Shown: positions 1-64,000 of the stretch, piece by piece | Position numbering within the stretch: position 1 is the stretch's first letter | Layout: every line of letters begins with the position of its first letter | Assembly: GCA_002305675.1 (NCBI GenBank) | Contig: DBQA01000007.1 | Span: 110,653-174,652, forward strand | Direction: 5' to 3' | DNA: 64,000 nucleotides | Origin: Patescibacteria group bacterium UBA1406 | Lineage (GTDB): Bacteria > Patescibacteriota > Microgenomatia > UBA1406 | Notes under the pieces: generated by a model | The model's database searches: none | Told to the model about the DNA's origin: nothing | The model's input: only the letters and a program-made list of their open reading frames with translations | Translations under genes and position numbers: made by a program

Positions 1-1178
1 TTGGCCATATCCTTTATGAAAACGCCGTTTCTGATCGCCAGAGTGGTCGAGATAGTAGAGACTGTTGGAATAGCAAGCCCTAGTGCATGCGGACAGGCTA
101 TTACCAAGACCGTGATTGCCAGAGTTATGGCAAAAACAAACGTCTGGCCTACTACCAATGTCCAGACAAGAACTGTTAATAGAGCAACGATCAAGGCCGT
201 GAACGTTAAAACGTTAGCCGCTTTATCGGCAATCTTTTGGGCAGACGGCTTTGTCTTCTGCGCCTTCGCGATCAGGCTCTGGATCTGTCCGATAGTAGAG
301 TTCTCACCTACCCTGATCAGCCTCACTTCCAGCGAGCCATCTAAACAGATTGAGCCGGCCACCACCTTGTCGTCTTTTTTCTTCTCAACAGGCTTTGACT
401 CTCCGCTAATCAAAGATTCGTCCATATTAGCCTCCCCCTTGACTATCTCGCCGTCGGCCGGAACTTTCTCGCCTGGCTTGAGTAAAACAACATCGCCCTC
501 GTTAAGTTCCGAAATGTCCACGTCCTGGATCCGCCCATTTTTTAATAGATGAGCTGTCCTCGGCAAAAGCTTAGCTACTTCCTGGAGCGCGTTGCCCGCA
601 GCAGAGCTTGATTTAGCTTCCAGATAATGTCCAAAGAGAAGTACCCAAATCAGGGTTGATATTTCAAGATAGAACTCCATCTCAATCGCCGGGATAAAGG
701 TTGAGGCCGCTGAAAACAGATAGCCTGCCCCCACCGCCAGCGAGACCAAGGTCATCATGCCATATTTTCTGGCCATCCACTCGTGTCGGGCATGATCAAA
801 AAAGACCAGCGCATAATAGAAGATAGCTGTGGCCACTCCAAACTGAAGATATTTTCTCAGGAAAAAGTCGGGCAGCCCCACTAAATCAAGGACAGGTTTA
901 ATCAGAAAAATCAGTGGCAGCAAGAGGAAAGTTACCTTAATAAACCTTTGCATAAATTCCCGGGCCGCTTCCGGGGTTGCCATCATGCTGGAATGGTCAT
1001 GTGTAGCTTCCCCGGACTCAAGGTCGGTTTTCTTGACCAGGTCCATCCCGCACTTAGTGCATCTGTCCGGCTTGTTTGAAGTTACTTCAGGATGCATCGG
1101 GCATACATATTCGGCTGCCATGCTTTGATAGTTTTGGTGATTATCCTTCTGTTCTTGATGTTCTTGACAACAACTCAT
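1..1178 (-). CDS. P1B-type copper-translocating ATPase (CopB-like, CPH motif), N-terminal ~392 aa; 3' end runs off the window
   Basis: Absent from the ORF track because it is open at the window edge. My minus-strand translation from ATG at 1178: MSCCQEHQEQKDNHQNYQSMAAEYVCPMHPEVTSNKPDRCTKCGMDL (Cys-rich metal-binding domain) ... LISGESKPV (actuator TGES-like) ... VIACPHALGLAIP (TM6 CPx metal site). The listed + ORF 1..552 is its antisense shadow. Confidence 0.85.
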   Translation of the reverse strand, partial: MSCCQEHQEQKDNHQNYQSMAAEYVCPMHPEVTSNKPDRCTKCGMDLVKKTDLESGEATHDHSSMMATPEAAREFMQRFIKVTFLLLPLIFLIKPVLDLVGLPDFFLRKYLQFGVATAIFYYALVFFDHARHEWMARKYGMMTLVSLAVGAGYLFSAASTFIPAIEMEFYLEISTLIWVLLFGHYLEAKSSSAAGNALQEVAKLLPRTAHLLKNGRIQDVDISELNEGDVVLLKPGEKVPADGEIVKGEANMDESLISGESKPVEKKKDDKVVAGSICLDGSLEVRLIRVGENSTIGQIQSLIAKAQKTKPSAQKIADKAANVLTFTALIVALLTVLVWTLVVGQTFVFAITLAITVLVIACPHALGLAIPTVSTISTTLAIRNGVFIKDMA

Positions 1179-1215
1179 GCATCTAAATGAACTAATAAAC
1201 GACTTTGATGCTATT

Positions 1216-1479
1216 TTACTTTCTTGCCCTGAAGACTTTGATTACCTCCTCGACCTTTTCCTCAACCATGTTCCGGTTGACAAGCGCATCGTGCACACAG
1301 TGATGCAAATGGTGTTCCAGGATAAGTTGATCTGCCTGCTTAAGAGCATTACCCACAGCTGTCGACTGTTGTAGAACGTCAATACAGTAATCGTCCTTTT
1401 CCACCATGTTGATGACTTTGTCCAAGTGGCCTCGGATAATTTTTAGCCGGTGCAAGAGGTTTTTTTTATAGTGTTCCAT
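1216..1479 (-). CDS. csoR: CsoR/RcnR-family metal-sensing transcriptional repressor
   Basis: 87 aa, typical family length. Motifs LKIIRGHLDKV, YCIDVLQQ and EHHLHHC supply the Cys-His-Cys ligand pattern. Lies 37 nt upstream of the ATPase on the same strand. Confidence 0.85.
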   Translation of the reverse strand: MEHYKKNLLHRLKIIRGHLDKVINMVEKDDYCIDVLQQSTAVGNALKQADQLILEHHLHHCVHDALVNRNMVEEKVEEVIKVFRARK

Positions 1480-1501
1480 ATCCTATCCCCTACCATAGGA
1501 T
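1480..1501 (-). promoter_or_regulatory. Candidate CsoR operator: perfect inverted repeat ATCCTAT-N8-ATAGGAT abutting the csoR start codon
   Basis: Plus strand 1480-1501 reads ATCCTAT CCCCTACC ATAGGAT. The arms are exact reverse complements and the core is C/G-rich. It overlaps the -10 box. Confidence 0.45.
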
Positions 1502-1527
1502 TGTACAACTAATTTTGGATCTGTCAA
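1500..1527 (-). promoter_or_regulatory. Sigma70-type promoter for csoR-ATPase operon (TTGACA-N16-TACAAT)
   Basis: Minus strand: TTGACA (1527..1522), 16-nt spacer, TACAAT (1505..1500); csoR ATG at 1479. Confidence 0.5.
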
Positions 1528-1559
1528 GTATTTTAAGACATGAAACCAACAAAGGATAA

Positions 1560-1907
1560 CTAAGGCAACAAAGGTCCGCCTTTATAGCCCGGTATCCACC
1601 AGGGAATGAAAACATATATCAAAAAGACCATCCCAAATATTAAAGAGAAGATAATATAAGTGAAAACTTTTTTCAGCCTCATTCTGGGTTCGGCGTCACC
1701 ATGGAATTCACAATGCTTGCTGTATTTGTGGTTCAGATAAAAAAACAGTCCGCCAATGAGAAGCAAGGGGATCAAAAAAATCTTTTTTCTTCCTTCTTCG
1801 CGGATTATCAACAGATAGCCTGAAGATACCAAATAAAACATCAATGCTCCGCAGCAAATAAGGTGAAAGCCCAAAAAAGGGACCAGAGTACCCAAGACTT
1901 TTTTCAT
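1560..1907 (-). CDS. Small polytopic membrane protein with a Cys-Cys pair in TM1 and a His/Cys-rich loop; function unknown
   Basis: 115 aa. Contains FHLICCGALMF in the first hydrophobic segment, an HKYSKHCEFHGD loop and 3-4 predicted TM segments. Very AT-rich (17/60 G+C in a hand-counted sample at 1621-1680). Confidence 0.55.
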   Translation of the reverse strand: MKKVLGTLVPFLGFHLICCGALMFYLVSSGYLLIIREEGRKKIFLIPLLLIGGLFFYLNHKYSKHCEFHGDAEPRMRLKKVFTYIIFSLIFGMVFLIYVFIPWWIPGYKGGPLLP

Positions 1908-1940
1908 TATCTTAAATAGAGTACAAAAAAACAGGCGGGG

Positions 1941-2183
1941 TTAAAAGTTTATTTCCACATTTTCCTCAATGACGACCTCTTCGGACAGGAGCCCGTCCAG
2001 TTCCTGCAGCTCGGATTCAAGTTCCTTCAGCTCCCTGTCCTTGATCTCTTGGACGGTCTTTTTGTTGGCCGGATCTTTCCGGGCGACCTCGGTCCGGCTC
2101 TTGACCCTGCTTCTGTCGGCCACCATCAGCACCCCGAGGATCACTATTATCGCCAGAAGTTGCGGCCAGATCTTTTTGAACAT
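1941..2183 (-). CDS. Small N-terminally anchored protein with acidic coiled-coil tail
   Basis: 80 aa with one N-terminal TM (WPQLLAIIVILGVLMV) followed by KELESELQELDGLL. Follows the upstream gene with a 2-nt gap. Confidence 0.45.
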   Translation of the reverse strand: MFKKIWPQLLAIIVILGVLMVADRSRVKSRTEVARKDPANKKTVQEIKDRELKELESELQELDGLLSEEVVIEENVEINF

Positions 2184-2185
2184 GG

Positions 2186-2986
2186 TTATCTCAGCTCCTT
2201 GATAATTTCCCTGTCAATGGCATAGGCTTTCTTCAGTTCCGACCTGGCTTCCTTCAGGAGCGCCAATCCCTCCTGGAAAAGGCCGTTCGCCTGGTCCTGG
2301 TCCTGGATGGAGTTGAAGACCGTCAGGGCCGCCTGGTATTTCTCCCGGGCGGCACTAAGGGCGGCATCCGACTCCGCAAGCCTCTGTTTCATTTCCTCGG
2401 ACTCTACCCTGGTACCGAGCTTTTCGTTGAGCGAAGTGATCTTGATTATTACCCGGTCGATCTTCTCGGAGAGAATGAAGCCCGCATGCTGTTTGACACG
2501 GACGCGATTTTCCCTCCAGTAAACCCTGGCCTCGGTGCCGATATTTTTCAGGGCTTCGGGCGATCCGGCGCCTTCCACGTTTTGTTTCAGGCTGTTCAGA
2601 TAATTGATATCGTTCTCTAGATTTTCCAGGATCTGGGTCTTAAGCTCCTCATTCTCCACCTCTAGGGATCCTATCCGGCTCTTGGTCTGTTCCAGATTGG
2701 CTATCATCGTGTCCAGACCGCTCAGGATATATGTTTTCGTCTGGGTGAAATTTTGGTCTTTTTCCTTTTCCACCTCCGTTTCGATCTCTCGCCTCAACTG
2801 ATCCCTCAGTTCTTCGGTAACCTTCTTTCTTTCCTCCAGAAGTTTCAACCGGGCGTCCTTGTATTTTTCCAGGGCTTCCTGGTATTTTTCGTGCCACGAA
2901 CCCGGACCGGAATTTTGGGCCAGGGCCGGGGCGGTGTTCATCAATAACAGTAACAGGGCGATAAGAGGGATAAGGGTCTTTTTCAT
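2186..2986 (-). CDS. Secreted coiled-coil protein (signal peptide), function unknown
   Basis: 266 aa. N-terminus MKKTLIPLIALLLLLMNTAPALA-QN looks like a signal peptide; the rest is E/K/L-rich heptad-like sequence. Preceded by the 27-nt motif shared with the sigma-factor gene. Confidence 0.6.
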   Translation of the reverse strand: MKKTLIPLIALLLLLMNTAPALAQNSGPGSWHEKYQEALEKYKDARLKLLEERKKVTEELRDQLRREIETEVEKEKDQNFTQTKTYILSGLDTMIANLEQTKSRIGSLEVENEELKTQILENLENDINYLNSLKQNVEGAGSPEALKNIGTEARVYWRENRVRVKQHAGFILSEKIDRVIIKITSLNEKLGTRVESEEMKQRLAESDAALSAAREKYQAALTVFNSIQDQDQANGLFQEGLALLKEARSELKKAYAIDREIIKELR

Positions 2987-3015
2987 GTCGGTTCGATAAT
3001 TTAGAATTTATAACG

Positions 3016-3042
3016 TATAAATATAGTCTGTCCGGGTTACAG
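3016..3042 (-). promoter_or_regulatory. 27-nt promoter-like motif, copy B (CTGTAACCCGGACAGACTATATTTATA)
   Basis: Matches copy A at 3891..3917 at 25 of 27 positions. Starts with the last codon plus stop (CTG TAA) of the upstream ORF. Lies 30 nt upstream of the ATG at 2986. Confidence 0.5.
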
Positions 3043-3348
3043 GTCGGAAAGTATGTCCTCCCCTTCCGTGGCAAAGCTGACGATCTCTGTTTCCAGTTCT
3101 TCATACCTGTCCAGTTCCCTCTGGACAATCTGGGCGTTCGGAGACTCCATCCTCTCGTAATAGAACACGCCCGCGATCAGCAGGATGACGGCGGCAAAAG
3201 CCATGGGATAGAACAGACGGAAACTAAAGGGTCTCTGCCGCACTCCGGCGGCCATATCAAGTATCTCCCGCCGTTTTTTTTCCGGCAGGCCACCCGGATC
3301 TTCGTTCTTTAGCGTGGTTCTGAAAAAATTTTCAAAATAGTTTTTCAT
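3037..3348 (-). CDS. Single-pass membrane protein, candidate anti-sigma factor
   Basis: 103 aa with one central TM (FYPMAFAAVILLIAGVFYY). Its start overlaps the 3' end of the ECF sigma gene. Assigned by position only; no recognisable zinc-finger anti-sigma motif. Confidence 0.4.
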   Translation of the reverse strand: MKNYFENFFRTTLKNEDPGGLPEKKRREILDMAAGVRQRPFSFRLFYPMAFAAVILLIAGVFYYERMESPNAQIVQRELDRYEELETEIVSFATEGEDILSDL

Positions 3349-3877
3349 ATTCTTGGATGAACTTCTTCTCCAACCGTTCCAGGATCCGTTTTTTGCGGAC
3401 CTTGACGTTCGTCTCCGTCATCCCCAGTTCCGCAGCTATCTCCCTGATGCTCATCCCCTTCAGATAATAGGCGTCGATGATCCGCCTGTCCCTCCCATCG
3501 AGCCACCGGAGAAGCAGCCTGACCAACTCTTCTTTTTTGTCGCTGTCGTCCGTTTCGACAAAGAACACCGCTTCCACCGTCGCCTCGTCCGCATCCTCCG
3601 CCAGTCTGACGGTCCGGCGGTGCCGACTGTAAAAAGCCTTTAGCTTGTTTTTGGCGATGGCGTAGACGAAATTTTTGAAAGAACTTCTGCCTTCAAACCT
3701 GCCCAGAGCTTTGATCAGGTCTTTAAAAGTCTCGTAGGCCAGGTCTTCGGCATCGTCCCGGTCATTGACGCCGTAATAGAAGAAACGGATGAGCGCCTTC
3801 TCATACCTGGCAAAGATCTTGCCGAAAGCCTCTCTGTTTCCAGACCGGCACAATTCAACCAGTTCTTCATCTGTCAT
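3332..3877 (-). CDS. ECF-type RNA polymerase sigma-70 family factor
   Basis: Region 2-like DAEDLAYETFKDLIKAL and region 4 HTH MSIREIAAELGMTETNVKVRKKRILERL. I moved the start to the ATG at 3877 (MTDEELVEL); the longer track ORF (to 3985) overlaps the upstream gene and promoter motif. Confidence 0.85.
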   Translation of the reverse strand: MTDEELVELCRSGNREAFGKIFARYEKALIRFFYYGVNDRDDAEDLAYETFKDLIKALGRFEGRSSFKNFVYAIAKNKLKAFYSRHRRTVRLAEDADEATVEAVFFVETDDSDKKEELVRLLLRWLDGRDRRIIDAYYLKGMSIREIAAELGMTETNVKVRKKRILERLEKKFIQEYEKLF

Positions 3878-3890
3878 CAGGTCTATATTA

Positions 3891-3917
3891 TATAAATATA
3901 GTCGGTCGGGGTTACAG
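3891..3917 (-). promoter_or_regulatory. 27-nt promoter-like motif, copy A (CTGTAACCCCGACCGACTATATTTATA) upstream of the ECF sigma gene
   Basis: Read on the minus strand. Contains the upstream gene's last codon plus stop (CTG TAA). TATATA/TAATAT boxes lie 7-11 nt from the ATG at 3877. Confidence 0.5.
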
Positions 3918-5273
3918 AGTTGAGAGATGTTGGGCCACCTTTTCCCAGAATTCCCTGACCCCGGTCGGGGAGACCTCGTTCCCATACCTGTCGCCCGGGA
4001 ATGGCTTGAGGGTGGCCTGGGTCATTTTCTTGAAGAGGCCTTCGCGGTAGGCCCACCAGATATAGTCGGCCGAAGCCTGTGAGCTGTCCGGCAGGAGCAT
4101 TCCCCTCCACCTGACCGACTCCTTCCGGAGCCTTTCCCCTTCCTGACTGCTCTCCAGGCTTAAGTTTCGGCGCGCGCGCTCCCACAGATATTTCTGTTCT
4201 GTCACCGATGGCAGGAGCCCGTGCCTGACCAGGAAATCCAGGTTCTCATACTCCTGCCTGCCGACAGGCTTGGCAAAAAGGAGAATGGACCCTCCGGTTT
4301 CCGACGGTCTGATCAGGGCTTTGAAAGCCTGCTCCGATGGCTTGGTGATCTCGAGGGCAACGGTGACGCTTTTGTAGACCTCGTCATACCGATTGACCAC
4401 CTCCCTGTCCAGGGCAGCCAGGTGCAGCTTCACGTAGGGCCTGACCATCAGCTCATTCAGGAACGGGAGGGTATAGATGGCGGTTTTGGAAACGATATGG
4501 AAAGTGAACCGGGGGGACCGCTCGTACAGCTTGTCCACGAGCTTCAGGAAAAAGTCCATCCCGACAGCTGCCCCCGACACCGGAATGGCCACGTTGATGG
4601 CCGTTTTCAGGGTCTCATCGAACTGATTTTGCCTCTCCGCCAGCCTGGTCTCCGACAGGGGCCTTGCCAAATTGGGGCTGATGGGATACGGGGTGACCGC
4701 AAACTCCACCGGTTTCAACCTAGCCCTTTTGCCGTACCTTTCGAGCTCGGATTTGGTTCTTTCGCTCGGAACAAAGGTCAGATCCGCCCCCGGTACATAC
4801 CACATGTACTGGGGGCTGTCGTCAGTGACCTGGACCACTAGGATCAGCTTAATCTTCTGCTCCTTCATCAACCTGTCCTTGATGGCCGATATCTGATGGG
4901 CCAGGCCGAAATGCGTCGCCACAATCAAAAGCGTTTCCGGCCGCAAAAGCTGCTCATCCAGGATAGTGACTATCTGCCGGTACAATAGCTTGGTACTCCT
5001 GTGCAGAAGTCCACGGTATAAATGGGTGACGAAATATTGCGGCAACCCCTGCTGTCCCCATTCGAAAAGGCTGCGCATGACGGGATGGATGCTCAGGACC
5101 CGGTGTATCCAAGTAATGAATTTGTCCTGCGATCCGAGTAGAAGCGGATTGGTACCCGCCGGCAACCCTTTATAGAGGGCGTTTGTCACTCTGAGATGTC
5201 CAAGTCCGGCCGGTGCATAGGCAAAAACCAGCACCAAGGACCTATCTTTGAGTTCCCTGGTTTTGTCTTCCAT
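3912..5273 (-). CDS. GT-B glycosyltransferase, MGDG-synthase/UgtP-like (diacylglycerol glycosyltransferase family)
   Basis: 453 aa. Has an N-terminal LVLVFAYAPAGLGHLRV glycine-His loop, VVQVTDDSPQYMW...FVPSE, and C-terminal GGSILLFAKPVGRQEYENLDFLVRHG resembling the PGQEEGN motif of MGDG synthases. Family-level call from motifs only. Confidence 0.55.
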   Translation of the reverse strand: MEDKTRELKDRSLVLVFAYAPAGLGHLRVTNALYKGLPAGTNPLLLGSQDKFITWIHRVLSIHPVMRSLFEWGQQGLPQYFVTHLYRGLLHRSTKLLYRQIVTILDEQLLRPETLLIVATHFGLAHQISAIKDRLMKEQKIKLILVVQVTDDSPQYMWYVPGADLTFVPSERTKSELERYGKRARLKPVEFAVTPYPISPNLARPLSETRLAERQNQFDETLKTAINVAIPVSGAAVGMDFFLKLVDKLYERSPRFTFHIVSKTAIYTLPFLNELMVRPYVKLHLAALDREVVNRYDEVYKSVTVALEITKPSEQAFKALIRPSETGGSILLFAKPVGRQEYENLDFLVRHGLLPSVTEQKYLWERARRNLSLESSQEGERLRKESVRWRGMLLPDSSQASADYIWWAYREGLFKKMTQATLKPFPGDRYGNEVSPTGVREFWEKVAQHLSTL

Positions 5274-5348
5274 ATACCCAGTGTAAATAAACGCGACCTT
5301 TCCTTCAATACTTACAGTTCTTTTACCAGCATCTGCTACAGTTGGAAA

Positions 5349-6239
5349 GTGTTCAAAAAGATCGCTTTCATCATCAATCCCGCCTCCGGGACAGAAGCGC
5401 CGATCCTCGGCCCCTTGAACAGAGCCATGGTCAATACGAAGATCCTATGGGAAGTCTTCGTCACCAAAAAAAGCGGAGATGCCAAAAGGTTCGCTCGCCA
5501 AGCCTTAAAGGACAAGACAGGAGCAATCGCTGTCTACGGAGGGGACGGAACGGTCAAGGAAGCGGCCCAGGCACTCTACCGCTCCCGCACCCCGCTCGCC
5601 ATCCTGCCGGGCGGTTCCGCCAATGTGGTCGCTAAAGAGCTCGCCATTCCCCTCAATCTGTCCGAGGCCCTTCACCTGATAACCAGTGAGAAACCGACCA
5701 TCAAAAAGATCGATATGGCGCTACTGAACAACCGGCCCATTCTGCTCGGGTTCAATATCGGTATCCTCGCCCGGGCTGTCCAGAGCAGCACCCCGGAACT
5801 GAAAAGCAATATCGGTCAACTCGCCTATGGCCTGAACGCCATTAAAAGACTGGGAAAATCCAGAAATGTCAGATACCGGCTGACCCTGGACGGGAAACCG
5901 ATCCGGATGGAGGGAGTGGCCCTGTTCGTTGTCAATATCGGCAATGTCGGCTTTACCGGTTTTTCCCTGCTGCCCCAGGTCAGCGTCACGGACGGTCTTC
6001 TCGACGTCATACTCATAGAGGAGATAAACCTGGCCTCATTCATGACCTGGCTCAAGAGCTCTTTCACCCGGGAGATGCCCGACAGCAGTTTCCGGCACTG
6101 GCAGGCCAGAAAGATCATCATCGGGCTTCCCCGTGACCAGGCGATCATCTGCGACGATGAGTCCCTGGCCGGAACGAGTTTCCGAATCAAGGCCGTCAAA
6201 GGAGCACTGAGAGTAATTGTTCCCCAAGAAAGCCGATGA
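5349..6239 (+). CDS. Diacylglycerol/lipid kinase family protein (YegS/DgkB/LCB5-like)
   Basis: Motifs IAFIINPASG, AVYGGDGTVKEAAQAL and PLAILPGGSANVVAKEL. I chose the in-frame GTG at 5349, because the track start at 5196 overlaps the divergent gene by 78 nt. Confidence 0.8.
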   Translation: MFKKIAFIINPASGTEAPILGPLNRAMVNTKILWEVFVTKKSGDAKRFARQALKDKTGAIAVYGGDGTVKEAAQALYRSRTPLAILPGGSANVVAKELAIPLNLSEALHLITSEKPTIKKIDMALLNNRPILLGFNIGILARAVQSSTPELKSNIGQLAYGLNAIKRLGKSRNVRYRLTLDGKPIRMEGVALFVVNIGNVGFTGFSLLPQVSVTDGLLDVILIEEINLASFMTWLKSSFTREMPDSSFRHWQARKIIIGLPRDQAIICDDESLAGTSFRIKAVKGALRVIVPQESR

Positions 6240-6793
6240 TACTTACCAAATTAAGAAGTTTGGCTAGGCTCGCGATCATCAATATCGAGCGGGTGGTGGA
6301 CCACGCTTATCGCCGGCTGACCGGTTTGCCTTCCTTCAGGCGGAGCCAGCTGACGCCTGACCTTTACCTGGGCGGGCAATACGGTCCCCGCGCCTTAAAG
6401 ACATTCAGGGAGATCGGGATCACGGCGATGGTGAATATGCGGACAGCGCCCGCGCCTGCCGAGATGCAAAAGGAGTTCAAAACGCTCCACCTGCCCACCC
6501 CGGATCTGACCGCCCCTTCCCTCAGGCAGCTTGCGGCCGGTGTCGCCTTCATCAAAAAAGAGCTAGACCGGGGAGGAAAAGTTTATATCCATTGCCGCCT
6601 GGGCGAAGGGCGCGGCCCCACCATGGCCGTCGCCTACCTCATGTCCGCCGGGATGACGCTCGAGGATGCGATAGGCCTGGTCCGTAGCGTCCGCCAGTTC
6701 ATCAAGCCGTCAGGCAGCCAGTTCGCCAGGCTCGAGGAATTCGAAACTATTACCCAAAACTCACCCGAATCTCACACGCGCAATATAAAGTGA
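6236..6793 (+). CDS. Dual-specificity/PTP-like Cys-based phosphatase (CX5R)
   Basis: 185 aa. Active-site signature VYIHCRLGEGRGPT (HCX5R) in a DSP-like context (DLYLGG...). ATGA overlap with the kinase gene. Confidence 0.75.
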   Translation: MILTKLRSLARLAIINIERVVDHAYRRLTGLPSFRRSQLTPDLYLGGQYGPRALKTFREIGITAMVNMRTAPAPAEMQKEFKTLHLPTPDLTAPSLRQLAAGVAFIKKELDRGGKVYIHCRLGEGRGPTMAVAYLMSAGMTLEDAIGLVRSVRQFIKPSGSQFARLEEFETITQNSPESHTRNIK

Positions 6794-6800
6794 TTGTTTC

Positions 6801-7343
6801 ATGAAAAAGAATCATGAGATCGCGGTTTTCGGGGGCGGCTGCTTCTGGTGTACGGAGGCGGTATTCTCCCGTTTGAAAGGCGTCAACTCCGTCACCTCCG
6901 GGTACGCCGGAGGCACCACCGAGAACCCCACCTACAGCCAGGTGGTGATGGGCAAAAGCGGCCATGCCGAAGTTGTCAGGATAGTCTTTGATCCAAACAT
7001 TATTTCGTACAGCACTCTATTGGACGTTTTCTTCACCATCCATAATCCCACCCTGGTCAACCGCCAGGGGGCGGACATAGGTTCAGAATACCGATCCGTC
7101 ATCCTCTACACCAGCCCTGTCCAGAAAAAATCCGCCCTGGAAAAAATATCCGTGCTCCAGGCCAGAAAAGTATTTGACAACCCTATCGTAACGGAACTGA
7201 AACCCCTGGATATTTTTTATGAGGCAGAAAGTTACCACCAGAGCTACTATGCCAAGAACCCCGGTCTTCCCTACTGCCAGGTGGTCATCAACCCCAAGCT
7301 GGAAACTATGAAAAGGAGTTACGCGGACCTGTTAAAAAAATAG
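6801..7343 (+). CDS. msrA: Peptide-methionine (S)-S-oxide reductase
   Basis: GGGCFWCTEAVF catalytic motif, followed by GYAGG and HAEVV. Confidence 0.92.
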   Translation: MKKNHEIAVFGGGCFWCTEAVFSRLKGVNSVTSGYAGGTTENPTYSQVVMGKSGHAEVVRIVFDPNIISYSTLLDVFFTIHNPTLVNRQGADIGSEYRSVILYTSPVQKKSALEKISVLQARKVFDNPIVTELKPLDIFYEAESYHQSYYAKNPGLPYCQVVINPKLETMKRSYADLLKK

Positions 7344-7364
7344 CCGTTCATCCATCAAGAACAT

Positions 7365-8567
7365 ATGCCCGACAAGGAAAAATCACGATCGGAAACCAGG
7401 CTGCGGCTGGCAGCGCTCGGCTTGCTGGGGGTGGCTGTCCTCTCAGCCTGCAGCCTCCTCGAGGCACCGGCCACACCCACCCCGGCAGAAGCATATCTGT
7501 CAGTTACTAATACGCCATTGATTACCCCGCTCCCCCCCACCCTGACCCCGATACCTTCCCCCACGCCACTCCCTGAAACATTGCCGCCACCCTCCGGCCA
7601 GCCATGGGAGATCCGTTCTGTATCCTCCATGAAATACACTAAGGATGTGATCTGCGCCCCGGACCGTCCGGACCATGATTGGGTGGGCAGATGGATGGAC
7701 GCCATGACCGGCCTGAATCTCAATTATGTGTCCATCGAGCAGCCTTATGACAGTCCTGATTGCGGGGATGCCCTCGGCTACACCCGAATGTGGGTTGACG
7801 AGGCAAGGGCGAGAGGCTTCAACGTCTGGCACCGGCATATGCCCCTCCAGTTTGAAGGGATATATGATACGGTCAAAGATCCCCAGGCCAACTACCTGTC
7901 CCTGATCGCAGACTATATCATCTCAAACCCCTCTTTTTTCCGGGCCGGGGATATTTTCACCCCTGTTCCCGAGCCACAGAACGGAGGGATTCGGGGCGTC
8001 ACCTATTGCCCTCAGGATATCTGCATCTTCGATGACGCGGCCGAGTTTAACCGCTTTCTCCGGGAAGCCATCCTCGTTTCCAAAGAGGCCTTCCAGGAGA
8101 TCGGTCTGGACGGCAGTATCAAGATAGGCTATTACGGCTTTGACGGTTTTATCACCGGCGGGTTGCATAACCCGGACTGGCAGGGAAAAAGTTTCCTGGA
8201 ACCGGAAACGGTGGCGGCCATGGACGGCATCATCGCCATCGACCACTACCCGCCGCCGGACGGGTCCATGGACGAAGACCTGCGGACCCTGAGAGAGGTT
8301 TGGCCCGATGCCCGGTATGTCATCTCGGAATACGGGGCCATCCACGAAGGTGATCCGGTCGGACAGATCGATGATGCCTTCACCGCCTTTCAGGATCACG
8401 GCGTCCTCGGGGTAAATTACTGGCATGGGGGGCCGGGCGGTAACGAAGGGCTCTTGAATCCGGATATGACCCCGAACGACGCCTATTATGCTGTCCAGAA
8501 ATATTTTACGGGTTTGAAATCCGGTCTTTTCCGGATGCTGTCGCGCCAATCATTCGCCCATCACTGA
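7365..8567 (+). CDS. Lipoprotein with Pro/Thr linker and TIM-barrel glycoside-hydrolase-like domain (clan GH-A-like, tentative)
   Basis: Lipobox-like LGVAVLSAC, then a PTPxP linker. Domain motifs NVWHRH, VPEPQNGG (NEP-like acid/base region) and VISEYGA (nucleophile-like). Confidence 0.45.
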   Translation: MPDKEKSRSETRLRLAALGLLGVAVLSACSLLEAPATPTPAEAYLSVTNTPLITPLPPTLTPIPSPTPLPETLPPPSGQPWEIRSVSSMKYTKDVICAPDRPDHDWVGRWMDAMTGLNLNYVSIEQPYDSPDCGDALGYTRMWVDEARARGFNVWHRHMPLQFEGIYDTVKDPQANYLSLIADYIISNPSFFRAGDIFTPVPEPQNGGIRGVTYCPQDICIFDDAAEFNRFLREAILVSKEAFQEIGLDGSIKIGYYGFDGFITGGLHNPDWQGKSFLEPETVAAMDGIIAIDHYPPPDGSMDEDLRTLREVWPDARYVISEYGAIHEGDPVGQIDDAFTAFQDHGVLGVNYWHGGPGGNEGLLNPDMTPNDAYYAVQKYFTGLKSGLFRMLSRQSFAHH

Positions 8568-9146
8568 GTAAACTACCGTCCGGTCGGAATAATTTTGGTT
8601 GGAGTTGTCGAACACGCCCTCGCACGTGATCAGGTTGAGCATTCTCTCCTCGCTCGGTCCGAATATTTCGGCCAGGGGCACCCGATCAAACGGGAATATC
8701 TCTACCCCGGTGACGATAAATCTCAACTCATTGCCCTCCTCATCATAAACATAGATCTCGTCGCCGGAGGTCAGTTCCTTGAGCCGGTAAAAGACGGCCG
8801 TGCCACCATAGGCTGTATCCAAGTGCCCGGCCATAACGGCATTCCCCTTTTCACCGGGCCGGTATCCAAGCTCGAACCAGCCTACATTATCAAAGTCTTT
8901 TGGCACATCCATCTTCCCCTCCGTATCCAGACCAACGAACTCCATCTGGGCATCCACCCCAATACTTGGAATACTGATTCTAACGGGAAGCCCCGCCGGC
9001 TCTTCCGCCTCGGTCAGGACTTCCGCCTCTCTGGTCGTCGGGGCGGTGGTCACCGATCCCGTTGCCGGGTAAAATACCCCTAGCGCAACAATGAACCCCG
9101 CCAGAGAACCTGCTATGATGAATAGTCCAATCCCCAGTTTTCTCAT
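8550..9146 (-). CDS. Sortase (class F-like transpeptidase)
   Basis: 198 aa. N-terminal TM, ISIPSIGVDA, NAVMAGHLD (catalytic His), LNLITCEG (TLxTC-like Cys) and RTVVYS (Arg). Confidence 0.8.
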   Translation of the reverse strand: MRKLGIGLFIIAGSLAGFIVALGVFYPATGSVTTAPTTREAEVLTEAEEPAGLPVRISIPSIGVDAQMEFVGLDTEGKMDVPKDFDNVGWFELGYRPGEKGNAVMAGHLDTAYGGTAVFYRLKELTSGDEIYVYDEEGNELRFIVTGVEIFPFDRVPLAEIFGPSEERMLNLITCEGVFDNSNQNYSDRTVVYSVMGE

Positions 9147-9182
9147 CTTTTTCAGCGCACTTTATTCAAGGTGCCTATTTTA

Positions 9183-9350
9183 TCACTTTGCCATCCCGGT
9201 CTGAGGTGCTCCTTGAGGAACTGTCCTGGTCGGGGTGGGGGTGGCATCGTCATCTCTGGGGGTTGGTGTTTGTGCCAGCGCACCCTGGCCGACAACCGCG
9301 AGCGTCATCAAAAAGGCCATGAGCGCTGCTATCATTCCGCTCTTGATCAT
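9183..9350 (-). CDS. Unannotated 55-aa secreted Thr/Pro-rich peptide
   Basis: Below the ORF-track size cut-off. My translation: MIKSGMIAALMAFLMTLAVVGQGALAQTPTPRDDDATPTPTRTVPQGAPQTGMAK*. Has a signal-peptide-like N-terminus with an ALA-Q site and GAGGAG 10 nt upstream. Lies 36 nt upstream of the sortase on the same strand. Confidence 0.4.
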   Translation of the reverse strand: MIKSGMIAALMAFLMTLAVVGQGALAQTPTPRDDDATPTPTRTVPQGAPQTGMAK

Positions 9351-9379
9351 ACTTTTTCATCTCCTCACTTCATCATAAC

Positions 9380-9407
9380 TTGTAACGGCGTCTGCCCACT
9401 TTATGAT
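9380..9407 (+). promoter_or_regulatory. Candidate promoter TTGTAA-N16-TATGAT
   Basis: Sits in the 170-nt divergent intergenic region and would give a ~110-nt leader for the GlsB-like gene. Confidence 0.3.
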
Positions 9408-9520
9408 TTGGCAGTTAGAAAGGGTTCAAAACCATGTAATAAAGAAGTAAAGGAAGTTTACAGAGACATTATTCCTTTTTTACATCCACCCGACAGGTTT
9501 TTGGTAGTCTGGAAACGTAA

Positions 9521-9799
9521 ATGAGAATTGAATGGATATGGTTTTTTCTGATAGGCCTCCTGGTCGGATGGTTTGCCAGCTTGCTGTTCATCCCGCAGGC
9601 CAGAAGATACGGTTCGTTGGCTCTTTTCGTGCTGACTGTGATCGGCGCCGTCGCCGGCGGTTTGGCCGGGCAGCGCATCAGCCTGGATAACCCTATGGTG
9701 GTGTCGTTGCTGATGTCTGTTCTGGGGGCGGTGTTTCTGGTATTGATCGTAGGGGCAGTCCTGGTCTTCATCTCCCCGCCGTCCTCAGACGGAAGATAA
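9521..9799 (+). CDS. GlsB/YeaQ/YmgE-family (transglycosylase-associated) small membrane protein
   Basis: 92 aa with three glycine-rich TM segments (WFFLIGLLVGWFA, VIGAVAGGLAG, LGAVFLVLIVGA). Confidence 0.65.
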   Translation: MRIEWIWFFLIGLLVGWFASLLFIPQARRYGSLALFVLTVIGAVAGGLAGQRISLDNPMVVSLLMSVLGAVFLVLIVGAVLVFISPPSSDGR

Positions 9800-9824
9800 A
9801 CAGTATAAGTTACAGATAAATAAC

Positions 9825-10004
9825 ATGGGCGACAACAACACCCGCAATCCCACCAAAGGCGGTAAGGTGCCGGCAGTGGAAACACCTCAGAACCGCGACG
9901 AGAAGGATATCAGCGGCCATATGCCCGAGCCTGATGCCGACGATAACGTACTGGACAACGCCCGGGAGGTCGGGTTGTATGACGAGGGAAATGAGGAAGA
10001 ATAG
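9825..10004 (+). CDS. Unannotated 59-aa acidic hydrophilic protein (hypothetical)
   Basis: Below the track cut-off. My translation: MGDNNTRNPTKGGKVPAVETPQNRDEKDISGHMPEPDADDNVLDNAREVGLYDEGNEEE*. It fills an otherwise empty gap in a densely coded region. Confidence 0.35.
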   Translation: MGDNNTRNPTKGGKVPAVETPQNRDEKDISGHMPEPDADDNVLDNAREVGLYDEGNEEE

Positions 10005-10013
10005 ACGGGCAAT

Positions 10014-10571
10014 CTACTTGATGAATTTGCCGATATAGTAGTCCGTTAGCTTAAGCTTTTTAAGCGCTTGCCGGATCTCGGCCGCCGTCTTTCCTTCCTG
10101 TGAGAATTTCTTTACCAGTCCCTCCACCGTCTCCCGTCCTTCGTAGGGAAAAATTATCCATTTGTCTATCTCCTCCACATAATAATCGGGAGTGAATTTG
10201 GTCCAGGGTTTGGTAAAAAGGGAGGCGGTCCTGATCGTACGGGCCCCGATATCCTTCAGATATTTTATCCCCCGCTCGAAGGTCTTGCCGGTATCGGATA
10301 TGTCGTCCACCAGGAGGATTTTTTTATCGTGCAGACGGTTGCCGATCTTGAAGGTCACCTCCACCGTCTCCTGCTGTTGCAGATCACGATAGCTGGAAAT
10401 AGTGAAGGTGGTGATGGGCAGCTTCAGGAAGTCGCTCAGGATGTGGGAAATGGTCAGCCCGCCCCTGGCCACAGCCACGATCAGATCATAATCATTCTCC
10501 TTTTCGATCATTTCGGCCAGACGGGAAACATAGCGGTGGAATTCATACCAATCCAGGGAGAAGAATTGCAT
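10014..10571 (-). CDS. Purine phosphoribosyltransferase (type I PRTase)
   Basis: PRPP-binding loop KKILLVDDISDTGKTF, plus VAVARGGL. Confidence 0.85.
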   Translation of the reverse strand: MQFFSLDWYEFHRYVSRLAEMIEKENDYDLIVAVARGGLTISHILSDFLKLPITTFTISSYRDLQQQETVEVTFKIGNRLHDKKILLVDDISDTGKTFERGIKYLKDIGARTIRTASLFTKPWTKFTPDYYVEEIDKWIIFPYEGRETVEGLVKKFSQEGKTAAEIRQALKKLKLTDYYIGKFIK

Positions 10572-10577
10572 AGCTCA

Positions 10578-10606
10578 AATTTACCAAGAGAGGCGCTATT
10601 AGTCAA
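10578..10606 (-). promoter_or_regulatory. Promoter TTGACT-N17-TAAATT placed 6 nt from the PRTase ATG (leaderless architecture)
   Basis: Minus strand: TTGACT (10606..10601), 17-nt spacer, TAAATT (10583..10578), TGAGCT, ATG at 10571. No SD. Confidence 0.5.
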
Positions 10607-10631
10607 TTTATTTGGTAAAATAATCTACACT

Positions 10632-10708
10632 CGGGGTGTAGTTCAGATGGCTAGAACGTACGCATGGGGTGCGTAAGGTCGCCGGTTCAAGTCCGGCCAC
10701 CCCGACCA
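10632..10708 (+). tRNA. tRNA-Pro (GGG)
   Basis: Hand-folded cloverleaf: CGGGGTG/CACCCCG acceptor (C1:G72, typical of bacterial tRNA-Pro), GTTC/GAAC D stem, TACGC-ATGGGGT-GCGTA anticodon arm, GCCGG-TTCAAGT-CCGGC T arm. CCA is encoded. Confidence 0.92.
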
Positions 10709-10714
10709 AAGCAC

Positions 10715-11524
10715 ATGAAAATCAGGCCTGTCAGCGAAAACGAAGCCGATGCGGCTACCGCCGCCATTTACCGCGGGCTTCGGGAGGCCATGGGACTGCC
10801 TCACATCCCCCTGTTCTTCCAATACCTCGGAGCCTTTCCCGAATACCTTGCCTACCTGAACGGACAGATCCTGGACAACCTTAAAGATAAAGAGTTCCAC
10901 AGGCTTGTCTCCGAGAACGGCGAATTCGTCCGGGAAACCCTGGCCGGGAATTTTCCCAAAGGCCAGGCAGCCCAGGAATTCTTGGAAAGACATATCCATT
11001 CCCCAGAACTACACAACCTCAGAGCTGACCTGCGGCATATTGCCGCTGTCAACGGAAAACTTGCCTTCATTTTTATCGGCCTCCGGGAGGCGGTGAAGGG
11101 CTGGGCTGTTGCTGCCAAAAAGCTGCCGGACATGAAGAATCGGCCGGCCGAGTACCAGGAGTGGGAAAATCTCCGCCAGAATTTCGTCTATGGAACGGAA
11201 CTTGTCGTTCCCTCCCGGTATTTGGTCCGGACAGGCAGCCGGGCTATCTCACCATCGCTCCTTGGAAAGTATCTGTCTATCTGTCGGGCGGACTTTGAAT
11301 TACTTCTGAAAAACGAGCGACTATTGTTCTTCAGGGTAGAGCTCGAAAAGATCATCCTGAAAAACCTGGAACTCATGCCACACCGGATATTCTCACCCAT
11401 CAATGTGGTCCTGAAGCTGACAAAGGTCTATCCCGAATTCCCGGACCTCATCTACCTCCTTTCTGAACACTTTCCCACCTATGCCATGCAGCGGCTGCTT
11501 TTCACAAGCTGGATTATTTATTGA
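10715..11524 (+). CDS. Hypothetical protein, possibly DehI-like two-repeat fold
   Basis: Start moved to the ATG at 10715, because the track ORF N-terminus runs through tRNA-Pro. The N-terminal PVSENEADAATAAIYRGLREAMGLPHIPLFFQYLGAFPEYL resembles the DehI family, and a second similar half sits near the C-terminus. Weak recall-based call. Confidence 0.4.
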   Translation: MKIRPVSENEADAATAAIYRGLREAMGLPHIPLFFQYLGAFPEYLAYLNGQILDNLKDKEFHRLVSENGEFVRETLAGNFPKGQAAQEFLERHIHSPELHNLRADLRHIAAVNGKLAFIFIGLREAVKGWAVAAKKLPDMKNRPAEYQEWENLRQNFVYGTELVVPSRYLVRTGSRAISPSLLGKYLSICRADFELLLKNERLLFFRVELEKIILKNLELMPHRIFSPINVVLKLTKVYPEFPDLIYLLSEHFPTYAMQRLLFTSWIIY

Positions 11525-11543
11525 AATTTGTTACACTCCTAAA

Positions 11544-12224
11544 ATGGCCATAAACAAAGAAAAAGCTGCCAAAGCTAAAAAAACCGTTAAAAAATCCACG
11601 CCCGCCGTTCCCCAACCGGAACCGGTCAAAGCACCCCCGTCCCGAAGGATACCCAGGGGACTGATGGTGGTGGTGGCCGTCTTCCTGCTCCTTGGTCTGG
11701 CCTTTGTTGTCAGGCGTTACCTGATTGCGGCTAAGGTCACCGACCGCTACATCTCCCGGCTCACCGTCATCCGAGAACTCGAGAAACAGGGCGGCAAGCA
11801 GGTCCTTGATTCCCTCATCGTCAAAACCCTCATCATGCAGGAGGCAAATAAAAAAGAGGTCAATGTTTCCGGCAAAGAGGTGGAGGATGAGATCAAGGGC
11901 ATCGAGGCAGAACTGAAACAACAGGGCAGGAACCTGGAAGACACCCTGCTCTTACAGGGGATGACCCGGGAAAGTCTTAAGGAACAGATCTTAGTGCAGA
12001 AGACGCTGGAAAAGCTCCTGGCAGACAAGATCAGGGTTTCGGACAAAGAGGTGGAAGATTTTATCAGCGAAAACCAGGCAGAGCTGCCTGAGGGACTGAC
12101 AGATGCCGAACTCCGTTCCCAGGCCAAGGAACAGCTGAAAAATCAGAAGCTGAACGACGAAGCACAAAAACTCCTACAGGACTTGAGAAACCGTGCTGAA
12201 ATCCAGTATTTCCTAAATTACTAA
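11544..12224 (+). CDS. Membrane-anchored SurA-N-terminal-domain chaperone-like protein (no PPIase domain seen)
   Basis: Start at the ATG at 11544 (MAINKEK). Lys-rich tail, one TM, then VLDSLIVKTLIMQEA...VSGKEVEDEI...LKEQILVQKTLEKLL, typical of SurA_N/PpiD-like domains. Confidence 0.55.
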   Translation: MAINKEKAAKAKKTVKKSTPAVPQPEPVKAPPSRRIPRGLMVVVAVFLLLGLAFVVRRYLIAAKVTDRYISRLTVIRELEKQGGKQVLDSLIVKTLIMQEANKKEVNVSGKEVEDEIKGIEAELKQQGRNLEDTLLLQGMTRESLKEQILVQKTLEKLLADKIRVSDKEVEDFISENQAELPEGLTDAELRSQAKEQLKNQKLNDEAQKLLQDLRNRAEIQYFLNY

Positions 12225-12258
12225 GGCCCTTGCATAGCTCCAACTGCTTCCCGACGCC

Positions 12259-12287
12259 TTGTAATCCGGGGTCAAATAGGTTATACT
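12259..12287 (+). promoter_or_regulatory. Promoter TTGTAA-N17-TATACT for tRNA-Met
   Basis: TTGTAA at 12259-12264, 17-nt spacer, TATACT at 12282-12287. The tRNA 5' end lies 12 nt downstream. Confidence 0.5.
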
Positions 12288-12299
12288 AGGTGAAACTAG

Positions 12300-12371
12300 T
12301 GCGGGGTAGTGTACGGCGCACAAAAGGCTCATAACCTTTTAGGCTGGGTTCGACTCCCAGCCCCGCAACCA
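12300..12371 (+). tRNA. tRNA with CAT anticodon (elongator Met, or Ile2 if lysidine-modified)
   Basis: Anticodon arm AAAGG-CTCATAA-CCTTT, T arm CTGGG-TTCGACT-CCCAG, acceptor TGCGGGG/CCCCGCA (U1:A72), compact D arm, CCA encoded. Lacks the three G-C pairs of initiator tRNA. Confidence 0.8.
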
Positions 12372-12408
12372 AAAAAATACGGCCCGAATTACGTATATAA
12401 TTAAGGCT

Positions 12409-13341
12409 ATGAAGAACTTTCTCTTGACGGTGGTTGTCCCCGTCCATAACGAAGAGGACAATGTTATCCCGTTACTCGACCGGCTGGTTCCCGTGATCGG
12501 GAAATACGATTACGAGATCGTCTTTGTGGACGACGGGTCCACCGACCAGACCTTGGCCAAATTGAAACAGGCGGCTAAGATTAATCCCCGTTTGCGTCTT
12601 TTATCCTTCACCCGCAATTTTGGCCATCAGAATGCCCTGAGCTGTGGCTACAAGCACGCCCAGGGAAACTGTGTCGTGACCATAGATGCCGACCTCCAGG
12701 ACCCGCCGGAGATAATTGACAAAATGATCTCCAAGTGGCAAAACGGGGCCGACATAGTTTATGCCAGGCGGAAAAAAAGAGAGGACGGATTTTTCAAGCG
12801 ACTGACAGCTTACGGCTTCTACCGTTTCATCAATTTCCTGTCCGACACCAAGATCCCGACCGATATCGGTGACTTTCGGCTGCAGGACAAAAAAGTCAAC
12901 CGGTTCCTGGCAGAACTCCCGGAGCACAACAAATTCCTGCGGGGTTTGGTAGCCTGGGGAGGGTTCCGCGAAGCCACCGTGGAATTCGACCGTGACAGAA
13001 GGCACGCCGGCGTCACCCACTACAACTTCTCCAAGATGCTGAACTTCGCCCTCGACGGTATCATCTCCTTCTCCACGAAACCCTTGCGGATAGCTACCTA
13101 TATCGGCTTCTGGGCGTCCATTTTCGGGTTTTTGGGCATACTCTATGCGGTCTACCGCCGCTTTTTCCTGCCCCATGATTACTGGGTCACCGGCTGGACC
13201 GCCCTTTTCGTAGCCATCCTTTTCCTGGGCGGTACCCAGCTCATCACCATCGGTATCATCGGCGAATACATCGGTAAAATATACCGGGAGGTCCAGAACC
13301 GTCCGCCTTACCTTCTCAAAGAGAAAGTGAACATCAAATGA
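12409..13341 (+). CDS. GT2 polyprenyl-phosphate glycosyltransferase (ArnC/GtrB/DPM1-like, two C-terminal TMs)
   Basis: Motifs VVVPVHNEEDNV, VFVDDGSTDQT and DADLQDPPE. The C-terminal hydrophobic pair is typical of GtrB/ArnC. Confidence 0.85.
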   Translation: MKNFLLTVVVPVHNEEDNVIPLLDRLVPVIGKYDYEIVFVDDGSTDQTLAKLKQAAKINPRLRLLSFTRNFGHQNALSCGYKHAQGNCVVTIDADLQDPPEIIDKMISKWQNGADIVYARRKKREDGFFKRLTAYGFYRFINFLSDTKIPTDIGDFRLQDKKVNRFLAELPEHNKFLRGLVAWGGFREATVEFDRDRRHAGVTHYNFSKMLNFALDGIISFSTKPLRIATYIGFWASIFGFLGILYAVYRRFFLPHDYWVTGWTALFVAILFLGGTQLITIGIIGEYIGKIYREVQNRPPYLLKEKVNIK

Positions 13342-13345
13342 CGTC

Positions 13346-13825
13346 TTGCCGCATATGGATAAAGCCGAATTTTTTACCAATCTCCAAGAGAACACCAAAA
13401 AGCATCTCCACCAAAAACCGGTGGTCCTGGTCGGGGGCTGCTTCGACCTTCTGCACTACGGGCATTTGAAATTCCTGCAGGCCGCCAAAAAGGCCGGCCG
13501 CACCCTGGTGATCGCCCTAGAGCCGGACGAGTTCATCCGGAAGAGCAAACGGCGGGAACCGGTCCATACACAGGTACAGAGACAGGAGGTGCTTTCGAAC
13601 CTTTCCTTTGTCGATCATGTCATTCCCCTGCCTTATCTGTCCTCATACGATGATTATTTCCGGCTGGTCGATATCGTCAAGCCGGATATAATAGCCACCA
13701 CCGAGGGAGACCCGCAGGTTTCCAACAAGGAAAAACAGGCCAAGGCCATCGGGGCGAAGATAAAAACTGTATCTTCCCTCATTCCCGGCTTTTCCTCCTC
13801 CGCCATCATCCAGAAACTGGAGTAA
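13346..13825 (+). CDS. Cytidylyl/adenylyltransferase-fold nucleotidyltransferase (RfaE domain II / TagD-like)
   Basis: VVLVGGCFDLLHYGHLKFLQAAK (HxGH motif) and a VDHVIPL segment. Confidence 0.75.
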   Translation: MPHMDKAEFFTNLQENTKKHLHQKPVVLVGGCFDLLHYGHLKFLQAAKKAGRTLVIALEPDEFIRKSKRREPVHTQVQRQEVLSNLSFVDHVIPLPYLSSYDDYFRLVDIVKPDIIATTEGDPQVSNKEKQAKAIGAKIKTVSSLIPGFSSSAIIQKLE

Positions 13826-13881
13826 TTCCCTTGCCAACTTGCATCTTGCCAAATAGGCCACATTATGTCACAATAGTCTTA

Positions 13882-15300
13882 ATGAACTTTATCAGCATCC
13901 TGTACAATAAACTTCATTTACTGAAAATATCCAGTCCTTTAATCGGCAAGAAGAAAATCCACACCTCCTCCGTCACCATTCCCGCCTCCGAAGCCCGGAA
14001 CTTCAACATCGACGTCTGGGCCCTCCATTTCAAGAAGGCCCTGGAAAAGATGGCCGAGACCAAATTCACCAATTCAAAGGCCCAGCTTATCCTAGACCAG
14101 AGGTTTTGGAAGTTCATCCGGATAGAGATCCCGGCCGACATCCAGGACTCGGCCATGGAGCAGTTCCTGAAAGAAGAGCTCCAGGGCAAGGTAGCCGATT
14201 TCCAGGTCAACAGCCTGTACAAGTTTTACCTCGCCGAACACAAGGGCAAGAGAGTGGCCAATATTTTCATCCTCCCGAGAGCCGTCCTGACCGATATCGA
14301 AACTCTGCTTTCGTTCTACGATATCGACATCGACACCATTTATCCCGAGGCCGTCCTGATATTCAGGATATTCGAGCACACGCTCAACAAAAAGAAGGAG
14401 GAGACCGCCCTGTTCATGGAGTACGGGAACGAGCTTAGCACCGGTCTCCTGTTCGATAGCGCCGGTCTATACAAGGAAGAGCCCATTGTCATCGAATCGG
14501 ACAGCATCCGCAAAAGCCTGAAGGAGTTCAAGCTTGAGGAAACAAGCACCATTGCCCGGCTCATCCTGGGCGGGGAGATGTCCACCGGCATCAGGCAGGA
14601 CAACTTCACCAAGGACACCGGCCTCTGGACCAACCCGCTGGAAAAAGTACTCGACCACTCTAGTTACCGGCAATTTGCCCAAAAGCATGGCCTGGTCCCG
14701 AAGCTTCTCGAGTTCCACCGCGAGCTTTCGCTCCTCAAGGCTATCGAGGACAAGACGGCCGCCGAGATCTCTATCCCGGTCAAGGGCAGGAAGGACGTCC
14801 GGGCCCTCAACAACCTTTCCTTCCGCCGGCCTGCACCCAGGTCAGCTTCCCGCCTGTTAAGGAACGCCGTCTTCATCCTGGTTTCGTTCACCGCTACCTT
14901 TTTGCTGTTGAACCTTGCCCTCAGGAATATCGGGGCCATCAGGCTGCCGTCTTTCCGGACCGCCACTCCGACCCCAGTACCAACCCGGAGGCCGACGGCC
15001 GTACCGACGGTGGCAGTGGACAGGGCGGATGTCACCATCGACATCCAGAACGGCGTGGGCACACCTGGCCTGGCCAATTCCTTCAAGACGGAACTGACCG
15101 ACCTCGGCTATGCGGTCGGGACGGTCGGTAACGCAGAGAACTACGATTACGAGAACACCGTCATTATTGCCCCGGACAGGGCCACATTCAACCTGCTCAG
15201 GGAAGACCTGGGGGACTGGGGTGTATCCTCACCGGTCTACGAGAACACGAACGCAAGCCGGGTCACCATCATCATCGGCGCCGACCTGGACCTTCCGTAA
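13882..15300 (+). CDS. LytR_C domain membrane protein with large uncharacterised cytoplasmic N-terminal domain
   Basis: C-terminus VTIDIQNGVGTPGLANSFKTELTDLGYAVGTVGNAENYDYENTVII matches the LytR_C pattern, with a TM at VFILVSFTATFLLLNLAL. The ATG at 13882 is preferred (TGtCACAAT box 7 nt upstream). Confidence 0.65.
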   Translation: MNFISILYNKLHLLKISSPLIGKKKIHTSSVTIPASEARNFNIDVWALHFKKALEKMAETKFTNSKAQLILDQRFWKFIRIEIPADIQDSAMEQFLKEELQGKVADFQVNSLYKFYLAEHKGKRVANIFILPRAVLTDIETLLSFYDIDIDTIYPEAVLIFRIFEHTLNKKKEETALFMEYGNELSTGLLFDSAGLYKEEPIVIESDSIRKSLKEFKLEETSTIARLILGGEMSTGIRQDNFTKDTGLWTNPLEKVLDHSSYRQFAQKHGLVPKLLEFHRELSLLKAIEDKTAAEISIPVKGRKDVRALNNLSFRRPAPRSASRLLRNAVFILVSFTATFLLLNLALRNIGAIRLPSFRTATPTPVPTRRPTAVPTVAVDRADVTIDIQNGVGTPGLANSFKTELTDLGYAVGTVGNAENYDYENTVIIAPDRATFNLLREDLGDWGVSSPVYENTNASRVTIIIGADLDLP

Positions 15301-15317
15301 TATAGTAAAATATCCAC

Positions 15318-16331
15318 ATGCATCAGGATCCTGAAATAGTCAAGGAAAAATACCTTAGTCTGAAGGATAAGTTCGTCCTGGAAGAGAAAACCGCCCGCCT
15401 GAAGGAACTGGAGCAAAATATCAGCGACCCCAAGCTGTGGGAGAACCAGGACAAGGCCAAGGAGCTTCTGAAGGAACACAGCCGGCTCAAGCAAAGAGTG
15501 GAGGACTTTGAAATGATGGAACTCCTGTTCCTCGACGACGACTATGCCAGTCTCGGCAAGCTGGTCGCGGAGTACGAAAACCTGCTCCTTTTTTCCGGCA
15601 AATACGACGGCCGTGATATCATCTTTGCCATCCACGCCGGCCAGGGAGGAACCGAAGCCATGGACTGGGCAGCTATGCTTTTCAGGATGTATACCCGTTA
15701 CTTTGAAAGGAAAGGATGGAAGACGGAGATGATCGATGAGGTTCCGGGAGAAGAGGCCGGTATCAAAAGCGTGGTCCTGAACGTATACGGGGAAGACGTT
15801 TTCGGCCATATGAAGGCAGAGGCCGGCGTCCACCGGCTGGTGCGCCAATCCCCTTTCAATGCCAACGCCCTCCGGCAGACATCCTTCGCCCTGGTCGAGG
15901 CCATGCCCATCCTGGAGGAACAGGAAGTGGAGATCAAGGAGGAGGACCTGGACTGGCAGTTCTACCGCTCCGGCGGTCATGGTGGCCAGAACGTGAACAA
16001 GGTCTCCACGGCAGTCCGGCTTCTACACAAGCCGACCGGCATCGTCGTCACCAGCCAGCAGGAAAGGCAGCAGCTGCAGAACCGCAACGTTGCACTACAG
16101 ATACTGCGCGGCAAGCTGTGGCAGCTTGAGGAACAAAAGATGGAAGCGGAACAGGAACAGTTCAAGAAAAGCAAGATGGCCAGCTGGGGACTGCAGATAC
16201 GCTCCTACGTCCTCCATCCCTATAAGCTGGTCAAAGACCTGCGGACCGACCATGAAAGCACCAACCCCGAGCGGGTGCTCGACGGAGAACTGGATGATTT
16301 CGTAAAAGCATATTTGCTAAAATTCTCTTAA
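15318..16331 (+). CDS. prfB: Peptide chain release factor 2 (single ORF, no programmed frameshift)
   Basis: SPF tripeptide (RQSPFNAN) and the GGQ motif (SGGHGGQNVNKV). Only 17 nt separate it from the upstream stop codon. Confidence 0.92.
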   Translation: MHQDPEIVKEKYLSLKDKFVLEEKTARLKELEQNISDPKLWENQDKAKELLKEHSRLKQRVEDFEMMELLFLDDDYASLGKLVAEYENLLLFSGKYDGRDIIFAIHAGQGGTEAMDWAAMLFRMYTRYFERKGWKTEMIDEVPGEEAGIKSVVLNVYGEDVFGHMKAEAGVHRLVRQSPFNANALRQTSFALVEAMPILEEQEVEIKEEDLDWQFYRSGGHGGQNVNKVSTAVRLLHKPTGIVVTSQQERQQLQNRNVALQILRGKLWQLEEQKMEAEQEQFKKSKMASWGLQIRSYVLHPYKLVKDLRTDHESTNPERVLDGELDDFVKAYLLKFS

Positions 16332-16363
16332 AGCACTTATTAGTTATATTTTTATATATACAA

Positions 16364-16819
16364 ATGGCAGCGCAAATATTCCATAAATTGGAGGATAAGG
16401 GAAATCCTAACCGTGCAGAGACCAAAAAAGCCCTGACCGCGGGCATATTCGTCCTTATTGCCGTGGCCGGCCTGTTCTCGGGGTGGCTCGCCGCCAGACT
16501 CATCGTTCCCCGGGAAACATCCTCGGTCAAGACCTACACGGGAGAGGAGACGGGCGTCTTCGGTGCCAAGAAGCTCGGTCAGAAAAACGACGAGCTCTGT
16601 CCCGATACGGCCGAGGGGACGGTCAAAAAAGGCGGCATCGACGGCGAAGGAACCCACCACCTGCAGCGGCCGGGGGGCGAATCACAGAACGTCTATCTGA
16701 CCTCTTCCACTATCGACCTGGACCAGGTGGTCAACAAGAAAGTAAAAGTTTGGGGTCAGACTTATGCGGCTGAAACAGCGGGTTGGCTGATGGACGCCTG
16801 CTATCTGGAAGTCAAATAA
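16364..16819 (+). CDS. Hypothetical membrane-anchored protein
   Basis: 151 aa with one TM (GIFVLIAVAGLFSGWLAA). Coding-like composition and tightly packed before ftsE. Confidence 0.45.
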   Translation: MAAQIFHKLEDKGNPNRAETKKALTAGIFVLIAVAGLFSGWLAARLIVPRETSSVKTYTGEETGVFGAKKLGQKNDELCPDTAEGTVKKGGIDGEGTHHLQRPGGESQNVYLTSSTIDLDQVVNKKVKVWGQTYAAETAGWLMDACYLEVK

Positions 16820-16821
16820 TC

Positions 16822-17505
<684 letters not shown>

Positions 17506-17508
17506 CGT

Positions 17509-18405
17509 ATGAACGAAACGGTCAAATCACTAAGGAGGTCTCCCTATCAAACCGCCGGGATCTTTTTCGCCCTGGCTTTCAGTTTTCTGGTGCTTTTGAT
17601 ATTCTCCTTCTCCATCCTCCTTCTGACCAGGATAGTCCACTATATCGAAACGCAACCCCAGGTGACCATATATTTTCTGAAAACCACCCCTGAGTCCAGC
17701 ATGTATAAGCTCAGGGAGGAGCTGATGAGCACTGAAAAGGTCAAGGAGGTCAGATACATCTCCAAACAGGAAGCGCTGAAGATATACAAAGATATGAACA
17801 AGAACGAGCCGCTCCTTTTGGAGATGGTCAGTTCCGAGGCTCTCCCCGCCTCTCTCGAGGTTTACACCCAGAAACCGGAATACCTCAAGGACGTGGCGGA
17901 GCTCGTCAAGAAGGAGCCCGGCGTGGAGGAGGTTGCCTACCAGCAGGACGTCATCGACAGCCTCATCAAAGTCACGAACTCCGTCAGGGTGGCAGCCATG
18001 GCCTTCCTGTCGGCGCAGTTTTTGGTCGTGTTCTTCATTATTTTCACGACCATCACTTTCAAGATCGTGGCCAAAAAGGAGGAGATAGAGATCATGCGGC
18101 TTTTGGGGGCCAGCCGCTACTTCATCATCCGACCGCTCCTGAAGCAAAACCTGTTCATCAACTTTCTCGCTTCCATCGTCAGCTCGGTCATATTTATCGG
18201 CGGCTACCTCTCGCTGCAGACGAAGCTCGCCGGCTTCCTGACCGGGATCCCCTCCCTTACTCTCTATGAGAGCGATGTTTTCAATCTCTACATCTGGCCG
18301 CCTAACCTCTATATGTTCACCTTCTTCACTATCATTACCTTTGCGGTCGGCTACTCCATCATCTGGTTCACTACCTTTCTTGCGGCTTCCAAATACATTA
18401 AATAA
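17509..18405 (+). CDS. ftsX: Cell-division permease-like protein FtsX
   Basis: 298 aa with one TM, a periplasmic domain and three C-terminal TMs. Immediately downstream of ftsE. Confidence 0.85.
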   Translation: MNETVKSLRRSPYQTAGIFFALAFSFLVLLIFSFSILLLTRIVHYIETQPQVTIYFLKTTPESSMYKLREELMSTEKVKEVRYISKQEALKIYKDMNKNEPLLLEMVSSEALPASLEVYTQKPEYLKDVAELVKKEPGVEEVAYQQDVIDSLIKVTNSVRVAAMAFLSAQFLVVFFIIFTTITFKIVAKKEEIEIMRLLGASRYFIIRPLLKQNLFINFLASIVSSVIFIGGYLSLQTKLAGFLTGIPSLTLYESDVFNLYIWPPNLYMFTFFTIITFAVGYSIIWFTTFLAASKYIK

Positions 18406-18454
18406 GCCTTTCCTTCTCTGGAAATACCCTCGTCCGATTTAGTACAATGAACTC

Positions 18455-19663
18455 ATGCGTATTAAGGGCGTCGTTCTATTGGCGGCTATGGCCGTATTTT
18501 TCTTCTTGGTCAAAGGCTCCCTTGCCCAGAATGTAGAGTGCAAAGAGGTCTCCTCAAAGGACCAGGCCGAGCTCCAAAAAATAATCAGTGCCTGCAATCT
18601 CAAGCTGCAGGAGCTGTCAGTGACCCGCAATACCCTGGCCAGCCAGATCCAGTACATGGATACCCAGATCTATCTCACGGAACTGGAGATCGGCCGGAAC
18701 GAGAACCAGATAGAAGTCCTTAAGGACGAAATAAAGAATCTGCAGGGCCGGATAAAAGAACTGGACCTGACCACCGACAAGGTGTCGGAGATAGTCACCA
18801 AGAAGATCAACCAGATGTACAAGAAGCAGCGGACGAGCTTCATCAACACCTTCCTGAACGCCCACAACCTGTCCGAGTTCCTCCGTTCCATCCAGTACCT
18901 GAAAAAGTCCCAGGAGAACGACCGCAACCTGTTATTAAAACTACAGAACACCAAGGTCACCTTTGCGGAACAGAAAGATTTGAGGGAGGTTAAAGAAGAA
19001 GAGCTCAAGGAGGTCACCGTCCGACTGGAGAGATATACTGCCGACCTGGCTGCCCAACAACAGGAAAAGAAAAGCCTGATAGATCTTACCAGGAACGACG
19101 AGCAAAGATACCAAAGGCTCTTGGCAGAAGCCCAGCAGGAGCTTTCCCAGATCCAGCAGGCGGCCAAATTCCTGCAGCAGTCCGGCGAGCCGGTCGCCGT
19201 CAAGCGGGGCCAGGTCATTGGCGTACAGGGCAATACGGGCTATTCCACCGGGGACCATCTGCATTTCGGCGTTTATCGGTATGGCTCCATCGACCAGCTG
19301 AACAACGGCAGCTGGTACCATAACAACTGGATGGACCCGGGAGAGGTACTCTCTTCGCGAACGGTCCGCTGGGAAACAGGCTGCGAGGCAAGCGGGTCGA
19401 GAACGGTCGGTTCGGGCAGCTTCGACTGGCCCATGAATCCCACCGCCATCTCCCAGGGGTCCGGTTATACCTGCTATTCCAGCGCCTTCTATAATGGTAA
19501 TCCCCACCCGGCATGGGACATGTGGGGACCGAGCGGGTCATCCATCTATGCTGTTGAGGATGGGACGGCCTATATCTGCCGTAACTGCCTGGGTGACGGG
19601 GGCAACGGGGTTTTCATATTCCACCCGAACGGTATCATGACCCTGTACTGGCATCTCCAGTAA
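18455..19663 (+). CDS. Coiled-coil M23 (LytM-type) peptidoglycan metallopeptidase, EnvC-like position after ftsEX; catalytic domain segments in permuted order
   Basis: Signal peptide, then ~220 aa of coiled coil. GNTGYSTGDHLHF (HxH, aa 260-271) comes BEFORE HPAWD (HxxxD, aa 351-355) and the terminal YWHLQ. Confidence 0.85.
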   Translation: MRIKGVVLLAAMAVFFFLVKGSLAQNVECKEVSSKDQAELQKIISACNLKLQELSVTRNTLASQIQYMDTQIYLTELEIGRNENQIEVLKDEIKNLQGRIKELDLTTDKVSEIVTKKINQMYKKQRTSFINTFLNAHNLSEFLRSIQYLKKSQENDRNLLLKLQNTKVTFAEQKDLREVKEEELKEVTVRLERYTADLAAQQQEKKSLIDLTRNDEQRYQRLLAEAQQELSQIQQAAKFLQQSGEPVAVKRGQVIGVQGNTGYSTGDHLHFGVYRYGSIDQLNNGSWYHNNWMDPGEVLSSRTVRWETGCEASGSRTVGSGSFDWPMNPTAISQGSGYTCYSSAFYNGNPHPAWDMWGPSGSSIYAVEDGTAYICRNCLGDGGNGVFIFHPNGIMTLYWHLQ

Positions 19664-19716
19664 TGTGGTGTATAGTCGGTTGTTTGCCCGCCGAACTTCC
19701 CCTAGTATGAATACAG

Positions 19717-20901
19717 GTGGCAAAACTAATCCGTTCCATACTGCTTTTGTTTTTTCTTTTCTCCATACAAAGCCGGGTGTTTGCGGCTCTGCGAATCAAC
19801 GAGATCTACCCTGCACCCCCGGCTGGCGGATCTGAATGGGTAGAGATCTATAATCCTTCTTCCGAGACGGTTGAGCTTACCCAATATAAACTGACGGATT
19901 TGAGCAATAAAGGGATAAGATTCACCGAACCAATAATCGGCCCTCTCGGCTTCGCTCTGGCCACCTCATCGGCGGTCCTCAATAACGACGGAGATACCGT
20001 TTTGCTGAAAAACCTGGCGGACGAGCTCGTTGATATTGCCACATATTCAGGGAGCTTTAACGCCGAGAAGTCAGCCGGCCGCTGCCCGGACGGCATGGTC
20101 GGTTTGCTTATCCTGCATGTCCTGACCAAAGGCCTTACCAATAACCCCGGCTGCCCAGTCTCGCCTACCCCGGCGCCTGTCCCGACCGTTGTTCCCGAGG
20201 TCACGAAGAACATTGTCACCTACGATAATATTCACCTGTCCGAAGCAATGCCGAACCCCGAAGAAGGCAAAGAATGGGTGGAGATATACAACGGCAACAG
20301 TTTCCCCATTTCTTTGGTTGACTGGTATATTGACGATATTGAGAACGGCGGCGCCACCCCCAAGAAGTTCAGTCTGGATATCCCCGCCAATGGGTTTGCC
20401 GTAATTGAACTGATTTCGGCCATATTCAATAATGACGGGGATACCGTTCGCCTCCTGGATACGGATAAAAAGGAAAAGGACAGTTTTGAGTACGGGAGAT
20501 CGGAAAAAGGCAGAAGCCTCAGCCGGCAGAATCTTGGGGACGAGCCGGTCTGGTGCACCACCGGACCAAGTCCCCACCAACCGAACCACCCCTGCCCGGT
20601 ACTGACTGTCCCCACTCCCCGGATCACGACCGCCCCGAACGGGCTGGTCCAGGGGATAATGGCCGTCAACAAACCGGTTCGACCCTTACCCGGACCGACC
20701 GCCCTGAAAGTAGCCCTGGAAAAATATGGCACAGGCCCTGATCAATCCGGTCCGAATAAAAAAGTCTCCGATCCCTCCCGCCGGCCGGAAGCAGGCGCCC
20801 TCCTGTCCGCCCTGGCCTTATTGAAGTTTAATCTTTTCGGCAATTTGTGCCTGTATATGATAGTTTTTATATATGGGTACAAAGAAGGGCTCTGGTCTTA
20901 G
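19717..20901 (+). CDS. Secreted protein with two lamin-tail (LTD) domains and C-terminal hydrophobic anchor
   Basis: GTG start. Two repeats of the pattern INEIYPAP...EWVEIYN...NNDGDTVLL and LSEAMPNP...EWVEIYN...NNDGDTVRLL. Confidence 0.75.
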   Translation: MAKLIRSILLLFFLFSIQSRVFAALRINEIYPAPPAGGSEWVEIYNPSSETVELTQYKLTDLSNKGIRFTEPIIGPLGFALATSSAVLNNDGDTVLLKNLADELVDIATYSGSFNAEKSAGRCPDGMVGLLILHVLTKGLTNNPGCPVSPTPAPVPTVVPEVTKNIVTYDNIHLSEAMPNPEEGKEWVEIYNGNSFPISLVDWYIDDIENGGATPKKFSLDIPANGFAVIELISAIFNNDGDTVRLLDTDKKEKDSFEYGRSEKGRSLSRQNLGDEPVWCTTGPSPHQPNHPCPVLTVPTPRITTAPNGLVQGIMAVNKPVRPLPGPTALKVALEKYGTGPDQSGPNKKVSDPSRRPEAGALLSALALLKFNLFGNLCLYMIVFIYGYKEGLWS

Positions 20902-21277
20902 GGTGTTCTTGACCGCCTTCCTGCCCCTGGTTCTCTGGATGGGGCTGATCTTCTTCTTTTCCGAGCAGGAAAAGATCCCGGTCACCGGAAACTACACGGT
21001 CAGCTTCATCATCTTCAAGTCCCTGCACCTCATCGAGTACGGTATCCTCTACCTGCTTTGGGCTCGCTTCCTCCATCTGTCCGGGGTAAGGAACTTTTAC
21101 CTCCTGGCCTTTATCCTGACCTTCCTGTATGGTGTCAGCGACGAACTGCACCAGACAGTCACTCCCACCCGGGAAGGAACATTGCGTGATGTCCTGATAG
21201 ACGGGCTGGGAGCCTTTGTGGCCAACTTTTTCCTCACCAGAGTGACCTGGTTGTCCAAAATCGTCCTTCATAAATAG
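20873..21277 (+). CDS. VanZ-like family membrane protein
   Basis: 134 aa with 4 TMs. Motifs HLIEYGILYLL and YGVSDELHQ. Confidence 0.7.
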   Translation: MGTKKGSGLRVFLTAFLPLVLWMGLIFFFSEQEKIPVTGNYTVSFIIFKSLHLIEYGILYLLWARFLHLSGVRNFYLLAFILTFLYGVSDELHQTVTPTREGTLRDVLIDGLGAFVANFFLTRVTWLSKIVLHK

Positions 21278-21305
21278 CGCCGCCTTCTTTTGCTATACTG
21301 GGTGT

Positions 21306-22277
21306 ATGGGCTTTTGGGGCAAAATCAGGGCTGGTTTGAATAACTGGCTTGTTCCGCATGAGAACAATGGCTGGAAGCCGAAATACCTGCAACACGATTT
21401 CCTGACCACGCTCATCGCCGTGCTTTTAGTGGTCAACCTGGTGTTCAGGTTCGGTATCAAAAACTTCCCCATCAACATCCTCGGAGTCAGCGTGGACATC
21501 TCCGTGGAAACCCTGTTGAACTACACTAATGCCGAAAGACTCAGGTACGGACTGGCCCCACTTGCGCTTAACCAAAAGCTGATGGTGGCGGCCGGAGAAA
21601 AGGCCGGTGACATATTCACCAAAAACTACTGGGCCCATTTCGCTCCGGATGGTACCAGTCCCTGGTATTTTTTCCAAAAAAACAATTACAACTATATCTA
21701 TGCCGGCGAGAACCTGGCCAAAGACTTCTCGAGCAGTCAGGACGTGGTGGTCGCCTGGATGAATTCCGAGACCCACCGCGAGAACATCCTCAAGCCCGAG
21801 TACAAGGACATCGGTTTTGCCGTCATGGAAGGGAACCTCCTCGGCCAGCCCACCGTGCTCATCGTGCAGTTCTTCGGTTCCGAAGAGGTGGCGCTCGCCG
21901 AAAACAAGCCCCCAGATAACCCCGCTCCCGTCACCGCCTTGGAAAGTAGCCCGCCGGAACCGACCCTTACTCCGGCAGAACCAACCCCGGCCCAAGCGGC
22001 CGTGTTGGCAGAAGGACGTCCCGGCAAGCCGCAGACGGTCCTCTCCGCCCGTGGTACGGACACCGTTTCCAAAAAGCCCCTTGTCAATGTTATCGGCTTC
22101 CAGAAACAGCTCATCATCGCCGTGTTGACCGTCCTCATCATGGCCTTGGCGCTTGACTTCTACATGATCGAGAAGCGCAAGATATTCAGGTTGTCCGGAA
22201 AGCATGTGGCCCACCTTCTGTTTACACTGATGCTGATATTGAGTATAATCACTACAAATCCTGGATCCATCTTATGA
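21306..22277 (+). CDS. CAP/SCP/PR1-like (YkwD-type) domain protein with Pro-rich linker and C-terminal TMs
   Basis: LLNYTNAERLRYGLAPLALNQKL...AWMNSETHRENIL...DIGFAV is the CAP-domain pattern. Confidence 0.8.
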   Translation: MGFWGKIRAGLNNWLVPHENNGWKPKYLQHDFLTTLIAVLLVVNLVFRFGIKNFPINILGVSVDISVETLLNYTNAERLRYGLAPLALNQKLMVAAGEKAGDIFTKNYWAHFAPDGTSPWYFFQKNNYNYIYAGENLAKDFSSSQDVVVAWMNSETHRENILKPEYKDIGFAVMEGNLLGQPTVLIVQFFGSEEVALAENKPPDNPAPVTALESSPPEPTLTPAEPTPAQAAVLAEGRPGKPQTVLSARGTDTVSKKPLVNVIGFQKQLIIAVLTVLIMALALDFYMIEKRKIFRLSGKHVAHLLFTLMLILSIITTNPGSIL

Positions 22278-22525
22278 GACAAGAAATTGGCCAGCACTTA
22301 ATCGAGTACGTCGCCCTGGCATCATATACCCTCTTGAGCATAGTTCTGTTTATGGGCTATCGTGGGCACGACCAGAGATACCTGATCCTTTTTATGTTCA
22401 TCCTCTATTACCTGGCCTGGTCAGTTCTCCATCACCTGAGCATCAGGAAAATGAGCCTGCGGATAGTTCTCGAATACCTGCTCATCGCAGCGTTCGGAGT
22501 TTTGGCTTTAAAAGTTTTCTTTTAA
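22274..22525 (+). CDS. Small 3-TM membrane protein (hypothetical)
   Basis: 83 aa. ATGA overlap with the upstream gene; hydrophobic segments. Confidence 0.45.
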   Translation: MRQEIGQHLIEYVALASYTLLSIVLFMGYRGHDQRYLILFMFILYYLAWSVLHHLSIRKMSLRIVLEYLLIAAFGVLALKVFF

Positions 22526-22529
22526 TTAC

Positions 22530-23291
22530 ATGAAGGGTGTCATCTGCGCCGGAGGATTGGCCACCCGCCTCTATCCTCTGACATATGCGACCAACAAGCA
22601 TCTTCTGCCCGTTTACGATAAGCCGATGGTCTATTATCCCATCCAGACGCTCGTGAACGCAGGCATCACCGAGATCCTGGTCATTACTTCCGGCCCTTAC
22701 AGCGGACACTTTATCAATGTCCTGAAGAACGGCAAGGAGCTCGGCGTCAAACACTTGGAGTATGCCTACCAGGAAAACCCCAAAGGGGGCATCGCCGATG
22801 CCGTATCCCTGGCCGAGGACTTCGCCGACGGCGGGCCGGTCACCGTCATCCTGGGTGACAACACAACTGACGCTGATATTTCACGGCCTGTGCAGAGTTT
22901 CCAGAACGGCGCTGTGGTTTTTTTGAAAAAAGTCCCCGATCCGAAAAGGTTCGGTGTCCCCAGGTTCGACGAAAATGATCCGCAGAAAATAGTGGAGATC
23001 ATCGAGAAACCCTCCCAACCTCCGTCCGACTTCGCCGTCACCGGACTTTATATCTATGACAATCAGGTCTTTGATTTCATCAGGAGATCCAAACCCTCTG
23101 ACCGGGGGGAAATGGAGATCACCGACATCAACAATTTTTACATCCAGGAGGGAAAACTGACCTATGCCGAACTGGAGGGATACTGGTTGGACGCGGGCAC
23201 TTTCGACACTCTGGTCACAGCCAACCTTTACTGGGCGAAAAAGGCCAGGTCCGAGAGCCTGAAAAAATTCCTGGAGTACGTAAAATTCTGA
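22530..23291 (+). CDS. rfbA: Glucose-1-phosphate thymidylyltransferase-like sugar nucleotidyltransferase (short form)
   Basis: MKGVICAGGLATRLYPLTYATNKHLLPVYDKPMVYYP. Confidence 0.85.
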   Translation: MKGVICAGGLATRLYPLTYATNKHLLPVYDKPMVYYPIQTLVNAGITEILVITSGPYSGHFINVLKNGKELGVKHLEYAYQENPKGGIADAVSLAEDFADGGPVTVILGDNTTDADISRPVQSFQNGAVVFLKKVPDPKRFGVPRFDENDPQKIVEIIEKPSQPPSDFAVTGLYIYDNQVFDFIRRSKPSDRGEMEITDINNFYIQEGKLTYAELEGYWLDAGTFDTLVTANLYWAKKARSESLKKFLEYVKF

Positions 23292-23293
23292 CC

Positions 23294-24307
23294 ATGCGCA
23301 CATTACTGGTGACCGGAGGGAGCGGTTTCATCGGCAGCAATTTCATCCTCTACTGGATGACCAGATATCCGGGGGACAAGATCATCAACCTGGACAAGCT
23401 GACTTACGCCGGCAATCCCGAGAACCTGAGCCGGATCGAGGACAACCCCGACTACCGGTTCGTCAAAGGGGACATCTGCGACGGGAAGCTGGTCTCGTCC
23501 GTCATAGAGGGAGTGGATATCGTGGTCCACTTCGCGGCCGAGTCCCATGTCGACCGTTCCATATTGGATCCCGCCCCTTTCATCAAGACCAATATTGAAG
23601 GGACATACGTTCTCCTCGAAGCGGCCCGGCAGAATAACGTGAAGAGATTCCACCATATATCCACCGACGAGGTGTTCGGTGCCCTGCCATTGGACTCCGA
23701 ACTGAAATTCACCCCTGACACTCCTTATGATCCGAGAAGCCCCTATTCGGCCTCCAAAGCCTCATCCGACCACCTGGTCAGAAGCTACCATACCACTTAT
23801 GGGCTGCCGGTCACGATCTCCAATTGTTCCAATAATTTCGGCCCCTACCAGTTTCCGGAAAAGCTCATCCCCCTCGCCATCACCAACCTCATGGAGGACA
23901 AAAATATCCCTGTCTACGGCGACGGACTCTATGTCAGGGACTGGCTTTATGTAGAGGACCATTGCCAGGCCATCGACCTCATCCTGGAAAAAGGCCGGGT
24001 CGGGGAAACCTATCTCGTCGGCGGACTCACGGAGGACATCCCGAACATAGAGATCATCAAAAAAATAGTGCGGGTGATGGGCAAGGATGAGAACCGGATA
24101 GAGTTCGTCAAGGACCGACCCGGACATGACCGGCGCTATGCCATCGACTGGAGCGGGATAAACCGTGAGCTCGGCTGGAAACCGGAGCACGATTTTGAAG
24201 AGGCACTCGCCAAAACCATCCGGTGGTACCAGGAAAATGAAGGCTGGTGGAGAAACGTCAAAAGCGGCGAGTACCAGAAATATTACCAGAAACAGTACCA
24301 GGGATGA
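23294..24307 (+). CDS. rfbB: dTDP-glucose 4,6-dehydratase
   Basis: GGSGFIGSNF, HFAAESHVDRS and YSASKASSDHLV (YxxxK). 337 aa. Confidence 0.92.
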   Translation: MRTLLVTGGSGFIGSNFILYWMTRYPGDKIINLDKLTYAGNPENLSRIEDNPDYRFVKGDICDGKLVSSVIEGVDIVVHFAAESHVDRSILDPAPFIKTNIEGTYVLLEAARQNNVKRFHHISTDEVFGALPLDSELKFTPDTPYDPRSPYSASKASSDHLVRSYHTTYGLPVTISNCSNNFGPYQFPEKLIPLAITNLMEDKNIPVYGDGLYVRDWLYVEDHCQAIDLILEKGRVGETYLVGGLTEDIPNIEIIKKIVRVMGKDENRIEFVKDRPGHDRRYAIDWSGINRELGWKPEHDFEEALAKTIRWYQENEGWWRNVKSGEYQKYYQKQYQG

Positions 24308-25125
24308 GGATTGCCGTGACCGGAGGGAGCGGTTTGGTGGGCTCCCGGATCATCGAGCTTCTGCACGGAGACTTCGAGTTCATCGAACTCTCCCACCGGG
24401 AGATGGATATCACCGACCGCGATAACGTCCACCATGCGCTCAGAGACCTCGATTACGACCTTCTGCTGCACCTGGCCTCATACACGAATGTCGACGGGGC
24501 ACAAAAGGAGCCGGAACTAGCCTACCGGATGAATGTTGAAGGGACCCGGCACTTATTCGAGGTGGCCCGCTCCGGAAACAAAAAATTCGTCTATATTTCC
24601 ACCGACTTTGTTTTCGACGGCACCAAGCCCCCCTATTTCGAGGACTCACCCACGAACCCCCTGGGAGTTTACGCCAAAAGCAAACACGAAGGGGAAAGGA
24701 TCGTCGGAAACGATGGCATGGTGGTCAGAATTTCCTACCCTTACCGCGCCAGCTTTGCCAAAAAGATGGATTTCGTGAGGGTCATCAGACAACGGCTCGC
24801 GGAGTCGCAGCCGGTCCAGGGCATCCGGGACTCGGCTTTTACGCCCACCTTCATCGACGACATCGCATTTGGTCTGAAGCACCTGATGCAAAATTATACG
24901 CCAGAAGTGTTCCATCTAGTCGGCTCTCTTACCCTCTCCCCCTTTGAGGCGAACGTCGCTATTGCCAAGAGATTCGGCTATAGTGCCGGCCTCGTGGTCC
25001 CCGTCTCCTTTGCAGACTTTTTCAAAGGCCGGGCTCCCCGGCCACAGTACTCAGAGATCAGAAGCAATAAGGTCAACCTGCCCCCCATGAAATCTTTTGT
25101 CGAAGGACTGGATTCTATAGTATAA
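24304..25125 (+). CDS. rfbD: dTDP-4-dehydrorhamnose reductase-like SDR
   Basis: Start at 24304 (MRIAVTGGSGLVGS), ATGA overlap with rfbB. YAKSKHEGE (YxxxK). RmlD-like length of 273 aa. Confidence 0.75.
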   Translation: MRIAVTGGSGLVGSRIIELLHGDFEFIELSHREMDITDRDNVHHALRDLDYDLLLHLASYTNVDGAQKEPELAYRMNVEGTRHLFEVARSGNKKFVYISTDFVFDGTKPPYFEDSPTNPLGVYAKSKHEGERIVGNDGMVVRISYPYRASFAKKMDFVRVIRQRLAESQPVQGIRDSAFTPTFIDDIAFGLKHLMQNYTPEVFHLVGSLTLSPFEANVAIAKRFGYSAGLVVPVSFADFFKGRAPRPQYSEIRSNKVNLPPMKSFVEGLDSIV

Positions 25126-25134
25126 TTTACTCCT

Positions 25135-26430
25135 ATGACAATCACCTTTATCGGACACGGATATGTTGGATTGGTGACTGCCTGTGTTTTCGCCGACCTC
25201 GGCAACAACGTGTTTGTCATCGGCAGGAATCATGACAAGATAGCCAAGCTGAATGCCGGCGAACCTCTCATCTACGAACCCGGACTGAAGGAACTTCTCG
25301 AAAAAAACCTCAAGGCCAAAAGACTGCATTTCACTCTCGATTATGGCGAAGCGGTCCCAAAGTCGGACGTCGTGTTCATCGCCGTCGGCACCCCACCCAA
25401 GGAGAACGGTGAGGCCGACCTGACCACAGTCCTCTCCGTGGCTGAAGAGATAGGCCGTCATCTGAAATCAGGCTATACCGTCGTATCCTGCAAGAGCACG
25501 GTCCCCGTCGGCACGAATACCAGGGTCAAGGAGATCATCGACAGGGTGAAGCCCCAGCAAAGCAAGGTGGAGGTCGCCTCCTGCCCGGAGTTCCTCCGGG
25601 AGGGGACAGCTCTCCTCGACACCCTTAACCCCGACCGGGTGGTCATCGGTTCGGATTCCAGGAAGGCCATAGATGTGCTTTTGGAACTTCACAAGCCTCT
25701 GAACGGGGAAAGGATCATTACCGACCTCTCCTCCGCCGAACTCATCAAATATACCTCGAACGCCATGCTTGCCACCAAGATCTCGTTCGCCAATCTCATC
25801 TCCTTCTACTGCGAGGCGACCGGGGCAGATGTGGAGACGGTCCTGGACGCGGTCGGCCTGGATAAAAGGATCGGCCGGGTTTTCATGTCTCCGGGTGTTG
25901 GCTATGGCGGTTCCTGCCTGCCCAAGGATATCAAAGCCCTCAAAAAGATCGGCGACCGGCTGGGAGTGGACACGGCCTTCTTAGCGGCCATTGATAACAC
26001 CAACATCAAGGCCAGGGAAAACTTCATCGGCAAGATCATAAAGCATTCCCCGGGCAAAAAAATAGCCGTCTGGGGATTGAGCTTCAAACCCAACACCGAC
26101 GACATCCGGGAAGCGCCCTCCACCTATATCATCACCGCCCTTCTGAAAAAGGGCTTCACTGTTTCCGTTTACGATCCGGAGGCTCTGGAAAATTCCCGGC
26201 GGGTGTTCGGTAATAAATTGAAGTACTTTGACAACCCTTACGAAACCCTCCAGGGTAACGACGCGCTTGTCGTCATCACCGAATGGAACGAATTCAAGCA
26301 GGCCGACCTTTCCAAGGTCAAAAAGCTTCTCCTCCATCCCGTCATTTTTGACGCCAGGAACATATATGAGCCTGCCAACCTGAAGGAGCTTGGGTTCCAT
26401 TATTACTCAATCGGAAGAAAGCCTGTTTAA
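25135..26430 (+). CDS. ugd: UDP-glucose 6-dehydrogenase
   Basis: ITFIGHGYVGLV Rossmann N-terminus and GYGGSCLPKD catalytic Cys motif. Confidence 0.9.
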   Translation: MTITFIGHGYVGLVTACVFADLGNNVFVIGRNHDKIAKLNAGEPLIYEPGLKELLEKNLKAKRLHFTLDYGEAVPKSDVVFIAVGTPPKENGEADLTTVLSVAEEIGRHLKSGYTVVSCKSTVPVGTNTRVKEIIDRVKPQQSKVEVASCPEFLREGTALLDTLNPDRVVIGSDSRKAIDVLLELHKPLNGERIITDLSSAELIKYTSNAMLATKISFANLISFYCEATGADVETVLDAVGLDKRIGRVFMSPGVGYGGSCLPKDIKALKKIGDRLGVDTAFLAAIDNTNIKARENFIGKIIKHSPGKKIAVWGLSFKPNTDDIREAPSTYIITALLKKGFTVSVYDPEALENSRRVFGNKLKYFDNPYETLQGNDALVVITEWNEFKQADLSKVKKLLLHPVIFDARNIYEPANLKELGFHYYSIGRKPV

Positions 26431-26436
26431 AAAGCC

Positions 26437-27390
26437 ATGAAGATACTGATCACCGGGGGCGCGGGTTTTATAGGGTCACACCTGACCGCGCTTTTTTTGG
26501 ACCAGGGCCACGAGGTGTGGGTCATCGATAACCTGCTGACAAGCTCCAGGAAGAATCTTGACCAGGCCCTCGGCGAACCCCGGCTGAAGTTCATCCAGGC
26601 GGATGTCAGTCTGCCCGACTCGCTTTCGGAGATCAGGAATACCGGGTTTGATGCGGTCTACCACCTGGCCTCGCCGGCTTCCCCCATCCAATACGAGAAG
26701 TATCCCCTGGAGACATTGAAAGCCAATGCGTTCGGAACCTATCATCTGCTGGAACTGATCAGGCACCGTCCTGAGACCAGATTCATCCTGGCGTCCACCT
26801 CTGAGGTCTACGGCGACCCACTCGTCCACCCGCAGACGGAAACGTACTGGGGCAACGTGAACCCATACGGCCCTCGCTCATGCTACGATGAGGCCAAGAG
26901 GTTTGCCGAAGCCGTCTCTTATACCTACCTGAAAAAATACGGGGCGGACACCAGGATCGCCCGGATATTCAACACCTATGGTCCCAATATGGAAAAGGAG
27001 GACGGCCGGGTCATCTCCAATCTCATCGTCCAGGCGCTCTCCGGTTCTCCCCTGACCGTTCACGGCAATGGCGAGCAGACAAGGTCTTTCTGCTATGTCA
27101 CCGACCTGGTGGAAGCCCTGGCCAAAATGGCAGAGGCGGATATCAGGGGAGAGGTCATCAACCTCGGCAACCCGAACGAACTGTCCATCAACCGGATCGC
27201 TGAAACCATCCGGGATCTGACCGGTTCAAATTCCGAGATCGTCCACCGCCCCCTACCCCAGGACGATCCTCAGAAAAGAAAACCGGACATTGCCAAAGCC
27301 AAGCGGCTACTGGGTTGGGAACCAAAGACTAACCTTGAGAACGGATTGAAAAGTACCATCAGTTATTTCCGGGAAAGGTTCCGACTATGA
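26437..27390 (+). CDS. uxs: UDP-glucuronate decarboxylase (UDP-xylose synthase)
   Basis: ILITGGAGFIGSHL, STSEVYGDPLVHPQTETYWGNVNPYGPRSCYDEAKR (UXS-type YxxxK context). Confidence 0.85.
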   Translation: MKILITGGAGFIGSHLTALFLDQGHEVWVIDNLLTSSRKNLDQALGEPRLKFIQADVSLPDSLSEIRNTGFDAVYHLASPASPIQYEKYPLETLKANAFGTYHLLELIRHRPETRFILASTSEVYGDPLVHPQTETYWGNVNPYGPRSCYDEAKRFAEAVSYTYLKKYGADTRIARIFNTYGPNMEKEDGRVISNLIVQALSGSPLTVHGNGEQTRSFCYVTDLVEALAKMAEADIRGEVINLGNPNELSINRIAETIRDLTGSNSEIVHRPLPQDDPQKRKPDIAKAKRLLGWEPKTNLENGLKSTISYFRERFRL

Positions 27391-28529
27391 AAAAGGCGGT
27401 CGTTGTCCTGCCGACCTACAATGAGGCCGGCAATATCGAGGAGATAGTCAGGGAGATATTCGCCCTGAAGGAAAAGAACCTCCAGGCCTGGGACCTGGCC
27501 GTCCTTGTGGTGGACGATTACTCTCCCGACAATACGGCCGGCATCGTTAAAAATATGCAGGGGAAATACCCGGACCTCCATCTTCTCAGCGGACCCAAAC
27601 AGGGTTTGGGCAAGGCCTATGCCCGAGGCTTCAGTCAGGCCATTGAAAAGCTCGGCGCCAGCGTGGTGGTGGAAATGGATGCCGACCTGTCGCACGACCC
27701 CAGGCTCATTACCAAAATGCTTGCCAAAATCGAAAAAGGCGCCGACTTCGTCACCGGCTCGCGTTACATCAGGGGAGGCAGCATCCCCAAGGATTGGGGA
27801 CTGCACCGGAAAGTATTCTCCGTCCTCGGCAACCTGGTGGTGCAACTTGGCTTCATGAACTTCCGGGTACGCGACTGGACCTCCGGTTTCCGGGCCATGA
27901 AAAGCTTCCTGGTCAAGGATATCCTGCCGGAAATGAGCCGTTATAACGGGTATGTCTTCCAGATCGCCTTCCTGGACAAAGCCATCAAACGTGGTGCCAA
28001 CATCCAGGAAGTGCCCCTGAAATTCAAAGAGCGCAAAAAAGGGGTATCCAAGATCAATTTTTTCGACTATATCACGAACATCTTTACCTATATCCTCGGC
28101 AACTCCTCCTTTGCCAAATATTTCATTGTCGGCATGTTGGGTTTCGCAGTCGACTTCGGGTTCGCCTACTTTTTCATCAGCGGACTCGGACTCAACCAGG
28201 TGCTGGCGAACATCATGAGCGCGGAGCTCGCCATCATCTTCAACTTCCTGATGAACAATTTCTGGAGCTTCGCCCACAAGGCCATCGGGGGCGGTCTTTT
28301 CGAATACCTGAAAAAATTTCTGCTGTTTAACCTGGTCACCTCCGGTTCCATCTTTATCCAGGGTGTCGGCCTGTACCTCGCGCTGAGATTTCTCGGGATG
28401 TTCATGTTCTCATTTCTGGCATTCGCCTTCCCGGCATGGGTCCTCTATAAGGTGCTGATCATCGCCTTCCTGGTCATTCCTTACTCCTACTTCATGTACA
28501 ACCGCGTGGTCTGGACGAAAAAGAAATAA
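27387..28529 (+). CDS. GT2 polyprenyl-phosphate glycosyltransferase (DPM1-like) fused to a C-terminal GtrA-like 4-TM domain
   Basis: VVLPTYNEAGNI, VVDDYSPDNT and MDADLSHDP. C-terminal FAKYFIVGMLGFAVDFG...NFLMNNFWSF is the GtrA-family pattern. Confidence 0.85.
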   Translation: MKKAVVVLPTYNEAGNIEEIVREIFALKEKNLQAWDLAVLVVDDYSPDNTAGIVKNMQGKYPDLHLLSGPKQGLGKAYARGFSQAIEKLGASVVVEMDADLSHDPRLITKMLAKIEKGADFVTGSRYIRGGSIPKDWGLHRKVFSVLGNLVVQLGFMNFRVRDWTSGFRAMKSFLVKDILPEMSRYNGYVFQIAFLDKAIKRGANIQEVPLKFKERKKGVSKINFFDYITNIFTYILGNSSFAKYFIVGMLGFAVDFGFAYFFISGLGLNQVLANIMSAELAIIFNFLMNNFWSFAHKAIGGGLFEYLKKFLLFNLVTSGSIFIQGVGLYLALRFLGMFMFSFLAFAFPAWVLYKVLIIAFLVIPYSYFMYNRVVWTKKK

Positions 28530-28533
28530 GACC

Positions 28534-29670
28534 TTACTGGAAGGGGCGCCATTCGGTGATGGGAGCCATATTGGTCATGAGAAAGTTCCAGGTATAAAAG
28601 TACAGCGCCGGCAGGAGGATTATCATGGCCGCCAGAAATTTCCGGGAGGAGAACAACCTGTCAAAAGCGATCAGTCCGAAGGGTAGCATGGCCAGACTGT
28701 ACCTGGCGATATCCCGATGCTGGACGGAAACAATGGCCAAAAAGAAGGCCAGGACCAGATAGAAGGCCGGCCTCAGTTTGGGCACGGAATACATGGTAAA
28801 GAGTACCAGGAGATAGAAGAGAAAGAGGAAATAGACGTCCTCAAGCCAGCCCGTCGCCACCCAGCTTGCCCCGCTGTCGAACACCTGGAACGGCGGGAAC
28901 AGGAGGTGGATATTGTCGCCGGAATGGAAATAGGCCAGAAAATCCCCGGTCTGGTAATAATACAGGGCAAAGACGGCCAGGGTTGCCGTCGGGATCAGAA
29001 GGATCCAACCCCAGGAGAGTTCCAGCTTTCTTTTCTTCACCCACGTTTCCAGAAAGTAGGCGCCGTAGGCAAAAAAGAGAAGGATGCCCGGACTCCGGGT
29101 AAAGGCAGCGAACGCTCCCAGAATGGCCGCCGGCAGATACCGCCTTTCCAGAAAAAAATAGGCGGACACGAGCACGAAGAACATGAACATCGTTTCCGTC
29201 CCTCCTACCGACCTGACAATGAAAAGCCGCGGCGTAAAGAACAGGGCCACGAGTGCGAGGATAAGGGGAGAACGGCTGAGCTTCAGTTTTTCAGTCACGA
29301 AATACAGGGCCGAGGCATAAAGGGCGGCGAACAGCACCGGCCAGACCAGCATGCTTTTCAGATATCCCAAAAGGGGAGCGCCCAGACTGATCAGGAACGG
29401 ATACAGGGGGAAATGGGCCGGAAAGTAATTGGCGGGCAAACCCAAAGGCGAGGTCATGAGCAGTCCCTCCCTGGCATTGTAGAACGTCTTGGCGATCAGG
29501 ATATAAAGAGGCCCGTCCCAGTGACGGTATATGTTCAACATGCTCAACGGGCGTTCGAACCTCAGGTGCCCGATGCTGTCCCAATTAAGGAGAAAGGGCA
29601 GCCAAATTATGAAGGTACTTAACAAAGTCACCGCCGTTATAATAAAATAAGGGAGTATGCGCTTACCCAT
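28534..29670 (-). CDS. GT-C-fold membrane glycosyltransferase (PIG-V/mannosyltransferase-like)
   Basis: About 10 TMs. HWDGPLYILIAKTFY resembles the WD..Y..IA..GY loop of PIG-V-type enzymes. Start set to the ATG at 29670; the upstream part of the track ORF is Arg/Ser-rich antisense to the next gene. Confidence 0.55.
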   Translation of the reverse strand: MGKRILPYFIITAVTLLSTFIIWLPFLLNWDSIGHLRFERPLSMLNIYRHWDGPLYILIAKTFYNAREGLLMTSPLGLPANYFPAHFPLYPFLISLGAPLLGYLKSMLVWPVLFAALYASALYFVTEKLKLSRSPLILALVALFFTPRLFIVRSVGGTETMFMFFVLVSAYFFLERRYLPAAILGAFAAFTRSPGILLFFAYGAYFLETWVKKRKLELSWGWILLIPTATLAVFALYYYQTGDFLAYFHSGDNIHLLFPPFQVFDSGASWVATGWLEDVYFLFLFYLLVLFTMYSVPKLRPAFYLVLAFFLAIVSVQHRDIARYSLAMLPFGLIAFDRLFSSRKFLAAMIILLPALYFYTWNFLMTNMAPITEWRPFQ

Positions 29671-31123
29671 CAGAAACATTGTAGCAAAAGGGCTGTTTCC
29701 GTGGGCAATCCTTTTTGTGGCCGCGGTCCTCCGGCTGTACCGGTTCTCCGAACACGTCATGTTCCTGGGCGACCAGGGCAGGGACGCCATCATCATCAAA
29801 CGGATCCTGACCCTGGAACATTTCCCGGCCATCGGTGCCCCTACCTCCATCGGACAGGTCTACCTCGGGCCTTTCTACTATTACTTCATCTCTCCCTTCC
29901 TCTGGCTATGGAACTTCAATCCGGTCGGCCTGGCCTTCGGAACTGCTCTGGTGATGCTGACAGGCATGGCCGCGGCTTACTTCGTCATCAAAAAAGAGAT
30001 GAACGGGACTGCCGCCGCCCTTTTTCTGCTCATGGCCGTTTTTTCGAGCGTCAATATCGAGGCCAGCCGTTTTTCCTGGAATCCCAACCTCCTGCCCGTA
30101 TTCATGTTCGCCGCCCTCTATTTCTTCTACCTTTCCATCAACAGCAAGAGGCTGGTCTATCCCCTGGTTCTGGGGGCACTCCTGTCCTTTTCCCTACAGC
30201 TCCACTACCTGGCCGTTTTCGTTTTCCTCGCCATTGTCCCCTTCTCCTTGTATTTTTTCCTGAAACACCAGAACAGGGTGCTATGCCTCAAGAAAATAGG
30301 CCTGGCCGTTCTTAGTTTCGCTTTTTTTTCGCTGCCGCTTCTTGTTTTTGATCTCCGCCACGGATTTTTGAATACCAATAATTTCCTGAAAATGTTCTCG
30401 GAGGGAGGGGTGGTCGCCGGAGGGTCGTATCCCCAAAGGCTGACCGAAACCGTTACCGGGTTCTTCCGCCACGCTTTGGCCGTGGATATGCCGCCGGCCG
30501 TCGCCCTGCTGTTGTTCGCCTTCATACTGATGATGGGAACCGTTATCGGCCTAAGGACCAGGAACCTGTTCCACATCCTCCTGATGGCTTTTTTCCCTGT
30601 CTATATCATGGGTTTCGCCTTCCTCGGCAGTCCCCGCCACGCCCATTACTACGGACCCCTGTATTTCGGCTTTTACGCCGCTCTCTCCTACATATTCGCG
30701 GTCAGAGCCGAGAAATGCCGGATCTGCCGGCTGGTGGTGGTAGTCCTGATGCTTGGTTATGTGCTGGCGAACGCGGCCGAATTCAAGTTCTTTTTTGGTC
30801 CGGGCAACCGGCAGGTCGACCGCGCCCGAAAAGTGGCCGCGGCGGTGGAAAGAGAGGTCGAGAAGATGCCTTTCCAGACGGTGGCCCTGCCGGAGAACGA
30901 GACGGACCATGCCTACCGCTACTTCCTGGAGATAGGCGGCAAACCCCCCCTCCCCGACAATTCCGTCGAGCGGGCGGAGGAGCTTTTTGTCCTTTGCTTT
31001 ACCAAAGAGTGCGAGGTCCTCAACCACCCCCAATGGCAAATAGCGGCATTCGAAAACCAGGAAGTTGGTAAAATATGGAGTACTGAAGGGATCAGGATCT
31101 ATAAATTGGTGCACTCCAAATAA
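29657..31123 (+). CDS. GT-C membrane glycosyltransferase (ArnT/PMT_2-like)
   Basis: 488 aa, polytopic. First-loop acidic motif FLGDQGRDAII and a C-terminal soluble domain. Confidence 0.7.
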   Translation: MRLPIRNIVAKGLFPWAILFVAAVLRLYRFSEHVMFLGDQGRDAIIIKRILTLEHFPAIGAPTSIGQVYLGPFYYYFISPFLWLWNFNPVGLAFGTALVMLTGMAAAYFVIKKEMNGTAAALFLLMAVFSSVNIEASRFSWNPNLLPVFMFAALYFFYLSINSKRLVYPLVLGALLSFSLQLHYLAVFVFLAIVPFSLYFFLKHQNRVLCLKKIGLAVLSFAFFSLPLLVFDLRHGFLNTNNFLKMFSEGGVVAGGSYPQRLTETVTGFFRHALAVDMPPAVALLLFAFILMMGTVIGLRTRNLFHILLMAFFPVYIMGFAFLGSPRHAHYYGPLYFGFYAALSYIFAVRAEKCRICRLVVVVLMLGYVLANAAEFKFFFGPGNRQVDRARKVAAAVEREVEKMPFQTVALPENETDHAYRYFLEIGGKPPLPDNSVERAEELFVLCFTKECEVLNHPQWQIAAFENQEVGKIWSTEGIRIYKLVHSK

Positions 31124-31125
31124 CC

Positions 31126-31869
31126 ATGGACGTTTCCATCATTCTGCCTATCTACAATGAGGTCAAAAACCTGCAAAAGGGCGTCCTGGACAAGATAATC
31201 CATTACGCGGAAAAGAATAGGGAGATCAGGGAGATCCTCGTGGTCAACGACGGTTCCACAGACGGCAGCTCCGAGGTGGTGAAGAGGAATTACCTTGGCC
31301 AGTACCCCAAACTGAAGCTCGTAGACAAGGTCCACTCCGGCAAGGCTTTTACCGTCATCGAGGGCATCAAGAAGGCCAAGGGGGATTACGTCCTGTTTTC
31401 GGACATCGATCTCGCCACTCCCATCGAGGAGGCTGACAAACTGATCGAGGATGCAAAATCGGGCCACCAGGTGGTCATTGGCTCCCGAAGTTCCCGCCGG
31501 GAAGGCGCTCCCCTGGTACGGCAAGTTATGGCGCTCGGCCTCATCTATATCCGTAACTTTATTATCGGTCTGAAAGGTATCCGGGACACACAGTGCGGCT
31601 TCAAGCTTTTTAAAAGAAGCAGTGCTTTGAAAATTATCGACAACCTCAAGGTCTTCCACAACGGCAAAGAGATCACGGGCTCCTCCGTCAGTGCCGCCTT
31701 TGACCTGGAGTTCCTGTTCCTGGCCCAGAAGTACGGCATGAAAATCAAGGAAGTACCCGTCACCTGGCGGCACGTGGAAACAAAGAACGTCAATTTCGTC
31801 AAAGACTCTCTGGAATCCCTGCGCGATATTTTCAAAATCAAGTTTTATGAGGTTCTTAAGAAGTATTAA
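31126..31869 (+). CDS. GT2, dolichyl/polyprenyl-phosphate beta-glucosyltransferase (ALG5-like)
   Basis: SIILPIYNE, VVNDGSTDGS, FSDIDLATP and RDTQCGFKLF. Confidence 0.8.
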   Translation: MDVSIILPIYNEVKNLQKGVLDKIIHYAEKNREIREILVVNDGSTDGSSEVVKRNYLGQYPKLKLVDKVHSGKAFTVIEGIKKAKGDYVLFSDIDLATPIEEADKLIEDAKSGHQVVIGSRSSRREGAPLVRQVMALGLIYIRNFIIGLKGIRDTQCGFKLFKRSSALKIIDNLKVFHNGKEITGSSVSAAFDLEFLFLAQKYGMKIKEVPVTWRHVETKNVNFVKDSLESLRDIFKIKFYEVLKKY

Positions 31870-33268
31870 ATGGCCGGCCCTGCTTTTTGCCGTTGCCCTG
31901 GCCTTCCGTGCCTATAAGCTGCCCGTCTTCATTTCCTACCATCAGGACCAGATCAGGGACCTGATGTTCGTCAGGGAGCACCTGGAAAACCAGAGCTGGA
32001 TCCTGGTCGGCCCGAAGGCTTCGGTGGGGGAGTTTTTCCTGCCGCCTTTCTGGTACTACCTTATGGGAGCCGCCTACCTGTTCTCCCCTGAACCTCTTGC
32101 GCCTGCCCTGATGGTGGCGCTCTTAAGCAGTCTAACCACCGTTTTCGTTTATCTCATTGGCCGAAAGTTCTTCGATCTCAGGACGGCCATCATCGCCTCC
32201 CTTCTGTATGCCGTCTCCCATCTGTCCATCGAGTACTCCCGCTTCTCCTGGAACCCGAACCCAATCCCCCTGTTCGTCGCCGCCACGCTCTACTTCTGCC
32301 TCAGCTACTACTACGAAAAGGGGACCTTCCAGCTCGTGATGGCAAGCATTACCGCCAACCTTGGCCTCCAGCTACATTACGAGGGGTTTCCCCTCATCCC
32401 GTTCGTAGTCCTGACCCTGTTACTGATATATATGAAGGAGAAGAATCTCTTCCTGCTTTCCCTCCGGCTGGCCGTCTTTGCCCTGGTGAACGTCATCCTG
32501 ATATTTCCCTTCATATATTACGAGGCGGCAAACGGTTTCCCGAACGGCCGGGGACTGGTGGAGTTCGCCACCCGTCGGTCCGAGCTCCGCCTGTTGGGCA
32601 TTCCCTTCTTTGCCAAATACATGGCGCTGCAGTTTCCCCGGGTCGTGTCCAGGGTCCTTTTCTATACGGAGAGCTATGCGGCCGGGTTTCTGATGCTGGC
32701 GGGCATATCCATCTATTCGGCTTACCTCGGCCTCAAGGCCCTTGCCAGACAGATCATCAGGCCGTCCTCTTTCCTGGCTCTTTTTTTTATACTCAGCCTG
32801 GCGATCCTCTTTTTCTACAAAAACTCCCTCATAGACTACTACCTGCTGTTCCTGGTCCCGGTCATCATCTTCCTCTTCGTTGACCTGACAATGAGGATAG
32901 GGCGTGCCGGCGTATATGTCGGTGCATCCCTCATCGCTCTTCTGGCCCTGACCTCGCCGGCCTTCGGTCCTTCCGATGGAGTGTACGTGGCGGCCAAGAG
33001 AACAGTGACCGAGGTCGCCCGGGAAAAGAGGTATTGCCTGACCTACTTCACCTTCCCGCCGACATATATCCAGCCGAAGTTCGAGTACCTCTTCAGCCTG
33101 GAGGAGAATCCTCCCCAACCCGGCATGTCCTGCGAGCCGACCTACTACCTCTGCGAACCGGCCTTGTGCGAATATTACCAGAAGTTCCGGCCCGTCCTCA
33201 GAAACGCCCATCTTATAAAAGGGCTTGACCGGACCGGGGTATATACATACAGGAAAGGGAGACGCTAA
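31847..33268 (+). CDS. GT-C membrane glycosyltransferase (ArnT/PMT_2-like)
   Basis: 473 aa, polytopic. First loop SYHQDQIRDLMF. 23-nt overlap with the upstream GT2. Confidence 0.7.
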   Translation: MRFLRSIKWPALLFAVALAFRAYKLPVFISYHQDQIRDLMFVREHLENQSWILVGPKASVGEFFLPPFWYYLMGAAYLFSPEPLAPALMVALLSSLTTVFVYLIGRKFFDLRTAIIASLLYAVSHLSIEYSRFSWNPNPIPLFVAATLYFCLSYYYEKGTFQLVMASITANLGLQLHYEGFPLIPFVVLTLLLIYMKEKNLFLLSLRLAVFALVNVILIFPFIYYEAANGFPNGRGLVEFATRRSELRLLGIPFFAKYMALQFPRVVSRVLFYTESYAAGFLMLAGISIYSAYLGLKALARQIIRPSSFLALFFILSLAILFFYKNSLIDYYLLFLVPVIIFLFVDLTMRIGRAGVYVGASLIALLALTSPAFGPSDGVYVAAKRTVTEVAREKRYCLTYFTFPPTYIQPKFEYLFSLEENPPQPGMSCEPTYYLCEPALCEYYQKFRPVLRNAHLIKGLDRTGVYTYRKGRR

Positions 33269-33286
33269 AGTTTGTATAATATGGTA

Positions 33287-34795
33287 ATGTTCGATCTGGG
33301 CAAAATCTGGCAGTTCTTTCGTAAGAATTTTAGTCGCCGTGATGTGCTGTTCATCGCTCTCATCATCCTTCTCTTTTTTGCCCTCCGGGTCTACAACCTT
33401 CTGTCCCTGCCCATCTTCACGGACGAGGCCATCTACATCCACTGGTCCAGACTGGCCTGGAAAGACGCCTCGTGGCGGTTCGTGTCCCTCACCGACGGCA
33501 AGCAGCCTCTCCATACCTGGGGCATGATCCCGTTCCTGAAGATCTTTGCCGACCCCCTTTTTGCCGGCCGCCTCTTCTCGGTCTTCACCGGGCTTTTCAC
33601 TCTGGCCGGGGTGTTCGTCCTGCTTTTCTACCTTTGGGGCAAAAAGGCGGCTTATATCGGCAGTCTTATCTATATCCTGACCCCCTATTACATCTTCTTT
33701 GACCGGATGGCGCTCATCGACTCCGCGGTCAACGGCTTCGCCGTCTGGACCCTCCTCTTTTCCCTGATCCTCATCAAACATATCAGGCTGGATATGGCCA
33801 TTCTTTTTGGCCTCCTGGCCGGCGTCGGCAGCCTGGCCAAATCCACCGTCCGGCTGTTTTTCCTGCCGGTGGCGCTTGCCCCGTTCATCTTCTACTTCCG
33901 CGATAAAAAGAAGGTCACCAAAGCCCTTAACTTCTATTTCCTCCTCGGGGTGGCGGTCGCGCTGGTCCTTGTCATCTATAATGTCCAGCGCCTATCCCCC
34001 TATATGCACTACGTGGAACAGAAGAACACCACTTTTGTGATGACCCTGCCCGAACTGATGAGAAGTCCGCTCGAAGTGCTCCCACACAACCTGAGAGCCA
34101 TTCCCTATTACCTTTTCCAGAATACCGGCTGGCTGTTCATGGTCTTCGCTATCGGGGGGCTTTACAAGCTGTGGCGAAAAGACCCGGAACTGGCGCTTTA
34201 CCTGGTGGTCTGGTTCGTCGTTCCCTTTCTGGTCATCGCCATCTTTGCCAAAGTGTTATCCTCGAGGTACGTCATTTTTCTGGCTCTCCCCTTCCTTCTC
34301 GGGCTGACCTATTTCCTCATTACCCTGAAGAGAAAGGGATTCTACCTCGCCTCTCTCCTGCTTTTGTTGTCGGTGTCATATTTCCTCTATACCATCTTCT
34401 TCAATACCGGCAAGATCCCTCTGCCCCCGGTCGACCGCGGACAGTATATTGAGGACTGGCCTTCCGGCTACGGCACGAGGGAGATCGTCGATTTTCTGGA
34501 GCGGGAATCCAAAAAGGACAAAGTCTATGTCTTTACCGAAGGGACATTCGGGCTTCTCCCCTATGCCCTGGACATCTATCTCCTCTTCGAGAATCCCAAT
34601 GTCCATTTCGAGGACCGCTGGCCGCTCAAGATAGAGGATTTCGCCTACGCCCGCGAACTCGGCCAAACCAATCCCGTCTATTTCGTTTTCCACGAAAGGG
34701 AGGAGTACCCCCCGGACTGGCCACTGGAACTTATCAAAAAATACCCCCGCTACGGTAACCAGTCGTTTGTTTACCTGTTCAAACTGGCCAGATGA
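33287..34795 (+). CDS. GT-C membrane glycosyltransferase (ArnT/PMT_2-like)
   Basis: First loop PIFTDEAIYIHW. The ATG at 33287 is preferred because TATAAT sits 6 nt upstream; the track start is TTG at 33272. Confidence 0.7.
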   Translation: MFDLGKIWQFFRKNFSRRDVLFIALIILLFFALRVYNLLSLPIFTDEAIYIHWSRLAWKDASWRFVSLTDGKQPLHTWGMIPFLKIFADPLFAGRLFSVFTGLFTLAGVFVLLFYLWGKKAAYIGSLIYILTPYYIFFDRMALIDSAVNGFAVWTLLFSLILIKHIRLDMAILFGLLAGVGSLAKSTVRLFFLPVALAPFIFYFRDKKKVTKALNFYFLLGVAVALVLVIYNVQRLSPYMHYVEQKNTTFVMTLPELMRSPLEVLPHNLRAIPYYLFQNTGWLFMVFAIGGLYKLWRKDPELALYLVVWFVVPFLVIAIFAKVLSSRYVIFLALPFLLGLTYFLITLKRKGFYLASLLLLLSVSYFLYTIFFNTGKIPLPPVDRGQYIEDWPSGYGTREIVDFLERESKKDKVYVFTEGTFGLLPYALDIYLLFENPNVHFEDRWPLKIEDFAYARELGQTNPVYFVFHEREEYPPDWPLELIKKYPRYGNQSFVYLFKLAR

Positions 34796-36489
34796 AAAGG
34801 CTGTTCTTTATCCTGACCCTGGCCCTGGTGATAGTCTTTATGGGCAAGAAGCTTTTGCCGGGAAACGAGATGTTCGATTTCCACGACGAGACCCAACCGG
34901 CCAGAATACAGCAGTTCGCCCTCAACCTGAGGAACGGGGTTCTCCCGCCGCGGATGGCCCCGGATTTCGTCTTCCGGCTGGGATATCCTGTCTTCAACTT
35001 CTACGCCCCTTCCTCCTACTGGCTGACAACAGCCATCCACCTTCTGGGCTTTGACGTGGCCGACAGCCTGAAGCTTTCCTTCCTGGCCGCCCTACTTATC
35101 GCCTTTACCGGCATGTTCAGATACTTGAGAAGGTTCCTGACCCATTACGGCTCCCTATTGGGGGCGGCCATATACGTTTCCTCCCCCTACATGGCGGTCG
35201 AGATATTCATCCGGGGTAACCTGGGCGAGGTCTGGTTCCTGGCCATCCTTCCGTGGGCCCTCTACCTTCTGCATCTGAATTCGGAAAAGAGGTCGAGAGG
35301 AGTGTTTCTGGCCCTGATTGCCAGCCTGGCCTTTGGCCTGACCGTCCACAACATCCTGTCTTTGCTATTTCTTCCCCTGGTCCTTGGCTACGCCCTCTTA
35401 TTGAAAGAGAGACGGAGGAATATCCTCGGGATAGTCCTTGCACTCCTCCTGTCCGCCTATTTCCTGGTGCCGGCGGTCATGGAGAACCGGCTGACTTATG
35501 CCCAACAGATAGCGAAATCTACCAATTACAAAGCCCACTTCCTGTGCTGGCACCAACTGTGGACAGCTCCCTATTGGGGTTATGGAGGCTCTGTCGAGGG
35601 ATGCACGGACGACGGGATGTCTTTCAAACTTGGCAAGCCCCAGCTCGTTCTGGCCGGTCTCGGGGTACTACTATTCCTGACCCGGCAGCTTTTCGGGAAG
35701 AAGCACCGGGACCAAAACGGCCGGCTGCTGGCCCTGATCCTGGCCGGGACCCTTGTCAGCCTTTATCTGACCACCTACCAGTCGGCGTTCATCTGGGACC
35801 TTTTGGCCCCGGTCTTAGGGCTTTTCCAATTCCCATGGCGTTTTCTGGTCTTTGGGCTCTTCGGCATGTCAGTGTTCGGCGGTTACCTGTTCGGGACCAA
35901 ACAGAACAAGCTGGCCTATATCCTGGCTGTCCTCTCCATCGCCGGGATCATTTTCATCAGCGGCAAATACTTCACAAAGTATATGCAGCCGAAAGACAAA
36001 TTCATGGGCTACATCTCCAAGGAATATGTGGAATACCTGGTGGCCTACAAGGTGGCCGAGTATCTGCCCAAGAACGTTGACTACGACTATTTCCTATACC
36101 TTGAGCCCAAAGGAACGGGTCCATATCGGAAGGACCCGCGGCTCGGGTCGCCCGTCTTTGCCCTGGATAAAAAACCTGTCCGTACAGTAGTTGATGACCC
36201 GTTCTATAAGGAGGCGGAAACAGAGTCCCGCTCCTTCATCGTCAATGTCCAGTATTTTCCCTATTGGGAGCTGTCCCTGAATGGCCGTGAAGTCATCCCC
36301 GACAGATTCGACCGGCTGGGCAGGCCCTTACTTGAATCTGATTCCCCCAACACCGCGGTCAGGGCCAGATACCGCGAGACACCCGTGGAAAGGCTCGGTA
36401 ACCTGGTCACACTGGTTGCCATAGCGGCCTTGCTTTACATTATCGCCAACCGGAAACTATGGAAAAAGCCCTCGACAAAAAAGAACTGA
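34792..36489 (+). CDS. GT-C-like membrane protein (YfhO / PTPS-related membrane family)
   Basis: 565 aa. N-terminus FHDETQPARIQQFALNLRNGVLPPRMAPDFVFRLGYPVFNFYAP and C-terminus NVQYFPYWELSLNGREV match YfhO-like patterns. Confidence 0.6.
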   Translation: MKRLFFILTLALVIVFMGKKLLPGNEMFDFHDETQPARIQQFALNLRNGVLPPRMAPDFVFRLGYPVFNFYAPSSYWLTTAIHLLGFDVADSLKLSFLAALLIAFTGMFRYLRRFLTHYGSLLGAAIYVSSPYMAVEIFIRGNLGEVWFLAILPWALYLLHLNSEKRSRGVFLALIASLAFGLTVHNILSLLFLPLVLGYALLLKERRRNILGIVLALLLSAYFLVPAVMENRLTYAQQIAKSTNYKAHFLCWHQLWTAPYWGYGGSVEGCTDDGMSFKLGKPQLVLAGLGVLLFLTRQLFGKKHRDQNGRLLALILAGTLVSLYLTTYQSAFIWDLLAPVLGLFQFPWRFLVFGLFGMSVFGGYLFGTKQNKLAYILAVLSIAGIIFISGKYFTKYMQPKDKFMGYISKEYVEYLVAYKVAEYLPKNVDYDYFLYLEPKGTGPYRKDPRLGSPVFALDKKPVRTVVDDPFYKEAETESRSFIVNVQYFPYWELSLNGREVIPDRFDRLGRPLLESDSPNTAVRARYRETPVERLGNLVTLVAIAALLYIIANRKLWKKPSTKKN

Positions 36490-37919
36490 AGCGCAAAAGT
36501 TTCGTCAGCGTGATTACGCTTTTTCTGCAAAGCGGGGTCATCCAGGCGATGGGTTTCATCACCAATCTCATCCTGACCGTCATCCTATCCCCGGCGGTAT
36601 TCGGCCTGTACTTCACCGTGCTGTCCATCATGGCCATCCTCAATTATTTCTCCGACATCGGCCTGGCGGCTTCCCTCATCCAGAAAGACAAGGCCGAAGA
36701 CGACGATTTCGCGACGGCCTTCACCGCCCAGCAGATCCTGATAATTGCCGTGTGCGTGGCAGGGTTTCTGGCTACCCCTTATGTGACCGCCTTCTATTCC
36801 CTGCCCCCAAGCGGCATCTATCTTTACTGGTCCCTCTTGCTGGCGTTTTTCCTCTCCTCCCTGAAGACCATCCCCACCATTATCCTGGAAAGGCAGGTCA
36901 ATTTCGTCCCCATCAGCTACGTGCAGATATTCGAGAATGCGGTCTTTTACCTGACCGTCGCCGTCCTGGCGATCCGCGGGCTTGGCATCAATGCCTTCAC
37001 CTACGCCACCCTGGCCAGGTCGGTGACCGGCCTGGTGGGAATATATATCGTTTCCCCCTGGGTCCCCCGGCTGAGAATGGAGTTCGGCCGCCTGAAGGGA
37101 CTCCTCTCATACGGTATCCCCTTCCAGACGAACTCCATCCTTGCCCTGGTCAAGGATGAGCTCCTGACCCTGTACCTAGGCAAGATCATCGGTTTCACCA
37201 ATCTCGGTTATGTCGGCTGGGCCAAAAAATGGTCGGCTGCCCCCCAGCAGCTTGTCATGACCAACTTCCTCCGGGTGGCCTTCCCGATGTTCTCCCGGTT
37301 GAAAAACGATCCCGTCGCCCTCAAAAACTCGGTGGAGAAATTCCTGTACTTCATGGCCCTGATCCTGTTCCCTATCCTGATGGGAATATTCTTTGCCATG
37401 CCTCTGATCATCGAGGTCATCCCCAGATACGGCAAGTGGGTCCCGGGGCTAAATTCCTTCTACCTTTTCATCCTGTCGGCCGTCTTTTCCTCCCTGACCA
37501 CCCCCCTCACTAACCTGTTCAACGCCATCGGTCGGGTCAAACTGTCCCTCGCCCTGATGACGGTCTGGACCATGGCCACCTGGGTCTTCATCCCCGTGGC
37601 CGTATTCCTGATGGGCTTCAACGGGGTGGCCTTTTCCGTCCTGATTATCTCGGCTGCATCCCTTCTGGTCGTGTTCCTGGCCAAAAAATATGTGGACTTC
37701 AGCTTTCTGAAAAGTATCCGGGTTCCGATCCTCTCCACAGCGGCCATGTCGGTGATCCTGTACCTTCTGCCTGTCCTGAGCGAGAGCGCCGTTGTCCAGC
37801 TGGCGTTTGTTGTCCTGACTGGTGTTTCGGCCTACAGTCTGAGCGTTATCACCCTCAGCCGGGGTGGAATTTTTGCCGAGATGCAGGATTTGTTAAAATT
37901 ATGGAGGAAAACATCATGA
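36459..37919 (+). CDS. wzx: Wzx-type oligo/polysaccharide flippase (MOP superfamily)
   Basis: 486 aa with ~12-14 TMs. N-terminus SFVSVITLFLQSGVIQAMGFITNLILTVILSPAVFGLY is typical of polysaccharide biosynthesis proteins. Confidence 0.8.
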   Translation: MEKALDKKELKRKSFVSVITLFLQSGVIQAMGFITNLILTVILSPAVFGLYFTVLSIMAILNYFSDIGLAASLIQKDKAEDDDFATAFTAQQILIIAVCVAGFLATPYVTAFYSLPPSGIYLYWSLLLAFFLSSLKTIPTIILERQVNFVPISYVQIFENAVFYLTVAVLAIRGLGINAFTYATLARSVTGLVGIYIVSPWVPRLRMEFGRLKGLLSYGIPFQTNSILALVKDELLTLYLGKIIGFTNLGYVGWAKKWSAAPQQLVMTNFLRVAFPMFSRLKNDPVALKNSVEKFLYFMALILFPILMGIFFAMPLIIEVIPRYGKWVPGLNSFYLFILSAVFSSLTTPLTNLFNAIGRVKLSLALMTVWTMATWVFIPVAVFLMGFNGVAFSVLIISAASLLVVFLAKKYVDFSFLKSIRVPILSTAAMSVILYLLPVLSESAVVQLAFVVLTGVSAYSLSVITLSRGGIFAEMQDLLKLWRKTS

Positions 37920-38815
37920 TTAGCGCCATAATCGTCAACCGCAATGAGGCGGAAAAATTGGACAACTGCCTGTTGTCGGTCAAGGAGTTCGCCGACGAGA
38001 TGATCGTGGTGGACCTCGAGAGCACCGACTCATCCAAAAGCATCGCAAAGAAGCGCGGGGCGAAATTCGTTCCCCATCCGCTCGTGCCCATCGTGGAAGA
38101 GGTCAGACAGGAAGCCTTGAAACATGCAAAGCATGACTGGGTGCTCTTTCTGGATCCGGACGAGGAGATCACCCCGGATTTCCAGGCCGAGGTGAAAGAC
38201 CTTTTCCGGCATGAGGTGGAGTTTGATTACCTCGAGGTCCCGCGCAAGAACATCATCTTCCGCAAATGGCTGAGGCACAGCCGCTGGTGGCCGGACTATC
38301 AGGTCCGTTTTTTTCGCAAAGAGGCGGTCTTCTTTCCCAAGGAGATCCACAGCCAGCCTGTCACCAAGGGCAAAGCCTATGCCCTGCCGGCAAAAGAGAG
38401 TCTGGCCATCATCCACACGAATTATCAAAACTTTGAGGAGTATTTTGCCAAGAACGTCCGCTATGCCAAAACGGAGGCCAACCGGCTGAAAAAGACAGGG
38501 AAAAAACCGGGTTTGGCCGAAACTATCCGTAAAGCCATCTCCGAATTCATCAGCCGGTTTTTCGCCGGTCACGGTTACCGTGACGGCATGCACGGCTTTG
38601 CCCTGGCCGTCCTGCAGATGTTCTACTACTTTCTGGTACATTTCTTTTATTGGGAAACGGAAGGCTATGTGAGCCCCGAGGATGAACGGGAGCTCACTGA
38701 TCACGCCGAAGGTTTTTTCCGGCAAGGATACCGGGAATCTCTCTATTGGCAGGGCAGGAGAAAACCCCTGTCCTGGAAAGAGAGACTTGTGGGGCGCCTA
38801 ATTAGCAAACAATAA
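37916..38815 (+). CDS. GT2 glycosyltransferase (WaaE/KdtX-like soluble type)
   Basis: ISAIIVNRNE, VVDLESTDSS, LFLDPDEE and RHSRWWPDYQVRFFRK. The ATG at 37916 gives an ATGA overlap with the flippase stop. Confidence 0.8.
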   Translation: MISAIIVNRNEAEKLDNCLLSVKEFADEMIVVDLESTDSSKSIAKKRGAKFVPHPLVPIVEEVRQEALKHAKHDWVLFLDPDEEITPDFQAEVKDLFRHEVEFDYLEVPRKNIIFRKWLRHSRWWPDYQVRFFRKEAVFFPKEIHSQPVTKGKAYALPAKESLAIIHTNYQNFEEYFAKNVRYAKTEANRLKKTGKKPGLAETIRKAISEFISRFFAGHGYRDGMHGFALAVLQMFYYFLVHFFYWETEGYVSPEDERELTDHAEGFFRQGYRESLYWQGRRKPLSWKERLVGRLISKQ

Positions 38816-40438
38816 ATGCGTAACACCGTGGCCGTTTTCTGTCTTGTCTTCGGGCTGTCCCTGCTGATGCGGCTACTCTTCCTTTTTTTCGGTATCGACT
38901 CCGTCACCTTCGACGAGGCGGACTTTTACTACAACGGCTACCTTCTCTCCCGGACCGGCTCCGAGCTTTTCGGCCACCGGCTGTTTCTGACCTCCGGGAT
39001 ATTGTTTGCTACCCCGAGCATTCCGATCTACGTCAGCGCCCTCTTCTGGAAGTTTGTCCCCTTCAAGTCCGTACTTTTTGCCAGACTGCCCTTTGCCCTC
39101 CTCAACTCGCTGACGCCGGCGGTCTTGTTCCTGGTCGTCTATAAGGTCAGCCGGAACAAGCTCCTGGCTTTCCTGACGGCTATGGTGTTTAGTTTCTCCC
39201 CCTGGTTCTCGCACCTCTCGAGCACGGCCGGCTTCGATGCCCCCGTCTCCGTCCTTTTCCTCTTATTGTCAAGTCTGGTACTGCTCTCCAGGATGGACAA
39301 CCGCCTCAAAGCGCCGGCCTTCATCCTGTTCTCCTTTCTGTCTTTCAACTCCTATATGGGTATAAAGATAATTTTCTTCCCGGTGCTTTTCATACTCATG
39401 CTGACTGTCGAGGCCACCCGCGGCAAGGTTACCCCATATCTCGCCTTGAGGGCTGGACTGGTGTCTCTGCTGCTATTTTTCTCCTTCCTGGCCATGGCCT
39501 ATCTTGCCCCAAACGCCGGCTTCTTCAAAAGCCGGGCCACGAACGAGATCACTTTCCTGAACAAACAGAAAGTGGAAGGGGACGTCTGGTATGCCAGGTA
39601 TTCGTCCCGGGGCGACCCTCTCCTGAATACACTGATGTTCAATAAGGTCAGTTTGCCCCTGGCCGATTTCCAGCGGAAATATATGGAAGCATTCAACTTC
39701 AAGGTCCTTTTCACCCAGGGAGACCCCCATCCCATCTACGGCACCAACCTTATCGGCCAGTTCCACTTCCTGGATTTCCTGTTCCTGATAATGGGCATCA
39801 TCGTATTCCGCCGGACCCTTAACCGGGCCACCAAAATACTCCTGGCCCTGGTCTTTGTAGGCGGCATCCCGACCGCCATCAACATCAACGCCCCGACCAT
39901 TGCCCTCAGGGGCATCATCCTCCTGATCCCCTATTCCCTCATGATCGCCACCGGCCTCTATCACCTGGTCAGAAAACCTCATAGCCTGTTCAGGCCGGCG
40001 GTCATCGGCCTCTACCTTTTCAGCACCATCTATTTCCTGCTCATCTACCAGACCAGGATCAAGGTCCTGAGCGCCGAACAATGGCACCAGAGCGACAGGC
40101 TCATCGTCCAGGATCTGCACCGGAGGACCGAACCCAAACGCATCTTCACCAACGAGCCCCGCGAGTTTTACCTCCTCTACAATTTCTACAACGACACGCC
40201 ACCGGAACAGGCCAAAAAGGAACTTCTCAAGGGAGGCACCAGTTACCGGACGGACGGCCTTCTGGTCACGGACGGCTGTCCTGAAAATTCCGGCTACCGG
40301 CCGGACCGCCATACTCTTGTCCTGATAAGACCGGAATACTGCCAATACCCGGACCCCAGCCGATTCGAGGTCCTCAACTATATCACCTCCCGGGAAGGCG
40401 ACCGGCGGACACTTTATTATCTGACAAAGGGGAAGTAG
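38816..40438 (+). CDS. GT-C membrane glycosyltransferase (ArnT/PMT_2-like)
   Basis: 540 aa. First loop SVTFDEADFYYNGY. Starts on the nucleotide after the upstream GT2 stop codon. Confidence 0.7.
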   Translation: MRNTVAVFCLVFGLSLLMRLLFLFFGIDSVTFDEADFYYNGYLLSRTGSELFGHRLFLTSGILFATPSIPIYVSALFWKFVPFKSVLFARLPFALLNSLTPAVLFLVVYKVSRNKLLAFLTAMVFSFSPWFSHLSSTAGFDAPVSVLFLLLSSLVLLSRMDNRLKAPAFILFSFLSFNSYMGIKIIFFPVLFILMLTVEATRGKVTPYLALRAGLVSLLLFFSFLAMAYLAPNAGFFKSRATNEITFLNKQKVEGDVWYARYSSRGDPLLNTLMFNKVSLPLADFQRKYMEAFNFKVLFTQGDPHPIYGTNLIGQFHFLDFLFLIMGIIVFRRTLNRATKILLALVFVGGIPTAININAPTIALRGIILLIPYSLMIATGLYHLVRKPHSLFRPAVIGLYLFSTIYFLLIYQTRIKVLSAEQWHQSDRLIVQDLHRRTEPKRIFTNEPREFYLLYNFYNDTPPEQAKKELLKGGTSYRTDGLLVTDGCPENSGYRPDRHTLVLIRPEYCQYPDPSRFEVLNYITSREGDRRTLYYLTKGK

Positions 40439-40455
40439 TTTATTAGAATAATGAG

Positions 40456-41271
40456 ATGCAGACAGCCCTGATCACCGTCAACTACAACCAGAACGGGATG
40501 GTCAACGAATTCCTCACCTCACTCCTCTCCAACCAGGGTCTGGACCGGACGCTCGTGATCATTGCCGACCTGTCCGACCGTCCGCAATCCGTCAGCATCA
40601 AGAGTGTCCTGCCCCACCAGCTCGTTCTAACAGGCAAGAACAAAGGCTATTCTTTCGGCGTCAATCTGGGGCTCAGAGCAGCACAGGAGAGAGGCATAAG
40701 ACGCTACTGTATACTCAATAATGACATCGGGGTGGGAAGCGGTTTTCTGTCCAGTGTCGACCGGTCTTTCGCGAGCTACCAGGCGTTCACGGGCAAGATA
40801 TATTATGCACCGGGATTTGAATACCATCGGGACAGATATGACCGGCAGGACCTCGGAAAAGTCATCTGGTACGCCGGCGGAGAGGTGGACTGGGACCATT
40901 GCCTACCCCGGCACCGGGGCGTGGACGAAGTGGACCGGGGGCAATACGACCGGGCCGGAAAAGTCGGTTTTATAAGCGGCTGCCTGTTCTGTTTTGACGA
41001 GAAAGTCCTGAAAAGAACCGGCTTCTGGGATGAGAAATATTTCCTCTATTTCGAGGACGCCGACTACTCCGAACGGGTAAAAAAGGCCGGCTTTGAACTT
41101 ATCTATAACCCCTCCATCATCATCTGGCACAAAAATGCCCAATCCACCGGTGGCTCCGGATCCGCCCTGCACCGCCGGTACCAGCGGATAAACCGGCTCC
41201 GCTTCGGACTCAAGTATGCACCTCTCCGGACCAAGTTGCATCTGATTAAAAATATGTTGAGCGGTCGATAA
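40456..41271 (+). CDS. GT2 glycosyltransferase (WbbL/rhamnosyltransferase-like)
   Basis: ALITVNYNQ, NKGYSFGVNLG and LYFEDADYSERV (ED motif). Confidence 0.8.
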   Translation: MQTALITVNYNQNGMVNEFLTSLLSNQGLDRTLVIIADLSDRPQSVSIKSVLPHQLVLTGKNKGYSFGVNLGLRAAQERGIRRYCILNNDIGVGSGFLSSVDRSFASYQAFTGKIYYAPGFEYHRDRYDRQDLGKVIWYAGGEVDWDHCLPRHRGVDEVDRGQYDRAGKVGFISGCLFCFDEKVLKRTGFWDEKYFLYFEDADYSERVKKAGFELIYNPSIIIWHKNAQSTGGSGSALHRRYQRINRLRFGLKYAPLRTKLHLIKNMLSGR

Positions 41272-41272
41272 A

Positions 41273-42403
41273 ATGGTCAGGAAAATTATCACGCTATTGC
41301 TGCTTTTGGGAATCGTCTATAACTGGACCCGATCGTATGGCCTGTTCGAGCCGGAAAAGATATACCGCCACCGGCTGGACTTCAATAAAATTGAGGACCG
41401 GTATTTCAAATCCCAGTGGGTCATTCCGGAAAGCAAGCACCCCGTCGGCGACGACATCCTGTATATCTATGCGGGCGTAAAATATCTCCGGGGCACCGAC
41501 CCCTCGCTCCTGGTGGCCGAGCACCCTCCTTTGGGCAAGAACCTGGTCGGCCTGTCCGCCCTGTACCTTGGCAACGAATATTACTTTTCCCTGCTGTCGG
41601 GCATCTTCGCTCTCATCACTTTCTATCTGCTGGCCAAATCCCTGACCGGTGACAAAAGGATCTCCCTTCTCCTGACCGTATTTTTGGGCCTTGAGCCGTT
41701 AATAGTCGCCAACTACTTCCTCGCCCTCTTTGACCTATTGATGCTTGGGTTTCTGAACCTGTTCTTTTATTTTTTGATTACCGCCAATGACAGAAACAGT
41801 CTCCGGAACATGTTTTTGGCGAACTTAGTCCTTGGTCTGATCATCTCTACCAAGTTCTTCGGTCTGATGCTCCCTGTTCTCGGGGCGGCCCTCCTGTATC
41901 TCGCCGTTAGTGGCAAACCCCTGGTCCTGGCCCAGTACATCCTGGCCCTCCCCGTCGCTTTTATCGTCTATGCCGGCAGTTATTTCCAATATTTCCTGAA
42001 AGGCCACTCCCCGTTGGAGTTCCTGAAGTTGCAGAAATGGATCTACGTCTTTCACACCGAAGGCCGGAAGGCCTTCCTCGGCCTCAACGGCTCCCTGCCG
42101 CTACTCCTGTTCCGGGGCCGGTTCTATACCGATACGGTCCGCACGGTCAGGGAGAACCATCACTCGCTCGTCTGGGCTATATCGAGCCTGGCCCTCCCCG
42201 TCGCTCTCCCCTTTCGGATAAAGAGCGTCCTGGCGGGGAACAGGCCGCTTTTGCTGCCCCTCCTGTGGCTCGGCCTGTACGGACTGATGCAACTTTTTTC
42301 CTTTACCAATGCGAGATACCTGATCCTTATGCTACCCTATATATATCTCTCATTGACGGCTCTGTTATTGGTTTCCGGACAAAAAAAAGATGTCAAAAAG
42401 TAA
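41273..42403 (+). CDS. PMT-like GT-C membrane glycosyltransferase
   Basis: VGDDILYIYAGVKYLRG...EHPPLGKNLVG resembles the PMT loop-1 (DE ... HPPLGK). 1-nt gap after the GT2. Confidence 0.65.
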   Translation: MVRKIITLLLLLGIVYNWTRSYGLFEPEKIYRHRLDFNKIEDRYFKSQWVIPESKHPVGDDILYIYAGVKYLRGTDPSLLVAEHPPLGKNLVGLSALYLGNEYYFSLLSGIFALITFYLLAKSLTGDKRISLLLTVFLGLEPLIVANYFLALFDLLMLGFLNLFFYFLITANDRNSLRNMFLANLVLGLIISTKFFGLMLPVLGAALLYLAVSGKPLVLAQYILALPVAFIVYAGSYFQYFLKGHSPLEFLKLQKWIYVFHTEGRKAFLGLNGSLPLLLFRGRFYTDTVRTVRENHHSLVWAISSLALPVALPFRIKSVLAGNRPLLLPLLWLGLYGLMQLFSFTNARYLILMLPYIYLSLTALLLVSGQKKDVKK

Positions 42404-43151
42404 AGTCACCATCGTCATCCAGGTCAGGAATGCGGCAAACAACATCGCCGCCTGCGTGGAAAGCGCCAAACTATTGACCAGGGATATCGTGGTGATGGAT
42501 ATGGACAGCACGGACGGCACCAGGGAGATTGCCCGGAAGGCCGGAGCAACAGTGCGGGTCATCCCCCGTTTTCCATATGTCGAACCGGCGCGGAACCTGG
42601 CCTTCGAGAAAATATCGGGGGAATGGGTGTTCGTTATGGATGCGGATGAGAGGATGACCGGGGAGCTCGCCGAAGAGATCAAGGCCATTCTTGAAATTAC
42701 CCCGCACTCCTCCTTCAGGGTCCCCAGGGAAAACATCATAGCCCAGAAAGTTACCCTCCGGCACGGCGGGTGGTGGCCGGATCACCAGATCAGACTTATC
42801 AAAAAAACTGATTTTTTGAACTGGCCGAAGGAGATCCACTCCACCCCTAACGTCCGCGGCAGCCGGGGCAAGCTGGAAAACCCGTTCCAGCACTACTTTC
42901 ATACCGACCTTGAAAGCATGGTCGAAAAGACCGCCAACTTCGAAGGTCGGGAGGCAGCCCTCCTTTATGCCGCCGGACGGAAGGTGGGCGTTCCCACTTT
43001 TTTCCGTAAATTCCTCGGGGAGCTCTTCCGTCGCCTGATAAAACAGAAGGGTTTTCTCGACGGCGCCTATGGTATCATTGAGTCGTTCTATCAGGCGTAC
43101 AGCAAAACCATAACGTGGATATTGTTATATGAAAAAAGGAACCAAAAATAA
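42390..43151 (+). CDS. GT2 glycosyltransferase, paralog of 37916..38815
   Basis: VTIVIQVRNA, VMDMDSTDGT, VMDADER, RHGGWWPDHQIRLIKK and EIHSTP parallel the motifs of the 37916 gene. Confidence 0.8.
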   Translation: MSKSKVTIVIQVRNAANNIAACVESAKLLTRDIVVMDMDSTDGTREIARKAGATVRVIPRFPYVEPARNLAFEKISGEWVFVMDADERMTGELAEEIKAILEITPHSSFRVPRENIIAQKVTLRHGGWWPDHQIRLIKKTDFLNWPKEIHSTPNVRGSRGKLENPFQHYFHTDLESMVEKTANFEGREAALLYAAGRKVGVPTFFRKFLGELFRRLIKQKGFLDGAYGIIESFYQAYSKTITWILLYEKRNQK

Positions 43152-44250
43152 ACGAACCTTGTTTCCGTCTCCATATTTATGGTCAGTCATACTAATTCTA
43201 GTATTATTCTTCTCTCTCTTTGTTACTAATAACTCAGATTTACTATCTTACCGATTTGAAAAATCATCAATTGATCTATACTTAAGATCACAGGACATAC
43301 CTCGTGATTATCATATTGACAAGGTCTTTCTTTCCGATAGTGATATCCATATTTCTGCCGGATATCTATATGCTCAGGGCGCTGACCCCACCTATTATAA
43401 TTTCCAACATCCGCCTTTAATCAAATACCTATACGGGTTTTCAATTATTTTTTTTCAAAACCCATACTATGTACAGATATTCTTCGCTATTATCTATTTA
43501 TTAACCGCCCATTGGTTTTTTTTGAAAATCAGCAAAAATAATTACGCATTATCTTTGACCGCAGCCATGCTATTAGCCGCCGACCCCCTTTTGACAAGCC
43601 TATCATCCCAGGCACTGCTTGATTTAGGCCAGGCAAGCTTATCAATGATTTACTTTGCTTCCATCTTAATATTCCCGACTAACTATTGGCTTCATGGTAT
43701 ATCTCTAGGTTTATTTGCTGCATCCAAATTCTGGGCTGCTCCAGTATTTTTCGTAACTCTTCTTGTTGTTTATCAAGTTCTCACTAAAAAATTCAGAATA
43801 AAAAATTACATTTTGCATTTAATAATAGCCTCTCTAATTTTCTCGCTCACCTACATGAAAGCTTTTATAGTAAGAGGAGGTCAATTTAATATCATCCATT
43901 ATCAACTTATGACATTTAAATACTGGCTGACAAACTCCGTTAGCTCAATCCCTATGGCTTCACTTGTATTGTTCGTGACCGGCTTTTTCAAAACATGGTG
44001 GGGAAATAAAGATTTGGCCTTCTCTTCCGTTTGGTCTCCATTTTGGCCGGTCGGATTGATAGTTTCAGCTTTTGCAACCCGCACGGCTTACTTCTTAAAA
44101 GAAAAGGAGGTATTGATATTGGTTTTAGTTCCACTTTTATATCTCTTGTTCCTAGGAGTCCAGGCCCCGTTTAGCAGATATTTCATAATGATCTTGCCAT
44201 ATATCTATTTTTCCATAAGCTATTTATTGTTTAAATCCATAAAAACATGA
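43129..44250 (+). CDS. PMT-like GT-C membrane glycosyltransferase, AT-rich paralog of 41273..42403
   Basis: SDSDIHISAGYLYAQG...QHPPLIKYLYG and polytopic. Hand-counted G+C is 14-17 per 60 nt over most of the gene. Confidence 0.65.
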   Translation: MKKGTKNKRTLFPSPYLWSVILILVLFFSLFVTNNSDLLSYRFEKSSIDLYLRSQDIPRDYHIDKVFLSDSDIHISAGYLYAQGADPTYYNFQHPPLIKYLYGFSIIFFQNPYYVQIFFAIIYLLTAHWFFLKISKNNYALSLTAAMLLAADPLLTSLSSQALLDLGQASLSMIYFASILIFPTNYWLHGISLGLFAASKFWAAPVFFVTLLVVYQVLTKKFRIKNYILHLIIASLIFSLTYMKAFIVRGGQFNIIHYQLMTFKYWLTNSVSSIPMASLVLFVTGFFKTWWGNKDLAFSSVWSPFWPVGLIVSAFATRTAYFLKEKEVLILVLVPLLYLLFLGVQAPFSRYFIMILPYIYFSISYLLFKSIKT

Positions 44251-45311
44251 AAATCGCATTTGTCACGCCTTACCTGGATACTTTGGGCGGGGGGGAGAAG
44301 TACCTCCTGGACATCTCCAGAGTGCTCCACGATCTCGGGCATACCTGCGTCTTTTTCTGGCCGGAGAACCTTTCGGAAAGGATCGCGGACAGGTTCGGCA
44401 ACGCTTACGGGTTCGTCAAGTTCGACCCCCGCTGGCATACATTCAGGGGGATCCGAAAGATCCTTTACACCCGTCAGTTCGACCGCCTGTTCTATATTAC
44501 GGACGGAAGCTATTTCATTTCCCTCGCTAAAAAAAATTACGTTCTCCTGCAGGTACCGCAGCAGAACCTCTTGCCCCATAACCGCCTGTCCCTTATTAAA
44601 GCCCGCCTCTTCACCCCCTTTGTCTTCTCCAACTTCGTCAAAAGATATTTCGTCAGGCAAAATATCTGGCAGGAACCGGCGGTCATCTACCCGCTAATTG
44701 AGGTGCCGGAGAATACGGCTCTCAAGAAGGAAAAGATCATTCTTTCCGTAGGCCGTTTCTTCGGCCATCTGCATTCCAAAAGACAGGACGTGTTGATTAA
44801 AGCTTTCCGATACGCCAGAGATCAGTATCCGGAATACAAGGAATACCGGCTTATCCTGGCAGGCAGCTACCAAGAGGCGGATAAAAAGTATCTCGAAAAG
44901 GTAAAAAAAATGGCGGAAGGCCGGCCCGACATTCAATTTGCCCTGAACATCGGCCGTCCGGAAATGGAGAGTTATTATCAGAAAGCTGCAATCTATTGGC
45001 ATGCGGCCGGATATGGAGAGGAGGAGAGAAGGTCGCCGGAGAAGATGGAGCATTTTGGCATCGCGGTTGCCGAGGCCATGGGCCGGGAATGCGTCCCGGT
45101 CGTCTATAGGGCCGGCGGGCCGAAAGAGATAATCATGGACGGACACTCGGGCTACCTGTTTGAAAAAAGAATAGAGCTTATCAAAAAGACCCTCCGGCTA
45201 ATGAAGGATCCTGCTCTAATGAGGAGGATAGGCAGGGGGTCCCGGCAAAGAGTGAAGGAAAAGTTCTCCGGGGCACAGTTTTCCAAAAAAATTGCCAGTC
45301 TAGTACAATAA
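44247..45311 (+). CDS. GT4 (group 1, GT-B) glycosyltransferase
   Basis: EHFGIAVAEAMGRECVPVVYRAGGPKEII (EX7E region). Confidence 0.85.
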   Translation: MKIAFVTPYLDTLGGGEKYLLDISRVLHDLGHTCVFFWPENLSERIADRFGNAYGFVKFDPRWHTFRGIRKILYTRQFDRLFYITDGSYFISLAKKNYVLLQVPQQNLLPHNRLSLIKARLFTPFVFSNFVKRYFVRQNIWQEPAVIYPLIEVPENTALKKEKIILSVGRFFGHLHSKRQDVLIKAFRYARDQYPEYKEYRLILAGSYQEADKKYLEKVKKMAEGRPDIQFALNIGRPEMESYYQKAAIYWHAAGYGEEERRSPEKMEHFGIAVAEAMGRECVPVVYRAGGPKEIIMDGHSGYLFEKRIELIKKTLRLMKDPALMRRIGRGSRQRVKEKFSGAQFSKKIASLVQ

Positions 45312-45315
45312 CTAA

Positions 45316-46227
45316 ATGAAAAGGGCCCTTTCCGTGGTCATTCCGGTCTACAAGAACAGGAACCTGTTCCTGGCCAACCTCCGACAAAACCAGTCTTTTC
45401 TGAAGGGCTCTGAGCTGATCATTGTCGATGATGCCCCCGACCCGCTCCTCCAGGAGGCAGTCAAAGACCTTTGGCCTGATGCCAGATACCTGAGGAACCG
45501 CCAGAACCTGGGCTTCGGATTAAGCGTCAACCGGGGGGTCAGGCAGGCCGGCTCTGACTTCGTGCTCCTCCTGAATTCGGACGTTGTCCTGACCGACAGC
45601 AAGATTCTTGATGCCCACTCTACACTCCGCAACGATCCCAATCTTTTCGCCGTCAGCTTTGCCCAGACGGAAAAGGACGGACGGACGGTGGGGGCAAACA
45701 GGGGATATTTCCGGGACGGCCTGTTCCATCATTCCCCCAAAGACTGCCGGCAGGCCTGTCCTATCCTTTGGCCCGAAGGAGGCTCGGCCCTGGTCAATAA
45801 AAAACTGTTCCTGAAACTCGGCGGTTATTCCGGGTTATTTGCCCCATTCTACTGGGAGGACGTGGACCTCGGCTACCGGGCCTGGAAGAGCGGTTACGGC
45901 ACTTTGTTCAACCCGGATATAAAGGTCATCCACCATCATGAATCGACCATCGGCAAGTACTTCCCGAAAAACTTCATCCGGTCCATCGCCTACCGCAACC
46001 AATTTTTGTTCTTCTGGCAGAATGTCACCGACAAGAATCTGTTAACGGAGCATTTCCGGAGGCTGCCCGGGATCATCCTTGGAAACCTCATGAAAGGCAA
46101 CTTTCCCCTGATCTCGGGCTTTTGCCGGGCGGTGATGAAGCTACCCGCCCTCATCAAAGCGCGCCGGATTTTAGTAAAATCCTTTATAAGGCCGGACAGC
46201 GAAGTTATGGCCCTCCACACATCATGA
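45316..46227 (+). CDS. GT2 glycosyltransferase, paralog type of 40456..41271
   Basis: LSVVIPVYKN, IVDDAPD, NLGFGLSVNRG and YWEDVDLGYR. Confidence 0.8.
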   Translation: MKRALSVVIPVYKNRNLFLANLRQNQSFLKGSELIIVDDAPDPLLQEAVKDLWPDARYLRNRQNLGFGLSVNRGVRQAGSDFVLLLNSDVVLTDSKILDAHSTLRNDPNLFAVSFAQTEKDGRTVGANRGYFRDGLFHHSPKDCRQACPILWPEGGSALVNKKLFLKLGGYSGLFAPFYWEDVDLGYRAWKSGYGTLFNPDIKVIHHHESTIGKYFPKNFIRSIAYRNQFLFFWQNVTDKNLLTEHFRRLPGIILGNLMKGNFPLISGFCRAVMKLPALIKARRILVKSFIRPDSEVMALHTS

Positions 46228-47873
46228 AAAGCAACAAGGCGATCATCGGGATCCTGGCGCTTTTGACCCTCGTCTCCTTGTTCCTGCATTTTGTCCGGCT
46301 CAACCAGTCGCCGCCCTGCCTGAACGCCGACGAGGCGGCCTACGGCTACAACGCCTATTCGTTCCTGAAAACGGGCCGGGACGAGTTCGGCAACCCGTTC
46401 CCCGTCTTTCGCCTCCGATCGTTCGGCGACTTTAAGCTGCCGTTCTATACTTATGCCACCGTCCCTTTCGTGGCCGCCTTCGGGCTCACCGAAACCGCCG
46501 TCCGCCTGCCCAACATCCTGGCCGCCGTCATCCTCATCTGGGCGGTCTATTTCCTCAGCCGGCAGTTCTTCGACAACCGCGCCGTCAGTCTTTTGGCGGC
46601 CGCCCTGACCGCTTTGTCCCCCTGGGTGAACGTCCTGTCCATGCATGCCCACGAAGTGGTCCTGGCCACCCTGCTTTTGACAGCCTCTTTTGCTTTTCTC
46701 CTTAGGTTCAGTAAAAGGCACTCGCTACTTGACGGAGCGCTCTTCGCCCTTCTCCTGAGCCTGGCCTTGTATACCTACCACATCTCCCGCCTGTTTTTTG
46801 TTTTCTATGTTCTGATATTCCTTTTCTACAGCCTGAGAAACAAGATCGACTGGCGAAAATCGGCCGTCGTTCTGGCCATGCTCTTTGCCTTTGCCCTGCC
46901 CTTTGCCGTCGCGGAGGTCACCTCACCCCCCCAAAGGCTCTCGAGCCTCCTGATCCTCAACCATCCCGACGTCGAGCTGAAGACACAGGAGCTCAAGACC
47001 GAGCTCCACCGCTCTCCGTTCAGCACTCGGGCCTTCGTGGCCTTCGACCAGGTATTGAAGCGGTACCTCACCTACTTCTCCCCGGAGTTCATGATCTTCA
47101 AGGGCGACACCAACCACCGATTCGGGTTTGAAGGTATCAGCCCCCTGTCGGCGGCGGAGTTCGTCTTCATATTTGTCGGCCTTTTCTACCTGCTCCGTTC
47201 CCGAAATGTCAAAAACCGCGGCATGCTCCTCGTTTTATTGGCCATCTCTCCCATCCCGGCCGCCCTGACCTGGCAGGAATACGCGCTGACACGGACCTAT
47301 TTCATGATCGTCCCCCTCGTGCTCATCATGGCCTATGGTGCGGTCAAACTCTTTTCCGCCGCCTTTCCTTATAAAAAATGGGTGGTCCTCGCGGCCATCA
47401 TGCTCTACGCGCTTTACACCTACCGCAGCTGGGAGTTCTTCTTCTACCACTATCCCCGCCGGGCAAGCGTCGTCCGTTCATGGCAGTGCGGCTATAAGGA
47501 GATGGTCAACGTGGTCCGAGAGAGCTACCACGACTACGACCGGTTCCATATCACCCTGGACAACGGTCAGCCGTACATATACCTCCTTTTTTACCTGAAA
47601 TACCCGCCTGCCGACTTCCAAAAGGTGGCCCGAACCACCGAGCCCGACGAATACGGCTTTACCCAAGTCCTCGGCTTTGACAAGTTTGTCTTCAATATCG
47701 ATAGTTTTGACCAAGCAGCCGATGACGGCCGAAACCTGTTTATCCTTAGCCAGAGCGAAGGGAAGGTCAGAAATGTCCCCGAAGACCGCTACGACAAAAT
47801 AAGGATAGAAACCGAAGAGATGTTCTGGGTCTGCCGCCGCTGCTCCTTACCTCAGGAAGAGGTCAAACCATAG
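46224..47873 (+). CDS. GT-C membrane glycosyltransferase (ArnT/PMT_2-like)
   Basis: Start at 46224 (MKSNKAIIG), ATGA overlap with the GT2. First loop CLNADEAAYGYNAYS. Has a C-terminal soluble domain. Confidence 0.75.
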   Translation: MKSNKAIIGILALLTLVSLFLHFVRLNQSPPCLNADEAAYGYNAYSFLKTGRDEFGNPFPVFRLRSFGDFKLPFYTYATVPFVAAFGLTETAVRLPNILAAVILIWAVYFLSRQFFDNRAVSLLAAALTALSPWVNVLSMHAHEVVLATLLLTASFAFLLRFSKRHSLLDGALFALLLSLALYTYHISRLFFVFYVLIFLFYSLRNKIDWRKSAVVLAMLFAFALPFAVAEVTSPPQRLSSLLILNHPDVELKTQELKTELHRSPFSTRAFVAFDQVLKRYLTYFSPEFMIFKGDTNHRFGFEGISPLSAAEFVFIFVGLFYLLRSRNVKNRGMLLVLLAISPIPAALTWQEYALTRTYFMIVPLVLIMAYGAVKLFSAAFPYKKWVVLAAIMLYALYTYRSWEFFFYHYPRRASVVRSWQCGYKEMVNVVRESYHDYDRFHITLDNGQPYIYLLFYLKYPPADFQKVARTTEPDEYGFTQVLGFDKFVFNIDSFDQAADDGRNLFILSQSEGKVRNVPEDRYDKIRIETEEMFWVCRRCSLPQEEVKP

Positions 47874-48515
47874 CAGGATGCTGGCATGGACGGTGATGGA
47901 TGCCAAGATGTTTTTCCTTAGATAAAAGGCGATTCCCGTAATGAAGCTCATGGTGAAATTGAACAGGAGGTTGAAAAAAAGGTCCGGCCCGCCTATCTTG
48001 AGGGTCAGAGCGCTCGGCAGATAGAGAACGAAAAAGAGCGTGGCCGAAATGAACAGGGAGATGAGAAAACTCTTCGAATGCTTATGGAGGTAGTTGAACA
48101 GAAAGCCCCTGCCCAGGATCTCCTCCGATATGGACGTCGCCAGGGACAACAGGAAAATTTCCCCTATCTTAAAATAATTGACGGCATTATATGTCAACAG
48201 CCTGACGCTATCGGAAAAAAAGAAGGTCAGTATGCCCATCCCGACAATGAAAAAGACCAAGGAAAGGGACAGCATCAGTTCCCGCCCCAGGCCCGTTTTG
48301 GGAAAGCCGACCTGATAAAGGAAGTTGCCGGCCTTTTCGTTCTTTTTCAGATAGATATAGACGGGGATGAGGAAGATGAGGGGCTTGGCCAGAAATTCAG
48401 AGAACCATAAAGGAGGTTGGAAGTTGGCCCGGAAAATGCTCCAGAGGATAACGATTATCCCCCAAGTGGTCAGCATCTTTTCCAGGTTCTGGCTAGGTTC
48501 GGGTTTTTTGCTCAC
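47847..48515 (-). CDS. CPBP-family intramembrane glutamic protease (CAAX protease-like)
   Basis: SISEEILGRGFLFNYL (EExxxR) in a polytopic protein, with a later VHASILLW segment. Confidence 0.7.
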   Translation of the reverse strand: MSKKPEPSQNLEKMLTTWGIIVILWSIFRANFQPPLWFSEFLAKPLIFLIPVYIYLKKNEKAGNFLYQVGFPKTGLGRELMLSLSLVFFIVGMGILTFFFSDSVRLLTYNAVNYFKIGEIFLLSLATSISEEILGRGFLFNYLHKHSKSFLISLFISATLFFVLYLPSALTLKIGGPDLFFNLLFNFTMSFITGIAFYLRKNILASITVHASILLWFDLFLR

Positions 48516-49423
48516 TAAAAGAATGATAGTTGATTGTCCTCCTCTTTGTCAACTGCGGGCACTCTCCTGCCCGTCACTTGCTTCTTGATGCTCCTGAGGG
48601 ATAACCTGTCCAAATAGTCAAGCAGCGCCTGGTTTTTCGGATCCATCTTCAGTCGGCACTTTTCCAGGTCGAAACCCAGATCAAGGTCGGTCAGGATGGT
48701 CGCTAGCTCCTTGGACAGGAGGGCGTCTTCGCGGTGCTCTGCCAACAGGCCCCTGGTCTTCAGGTCCAGGCTATCTGCCTGCCGGTATATCTCCTCCAGA
48801 TTGCCATACTTCTTTAAGAGTTCGGCCGCCTTTTTGGGGCCAATCCCCCTTATCCCGACATAATTGTCAGATGAGTCGCCCACCATGGCTTTGTAGTCGA
48901 TCACTTGCTCCGGACTCACCCCGAGCTTCTCCATCACCGCTTCACTGTCCATATATTCTAGGGCGCTCACCCCCTTGACCGGCATGATGACCATGGTCTC
49001 TTGGTCCACGAGTTGCAGCATATCCTTGTCTCCGGTCACCACGTACTTCTTCAGCGTTCCGTCCCTGTGCCTGACGATGGTGCCGATGACATCATCCGCC
49101 TCATACCCTTCCACCAGGAATTTGGCAACGCCGGCCTTGTCCAAAAACTCCTGCACCAGCGGGACCTGGACCTTGAACTCTTCCGGAGCTTTGGGACGAT
49201 GGGCCTGGTAGGTGGCCAGGAGCTTCTTGCGAAAAGTGGGCTTTGGGGTATCGAAGGCGACGGCCACGTAATCGGGTTCCAGTTTGTCTACCAGGGAAAG
49301 GAACATCTTGATGAAGCCATGGACGGCGTTCGTGGGGGTGCCGTCAGGTGCCGTGAAAGGCGGCAAGGCATGAAAGGCCCGGTGCAGAATGGCCGAGCCG
49401 TCAATGATCATAAATTTTTTCAT
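48515..49423 (-). CDS. Standalone 5'-3' exonuclease (Pol I N-terminal/FEN-like)
   Basis: MIIDGSAILHRAFHALPP, VAFDTPKPTFRK, GYEADDVIGT, VTGDKDMLQL and an H3TH region GIRGIGPKKAAELL. The ATG at 49423 is preferred (TATAAT 6 nt upstream). Confidence 0.88.
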   Translation of the reverse strand: MKKFMIIDGSAILHRAFHALPPFTAPDGTPTNAVHGFIKMFLSLVDKLEPDYVAVAFDTPKPTFRKKLLATYQAHRPKAPEEFKVQVPLVQEFLDKAGVAKFLVEGYEADDVIGTIVRHRDGTLKKYVVTGDKDMLQLVDQETMVIMPVKGVSALEYMDSEAVMEKLGVSPEQVIDYKAMVGDSSDNYVGIRGIGPKKAAELLKKYGNLEEIYRQADSLDLKTRGLLAEHREDALLSKELATILTDLDLGFDLEKCRLKMDPKNQALLDYLDRLSLRSIKKQVTGRRVPAVDKEEDNQLSFF

Positions 49424-49453
49424 GTGCATATTATAGTTCATAATTTCCGATTT

Positions 49454-52414
49454 TCATGATTCCCAGGCCGGACAAACTATCTTGAACGGGCACCAGTCGC
49501 AGTGGATGCCGGTCTTGGGTTCAAAACCACCCTCTTCGATCTCAGCCAGGGTGGTCAGGACATGCTCCCTGACCCCGTCCAGGTCCTTGGTCCTTGCCTC
49601 AAGGGAGAATTTCTCCCCTTTATCCAGGTAATAATAGGTCAGGACAAGCTTGTCGAGGGGGATATTCAAAATGCCCCTGTCCACGGCCGCCAGGGCGTAT
49701 ATACCAAGCTGCAGGGATCGCTTCAGCTCCGACTTCGGCGGCATCTTGCCTGTTTTGTAATCGATGATCTCATACACGTCCCCCTGCCTGTCGATCCGGT
49801 CTATCTTGCCGCTGACCACATACCGTTTGATGCCGTTCTCAAGCTTCAGGACGAAGTTCTTTTCGAGGTCCACCACCTCGCCCCGACTGTTGTGAAAAAC
49901 CTCGAGGTATTTGGTCAGAAGCTCTTCGCCGTGGCGGTAGGCGCTGTTCCTGTGTTTGGCGCTGACATAGCCGAACGGGATAAAGCTGTCGCGGAAATGT
50001 TTCAGGAGCTCCTCCCGGCCAGGGTCAAGGTTGTTCCGGACATCCCGGTAAAATAGCTCCAGGGCGGCGTGGATACTGGAGCCGAACGAAAGCGCCGGCG
50101 AATCCGGCTCCGGGATCCGGATCAAATATCTGAACTCGTACTGCTTGGGACACTTCTCGAATACCTCTATCTGGGAGAACGAATATTTTCTGATGCCGTA
50201 ATCCTGGGGGGTTTTGGGCGTCCCCTCGTCCGGCTTCTTTTTGGCAGACAGGTCAAAGATGGACAGCTGGCTGATCCCGGCCTCCTTTTTGGCAATGACC
50301 TTGGCAAGCTCCTCGGCCGTCACGGTCTCGAGAATGAAGGGGGAGGCTTTTCGCTTCCGTTTGCCCCCGCCATAGAAGTCGGCAAAGGAGAGGTACAGCC
50401 TGTCACGGGAGCGGGTCAGGCCGACATAGAAAAGCCGCCGTTCTTCCTCAAGATGGAAATCCCCCTCGGGCAGGGTCTCCTTGATAAGTTCTTCTGGGAT
50501 GGGCAGGAGTTCCTTGCGAAACCTGTTCGGGAACCTGTCCGAGCACAGGCCCACCAGGAACACCACCGGGAACTCAAGACCCTTGGCCGAGTGCACCGTC
50601 AGGATATTGACCGCATCCTGCCTTTCGAAATCATAATCCTCGGCTGACGGGGAATCGCCGATTTCCAGGGAGAGGTTGATATTGTTGATGGCCTCGAACA
50701 CGCTTACCTCACCCGTCTCCCCCTCCATCTTCTTCAGCTTGTTGAAAAAGCGGGTGATGTTGTTCACCCGGTCTTCGTCCCGTTTACTCTTGATCTCGGA
50801 CAGGGTCTTCAGGTAACCGCTCCTGTCCAGGAAGTCAAAGAGCGTCTGGATGGCGCTCGAGCGGCCGCTTTTTTTCAGCATGTTCTCCAGGACCCCATAG
50901 GCCTTGACCAGGGCGTCCTTTGCAGCCGGTGAGAGGGTAGGAAGCGCGGAACGGACCGGTCTCAGCTCAGTATCGCCGTGGCCGGTGAGATCGGCCGCCA
51001 AAAGGTCGACCGTCTCGAACAGGGACCGGCTGAGCCGGCGGGAAAAGGAGGTCATCAGAAGGATGTCCTTCTGGTGGAGGCCGAAGACGTTCATCGACAA
51101 TATCCGGTAAAGGCTGGTGGAGTCGTTCGGGTCCATAATGAATTTAAGGACGGCTATAAGGTTCCTGATCTCGCTCTTGTAATAAAGAAGGGCCGGCCCC
51201 AGGAACTGGAACGGGATGCCGTACCTCTCCAGGGCCTGGATGACGGGTTTGGCGTGCTCGTTGGCCCGCACTAAGACAGCGATATCGTTGAAGCGGTACT
51301 TCTTTTTGCCGGCCAGCTTTTTGATCTCGGCGACCACGTTTTCGGCCTCCTGGTCCGCGTCGAGTGCTGCCAGCAGCCGGGGCCGCGCTTCCTTATCGCT
51401 TCCCCTGGCAGCCACGAGCCTCTTGCTTATTCCCATCTTCACCTCCAGCGTATCGGGGTTGTTGTTCTGGATAAGCCGGTATGACGAATCCAGGATCTCT
51501 TGGCGGGAGCGGTAGTTGGTGTTCAGGACGAACATGGCCGCCTGGGAATAGTCGGTCATGAAGTTGAGGATATTGGAGACACTGGCACCGCGGAATTTAT
51601 AGATGGACTGGTTGTCGTCGCCGATGACCGTCAGGTTCGGCTTCTTCTCGGGCGGAAAAAGAAGTTTCAAAAGATCGTACTGGACAATGTTCGTGTCCTG
51701 GAACTCGTCCACCAGACAGTATTTGAACTGCTTCTGGAGCGCTCTCTTAACGCTCGGTCTTTCCCGCAGCAGTTTGACCAGGTAAAATATCAGGTCTGAG
51801 AAATCCAGGTAGTTGTTCTCGAGCTTCATCTTCTCGTAATCCCGGTACATCCCCGCGAGCTCAAGGGCCCTTTCGGCCTCCTCACGCCCGGCGCCGTCTG
51901 TAGCGGCCTTCAGTTTCCGGCGGGCGTAGTCCAGGTATTCCCTGGCCGAGATATTCTCATCCCTGAGCCGGGAAAAATGCTCCAAAGCCGCCCGGATGAA
52001 TCCCGTCGGGTTGCCGGTGGAATAGAAATATTTCAGGTCGAACTTGGCCAGGTTGGTCCGGAAGAACATGGTCGCATCCACCTGGGTGATGATCTTGAAG
52101 GCCGGATTGATGCCGATATGCACCCCGTAGTCCCTCAGGATATGGTCGGCAAAGGAATGGAAGGTCATGATCCACGACTGGAAGTAGCCGTAAGGCAGCG
52201 CCTGGTCCACCCTTTCCTCCATCTCCGCCGCCGCCTTCTCGGTGAAGGTCAGGGCTAACACGTTCTGGGGATCGGTCTTCTTCTCCAGGATTATTTTTTT
52301 GACCTTCTCCGTCAGGACATAAGTTTTGCCGCTTCCGGCCCCGGCCACGATCAGGGACGGCCCTTCCAGATGGTCAATGGCTTTTTTTTGCTCGCTATTG
52401 TAGAGCCTGCTCAT
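49454..52414 (-). CDS. UvrD/PcrA-type SF1 helicase fused to a C-terminal PD-(D/E)XK nuclease with Cys cluster (AddA/AddB/Cas4-like)
   Basis: Walker A AGAGSGKTY, LVDEFQDTN and TVHSAKGLEF. C-terminus: KCPKQYEF ... GKIDRIDRQGDVYEIIDYKTGK ... CDWCPFKIVCPAW. Confidence 0.85.
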   Translation of the reverse strand: MSRLYNSEQKKAIDHLEGPSLIVAGAGSGKTYVLTEKVKKIILEKKTDPQNVLALTFTEKAAAEMEERVDQALPYGYFQSWIMTFHSFADHILRDYGVHIGINPAFKIITQVDATMFFRTNLAKFDLKYFYSTGNPTGFIRAALEHFSRLRDENISAREYLDYARRKLKAATDGAGREEAERALELAGMYRDYEKMKLENNYLDFSDLIFYLVKLLRERPSVKRALQKQFKYCLVDEFQDTNIVQYDLLKLLFPPEKKPNLTVIGDDNQSIYKFRGASVSNILNFMTDYSQAAMFVLNTNYRSRQEILDSSYRLIQNNNPDTLEVKMGISKRLVAARGSDKEARPRLLAALDADQEAENVVAEIKKLAGKKKYRFNDIAVLVRANEHAKPVIQALERYGIPFQFLGPALLYYKSEIRNLIAVLKFIMDPNDSTSLYRILSMNVFGLHQKDILLMTSFSRRLSRSLFETVDLLAADLTGHGDTELRPVRSALPTLSPAAKDALVKAYGVLENMLKKSGRSSAIQTLFDFLDRSGYLKTLSEIKSKRDEDRVNNITRFFNKLKKMEGETGEVSVFEAINNINLSLEIGDSPSAEDYDFERQDAVNILTVHSAKGLEFPVVFLVGLCSDRFPNRFRKELLPIPEELIKETLPEGDFHLEEERRLFYVGLTRSRDRLYLSFADFYGGGKRKRKASPFILETVTAEELAKVIAKKEAGISQLSIFDLSAKKKPDEGTPKTPQDYGIRKYSFSQIEVFEKCPKQYEFRYLIRIPEPDSPALSFGSSIHAALELFYRDVRNNLDPGREELLKHFRDSFIPFGYVSAKHRNSAYRHGEELLTKYLEVFHNSRGEVVDLEKNFVLKLENGIKRYVVSGKIDRIDRQGDVYEIIDYKTGKMPPKSELKRSLQLGIYALAAVDRGILNIPLDKLVLTYYYLDKGEKFSLEARTKDLDGVREHVLTTLAEIEEGGFEPKTGIHCDWCPFKIVCPAWES

Positions 52415-53426
52415 TTGCTGATCCCCCCTCTTCTGGATGCCTGCTTTCCTCTTCGCCCGAACCGAGCAGTCTGGTGGTGGTCAGCTTCTGTCCGAGCCTC
52501 ATGAAGAATTTGCTGACATTCTGTAGCTGGTTGTAGGCATTGGTAAAGTGTTTTTCCAAAACGTTAAGCGACTCCTCAACTTTTTCGTAATCGCGTTTGG
52601 TCGACTGTAATATAGCAAGAATTTCCTGGGCTTTCCTCTGGATCGTCTGCCCCTGGAAAGACATCAGGATGGCTTTCAGGTAGGCATAGAAGCTCATCGG
52701 CGACACCACCAGGATGCGCTTACGATGGCAGTGGTCAAAAAGAGGGGCGCTGTTGATGACCTCGTAATAGATGGCCTCGGAGGGGATGTACATCAGGGCA
52801 TAGTCGACGGTACCCTCGTCCTGAAGAATGTACTTGCGGGCTATGTCGTCCACATGTTTTTTGACATCCTTCTGGAACTCCTTTTGGTATTTCAGCTTCT
52901 CCGCTTCGCCGTCGCACCCGTTCATGCGGCGAAAGTTCTCGATGGGGAACTTGGCATCAACCGGAATCAGGTTCTGCCCGACCCTGATGACGGCATCCAC
53001 CTTTTCCCCGCTCTTGAAAGAGTACTGGATGGCAAACAGCTCCGACGGCAGAAGCTGCTTCAGCACCTCCAAAAGCACTTGCTCCCCGATGTTTCCCCTC
53101 AGTTTGGGGCTGCGAAGGTATTCCTGCAGGTCCTTCATGGACCGGCCGATCTCGCTCATCTCGCCAAGATTCTTCTGCACTCCGCCGATAACGGCCGCCG
53201 CCTTGTCCAGCCGCTGGTTCAGGTCGGCCGTATTTTTTTGCAATACGGATACGAAACTGTGGCTTTGCTTATTGATGCTGTCGGCGATGAATTTGGTCAT
53301 GTCGTCCTGCTGCCGACGGGCTTCCCTCTGCTCCTCTTTAAGCTGTTTGACAAGCTCTAGAAGGTGAAAAAACAGGAAGGCGACCAGGATGCCGACGACC
53401 ACTACCACCACCAGTTCCCAACTCAT
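52395..53426 (-). CDS. rmuC: DNA recombination protein RmuC
   Basis: N-terminal TM plus coiled coil, then IPVDAKFPIENF and YALMYIPSEAIYYE, typical of RmuC. Confidence 0.85.
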   Translation of the reverse strand: MSWELVVVVVVGILVAFLFFHLLELVKQLKEEQREARRQQDDMTKFIADSINKQSHSFVSVLQKNTADLNQRLDKAAAVIGGVQKNLGEMSEIGRSMKDLQEYLRSPKLRGNIGEQVLLEVLKQLLPSELFAIQYSFKSGEKVDAVIRVGQNLIPVDAKFPIENFRRMNGCDGEAEKLKYQKEFQKDVKKHVDDIARKYILQDEGTVDYALMYIPSEAIYYEVINSAPLFDHCHRKRILVVSPMSFYAYLKAILMSFQGQTIQRKAQEILAILQSTKRDYEKVEESLNVLEKHFTNAYNQLQNVSKFFMRLGQKLTTTRLLGSGEEESRHPEEGGSANEQALQ

Positions 53427-53476
53427 ACCCCCTATTCTACTATAATTGCGACCGCAAATTAAGTGCCGAGTCCCCC

Positions 53477-53510
53477 AAAAAGAGGAGTGAGGCTCTTGTT
53501 AGAGCCTCAC
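53477..53510 (-). terminator. Rho-independent terminator after the 53545..54066 gene
   Basis: Perfect 10-bp stem GTGAGGCTCT/AGAGCCTCAC (53487-53496 / 53501-53510) with a 4-nt loop. On the minus strand it is followed by TCCTCTTTTT. Confidence 0.75.
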
Positions 53511-53544
53511 CTAAGGAGTGTTAGAGTAGTACTAAGGGCCTTGG

Positions 53545-54066
53545 TTATAGTGTGAGTTCTCCGCAGGTCGTTTGGACCTGCAACTCATCAATGGACTTAT
53601 GGGCATTTATGATATAGGGCGGGTCGGTCCGGAGGTCGTCGAAGATGACGTCAGCCAGGACGGTGGTCGACCGGCCGCCGTTGACCGGATTCAGGCTGTA
53701 GATGATATCTCCCGGCTCCAAGCAGGTACCGTTATGGATATGCACCGGCTGGCTGGTATCGATAGCCGGGTCAGCATCGCCAAGCTCCACCACCACTCTG
53801 ACCCCGTCCTCGGTCTCGGTCAGGGTGGCCCGGCCTGTCTGCTGGTATTGGCTGTCAGGCAGGCTGCTCAGGTTGATCCTTTCCTCGTTACGGTTCAAAA
53901 GGTCCTCCCCGACCGGGGTCGGCTGTCTGTCCGCCGGGGTGGGGCTGGTACCACGGAAGATGTCCACGCCCAACTCTTCCCCTTGCGGGGTCCGCGACAG
54001 CCAGATTAACCCCCCGATAACCAGGAGTCCTAAAATGATGAAAAGCAAAGCTCTGTTCGTTCTCAT
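53545..54066 (-). CDS. Hypothetical membrane-anchored/secreted protein
   Basis: Start moved to the ATG at 54066 (MRTNRALLFIILGLLVIGG), because the track ORF N-terminus overlaps tRNA-Lys. C-terminal PVHIHNGTC...NAHKS is vaguely CHRD/SOD-like. Confidence 0.45.
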   Translation of the reverse strand: MRTNRALLFIILGLLVIGGLIWLSRTPQGEELGVDIFRGTSPTPADRQPTPVGEDLLNRNEERINLSSLPDSQYQQTGRATLTETEDGVRVVVELGDADPAIDTSQPVHIHNGTCLEPGDIIYSLNPVNGGRSTTVLADVIFDDLRTDPPYIINAHKSIDELQVQTTCGELTL

Positions 54067-54138
54067 ATAGTTCCAATAGTATGTTCCGGGCATTAGAATA
54101 GGACCAGAAAAAAGTAAGTATTTTGTAAGAAAGGAGGG

Positions 54139-54210
54139 TGGGTCCACGGGGATTCGAACCCCGAACCAACGGCTTAAAAGGCCGCTGCTCTACCGTTGAG
54201 CTATGGACCC
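54139..54210 (-). tRNA. tRNA-Lys (TTT)
   Basis: Minus strand GGGTCCA TA GCTC AACGGTA GAGC A GCGGC CTTTTAA GCCGT TGGTT CGGGG TTCGAAT CCCCG TGGACCC A. CCA is not encoded. Confidence 0.92.
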
Positions 54211-54223
54211 GATTATAAAGGCT

Positions 54224-54300
54224 TGGTGGTCGCGCCTGGACTTGAACCAGGGACCTTTCGCATGTCAAGCGAACGCTCTAACCAACTGAGCTACGCGACC
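54224..54300 (-). tRNA. tRNA-Val (GAC)
   Basis: Minus strand GGTCGCG TA GCTC AGTTGGTTA GAGC G TTCGC TTGACAT GCGAA AGGTC CCTGG TTCAAGT CCAGG CGCGACC A CCA. Confidence 0.93.
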
Positions 54301-54316
54301 TGTTCGAATACTGGAA

Positions 54317-54346
54317 ATTATATCACAGGCAGTGGCCTCAATTCAA
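54317..54346 (-). promoter_or_regulatory. Promoter for tRNA-Val/tRNA-Lys: TTGAAT-N18-(TGa)TATAAT
   Basis: Minus strand: TTGAAT (54346..54341), and TGATATAAT with TATAAT at 54322..54317. The tRNA 5' end lies 16 nt downstream. Confidence 0.5.
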
Positions 54347-54391
54347 AAAAAGCGTTTCCATTTTGCATCCGTTTTAAGTACAATACTCGGT

Positions 54392-54991
54392 ATGTTTTCA
54401 ACTTTAAAGGCCGCCATTAAAGGCGTCGTCTACTCGACCTTCGCCGTCCCGGCCCTCGCCCTGATGGCTTTTGCGGAAAGTTCTTTCTTTCCCATCCCCC
54501 CGGACACGGTCCTGATCCCCCTGGCCCTCCTGAACCCGAAAGCAGCCTTCTATTACGCCACCGTCACTACCGTGGCTTCGGTCCTCGGCGGGTTGTTCGG
54601 TTATTTCATCGGCAACAAGGGCGGCAAGCCCCTGGTCAGGCGGTTCATTTCCGAGACCAAACTGGAGCGCGTCCGGGAACTTTACCAGAAATACGATGTC
54701 TGGGCGGTGACCATGGGCGCCTTCACCCCCCTGCCCTACAAGGTGTTCACCATAGCCGCCGGCATGATGGACCTGAACGTCCGGCGTTTCGTACTCGCCT
54801 CTTTTATCGGCCGGGGAGGGCGGTTCTATGCCGTAGCCACGGCCATCTACTTCTTCGGACCGGCCGCAAAAACCTTTCTGTCGGAGTATTTTGAGCTGAC
54901 GGTCGTCGTGTTCAGCGTCCTCCTGATCGGCGGAGTGGTCGTCGCCAACAAGGTCTTGTCCAAAAAAGAACAGAAGCAGCCGGCTAAATGA
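54392..54991 (+). CDS. DedA/YqaA-family (VTT domain) membrane protein
   Basis: FAESSFFPIPPDTVLIPLAL and GAFTPLPYKVFTIAAG. Start at 54392 (TACAAT 7 nt upstream). Confidence 0.8.
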   Translation: MFSTLKAAIKGVVYSTFAVPALALMAFAESSFFPIPPDTVLIPLALLNPKAAFYYATVTTVASVLGGLFGYFIGNKGGKPLVRRFISETKLERVRELYQKYDVWAVTMGAFTPLPYKVFTIAAGMMDLNVRRFVLASFIGRGGRFYAVATAIYFFGPAAKTFLSEYFELTVVVFSVLLIGGVVVANKVLSKKEQKQPAK

Positions 54992-55427
54992 GCTCTGAGT
55001 CCAGCCAGATCGTCACCGGCCCGTCGTTCTGGATGAAGACCTGCATATAGGCGCCGAAACGGCCGGTGGCCACTCTGACGCTTTCCCCCAACTGCCTTAC
55101 GAACAGGTCGAAGTATTTTTTGGCCTTGTCCGGCTCGGCGGCCCGGATGAATGAGGGCCGATTGCCCTTCTGGCTGTTCCCCGACAGGGTGAACTGGGAC
55201 ACGGCCAGAACCTCTCCCCGGGTTTCCCTGATATCCAGATTCATCTTGCCTGCCCCGTCGGCCATCACCCTGAGGTTCAGGACCTTTTTGGCCATTTTGC
55301 CGACCACGTCCTCCGTATCTTCCTGGTCTATGGCCACGAGCAGCAGATAACCTTTGTCTATTTGGGAAACTGTCTTGCCCTCAACTTCGACCCGGGCTGC
55401 CCCCACCCTTTGGAGAAGAATTTTCAT
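54984..55427 (-). CDS. dtd: D-aminoacyl-tRNA deacylase
   Basis: MKILLQRV, SQFTL and NDGPVT motifs. 147 aa. Confidence 0.92.
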   Translation of the reverse strand: MKILLQRVGAARVEVEGKTVSQIDKGYLLLVAIDQEDTEDVVGKMAKKVLNLRVMADGAGKMNLDIRETRGEVLAVSQFTLSGNSQKGNRPSFIRAAEPDKAKKYFDLFVRQLGESVRVATGRFGAYMQVFIQNDGPVTIWLDSELI

Positions 55428-57868
55428 GCCGCTTTTTTGGTTTTTCTGGCTATTTTTTGCAAGGCCACGTCCACCACCTGGTCCATGTGATCCACGAAGA
55501 CGAACTTCAGGTCCTTGAGCGTCCTCTCCGGGATCTCCACCAGGTCTTTTTTGTTATCTTTAGGCAGAATGGTCGTTTTGATGCCGGCCCGGTGGGCGGC
55601 AATCACCTTTTCCTTGACCCCGCCTATCTCGAGCACCCTTCCCCGCAATGTCACCTCACCCGTCATGGCCACGTCGCGCTTGACGTATTTCTTGGTCAGG
55701 GCCGACAGGAGGGCAGTGGTAATGGCAATTCCGGCCGACGGGCCATCCTTGGGCACCGCTCCTTCTGGCACATGCACATGTATGTCCACCCTCTCAAAGA
55801 AGTCCTTGCTCAAATCGAACTTCTGCCATCTGCTCCTGATATAGGAAAGCGCCGCCTGGCAGGATTCCTTCATGACGTCGCCCAGGTGACCGGTCAGGGT
55901 CAGGTTGCCTTTGCCCGGCATGATGGAGGCCTCGATGAACAATATCTCGCCCCCGGCCTGGGTCCAGGCGAGCCCCGTGGACATGCCGATCTCGTCCTGC
56001 TTCTCGGCCATATAGGAACTGTATTTATAAGGTCCGAGATATTTGACCGCGTCGTTCGGGGAGATGGTGATGGAGCGGAAATTTTTGGTCAGTTTCTTGC
56101 CTTTGTCCTCGCTTTCGGCAATTTCCCTGGCCACTTTCCGGAATATCATGGCGATCTGCCGCTCGAGCTCTCTGACGCCTGCCTCCCGGGTGTAGCGCCT
56201 GATGATGAGCCTGATGGTCTCGTCGGACAGCTTCACTTCGAACTTGTCCACGCCGTGAGCCTTTTTCTGCTTTTCCACCAGATACCCTTTGGCAATGGCG
56301 AACTTCTCATCCTCGGTATAGCCGGGGAAATGGATGACCTCCAATCTGTCGAGAAGTGCCGGTGGAATGGTATCCAGGACGTTCGCGGTGGTGATGAACA
56401 TCGCCCTGGACAGGTCGAAGTTCACCTCCAGGTAATGATCGGAGAAGGAATGGTTCTGCTCCGGGTCCAGAGCCTCGAGAAGCGCAGCGGACGGGTCGCC
56501 CCGGAAATCGCGGCCGAGCTTGTCTATCTCGTCCAGCATGAAGACAGGGTTTTTGGTCTCCGCCTGCTTGACCCCCTGGATGATGCGGCCCGGCAGGGCT
56601 CCGACATATGTCCGTCTGTGGCCGCGGATCTCGGCCTCGTCCCTGATACCGCCCAATGACAGCTTGACGAACTTCCTCTTGAGGGATCGGGCAATGGAGC
56701 GCCCCAAAGATGTTTTACCAACACCCGGCGGCCCGACGAAGCACAGGATGGTCGGGGGCTGCACCTCGTCCTGGTACTTCTTATCCTTACCGTTCTTTCT
56801 GGACCTCGCGTTCGCTTTTCCCGTCATATTCTTCCTCAGTTTCAGGACGGCCAGGTACTCGATGATCCGTTCTTTAATTCTCTTCAGGCCGAAATGGTCC
56901 TCGTTCAGGATGCGCTCCGATTCCTTGATATCGATGTCGTCCGGCGACAGTTTGCTCCAGGGAAGGTCTGTCAGCCAATCAAGATAGGTACGCAGATATG
57001 ACGCCTCCGGGTTGTACTGGGACATCTTGGCAAACCTCTCGAGCTCCTTCATGGCCTTCTCTTCGACATCCCGCGGCATCTGGGACAGCTTGATCTTTTT
57101 GCGGTATTCCAGGATCTCCTTGTCCTCCTTGCTGCCGCCGAGCTCCTTTTCGATGGTGCGCATCTTCTCCCGCAACACATTTTCCCGGATACCCTTTTCG
57201 AACTGCTTCTGGGTCTTGGCGCTGATCTTCTTCTCTATCTCGAGCACCCTCAGCTCCTTGGCCAGGTACTCGATCTCCTTGGTTAGCCGGTTTTTGACGC
57301 TGTCCACCTCCAGAAGCTCCTGCTTGTACTGGGGCTTGAGGTCCAGAATGGCCGCCAGCTGATAAGAAAAGTCGTTGGGGGGAAGATCGGAGAAAACGTT
57401 CATCAGGGCAATGAAGTCGATGTTCTTACCGAGATTGATCGCTTTTTTCAGTTCATTATTAAGGTTCAGGACCATGGCCCTGATCTCGTCATCGACCTCC
57501 TGGTGGTCCTTCACCTCCTGATACTCGGCCAGGAAATACGGGTCCACGCTGGCATAGTTGACGATCTTGGCTTTCTTAAGGCCCTTGACCAAGACCTGAA
57601 GCTCCCCGTGCTCCAGGGAGGCAAACCGCTCGATGGAGATGACGACACCCACGTCGTATAGGTCGTTTCGTTCGGGTTCGTTGACACGGGAGTCCTTCTG
57701 CAGTACCAGAATGAGGCGTTTGTCCTGCTTCAGCGCCGCCTCGAAGGCCCGGATGGTCTTCGGACGGCCGAAAATGAGGGGCGCTTCGGTGTTGGGATAA
57801 ACGAGGCCGTCCCTGATCGGCACTACCGGTAGCTTGTTGGTTTCCTTTCTTGTTGATAGTATGGCCAT
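55424..57868 (-). CDS. lon: ATP-dependent Lon protease
   Basis: LON N-domain, Walker A GPPGVGKTS, and protease PKDGPSAGIA (Ser) with a downstream Lys. 814 aa. Confidence 0.95.
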   Translation of the reverse strand: MAILSTRKETNKLPVVPIRDGLVYPNTEAPLIFGRPKTIRAFEAALKQDKRLILVLQKDSRVNEPERNDLYDVGVVISIERFASLEHGELQVLVKGLKKAKIVNYASVDPYFLAEYQEVKDHQEVDDEIRAMVLNLNNELKKAINLGKNIDFIALMNVFSDLPPNDFSYQLAAILDLKPQYKQELLEVDSVKNRLTKEIEYLAKELRVLEIEKKISAKTQKQFEKGIRENVLREKMRTIEKELGGSKEDKEILEYRKKIKLSQMPRDVEEKAMKELERFAKMSQYNPEASYLRTYLDWLTDLPWSKLSPDDIDIKESERILNEDHFGLKRIKERIIEYLAVLKLRKNMTGKANARSRKNGKDKKYQDEVQPPTILCFVGPPGVGKTSLGRSIARSLKRKFVKLSLGGIRDEAEIRGHRRTYVGALPGRIIQGVKQAETKNPVFMLDEIDKLGRDFRGDPSAALLEALDPEQNHSFSDHYLEVNFDLSRAMFITTANVLDTIPPALLDRLEVIHFPGYTEDEKFAIAKGYLVEKQKKAHGVDKFEVKLSDETIRLIIRRYTREAGVRELERQIAMIFRKVAREIAESEDKGKKLTKNFRSITISPNDAVKYLGPYKYSSYMAEKQDEIGMSTGLAWTQAGGEILFIEASIMPGKGNLTLTGHLGDVMKESCQAALSYIRSRWQKFDLSKDFFERVDIHVHVPEGAVPKDGPSAGIAITTALLSALTKKYVKRDVAMTGEVTLRGRVLEIGGVKEKVIAAHRAGIKTTILPKDNKKDLVEIPERTLKDLKFVFVDHMDQVVDVALQKIARKTKKAA

Positions 57869-57872
57869 ATTT

Positions 57873-57899
57873 TTAGCAGTATATAATACTGATTGCTAA
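57873..57899. promoter_or_regulatory. CIRCE-like inverted repeat TTAGCAGTA-N9-GATTGCTAA (candidate HrcA operator)
   Basis: Compared with the CIRCE consensus TTAGCACTC-N9-GAGTGCTAA, the left arm matches 7/9 and the right arm 8/9, with exact 9-nt spacing. It lies between -35 and +1 of the lon promoter. Confidence 0.55.
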
Positions 57900-57906
57900 A
57901 AATCAA
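57878..57906 (-). promoter_or_regulatory. lon promoter TTGATT-N17-TATACT, 9 nt from the ATG
   Basis: Minus strand: TTGATT (57906..57901), 17-nt spacer, TATACT (57883..57878), GCTAAAAAT, ATG at 57868. Confidence 0.55.
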
Positions 57907-57924
57907 CCGGAATTTTTTGGTTTT

Positions 57925-58191
57925 TTATTTGGGATAAATCCTTTTTCCATTCTCGTCCTCGATGATTATGGCTGCGACCGGACAGCCTTTGGCCGCGTCC
58001 AGGATAGCCTCTTTGGCTTCCTCGTTGGCCGTGTCCAGGATGACCGCCTTGGCTTCCGTATCCAGGGCAAAGGCCTTGGCGGCCAGGGCCACGCAGGTGG
58101 CGGCGCCAATGCAGAGCTTCCGGTCGACGCGGACCTTCCAGCCGTTAATTTTCTTGGGTCCGGAGGTGGGCTTGGTCATCGTACCACCCAT
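57925..58191 (-). CDS. Small single-cluster ferredoxin
   Basis: VRVDRKLCIGAATCVALAAKAF...AAKGCPVAAIIIED fits the ferredoxin Cys pattern. The start may be the ATG at 58179. Confidence 0.7.
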   Translation of the reverse strand: MGGTMTKPTSGPKKINGWKVRVDRKLCIGAATCVALAAKAFALDTEAKAVILDTANEEAKEAILDAAKGCPVAAIIIEDENGKRIYPK

Positions 58192-58195
58192 TCTA

Positions 58196-59425
58196 TCATA
58201 TAAAGGTCTTTTCCACCTTTTCTATTCCTCTGAGGAGCTTCTCCACGTCCTCTTCCGTATTGTAGATGTAAAAGGAAGCCCTGGTGCTCGCTGGGATCTT
58301 CAGTGCCCGGTGCAGCGGCATGGCGCAGTGATTGCCGGCCCGGACGGCGATGTTCTCGTCAGACAGGACCTGACTGATATCGTGGGGATGGAGGCGGGCA
58401 TGGTGGAAGGATAGGATACCGACCTTGTCCCCTGTTCCCGGAGGGCCGATCAGGCGGAAGTTGCGGTGCCGACGGAGACCTTCCATGGCGAGCTGTAAAA
58501 GTTTCTGCTCGTGATTCTGGATCTCTCCTTCCCCGAACCGGGACAGGTAGTCTACCGCCTCCCCGAGGCCAATGACCCCCGCGATGTGCGGCGTGCCGGC
58601 CTCGAACTTGTGGGGCGCATCCTTATACAATGTCTTTTCAACCGACACCTCCCTGACCATCTCACCGCCGTACTGGAAAGGGAACATGTCCGCCAAGAGC
58701 TCTTTTCTACCCCACAGCACGCCGACACCTGTCGGCCCGAGCATCTTGTGGCCGGAGAAGGCCAGGAAATCGCAGTCCAGGTCCTGGACATCGACCTTCA
58801 GTGAAGGGACGGCCTGGGCGGCGTCCACCACCACAAGCGTCTTGGGATTTATCTTTCTGATGTTTTGGATAATCTTTTTCAGGGGGTTAACCGTGCCGAG
58901 AACGTTCGAGGCATAAAAAAGGCCCACCATGACCGTGTTCTTGGTGATCAGGGACGCGGCAGTCCGGGGGTCGTCCAGGGGAACAATTCCCCGCTCATCC
59001 GTGTTCACCACCTTGAAGGCGGCCCCGTTCTCCAGGGCCAACTGCTGCCAGGGGACAAAATTGGAGTGGTGCTCGGCGATGGACACGAGCACCTCGCTTT
59101 CCCGGCCCACCCTTTGCCTTCCCAGGCTGTAGGCCACCAGGTTTATAGCCTCGGAGGTGTTCCTGACGAAAATTATCTCTTCGGAGATTTGGGCATTGAC
59201 GAACCGGGCCACTTTCCCCCTCGCCTCCTCGAACTTCTCAGTCGCCGTTTCCGACAGGGAGTACAGCCCCCGGAAGACGTTGGCCGAATACCGTTCATAG
59301 TAGTCGGTCATGGCCCTGATGACAGGAGCGGGTTTCAGGGAAGTGGCGGTCGTGTCCAGATAGACAAGATCCGGATGGTGGCTGAAGATGGGAAAATCCT
59401 GCTTGATATCGGCGGCGTTAATCAT
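58196..59425 (-). CDS. sufS: Cysteine desulfurase (SufS/CsdA-type, class V aminotransferase)
   Basis: Start at 59425 (MINAADIKQDFPIF). HHSNFVPWQ, SGHKMLGPTG (PLP Lys) and RAGNHCAMP (catalytic Cys loop). The track ORF's Arg-rich N-terminal extension overlaps the PBP gene. Confidence 0.88.
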   Translation of the reverse strand: MINAADIKQDFPIFSHHPDLVYLDTTATSLKPAPVIRAMTDYYERYSANVFRGLYSLSETATEKFEEARGKVARFVNAQISEEIIFVRNTSEAINLVAYSLGRQRVGRESEVLVSIAEHHSNFVPWQQLALENGAAFKVVNTDERGIVPLDDPRTAASLITKNTVMVGLFYASNVLGTVNPLKKIIQNIRKINPKTLVVVDAAQAVPSLKVDVQDLDCDFLAFSGHKMLGPTGVGVLWGRKELLADMFPFQYGGEMVREVSVEKTLYKDAPHKFEAGTPHIAGVIGLGEAVDYLSRFGEGEIQNHEQKLLQLAMEGLRRHRNFRLIGPPGTGDKVGILSFHHARLHPHDISQVLSDENIAVRAGNHCAMPLHRALKIPASTRASFYIYNTEEDVEKLLRGIEKVEKTFI

Positions 59426-61670
59426 TTTCTTTTTCCGGTTCGTTCTCCTGCGTACAATCAACGCAGTAGGTCGAATACTGGTCCCTGATGATGGTTTTCT
59501 CCTGCTCTTCCACGTTCTCCGTCTGACCGGGTTTCGCGAGCTTGCCCGTCTCCTTGTCAATGAAGACCTTCTTCTTTTCAATGATCGGGGCCTGCTCATA
59601 GCGCACGCCCGTGTCCCTGGCCGCATACTCGAAACGGATGACACAGGACTTAGTGCCGTCCGGGTTGTTTTCCGGCGGCCGGCCTGTATCCACGCACACC
59701 TCCCGGCCGAGAACGTCGTCCGGCTTTTTCGGCCACAGGTCCGGCTGGTTCCTCAGGGCAGCCTGCATGACCTTGTTCCAGATCGGAGCCGCCCCGGTAA
59801 CGCCGGAAACAAGATAAGGGTTCATCGCCCGGCCGTCGTTGTTGCCCACCCACACTACGGTCATGAAGTTCGGGGTATAACCGATGGTCCAGTTGTCCTT
59901 AAGGTCATCTGTGGTCCCGGTTTTGACCGAGACGGCGGCATGGCGGGGCACGACCAGGAAGGAACTCGGGCCGAACGCCTGGGAGCGGGCCTGGTTATCA
60001 AGGAGAATATGGGAGATCAGGAAGGCGGTCGATTTTTTGATGACCTGGTTGCCCTCAATGACCAGGAAGTTGGGATAGGAAAGGGGCCTCTTTACATCCT
60101 TCACCAAGTTCGGGTCCTTATACTCGTAAAGCACGTTGCCATTCCTGTCCGTGACCTTGAGAATGGCCACGAGGTCCTTGGAAACACCCTGGTTGGCAAA
60201 GGCGGAAAAGGCTTTGGCCATGTCCACCATCCGCACCTCCCCGCCCCCGAGCGTCAGGGACAGCCCGTAATTGGATGGGTCCTTGAAAGTGCTGATGCCG
60301 AAGGCGGAAGCCGAAGCGACGAAGTTCTCCAACCCATTCAGGGCGAGCATCTTGACGGCCGGGATATTGTATGAGTTGGCCAGTGCATACCTCAGCTGCA
60401 CCGCCCCGTGGAACTTGCCGTCATAGTTTTTCGGGCAGTAGCGATCAGGTTGGCCCGGCGGGCTGAAACAGGTCGGCACATCCAGAAAGATAGACGAAGG
60501 GGTCACGAGCCCCCGGTCGATGCCGATGGCGTAATTGATGGGCTTGATGGAGCTTCCGGGCTGTCTGAGGGCCGTGGTCACATTGTAGGCGCCGTACTGG
60601 CCGTCGAAGAAGTCCTTGGAGCCGACCATGGCCAGGACCTCCCCCGTCGGAGGCCGGGTGACAAGGACACCGCCGTTCCCCACATTATACCCGTTCAGTT
60701 TGTCCAGCTCCTCCACCAGGATCTTTTCCGATTCCTGCTGCAGCTCGTAGTCCAGGGTGGTATAGACCCTGAGACCCCCCTCCTGGACCATCTTCGCCCC
60801 ATACTCCTTTTCCAGAAGGTCCTTCACATAGAAGACGAAGTGGGGGGCATGGATGGTCGTCTTCGGCTTCTTATAGTTCAATTTCTCCTGTCGGGCCTTG
60901 TCGTACTGGTCCTTGTTGATATAGCCTTCCTCATACATGTTCTTCAGGACGGCCTGCTGCCTGGTCTTGGCCGCCTGCGGATTGGTGTAGGGTGAATAGA
61001 TCGAAGGCGCCTGGGGCAGTCCGGCAAGGAGCGCCGCCTCGGCCAGGGTGATCTTTTTGGCGTTCTTGCCGAAATACATCAGGGAGGCCTCCTCAATTCC
61101 CCAGGCCGTGCCGCCATAGGGCACCTGGTTCAGGTACATCTCCAGGATATCGTTCTTGTTGTACTTTTTCTCCACCAGAAGCGCCAGGATTATTTCCTTG
61201 ACCTTGCGGGAGACGGTCCGCTCCGGGGTAAGGAGGGCTGATTTGACAAGCTGCTGGGTGATGGTCGAGCCGCCCTGAAGCTGCTTCTCCTTCTGGAAAA
61301 GCATCTCCTTCGTAGCCCTCAGGATGCCGCCGAACAGGGATACGCCGCCGTGGCGATAGAAATTCTTGTCCTCGATGGCGATGGTCGCCCATTTAATATG
61401 GTCGGGCAGGCTTTCGAGCTTGACGGGCGTCCGGTTCTGCTCCCGAAACACCTCGTACAATTTTTTGCCGTCGCGGGAGAAGATGTGAGTGGAATAAGGT
61501 ACGGTGCCGAGTTCGCTCAATTTACCCGGGGAGGGCAGGTCCTTGAGGATGAAGACGGCGGTGAAGAAGAACATCACCAGGGCCGAACCCAAGGTCACGA
61601 GGAGCACCATTTCCTTAAGCGAACCGCGCGCCACAAACCCCAGTTTCTCCCTAAGTTTTTTCACAAACAT
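59418..61670 (-). CDS. Class A penicillin-binding protein (GT51 transglycosylase + transpeptidase)
   Basis: EDKNFYRHGG, GGSTITQQL, RKVKE and QPGSSIKP (SxxK). 750 aa. Confidence 0.92.
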   Translation of the reverse strand: MFVKKLREKLGFVARGSLKEMVLLVTLGSALVMFFFTAVFILKDLPSPGKLSELGTVPYSTHIFSRDGKKLYEVFREQNRTPVKLESLPDHIKWATIAIEDKNFYRHGGVSLFGGILRATKEMLFQKEKQLQGGSTITQQLVKSALLTPERTVSRKVKEIILALLVEKKYNKNDILEMYLNQVPYGGTAWGIEEASLMYFGKNAKKITLAEAALLAGLPQAPSIYSPYTNPQAAKTRQQAVLKNMYEEGYINKDQYDKARQEKLNYKKPKTTIHAPHFVFYVKDLLEKEYGAKMVQEGGLRVYTTLDYELQQESEKILVEELDKLNGYNVGNGGVLVTRPPTGEVLAMVGSKDFFDGQYGAYNVTTALRQPGSSIKPINYAIGIDRGLVTPSSIFLDVPTCFSPPGQPDRYCPKNYDGKFHGAVQLRYALANSYNIPAVKMLALNGLENFVASASAFGISTFKDPSNYGLSLTLGGGEVRMVDMAKAFSAFANQGVSKDLVAILKVTDRNGNVLYEYKDPNLVKDVKRPLSYPNFLVIEGNQVIKKSTAFLISHILLDNQARSQAFGPSSFLVVPRHAAVSVKTGTTDDLKDNWTIGYTPNFMTVVWVGNNDGRAMNPYLVSGVTGAAPIWNKVMQAALRNQPDLWPKKPDDVLGREVCVDTGRPPENNPDGTKSCVIRFEYAARDTGVRYEQAPIIEKKKVFIDKETGKLAKPGQTENVEEQEKTIIRDQYSTYCVDCTQENEPEKEND

Positions 61671-61683
61671 AAGGATTATTCTA

Positions 61684-62733
61684 TCAGATTAGGTCGGTGC
61701 TTTTGAAAATCTTGGGTTTCAGCCAGTCCTGGGGCGGCTTCTTCTGGTCTTCTTTTTGCTCCCCCTGGGACTCCTGATCCTGCGGCTCTGGCTGCTGCGG
61801 CTGGGGAGGAGAAGAAGGCTCTTCCACGGCCGGCTCCCTGCTCTGGAATACGTTCCGGTCCGGCTGTCTGGTCGGCTGCGTAGCCGGTTGGGGAGGGCTC
61901 GTCGGCCGGAAGGTCGGCTGTCCGCCGAAGGTCTCGGCCGCCTCTTCCTCGAACCCGCTCACCGGTCCGGTACCAAATGCCGGGGTGGCGGGTCTGGCCC
62001 TGGCCATACCCATAGGAACCTTGCGGGCGCCGTATTTCAAGAGTTTGGAAGCCGTTTCAAAAGAACCGGCGTTCGTGGAGAACGAGGTGAAGTTGTTGGT
62101 CGCGGCCGACAGACCGGCATAAAGATTGGTGGCAATGTCCGGATTGATATCCCATCTGAGCGTCTCCAACAGCCGGAGGATAAGTTCGGCGGTCGAGGAG
62201 GCCTGCTTTTCCACCATGTTCTCGGCCCCGTACTCCTTGTTGTCGAAGCGGCGGTCGATGTTGACTATCTTGTCCCGGGCAAAAACATCCGGGTTCTCGA
62301 GATAGATATTGCCTAAAGCCTCCAGGTTCGGGGTGTCGATGGTCACGATCAGATCCACCTGCCCACCCGTATAACTGTACTTGACGTTCTCGCTCGACAG
62401 GGGTGCGGTGCCTTTTCTGGGCTCTATCAACAGGTTGAACCGGTCATCGGTGATGTTGTAGGTTACTTTGTCGATGGCGCCGTCCGAATAGGGAAAGGAG
62501 ACCTTCAGGACGTTCCCCCCAAGGTCAAGGGACTGGCTTATCTTGTCGCTGCCCACGAGCCTGCCGGCCTCGCCGGTCTGGGCTTCTGTGGAAACGGTGA
62601 CGCCTTTGCCCTGGGAAATGGCCGCCAGGGCGAGGGCCAAAGCCGAAGCCACGCCGTCAATCCTGGCGTTGCGGCTGACCGCGACCAGGATGTGGCTGGC
62701 TGAATTGAACATTCTGACTATGTTTTCGTTCAT
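61684..62733 (-). CDS. DHH/DHHA1-family (NrnA-like) protein with degenerate catalytic motifs and a Pro/Gln-rich disordered tail
   Basis: Overall NrnA-like layout (ILVAVSRNARIDGVASALAL..., IVNIDRRFDNKEYG, ATNLYAGLSAATNNF). However, DHH is replaced by DRR and the DxD motif is altered. Confidence 0.6.
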   Translation of the reverse strand: MNENIVRMFNSASHILVAVSRNARIDGVASALALALAAISQGKGVTVSTEAQTGEAGRLVGSDKISQSLDLGGNVLKVSFPYSDGAIDKVTYNITDDRFNLLIEPRKGTAPLSSENVKYSYTGGQVDLIVTIDTPNLEALGNIYLENPDVFARDKIVNIDRRFDNKEYGAENMVEKQASSTAELILRLLETLRWDINPDIATNLYAGLSAATNNFTSFSTNAGSFETASKLLKYGARKVPMGMARARPATPAFGTGPVSGFEEEAAETFGGQPTFRPTSPPQPATQPTRQPDRNVFQSREPAVEEPSSPPQPQQPEPQDQESQGEQKEDQKKPPQDWLKPKIFKSTDLI

Positions 62734-64000
62734 TGTACATATAATTTTACTATATCGCCCTGCTGAAAGTCAAGTTTTGGGTCGAATATCGCGCCACATT
62801 CCTCCCCTTTCTTGACTTCGGCCACTTGGTCGCTTTTTTGATATAATGACCTTATAGTTGTTTCACCAAGTAGTTTCTTACCCCGGTGGAGCTCGGCCTT
62901 GTCGTTCATCCTGATGCGGCCGGTGATGATCTTCAGGCCCGCGATTTGTACGTTCTCCTTAAGGAATTTCGCCTGTACCTTCGCTTCTCCCACTTTCTTC
63001 TCCTCCTTCTCCTTCTTTTCCCGGAGTGCAAATATAAGGTCTTCTACTTGTTCCAGAAGTTCATAGATCAGGTTGAACTCAAAGACATTGATGTTCTCCA
63101 GCTCGACCTTCTTGGCCAGGTTGCCTTTCATCCGGACGTTGAAGAGAAGGATGTTCGCCGAAGTGGCTGAGGCCATCTCCACATCTGCCTCCGTCAGGTC
63201 CCCGACCTCGCCGCTGATGATCTCTATCTCCTCAAATTGGGCAAACTTTTCCCGGATCACCTCGAGCGACCCGTATGAGTCGGCGCGGACAATGAAGTTG
63301 AACTTCTCCACCTGCTCCTTAAAAAAGTCGGCGGCCGTAGTCGGTACCCCTCTGACAGCATTTCCTCCCTCTGCAGCGGCGGGCGGACGGGCGGAAACGA
63401 CCGTCCCCGGACTGATCATGCCGCGGCTCCCGAGGATCTCCACGGGCGTGCTCGGGGCCACATCGCGCACCACTCTCCCTTCGTCATTGAACATAGCCCT
63501 GATCTTGACGGGGGAAGCGCCGATATATACCGTATCGCCCACCTTCAGGCGGCCGTCCCTAAGAATGACCGTCAGGACAATGCCCCGGCGGTCCTTTTTG
63601 GACTCGATGACCCCGCCCACGAGCGGCCCTTCGTCAGTATAGGTGAGGTCGTTCAGGTCGGAGACCAGGGCGATAAGCTCCAGGAGCGAATCAATATTGG
63701 TGCCCTTTTTGGCGCTCACCTCTACCATGGGCGTCTCCCCGCCCCGGCCTTCCAGGTAAACTTCCTGGCGGGTAAGGTCCTTGACCACCTTTTCCACGTT
63801 GACCCCCGGAAGGTCGACCTTGTTGATGACCACGATGAAGGGGATATCGGCTTTCTTGATGACCTCGATGGACTCTTTGGTCTGCGGCTGCACGGAGTCA
63901 TCGGCCGCCACCACGAGAAGAGCCACGTCGGCAATGCTCACTCCCCTGGCCCGCAGGTTCTGGAAGGCCTCGTGGCCCGGGGTATCGATAAAGGTTATCC
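62730..64000 (-). CDS. infB: Translation initiation factor IF-2, C-terminal ~423 aa (5' end beyond window)
   Basis: The reading frame is open to the window edge. My translation of the last 60 nt gives ITFIDTPGHEAFQNLRARGVSIADV (G domain DTPGH), then NKVD, followed by C-terminal domains. Confidence 0.93.
   Translation of the reverse strand, partial: ITFIDTPGHEAFQNLRARGVSIADVALLVVAADDSVQPQTKESIEVIKKADIPFIVVINKVDLPGVNVEKVVKDLTRQEVYLEGRGGETPMVEVSAKKGTNIDSLLELIALVSDLNDLTYTDEGPLVGGVIESKKDRRGIVLTVILRDGRLKVGDTVYIGASPVKIRAMFNDEGRVVRDVAPSTPVEILGSRGMISPGTVVSARPPAAAEGGNAVRGVPTTAADFFKEQVEKFNFIVRADSYGSLEVIREKFAQFEEIEIISGEVGDLTEADVEMASATSANILLFNVRMKGNLAKKVELENINVFEFNLIYELLEQVEDLIFALREKKEKEEKKVGEAKVQAKFLKENVQIAGLKIITGRIRMNDKAELHRGKKLLGETTIRSLYQKSDQVAEVKKGEECGAIFDPKLDFQQGDIVKLYVQ

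Follow-up and report, generated by a model that had tools for sequence, protein, structure and literature searches.

A tightly packed operon with nine GT-C membrane transferases, a candidate cell-surface glycan assembly locus conserved in Microgenomates bacteria

A 64,000-nucleotide stretch of Patescibacteria DNA, referred to here as the window, contains 17 tightly packed glycosylation genes at 27387-47873 (six GT2, one GT4, one Wzx-type flippase and nine polytopic membrane proteins), and the question it raises is whether these work as separate GT2 plus GT-C pairs or as one assembly system. A previous sequence-only reading had proposed five modules operating by Gtr/Arn logic, set in a large extracytoplasmic GT-C-based glycosylation locus adjoining dTDP-sugar and UDP-xylose genes. 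The open reading frames, coordinates, boundaries and gene content on which that reading was built were confirmed (Table 1). Its description of the locus as a whole is supported by the family assignments and by the match of the UDP-xylose synthase (UXS) to human UXS1 (4gll/2b69; 3.3e-104 over the full length, next match 1e-42); the five modules were not borne out. The operon, of ~25 kb and with nine membrane-embedded GT-C sugar transferases, most likely builds or decorates the cell surface from the outside of the membrane.

Table 1. Features of the glycosylation locus and its surroundings, in window positions.
Feature	Position (strand)	Assignment	Evidence and remarks
GT2 at 12409	12409-13341 (+)	Third PgfS/GtrB/ArnC-type synthase candidate	Pfam GT2 2.8e-34; full-length; 14 kb upstream, outside the 27387-47873 interval
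rmlA	22530-23291 (+)	RmlA	Pfam NTP_transferase 4.9e-54
rmlB	23294-24307 (+)	RmlB	Pfam GDP_Man_Dehyd/Epimerase 1.3e-82
rmlD-like	24247-25125 (+)	RmlD-like	Pfam RmlD_sub_bind 4.9e-56
UDP-glucose 6-dehydrogenase	25135-26430 (+)	UDP-glucose 6-dehydrogenase	TuaD 2.8e-144
UXS	26437-27390 (+)	UDP-glucuronate decarboxylase / UDP-xylose synthase	Human UXS1 match
GT2a	27387-28529 (+)	DPMS-type polyprenyl-phosphate sugar synthase candidate	GT2 catalytic domain (Pfam Glycos_transf_2 2.1e-24) and GtrA/DPMS TM domain (GtrA_DPMS_TM 2.1e-13)
M1	28534-29670 (-)	GT-C	Family profile and AlphaFold/Foldseek; only minus-strand gene of the locus
M2	29657-31123 (+)	GT-C (PMT_2)	Pfam PMT_2 3.5e-8; loop FLGDQGRD
GT2b	31126-31869 (+)	Polyprenyl-phosphate sugar synthase candidate	247 aa; TM-less
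M3	31847-33268 (+)	GT-C (PMT_2)	Pfam PMT_2 2.3e-9; 23-nt overlap with GT2b
M4	33287-34795 (+)	GT-C (PMT_2)	Pfam PMT_2 4e-10; ORF opens at 33272; conserved core gene
M5	34792-36489 (+)	GT-C (PMT_2 / PTPS_related)	Pfam PMT_2 1.4e-7; large C-terminal extracytoplasmic region
Wzx	36459-37919 (+)	MOP/Wzx-family flippase	Pfam Polysacc_synt_3 5.8e-50; NCBIfam MOP flippase 1.5e-38
GT2c	37916-38815 (+)	Soluble SunS/GmaR/WaaE-like GT-A	C-terminal helical bundle; ORF opens at 37901
M6	38816-40438 (+)	Divergent GT-C	hhalign to M9 family; loop TFDEADF
GT2d	40456-41271 (+)	Soluble Leloir GT2	Rhamnosyltransferase/Glyco_tranf_2_3 type
M7	41273-42403 (+)	Short GT-C	Pfam PMT_2 5.9e-7 and PMT 3.3e-5, both above gathering scores; motif HPPLGK
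GT2e	42390-43151 (+)	GT2c paralogue	31% identity, BLASTP 7e-38
M8	43129-44250 (+)	Short GT-C	Paralogue of M7, BLASTP 6e-15
GT4	44247-45311 (+)	GT4 (GT-B fold) glycosyltransferase	Pfam Glycos_transf_1 2.2e-26
GT2f	45316-46227 (+)	Soluble Leloir GT2	GT2d paralogue
M9	46224-47873 (+)	GT-C (PMT_2)	Pfam PMT_2 1.3e-10; loop NADEAAY; last operon gene
CAAX protease	47847-48515 (-)	Rce1-like CAAX-family membrane protease	Pfam Rce1-like 4.9e-12; convergent with M9

The rmlA, rmlB and rmlD-like genes are dTDP-6-deoxyhexose genes at the likely operon start; rmlC was not found within the 64-kb window, and the best promoter-like site lies at 22221-22249 (11/12 matches). Initiating phosphoglycosyltransferase, Wzy and ligase families were absent from the scanned open reading frames of the window, though a gene for a priming enzyme may lie in another part of the genome. 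From UXS to the CAAX gene, 18 of 18 junctions fall between -31 and +18 nt, the start of GT2a overlapping the UXS stop (ATGA). The spacings given earlier for the five GT2→GT-C pairs (-23, 0, +1, -23 and -4 nt) are exact, but the coupling read from them is not special to the pairs, because every junction is this tight.

All nine polytopic proteins (M1-M9), previously called GT-C-like, could be shown to be GT-C enzymes by Pfam, BLASTP, profile comparison or structure. The Pfam and HMM searches that had been proposed as a check matched six of them (M2, M3, M4, M5, M7 and M9) to PMT_2 above the gathering score. M8 belongs to a family in which PMT_2 is matched by 16 of 20 members, and the family of M6, which has no Pfam match of its own, aligned with that of M9 by hhalign with 100% probability (E 1.9e-53, 520 columns); M9 in turn matches ArnT (5ezm) weakly (E 0.05). 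For M1, whose start at 29670 agrees with 378-aa homologues, the family profile matches GPI mannosyltransferase I (PIG-M, 5e-5), and some homologues carry PF13231 or the names GT39 or Gpi18-like. When the AlphaFold (AF2) model of M1 (pLDDT 87.7) was compared with the PDB using Foldseek, the top 41 matches were all GT-C proteins, including STT3, ArnT, AglB, ALG6 and Pmt4. The seven acidic first-loop motifs quoted in the earlier reading were present verbatim, and the remaining two proteins also carry such a motif (FHDETQ in M5, HWDGPLY in M1). All nine share the GT-C fold and have a conserved acidic position in their first outside loop. These acidic residues are invariant in the family alignments A2 (D52), A3 (E34), A4 (D70) and A5 (D36/E37), and E34 of M6 is invariant in its family alignment.

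Judged from sequence, only GT2a and GT2b within the locus, plus the GT2 at 12409 outside it, resemble polyprenyl-phosphate sugar synthases. GT2a matched the NCBIfam models for PgfS, AglJ, ArnC and Dol-P-hexose transferase at 1e-13 to 1e-15, and the GT2 at 12409 matched PgfS (6.3e-84, residues 6-306) and ArnC (2.3e-49); these, like all NCBIfam matches of the GT2 proteins, lie far below equivalog cut-offs, and sugar or lipid specificity is not readable from them. Against sequences of solved structures GT2b, a paralogue of GT2a by BLASTP, matched DPMS (5mlz, 1.6e-14), ArnC (3.6e-10) and GtrB (1.3e-9). The caveat already attached to GT2c and GT2e, that they look soluble and WaaE-like and not like polyprenyl-phosphate synthases, held: the best solved-structure sequence match of GT2c is GmaR (1.4e-11), followed by SunS, and the top Foldseek matches of its AlphaFold model were SunS/ThuS, TarS, WrtF and SpsA, with DPMS first appearing at rank 45. 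Models of the rhamnosyltransferase, MftF, EpsD and GlfT1 types match GT2d and GT2f, which are ordinary Leloir GT2s without DPMS/GtrB features. The paralogies claimed for GT2c and GT2e (7e-38), GT2d and GT2f (7e-6) and M7 and M8 (6e-15) were recovered by BLASTP, although the RH.RWWPD motif said to be shared by the first pair reads RHGGWWPD in GT2e. Further paralogues are M6 and M9, and M2 and M3 (BLASTP 3e-22).

Synteny in 78 related genomes, assessed here and below with crudely called ORFs that were labelled by phmmer and scored for membrane proteins by counting hydropathy, gave a core order of GT-C, GT2b, GT-C(s), M4, M5, Wzx and GT2c, with M5-Wzx-GT2c in about 90%. M5, the most conserved core membrane protein, immediately precedes Wzx in 63/71 relatives, Wzx does the same for GT2c in 69/77, and M4 precedes GT2c by three genes in 39/65. 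In related loci of about 21 kb the median number of polytopic proteins is 9, that of GT-Cs linked by sequence is 6, and membrane proteins make up 55% of all genes. Synteny with the nearest relative (L090) extends from GT2a through M6, and homologues of GT2c carry the names Roizmanbacteria, Microgenomates or Patescibacteria. The bacterium is an uncultured member of the Microgenomates with a tiny genome (Roizmanbacteria-like, CPR/Patescibacteria), and the glycan locus is a conserved feature of its lineage, not a one-off.

We consider it probable that the locus is a cell-surface glycan assembly operon with few lipid-sugar synthases, one flippase and many GT-Cs, and not a set of five self-contained modules. 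The upstream genes, identified by homology, would supply dTDP-6-deoxyhexose, UDP-GlcA and UDP-Xyl. Going by family resemblance, GT2a, which has a GtrA/DPMS membrane domain of its own, and GT2b, which is TM-less, would attach single sugars to polyprenyl phosphate on the cytoplasmic face, with the GT2 at 12409 as a putative third loading enzyme. The soluble GT2c, GT2d, GT2e and GT2f and the GT4 would be ordinary nucleotide-sugar transferases at the same face, probably elongating a lipid-linked primer ahead of flipping. By analogy with GacK and AglR, the Wzx-type MOP protein may flip lipid-linked sugars or glycan, and the nine GT-Cs would act on the outer side of the membrane, passing sugars to a presumed acceptor, be it the growing glycan, a lipoglycan or a surface protein. 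GacK is a Wzx-type flippase, and a cytoplasmic GT-A there acts with a separate membrane partner (PMC8035078). In mycobacteria several GT-Cs are fed by one lipid donor (PMC11127046), and the combination of few lipid-sugar synthases with many GT-Cs resembles mycobacterial LM/LAM/arabinogalactan assembly. The presence of soluble GTs alongside a MOP flippase and GT-Cs likewise recalls the Haloferax Agl pathway, where soluble GTs extend a Dol-P-linked sugar made by AglJ and where AglR, AglD and AglS also act (PMC3871713).

Five (or six) autonomous modules, in which each GT2 would produce a lipid-linked sugar of its own for the next GT-C to use in combinatorial multi-sugar decoration, appear distinctly improbable. 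Such modules would account for the fact that every GT2 in the window is followed by a GT-C across a tight or overlapping boundary, an order in which all six GT2 genes were found in only 0.7% of shuffles of the 17 genes (p about 0.007). Among relatives, the gene after GT2b encodes a same-strand membrane protein in 37/41 and the gene after GT2f is M9 in 12/15, and Woesebacteria-like loci carry GT2b→GT-C twice in tandem, which again speaks for pairing. For the remaining three of the five pairs, however, adjacency is not conserved, an outcome that the earlier reading had itself named as refuting: GT2e is followed by the GT4 in 15/17 relatives and by a GT-C in none, and a same-strand membrane protein comes next after GT2c in 29/78 and after GT2d in 22/45, which does not exceed the 55% background. 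The only conserved units are GT2b→GT-C and the block GT2e-GT4-GT2f-M9. Four of the GT2s, moreover, are SunS/GmaR/WaaE-like or Leloir enzymes and not synthase-like, the junctions are equally tight throughout the operon, and the paralogues cross-pair (c-type with M6 and with M7-like, d-type with M7 and with M6-like), which argues against a duplicated two-gene cassette. Gene order in the window is nominally non-random, yet not conserved in relatives, and the strict GT2/GT-C alternation is largely a lineage-specific order. The window order and the conserved GT2f→M9 leave room for some of the soluble GT2s to be functionally tied to GT-Cs. Such a link, if real, is not explained by the preferred model of few synthases.

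Protein glycosylation of the archaeal Agl type, with an AglJ-like GT2 (a or b) priming polyprenyl monophosphate, GT2c-f and the GT4 extending, Wzx flipping, one GT-C handing the oligosaccharide en bloc to surface proteins and the remaining GT-Cs adding terminal sugars from lipid-monophosphate donors, is rather unlikely. It fits the lack of phosphoglycosyltransferase and Wzy matches in the scanned window, the likeness to the Haloferax cluster, the Pro/Thr-rich linkers of nearby secreted proteins and the matches of AglJ and Dol-P-hexose transferase models to GT2a, GT2b and GT2e. The best Foldseek matches of M1 are STT3 and AglB, but this likeness does not go beyond the fold (TM-score about 0.55, 13% identity), ArnT scores equally, and STT3/AglB/PglB sequence models match no protein; enzymes of the PMT_2 type are known to transfer monosaccharides, and nine GT-Cs exceed what the pathway needs. 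A generic Wzx/Wzy polysaccharide locus (capsule or O-antigen-like) would explain the Wzx homologue, the several soluble GT2/GT4 genes and the nucleotide-sugar genes, but is highly improbable, since an initiating transferase was not found in the window and Wzy_C, O-antigen-ligase and polymerase families match none of the nine polytopic proteins, all of which tie to PMT_2/GT-C. The idea that these are polymerases, ligases or transporters is largely refuted by the family assignments.

The CAAX protease occupies the same locus-end position in L001 and L087-L089 and, as a conserved end neighbor, is a candidate though unproven member of the glycosylation system. M8 has a GC content of 35.7%, against about 53% in the remaining locus, and is precisely replaced by a 49%-identical allele in a near-identical contig.

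An ORF check of the locus at 27387–47873 returned 17 genes, 16 on the plus strand and one (28534–29670) on the minus strand, and no further plausible gene was found within these limits. The gene content and the five GT2–GT-C pair boundaries (−23, 0, +1, −23 and −4 nt) described by the sequence-only reading were reproduced exactly. Start/stop coupling belongs to the operon as a whole, with all 18 junctions from the UDP-xylose synthase (UXS) gene to the convergent CAAX-protease gene falling between −31 and +18 nt. When the 17 genes were shuffled, a GT-C gene followed all six GT2 genes in 0.7% of trials, and the gene order in the window is nominally non-random.

Features of the locus and its surroundings, with the gene found next in relatives' loci; (−) marks the minus strand
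Feature	Position	Description	Next gene in relatives' loci
Lipoprotein-like protein	7365–8567	400 aa, Pro/Thr-rich linkers	
Sortase	8550–9146	adjoins the lipoprotein-like gene	
Third synthase-like GT2	12409–13341	310 aa, outside locus	
Nucleotidyltransferase	13346–13825	RfaE-domain-II-like	
Lamin-tail-domain protein	19717–20901	Pro/Thr-rich linkers	
CAP-domain protein	21306–22277	Pro/Thr-rich linkers, C-terminal TM	
rmlA, rmlB, rmlD-like	22530–25125	upstream of locus	
UDP-Glc dehydrogenase		upstream of locus	
UDP-xylose synthase		upstream of locus; human UXS1 match 3e-104	
GT2a	27387	GT2	
M1	28534 (−)	polytopic	
M2	29657	polytopic	
GT2b	31126	GT2	same-strand membrane protein 37/41
M3	31847	polytopic	
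M4	33287	polytopic	
M5	34792	polytopic	
Wzx	36459	flippase	
GT2c	37916	GT2	same-strand membrane protein 29/78; GT2d 23; opposite-strand membrane proteins 20
M6	38816	polytopic	
GT2d	40456	GT2	same-strand membrane protein 22/45; 11 on opposite strand
M7	41273	polytopic	
GT2e	42390	GT2	same-strand membrane protein 0/17; GT4 15/17
M8	43129	polytopic	
Putative swapped segment	43149–44267	M8 and first 21 nt of GT4; 14334–15428 in near-identical contig L001	
GT4	44247	GT4	
GT2f	45316	GT2	same-strand membrane protein 12/15, always M9-type
M9	46224	polytopic	
CAAX-family protease	47847–48515 (−)	Rce1-like membrane protease	
Downstream genes	48515–53426 (−)	exonuclease, helicase–nuclease fusion, RmuC	

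The nine polytopic proteins (M1–M9) had been described as GT-C-like, and HMM searches and a structure model both returned GT-C family or fold matches. Using Pfam, PMT_2 was matched above the gathering score by six of the nine (ORFs at 29657, 31847, 33272, 34792, 41273 and 46122/46224), while M1, M6 and M8 themselves had no match even at E = 10. For M6, a 25-member family alignment (A3) was compared with that of M9 (A5) by hhalign, giving a probability of 100% (E 1.9e-53, 520 columns) with the DE motif in register. M8 shares 27% identity with M7 over 351 residues (BLASTP E 6e-15), its family matches the M9 family with an hhalign probability of 96.9%, and 16 of 20 M8-family members match PMT_2. 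M1 has over 1,100 homologues, of which some carry PF13231 or are labelled GT39, Gpi18-like or ArnT-like, and its family profile matches GPI mannosyltransferase I (PIG-M, 5e-5). The AlphaFold model of M1 (pLDDT 87.7, pTM 0.90) is an all-helical membrane bundle, for which the first 41 Foldseek matches were GT-C proteins only (STT3, ArnT, AglB, ALG6, Pmt4, PIG-M and Emb). The Pfam matches together with these links for M6, M8 and M1 therefore place all nine proteins in the GT-C fold by family or fold, with glycosyltransferase activity predicted on that basis.

A hydropathy count gave 6–10 segments in each of the nine proteins. All seven acidic first-loop motifs previously listed were found, and M5 (FHDETQ) and M1 (HWDGPLY) bring the motif to 9/9; the acidic positions are invariant in four family alignments (A2–A5), and by the positive-inside rule alone the loop would lie extracytoplasmically after TM1. 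Because searches of solved structures were nearly empty, the assignment leaned on Pfam, hhalign and the one structure model. Single-sequence searches with M7 and M1 gave no match and M9 gave ArnT alone (E 0.05), nor did the M6-family and M7/M8-family profiles match any PDB entry. The PMT domain (PF02366) is just over its cut-off in M7 (24.0 versus 22.7 bits) and weak in M9; PMT_4TMC and MIR domains were not detected in the locus proteins, and STT3 gave no Pfam or NCBIfam match among them, the similarity of M1 to STT3 being at fold level only (13% identity by Foldseek). M1 was also considered as the MptA_B_family protein found at a similar position in relatives, and this was rejected, with no BLASTP similarity seen.

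Pfam likewise identified GT2 domains in the ORFs at 27387, 31126, 37901/37916, 40456 (weak, Glyco_tranf_2_3), 42390 and 45316, GT4 at 44247, and a MOP/Wzx flippase (5.8e-50). In GT2a a catalytic domain is joined to a C-terminal GtrA_DPMS_TM domain, which is the complete DPMS architecture. GT2b, a 247-aa protein without TM segments, gives matches to P. furiosus DPMS (1.6e-14), ArnC and GtrB. The 12409 GT2 shows an end-to-end match to PgfS (6.3e-84) and a further match to ArnC (2.3e-49). By sequence, GT2c matches GmaR (1.4e-11) and SunS, and its homologues are named "(heptosyl)LPS beta-1,4-glucosyltransferase" in JGI; the structures nearest its AlphaFold model (pLDDT 92.6) are SunS/ThuS, TarS, AvpGT, WrtF, SpsA and TarP, with DPMS at rank 45. 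GT2d and GT2f match rhamnosyltransferase, MftF, EpsD, HfsG and GlfT1 models and chondroitin synthase. The look of a lipid-sugar synthase is thus limited to GT2a, GT2b and the 12409 protein, which are candidates for this role, as GT2c–GT2f are not; the call is one of resemblance, since all NCBIfam scores fell below equivalog cut-offs. Candidate flippases are the MOP/Wzx protein and, by prediction, the GtrA-like TM domain of GT2a.

The sequence-only reading had treated five GT2 genes, each followed by a GT-C gene, as modules (b–M3, c–M6, d–M7, e–M8 and f–M9). Duplication of a two-gene cassette as the origin of these pairs was rejected because the paralogues cross-pair: GT2c is related to GT2e, GT2d to GT2f, M6 to M9 and M7 to M8, whereas the physical pairs are c–M6, d–M7, e–M8 and f–M9. 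For comparison with relatives, the GT2c family alignment was scanned against one genome per GTDB species; 318 relatives were confirmed by tblastn, and 80 loci with 10 kb flanks were retrieved. ORFs called in these were assigned to the 17 window proteins with phmmer, and their hydrophobic segments were counted; 55% of all genes there code for membrane proteins, which is the background. The interpretation given by the sequence-only reading is partly supported as a whole, and of its pairs, a GT-C after GT2b and M9 after GT2f are kept, but the partners of GT2c, GT2d and GT2e are not. Independent look-ups of GT2f homologues showed a block of GT2e, GT4, GT2f and GT-C followed by a minus-strand Rce1-like gene, with a gap of 130–215 nt ahead of the GT-C in these blocks. 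The nearest relative (L090, 53% identity) is syntenic with the window from GT2a through M6; beyond M6 it has an opposite-strand PMT gene facing GT2d, and GT4 follows GT2e. Tight GT2→GT-C adjacency is by itself no proof of a Gtr-type module, which is a lesson for annotation.

A core order recurs in the relatives, namely M2 > GT2b > 1–3 GT-C > M4 > M5 > Wzx > GT2c, in which Wzx immediately precedes GT2c in 69/77 loci, M5 precedes Wzx in 63/71 and M4 precedes M5 in 39/65. Loci of at least 19 kb contain a median of 6 (range 2–10) proteins linked by sequence to the GT-C classes of the window and a median of 9 polytopic proteins, so nine GT-Cs are typical of the clade and not exceptional. GT2c homologues carry the labels Candidatus Roizmanbacteria, Microgenomates or Patescibacteria; an NCBI MAG contig of 381 kb and the near-identical Logan contig L001 (SRR8427164) both encode the identical GT2c protein. 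Precomputed Pfam annotation of Roizmanbacteria loci places DUF2079 immediately downstream of the GT2d homologue, with an MptA_B_family (PF26314) gene on the minus strand; these GT-C-type families, missing from the window, were seen in L003/L034, L004/L013, L005, L087 and L088, along with many polytopic proteins of 500–570 aa without a Pfam match. Many TPA MAG records with a typical Microgenomates locus (L012, L014, L016, L021 and others) are titled "uncultured Gammaproteobacteria", "Pseudomonadales" or "cyanobacterium", titles that look misassigned, judged by the synteny shared with named Roizman- and Woesebacteria MAGs.

M8 differs in composition from every other gene in the locus (GC 35.7% versus about 53%). 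L001 is 100% identical to the window over 28816–43148 and 99.9% identical over 44247–50462, where the six mismatches all fall within 44251–44267. Its M8 allele has a GC of 52.9% and shares 49% protein identity with that of the window. The pattern looks like a precise swap by recombination, in which one GT-C gene gave way to a foreign allele from a donor with the same gene order. An assembly chimera is a possible alternative source of the difference; the window alleles of M8 and GT2e had no record in exact-protein look-ups, and JGI metagenomes did not contain the exact junction pattern. The apparent exchange of one GT-C allele between near-identical contigs hints at surface variation at strain level.

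No rmlC (dTDP-4-dehydrorhamnose 3,5-epimerase) turned up in the ORFs scanned across the 64 kb window, and therefore the dTDP sugar may not be l-rhamnose, or rmlC may lie elsewhere. The same ORFs contained no member of Glycos_transf_4, Bac_transf (the initiating phosphoglycosyltransferase), Wzy_C or ligase families. Rfam searches of the window gave four tRNAs only, and a promoter/terminator scan found a good promoter-like site ahead of rmlA and was otherwise uninformative. The secreted or surface proteins with Pro/Thr-rich linkers near the locus (the lipoprotein-like, lamin-tail-domain and CAP-domain proteins) are candidate acceptors for O-glycosylation.

In the scheme we propose, nine extracytoplasmic GT-Cs would be supplied by a single MOP flippase and a small number of polyprenyl-P-sugar synthases, with the soluble GT2c–GT2f and GT4 working on the cytoplasmic face, probably lengthening a lipid-linked primer; each element has a precedent in the literature. 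The catalytic steps are predicted throughout from families, folds, motifs and synteny; candidate acceptors are a wall polymer, a lipoglycan or a Pro/Thr-rich surface protein. Systems of the Gtr/Arn/CsbB–YfhO type (GtrA/B/C, ArnC/E/F/T, CsbB/GtcA/YfhO, GacI/J/K/L, the lactococcal Csd pairs, and SccN/M and SccP/Q of S. mutans) likewise combine a GT2 lipid-sugar synthase, for which there are candidates here, with a flippase and a GT-C whose first loop is acidic, and the GT2b→GT-C adjacency is alike. In GacI/GacK, a TM-less GT-A acts with a membrane partner and GacK is a Wzx-type flippase, which parallels the present locus (PMC8035078). Unlike these three-component systems, the locus has two to three synthase candidates and nine GT-Cs in one operon without 1:1 stoichiometry, interleaved with four extra soluble GT2s and one GT4; no locus for a decorated backbone polymer is evident, and the organism belongs to the CPR, its genome measuring about 1 Mb.

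Mycobacterial and corynebacterial synthesis of LM/LAM and arabinogalactan (Ppm1; PimE, MptA/B/C, EmbA–C, AftA–D) resembles the proposed scheme in feeding many GT-Cs from one or few polyprenyl-P-sugar donors, and in starting with GT-A/GT-B steps in the cytoplasm before a large envelope glycan is built outside the membrane; in arabinan synthesis, several GT-Cs share one lipid donor (PMC11127046). MptA_B_family genes are present in relatives of the locus, but its own GT-Cs are of different families, mostly PMT_2 (GT39/GT83-like), DPA (UbiA/DprE) genes are lacking, the genes form a single operon in another phylum, and Xyl, GlcA or a 6-deoxyhexose are probably among the donor sugars. The Agl pathway of Haloferax volcanii (AglJ, G, I, E, R, B, D, S) is similar to the scheme in that a GT2, AglJ, makes the Dol-P-sugar, soluble GTs extend it and AglD/AglR/AglS add the last sugar extracytoplasmically, and it shares a Wzx-like flippase, a GT-C using a lipid-P-sugar and a UDP-Glc dehydrogenase (PMC3871713); the locus differs in lacking a sequence-recognisable AglB/STT3, in having far more GT-Cs and in its bacterial host. 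Actinobacterial Ppm1/Pmt and streptococcal PgfS/PgfM1/PgfE/PgfM2 O-glycosylation use PMT/PMT_2-type GT-Cs as well, and the PgfS-like GT2 at 12409 (6e-84) and the nearby Pro/Thr-rich proteins are a further likeness to Pgf, but those systems have one or two such enzymes against nine paralogues here, where PMT_4TMC and MIR are missing and protein acceptors are hypothetical. GT2c and GT2e share a GT-A core and C-terminal helical extension with SunS/ThuS/GmaR/WaaE(LgtF), their best sequence and structure matches, from which they differ in having no TPR or peptide-binding domain, in a host without LPS and, for GT2c, in the coupling to Wzx (69/77).

A search of the literature on GT-C enzymes and glycosylation in CPR/Patescibacteria/Microgenomates found no description of such a locus, the nearest mentions being multiple "dolichol-phosphate mannosyltransferase" genes in Peregrinibacteria and Saccharibacteria. 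What is new is that the locus is lineage-wide and large and that the usual primer and polymerase genes are missing nearby. CPR/Patescibacteria are ultra-small and mostly episymbiotic, and to our knowledge essentially nothing is known of their surface chemistry. Taking the 1.1 Mb of the complete relative CP066689.1 as typical of Microgenomates, the operon accounts for about 2% of the genome, and its retention across Roizman- and Woesebacteria-like genomes implies a product central to the envelope or to host contact. A defined candidate set is now available (two to three lipid-sugar synthases, one flippase and nine GT-Cs). We regard as unlikely, though worth stating, a reading in which the main envelope glycopolymer or glycoprotein coat of Microgenomates is made almost wholly outside the membrane by a lineage-wide line of 6–12 GT-Cs; it would be fed by polyprenyl-monophosphate sugars, possibly including lipid-linked xylose from the UXS-coupled GT2a, and the classical phosphoglycosyltransferase and Wzy would be absent. 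If true, this would be a bacterial counterpart to mycobacterial LAM/AG or archaeal Agl chemistry, GT-C cassettes such as M8 exchanged among strains would vary the surface, for example in phage defence or host attachment, and the GT2c–Wzx and GT2f–M9 coupling would reflect physical complexes of GT-A enzymes and membrane partners of an undescribed kind.

Several further features of the region were recorded. M1 and M2 are divergent with almost no spacer (29631–29679); the 378-aa homologues of M1 suggest a start at 29670, which would make the two start regions overlap by 14 nt; a promoter-like site for M2 (29619–29648) lies inside the 5′ end of M1, and the divergent arrangement is also seen in L076, L077, L086 and L090. 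The 12409 GT2, 14 kb upstream of the locus, is followed by the nucleotidyltransferase and then by a 489-aa LytR_C-domain protein (region 12409–15300); a LytR_C–RF2 neighbourhood adjoins the locus again in L087–L089. The CAAX-family protease gene is convergent with M9, overlapping it by 27 nt, and has the same position at the locus end in L001 and L087–L089, distant relatives included; it may have a functional link, such as processing of an acceptor protein, or may be a mere conserved boundary marker. Downstream lie genes for a stand-alone 5′–3′ exonuclease (308 aa), a 986-aa AddA-like fusion of UvrD helicase and PD-(D/E)XK nuclease, and RmuC.
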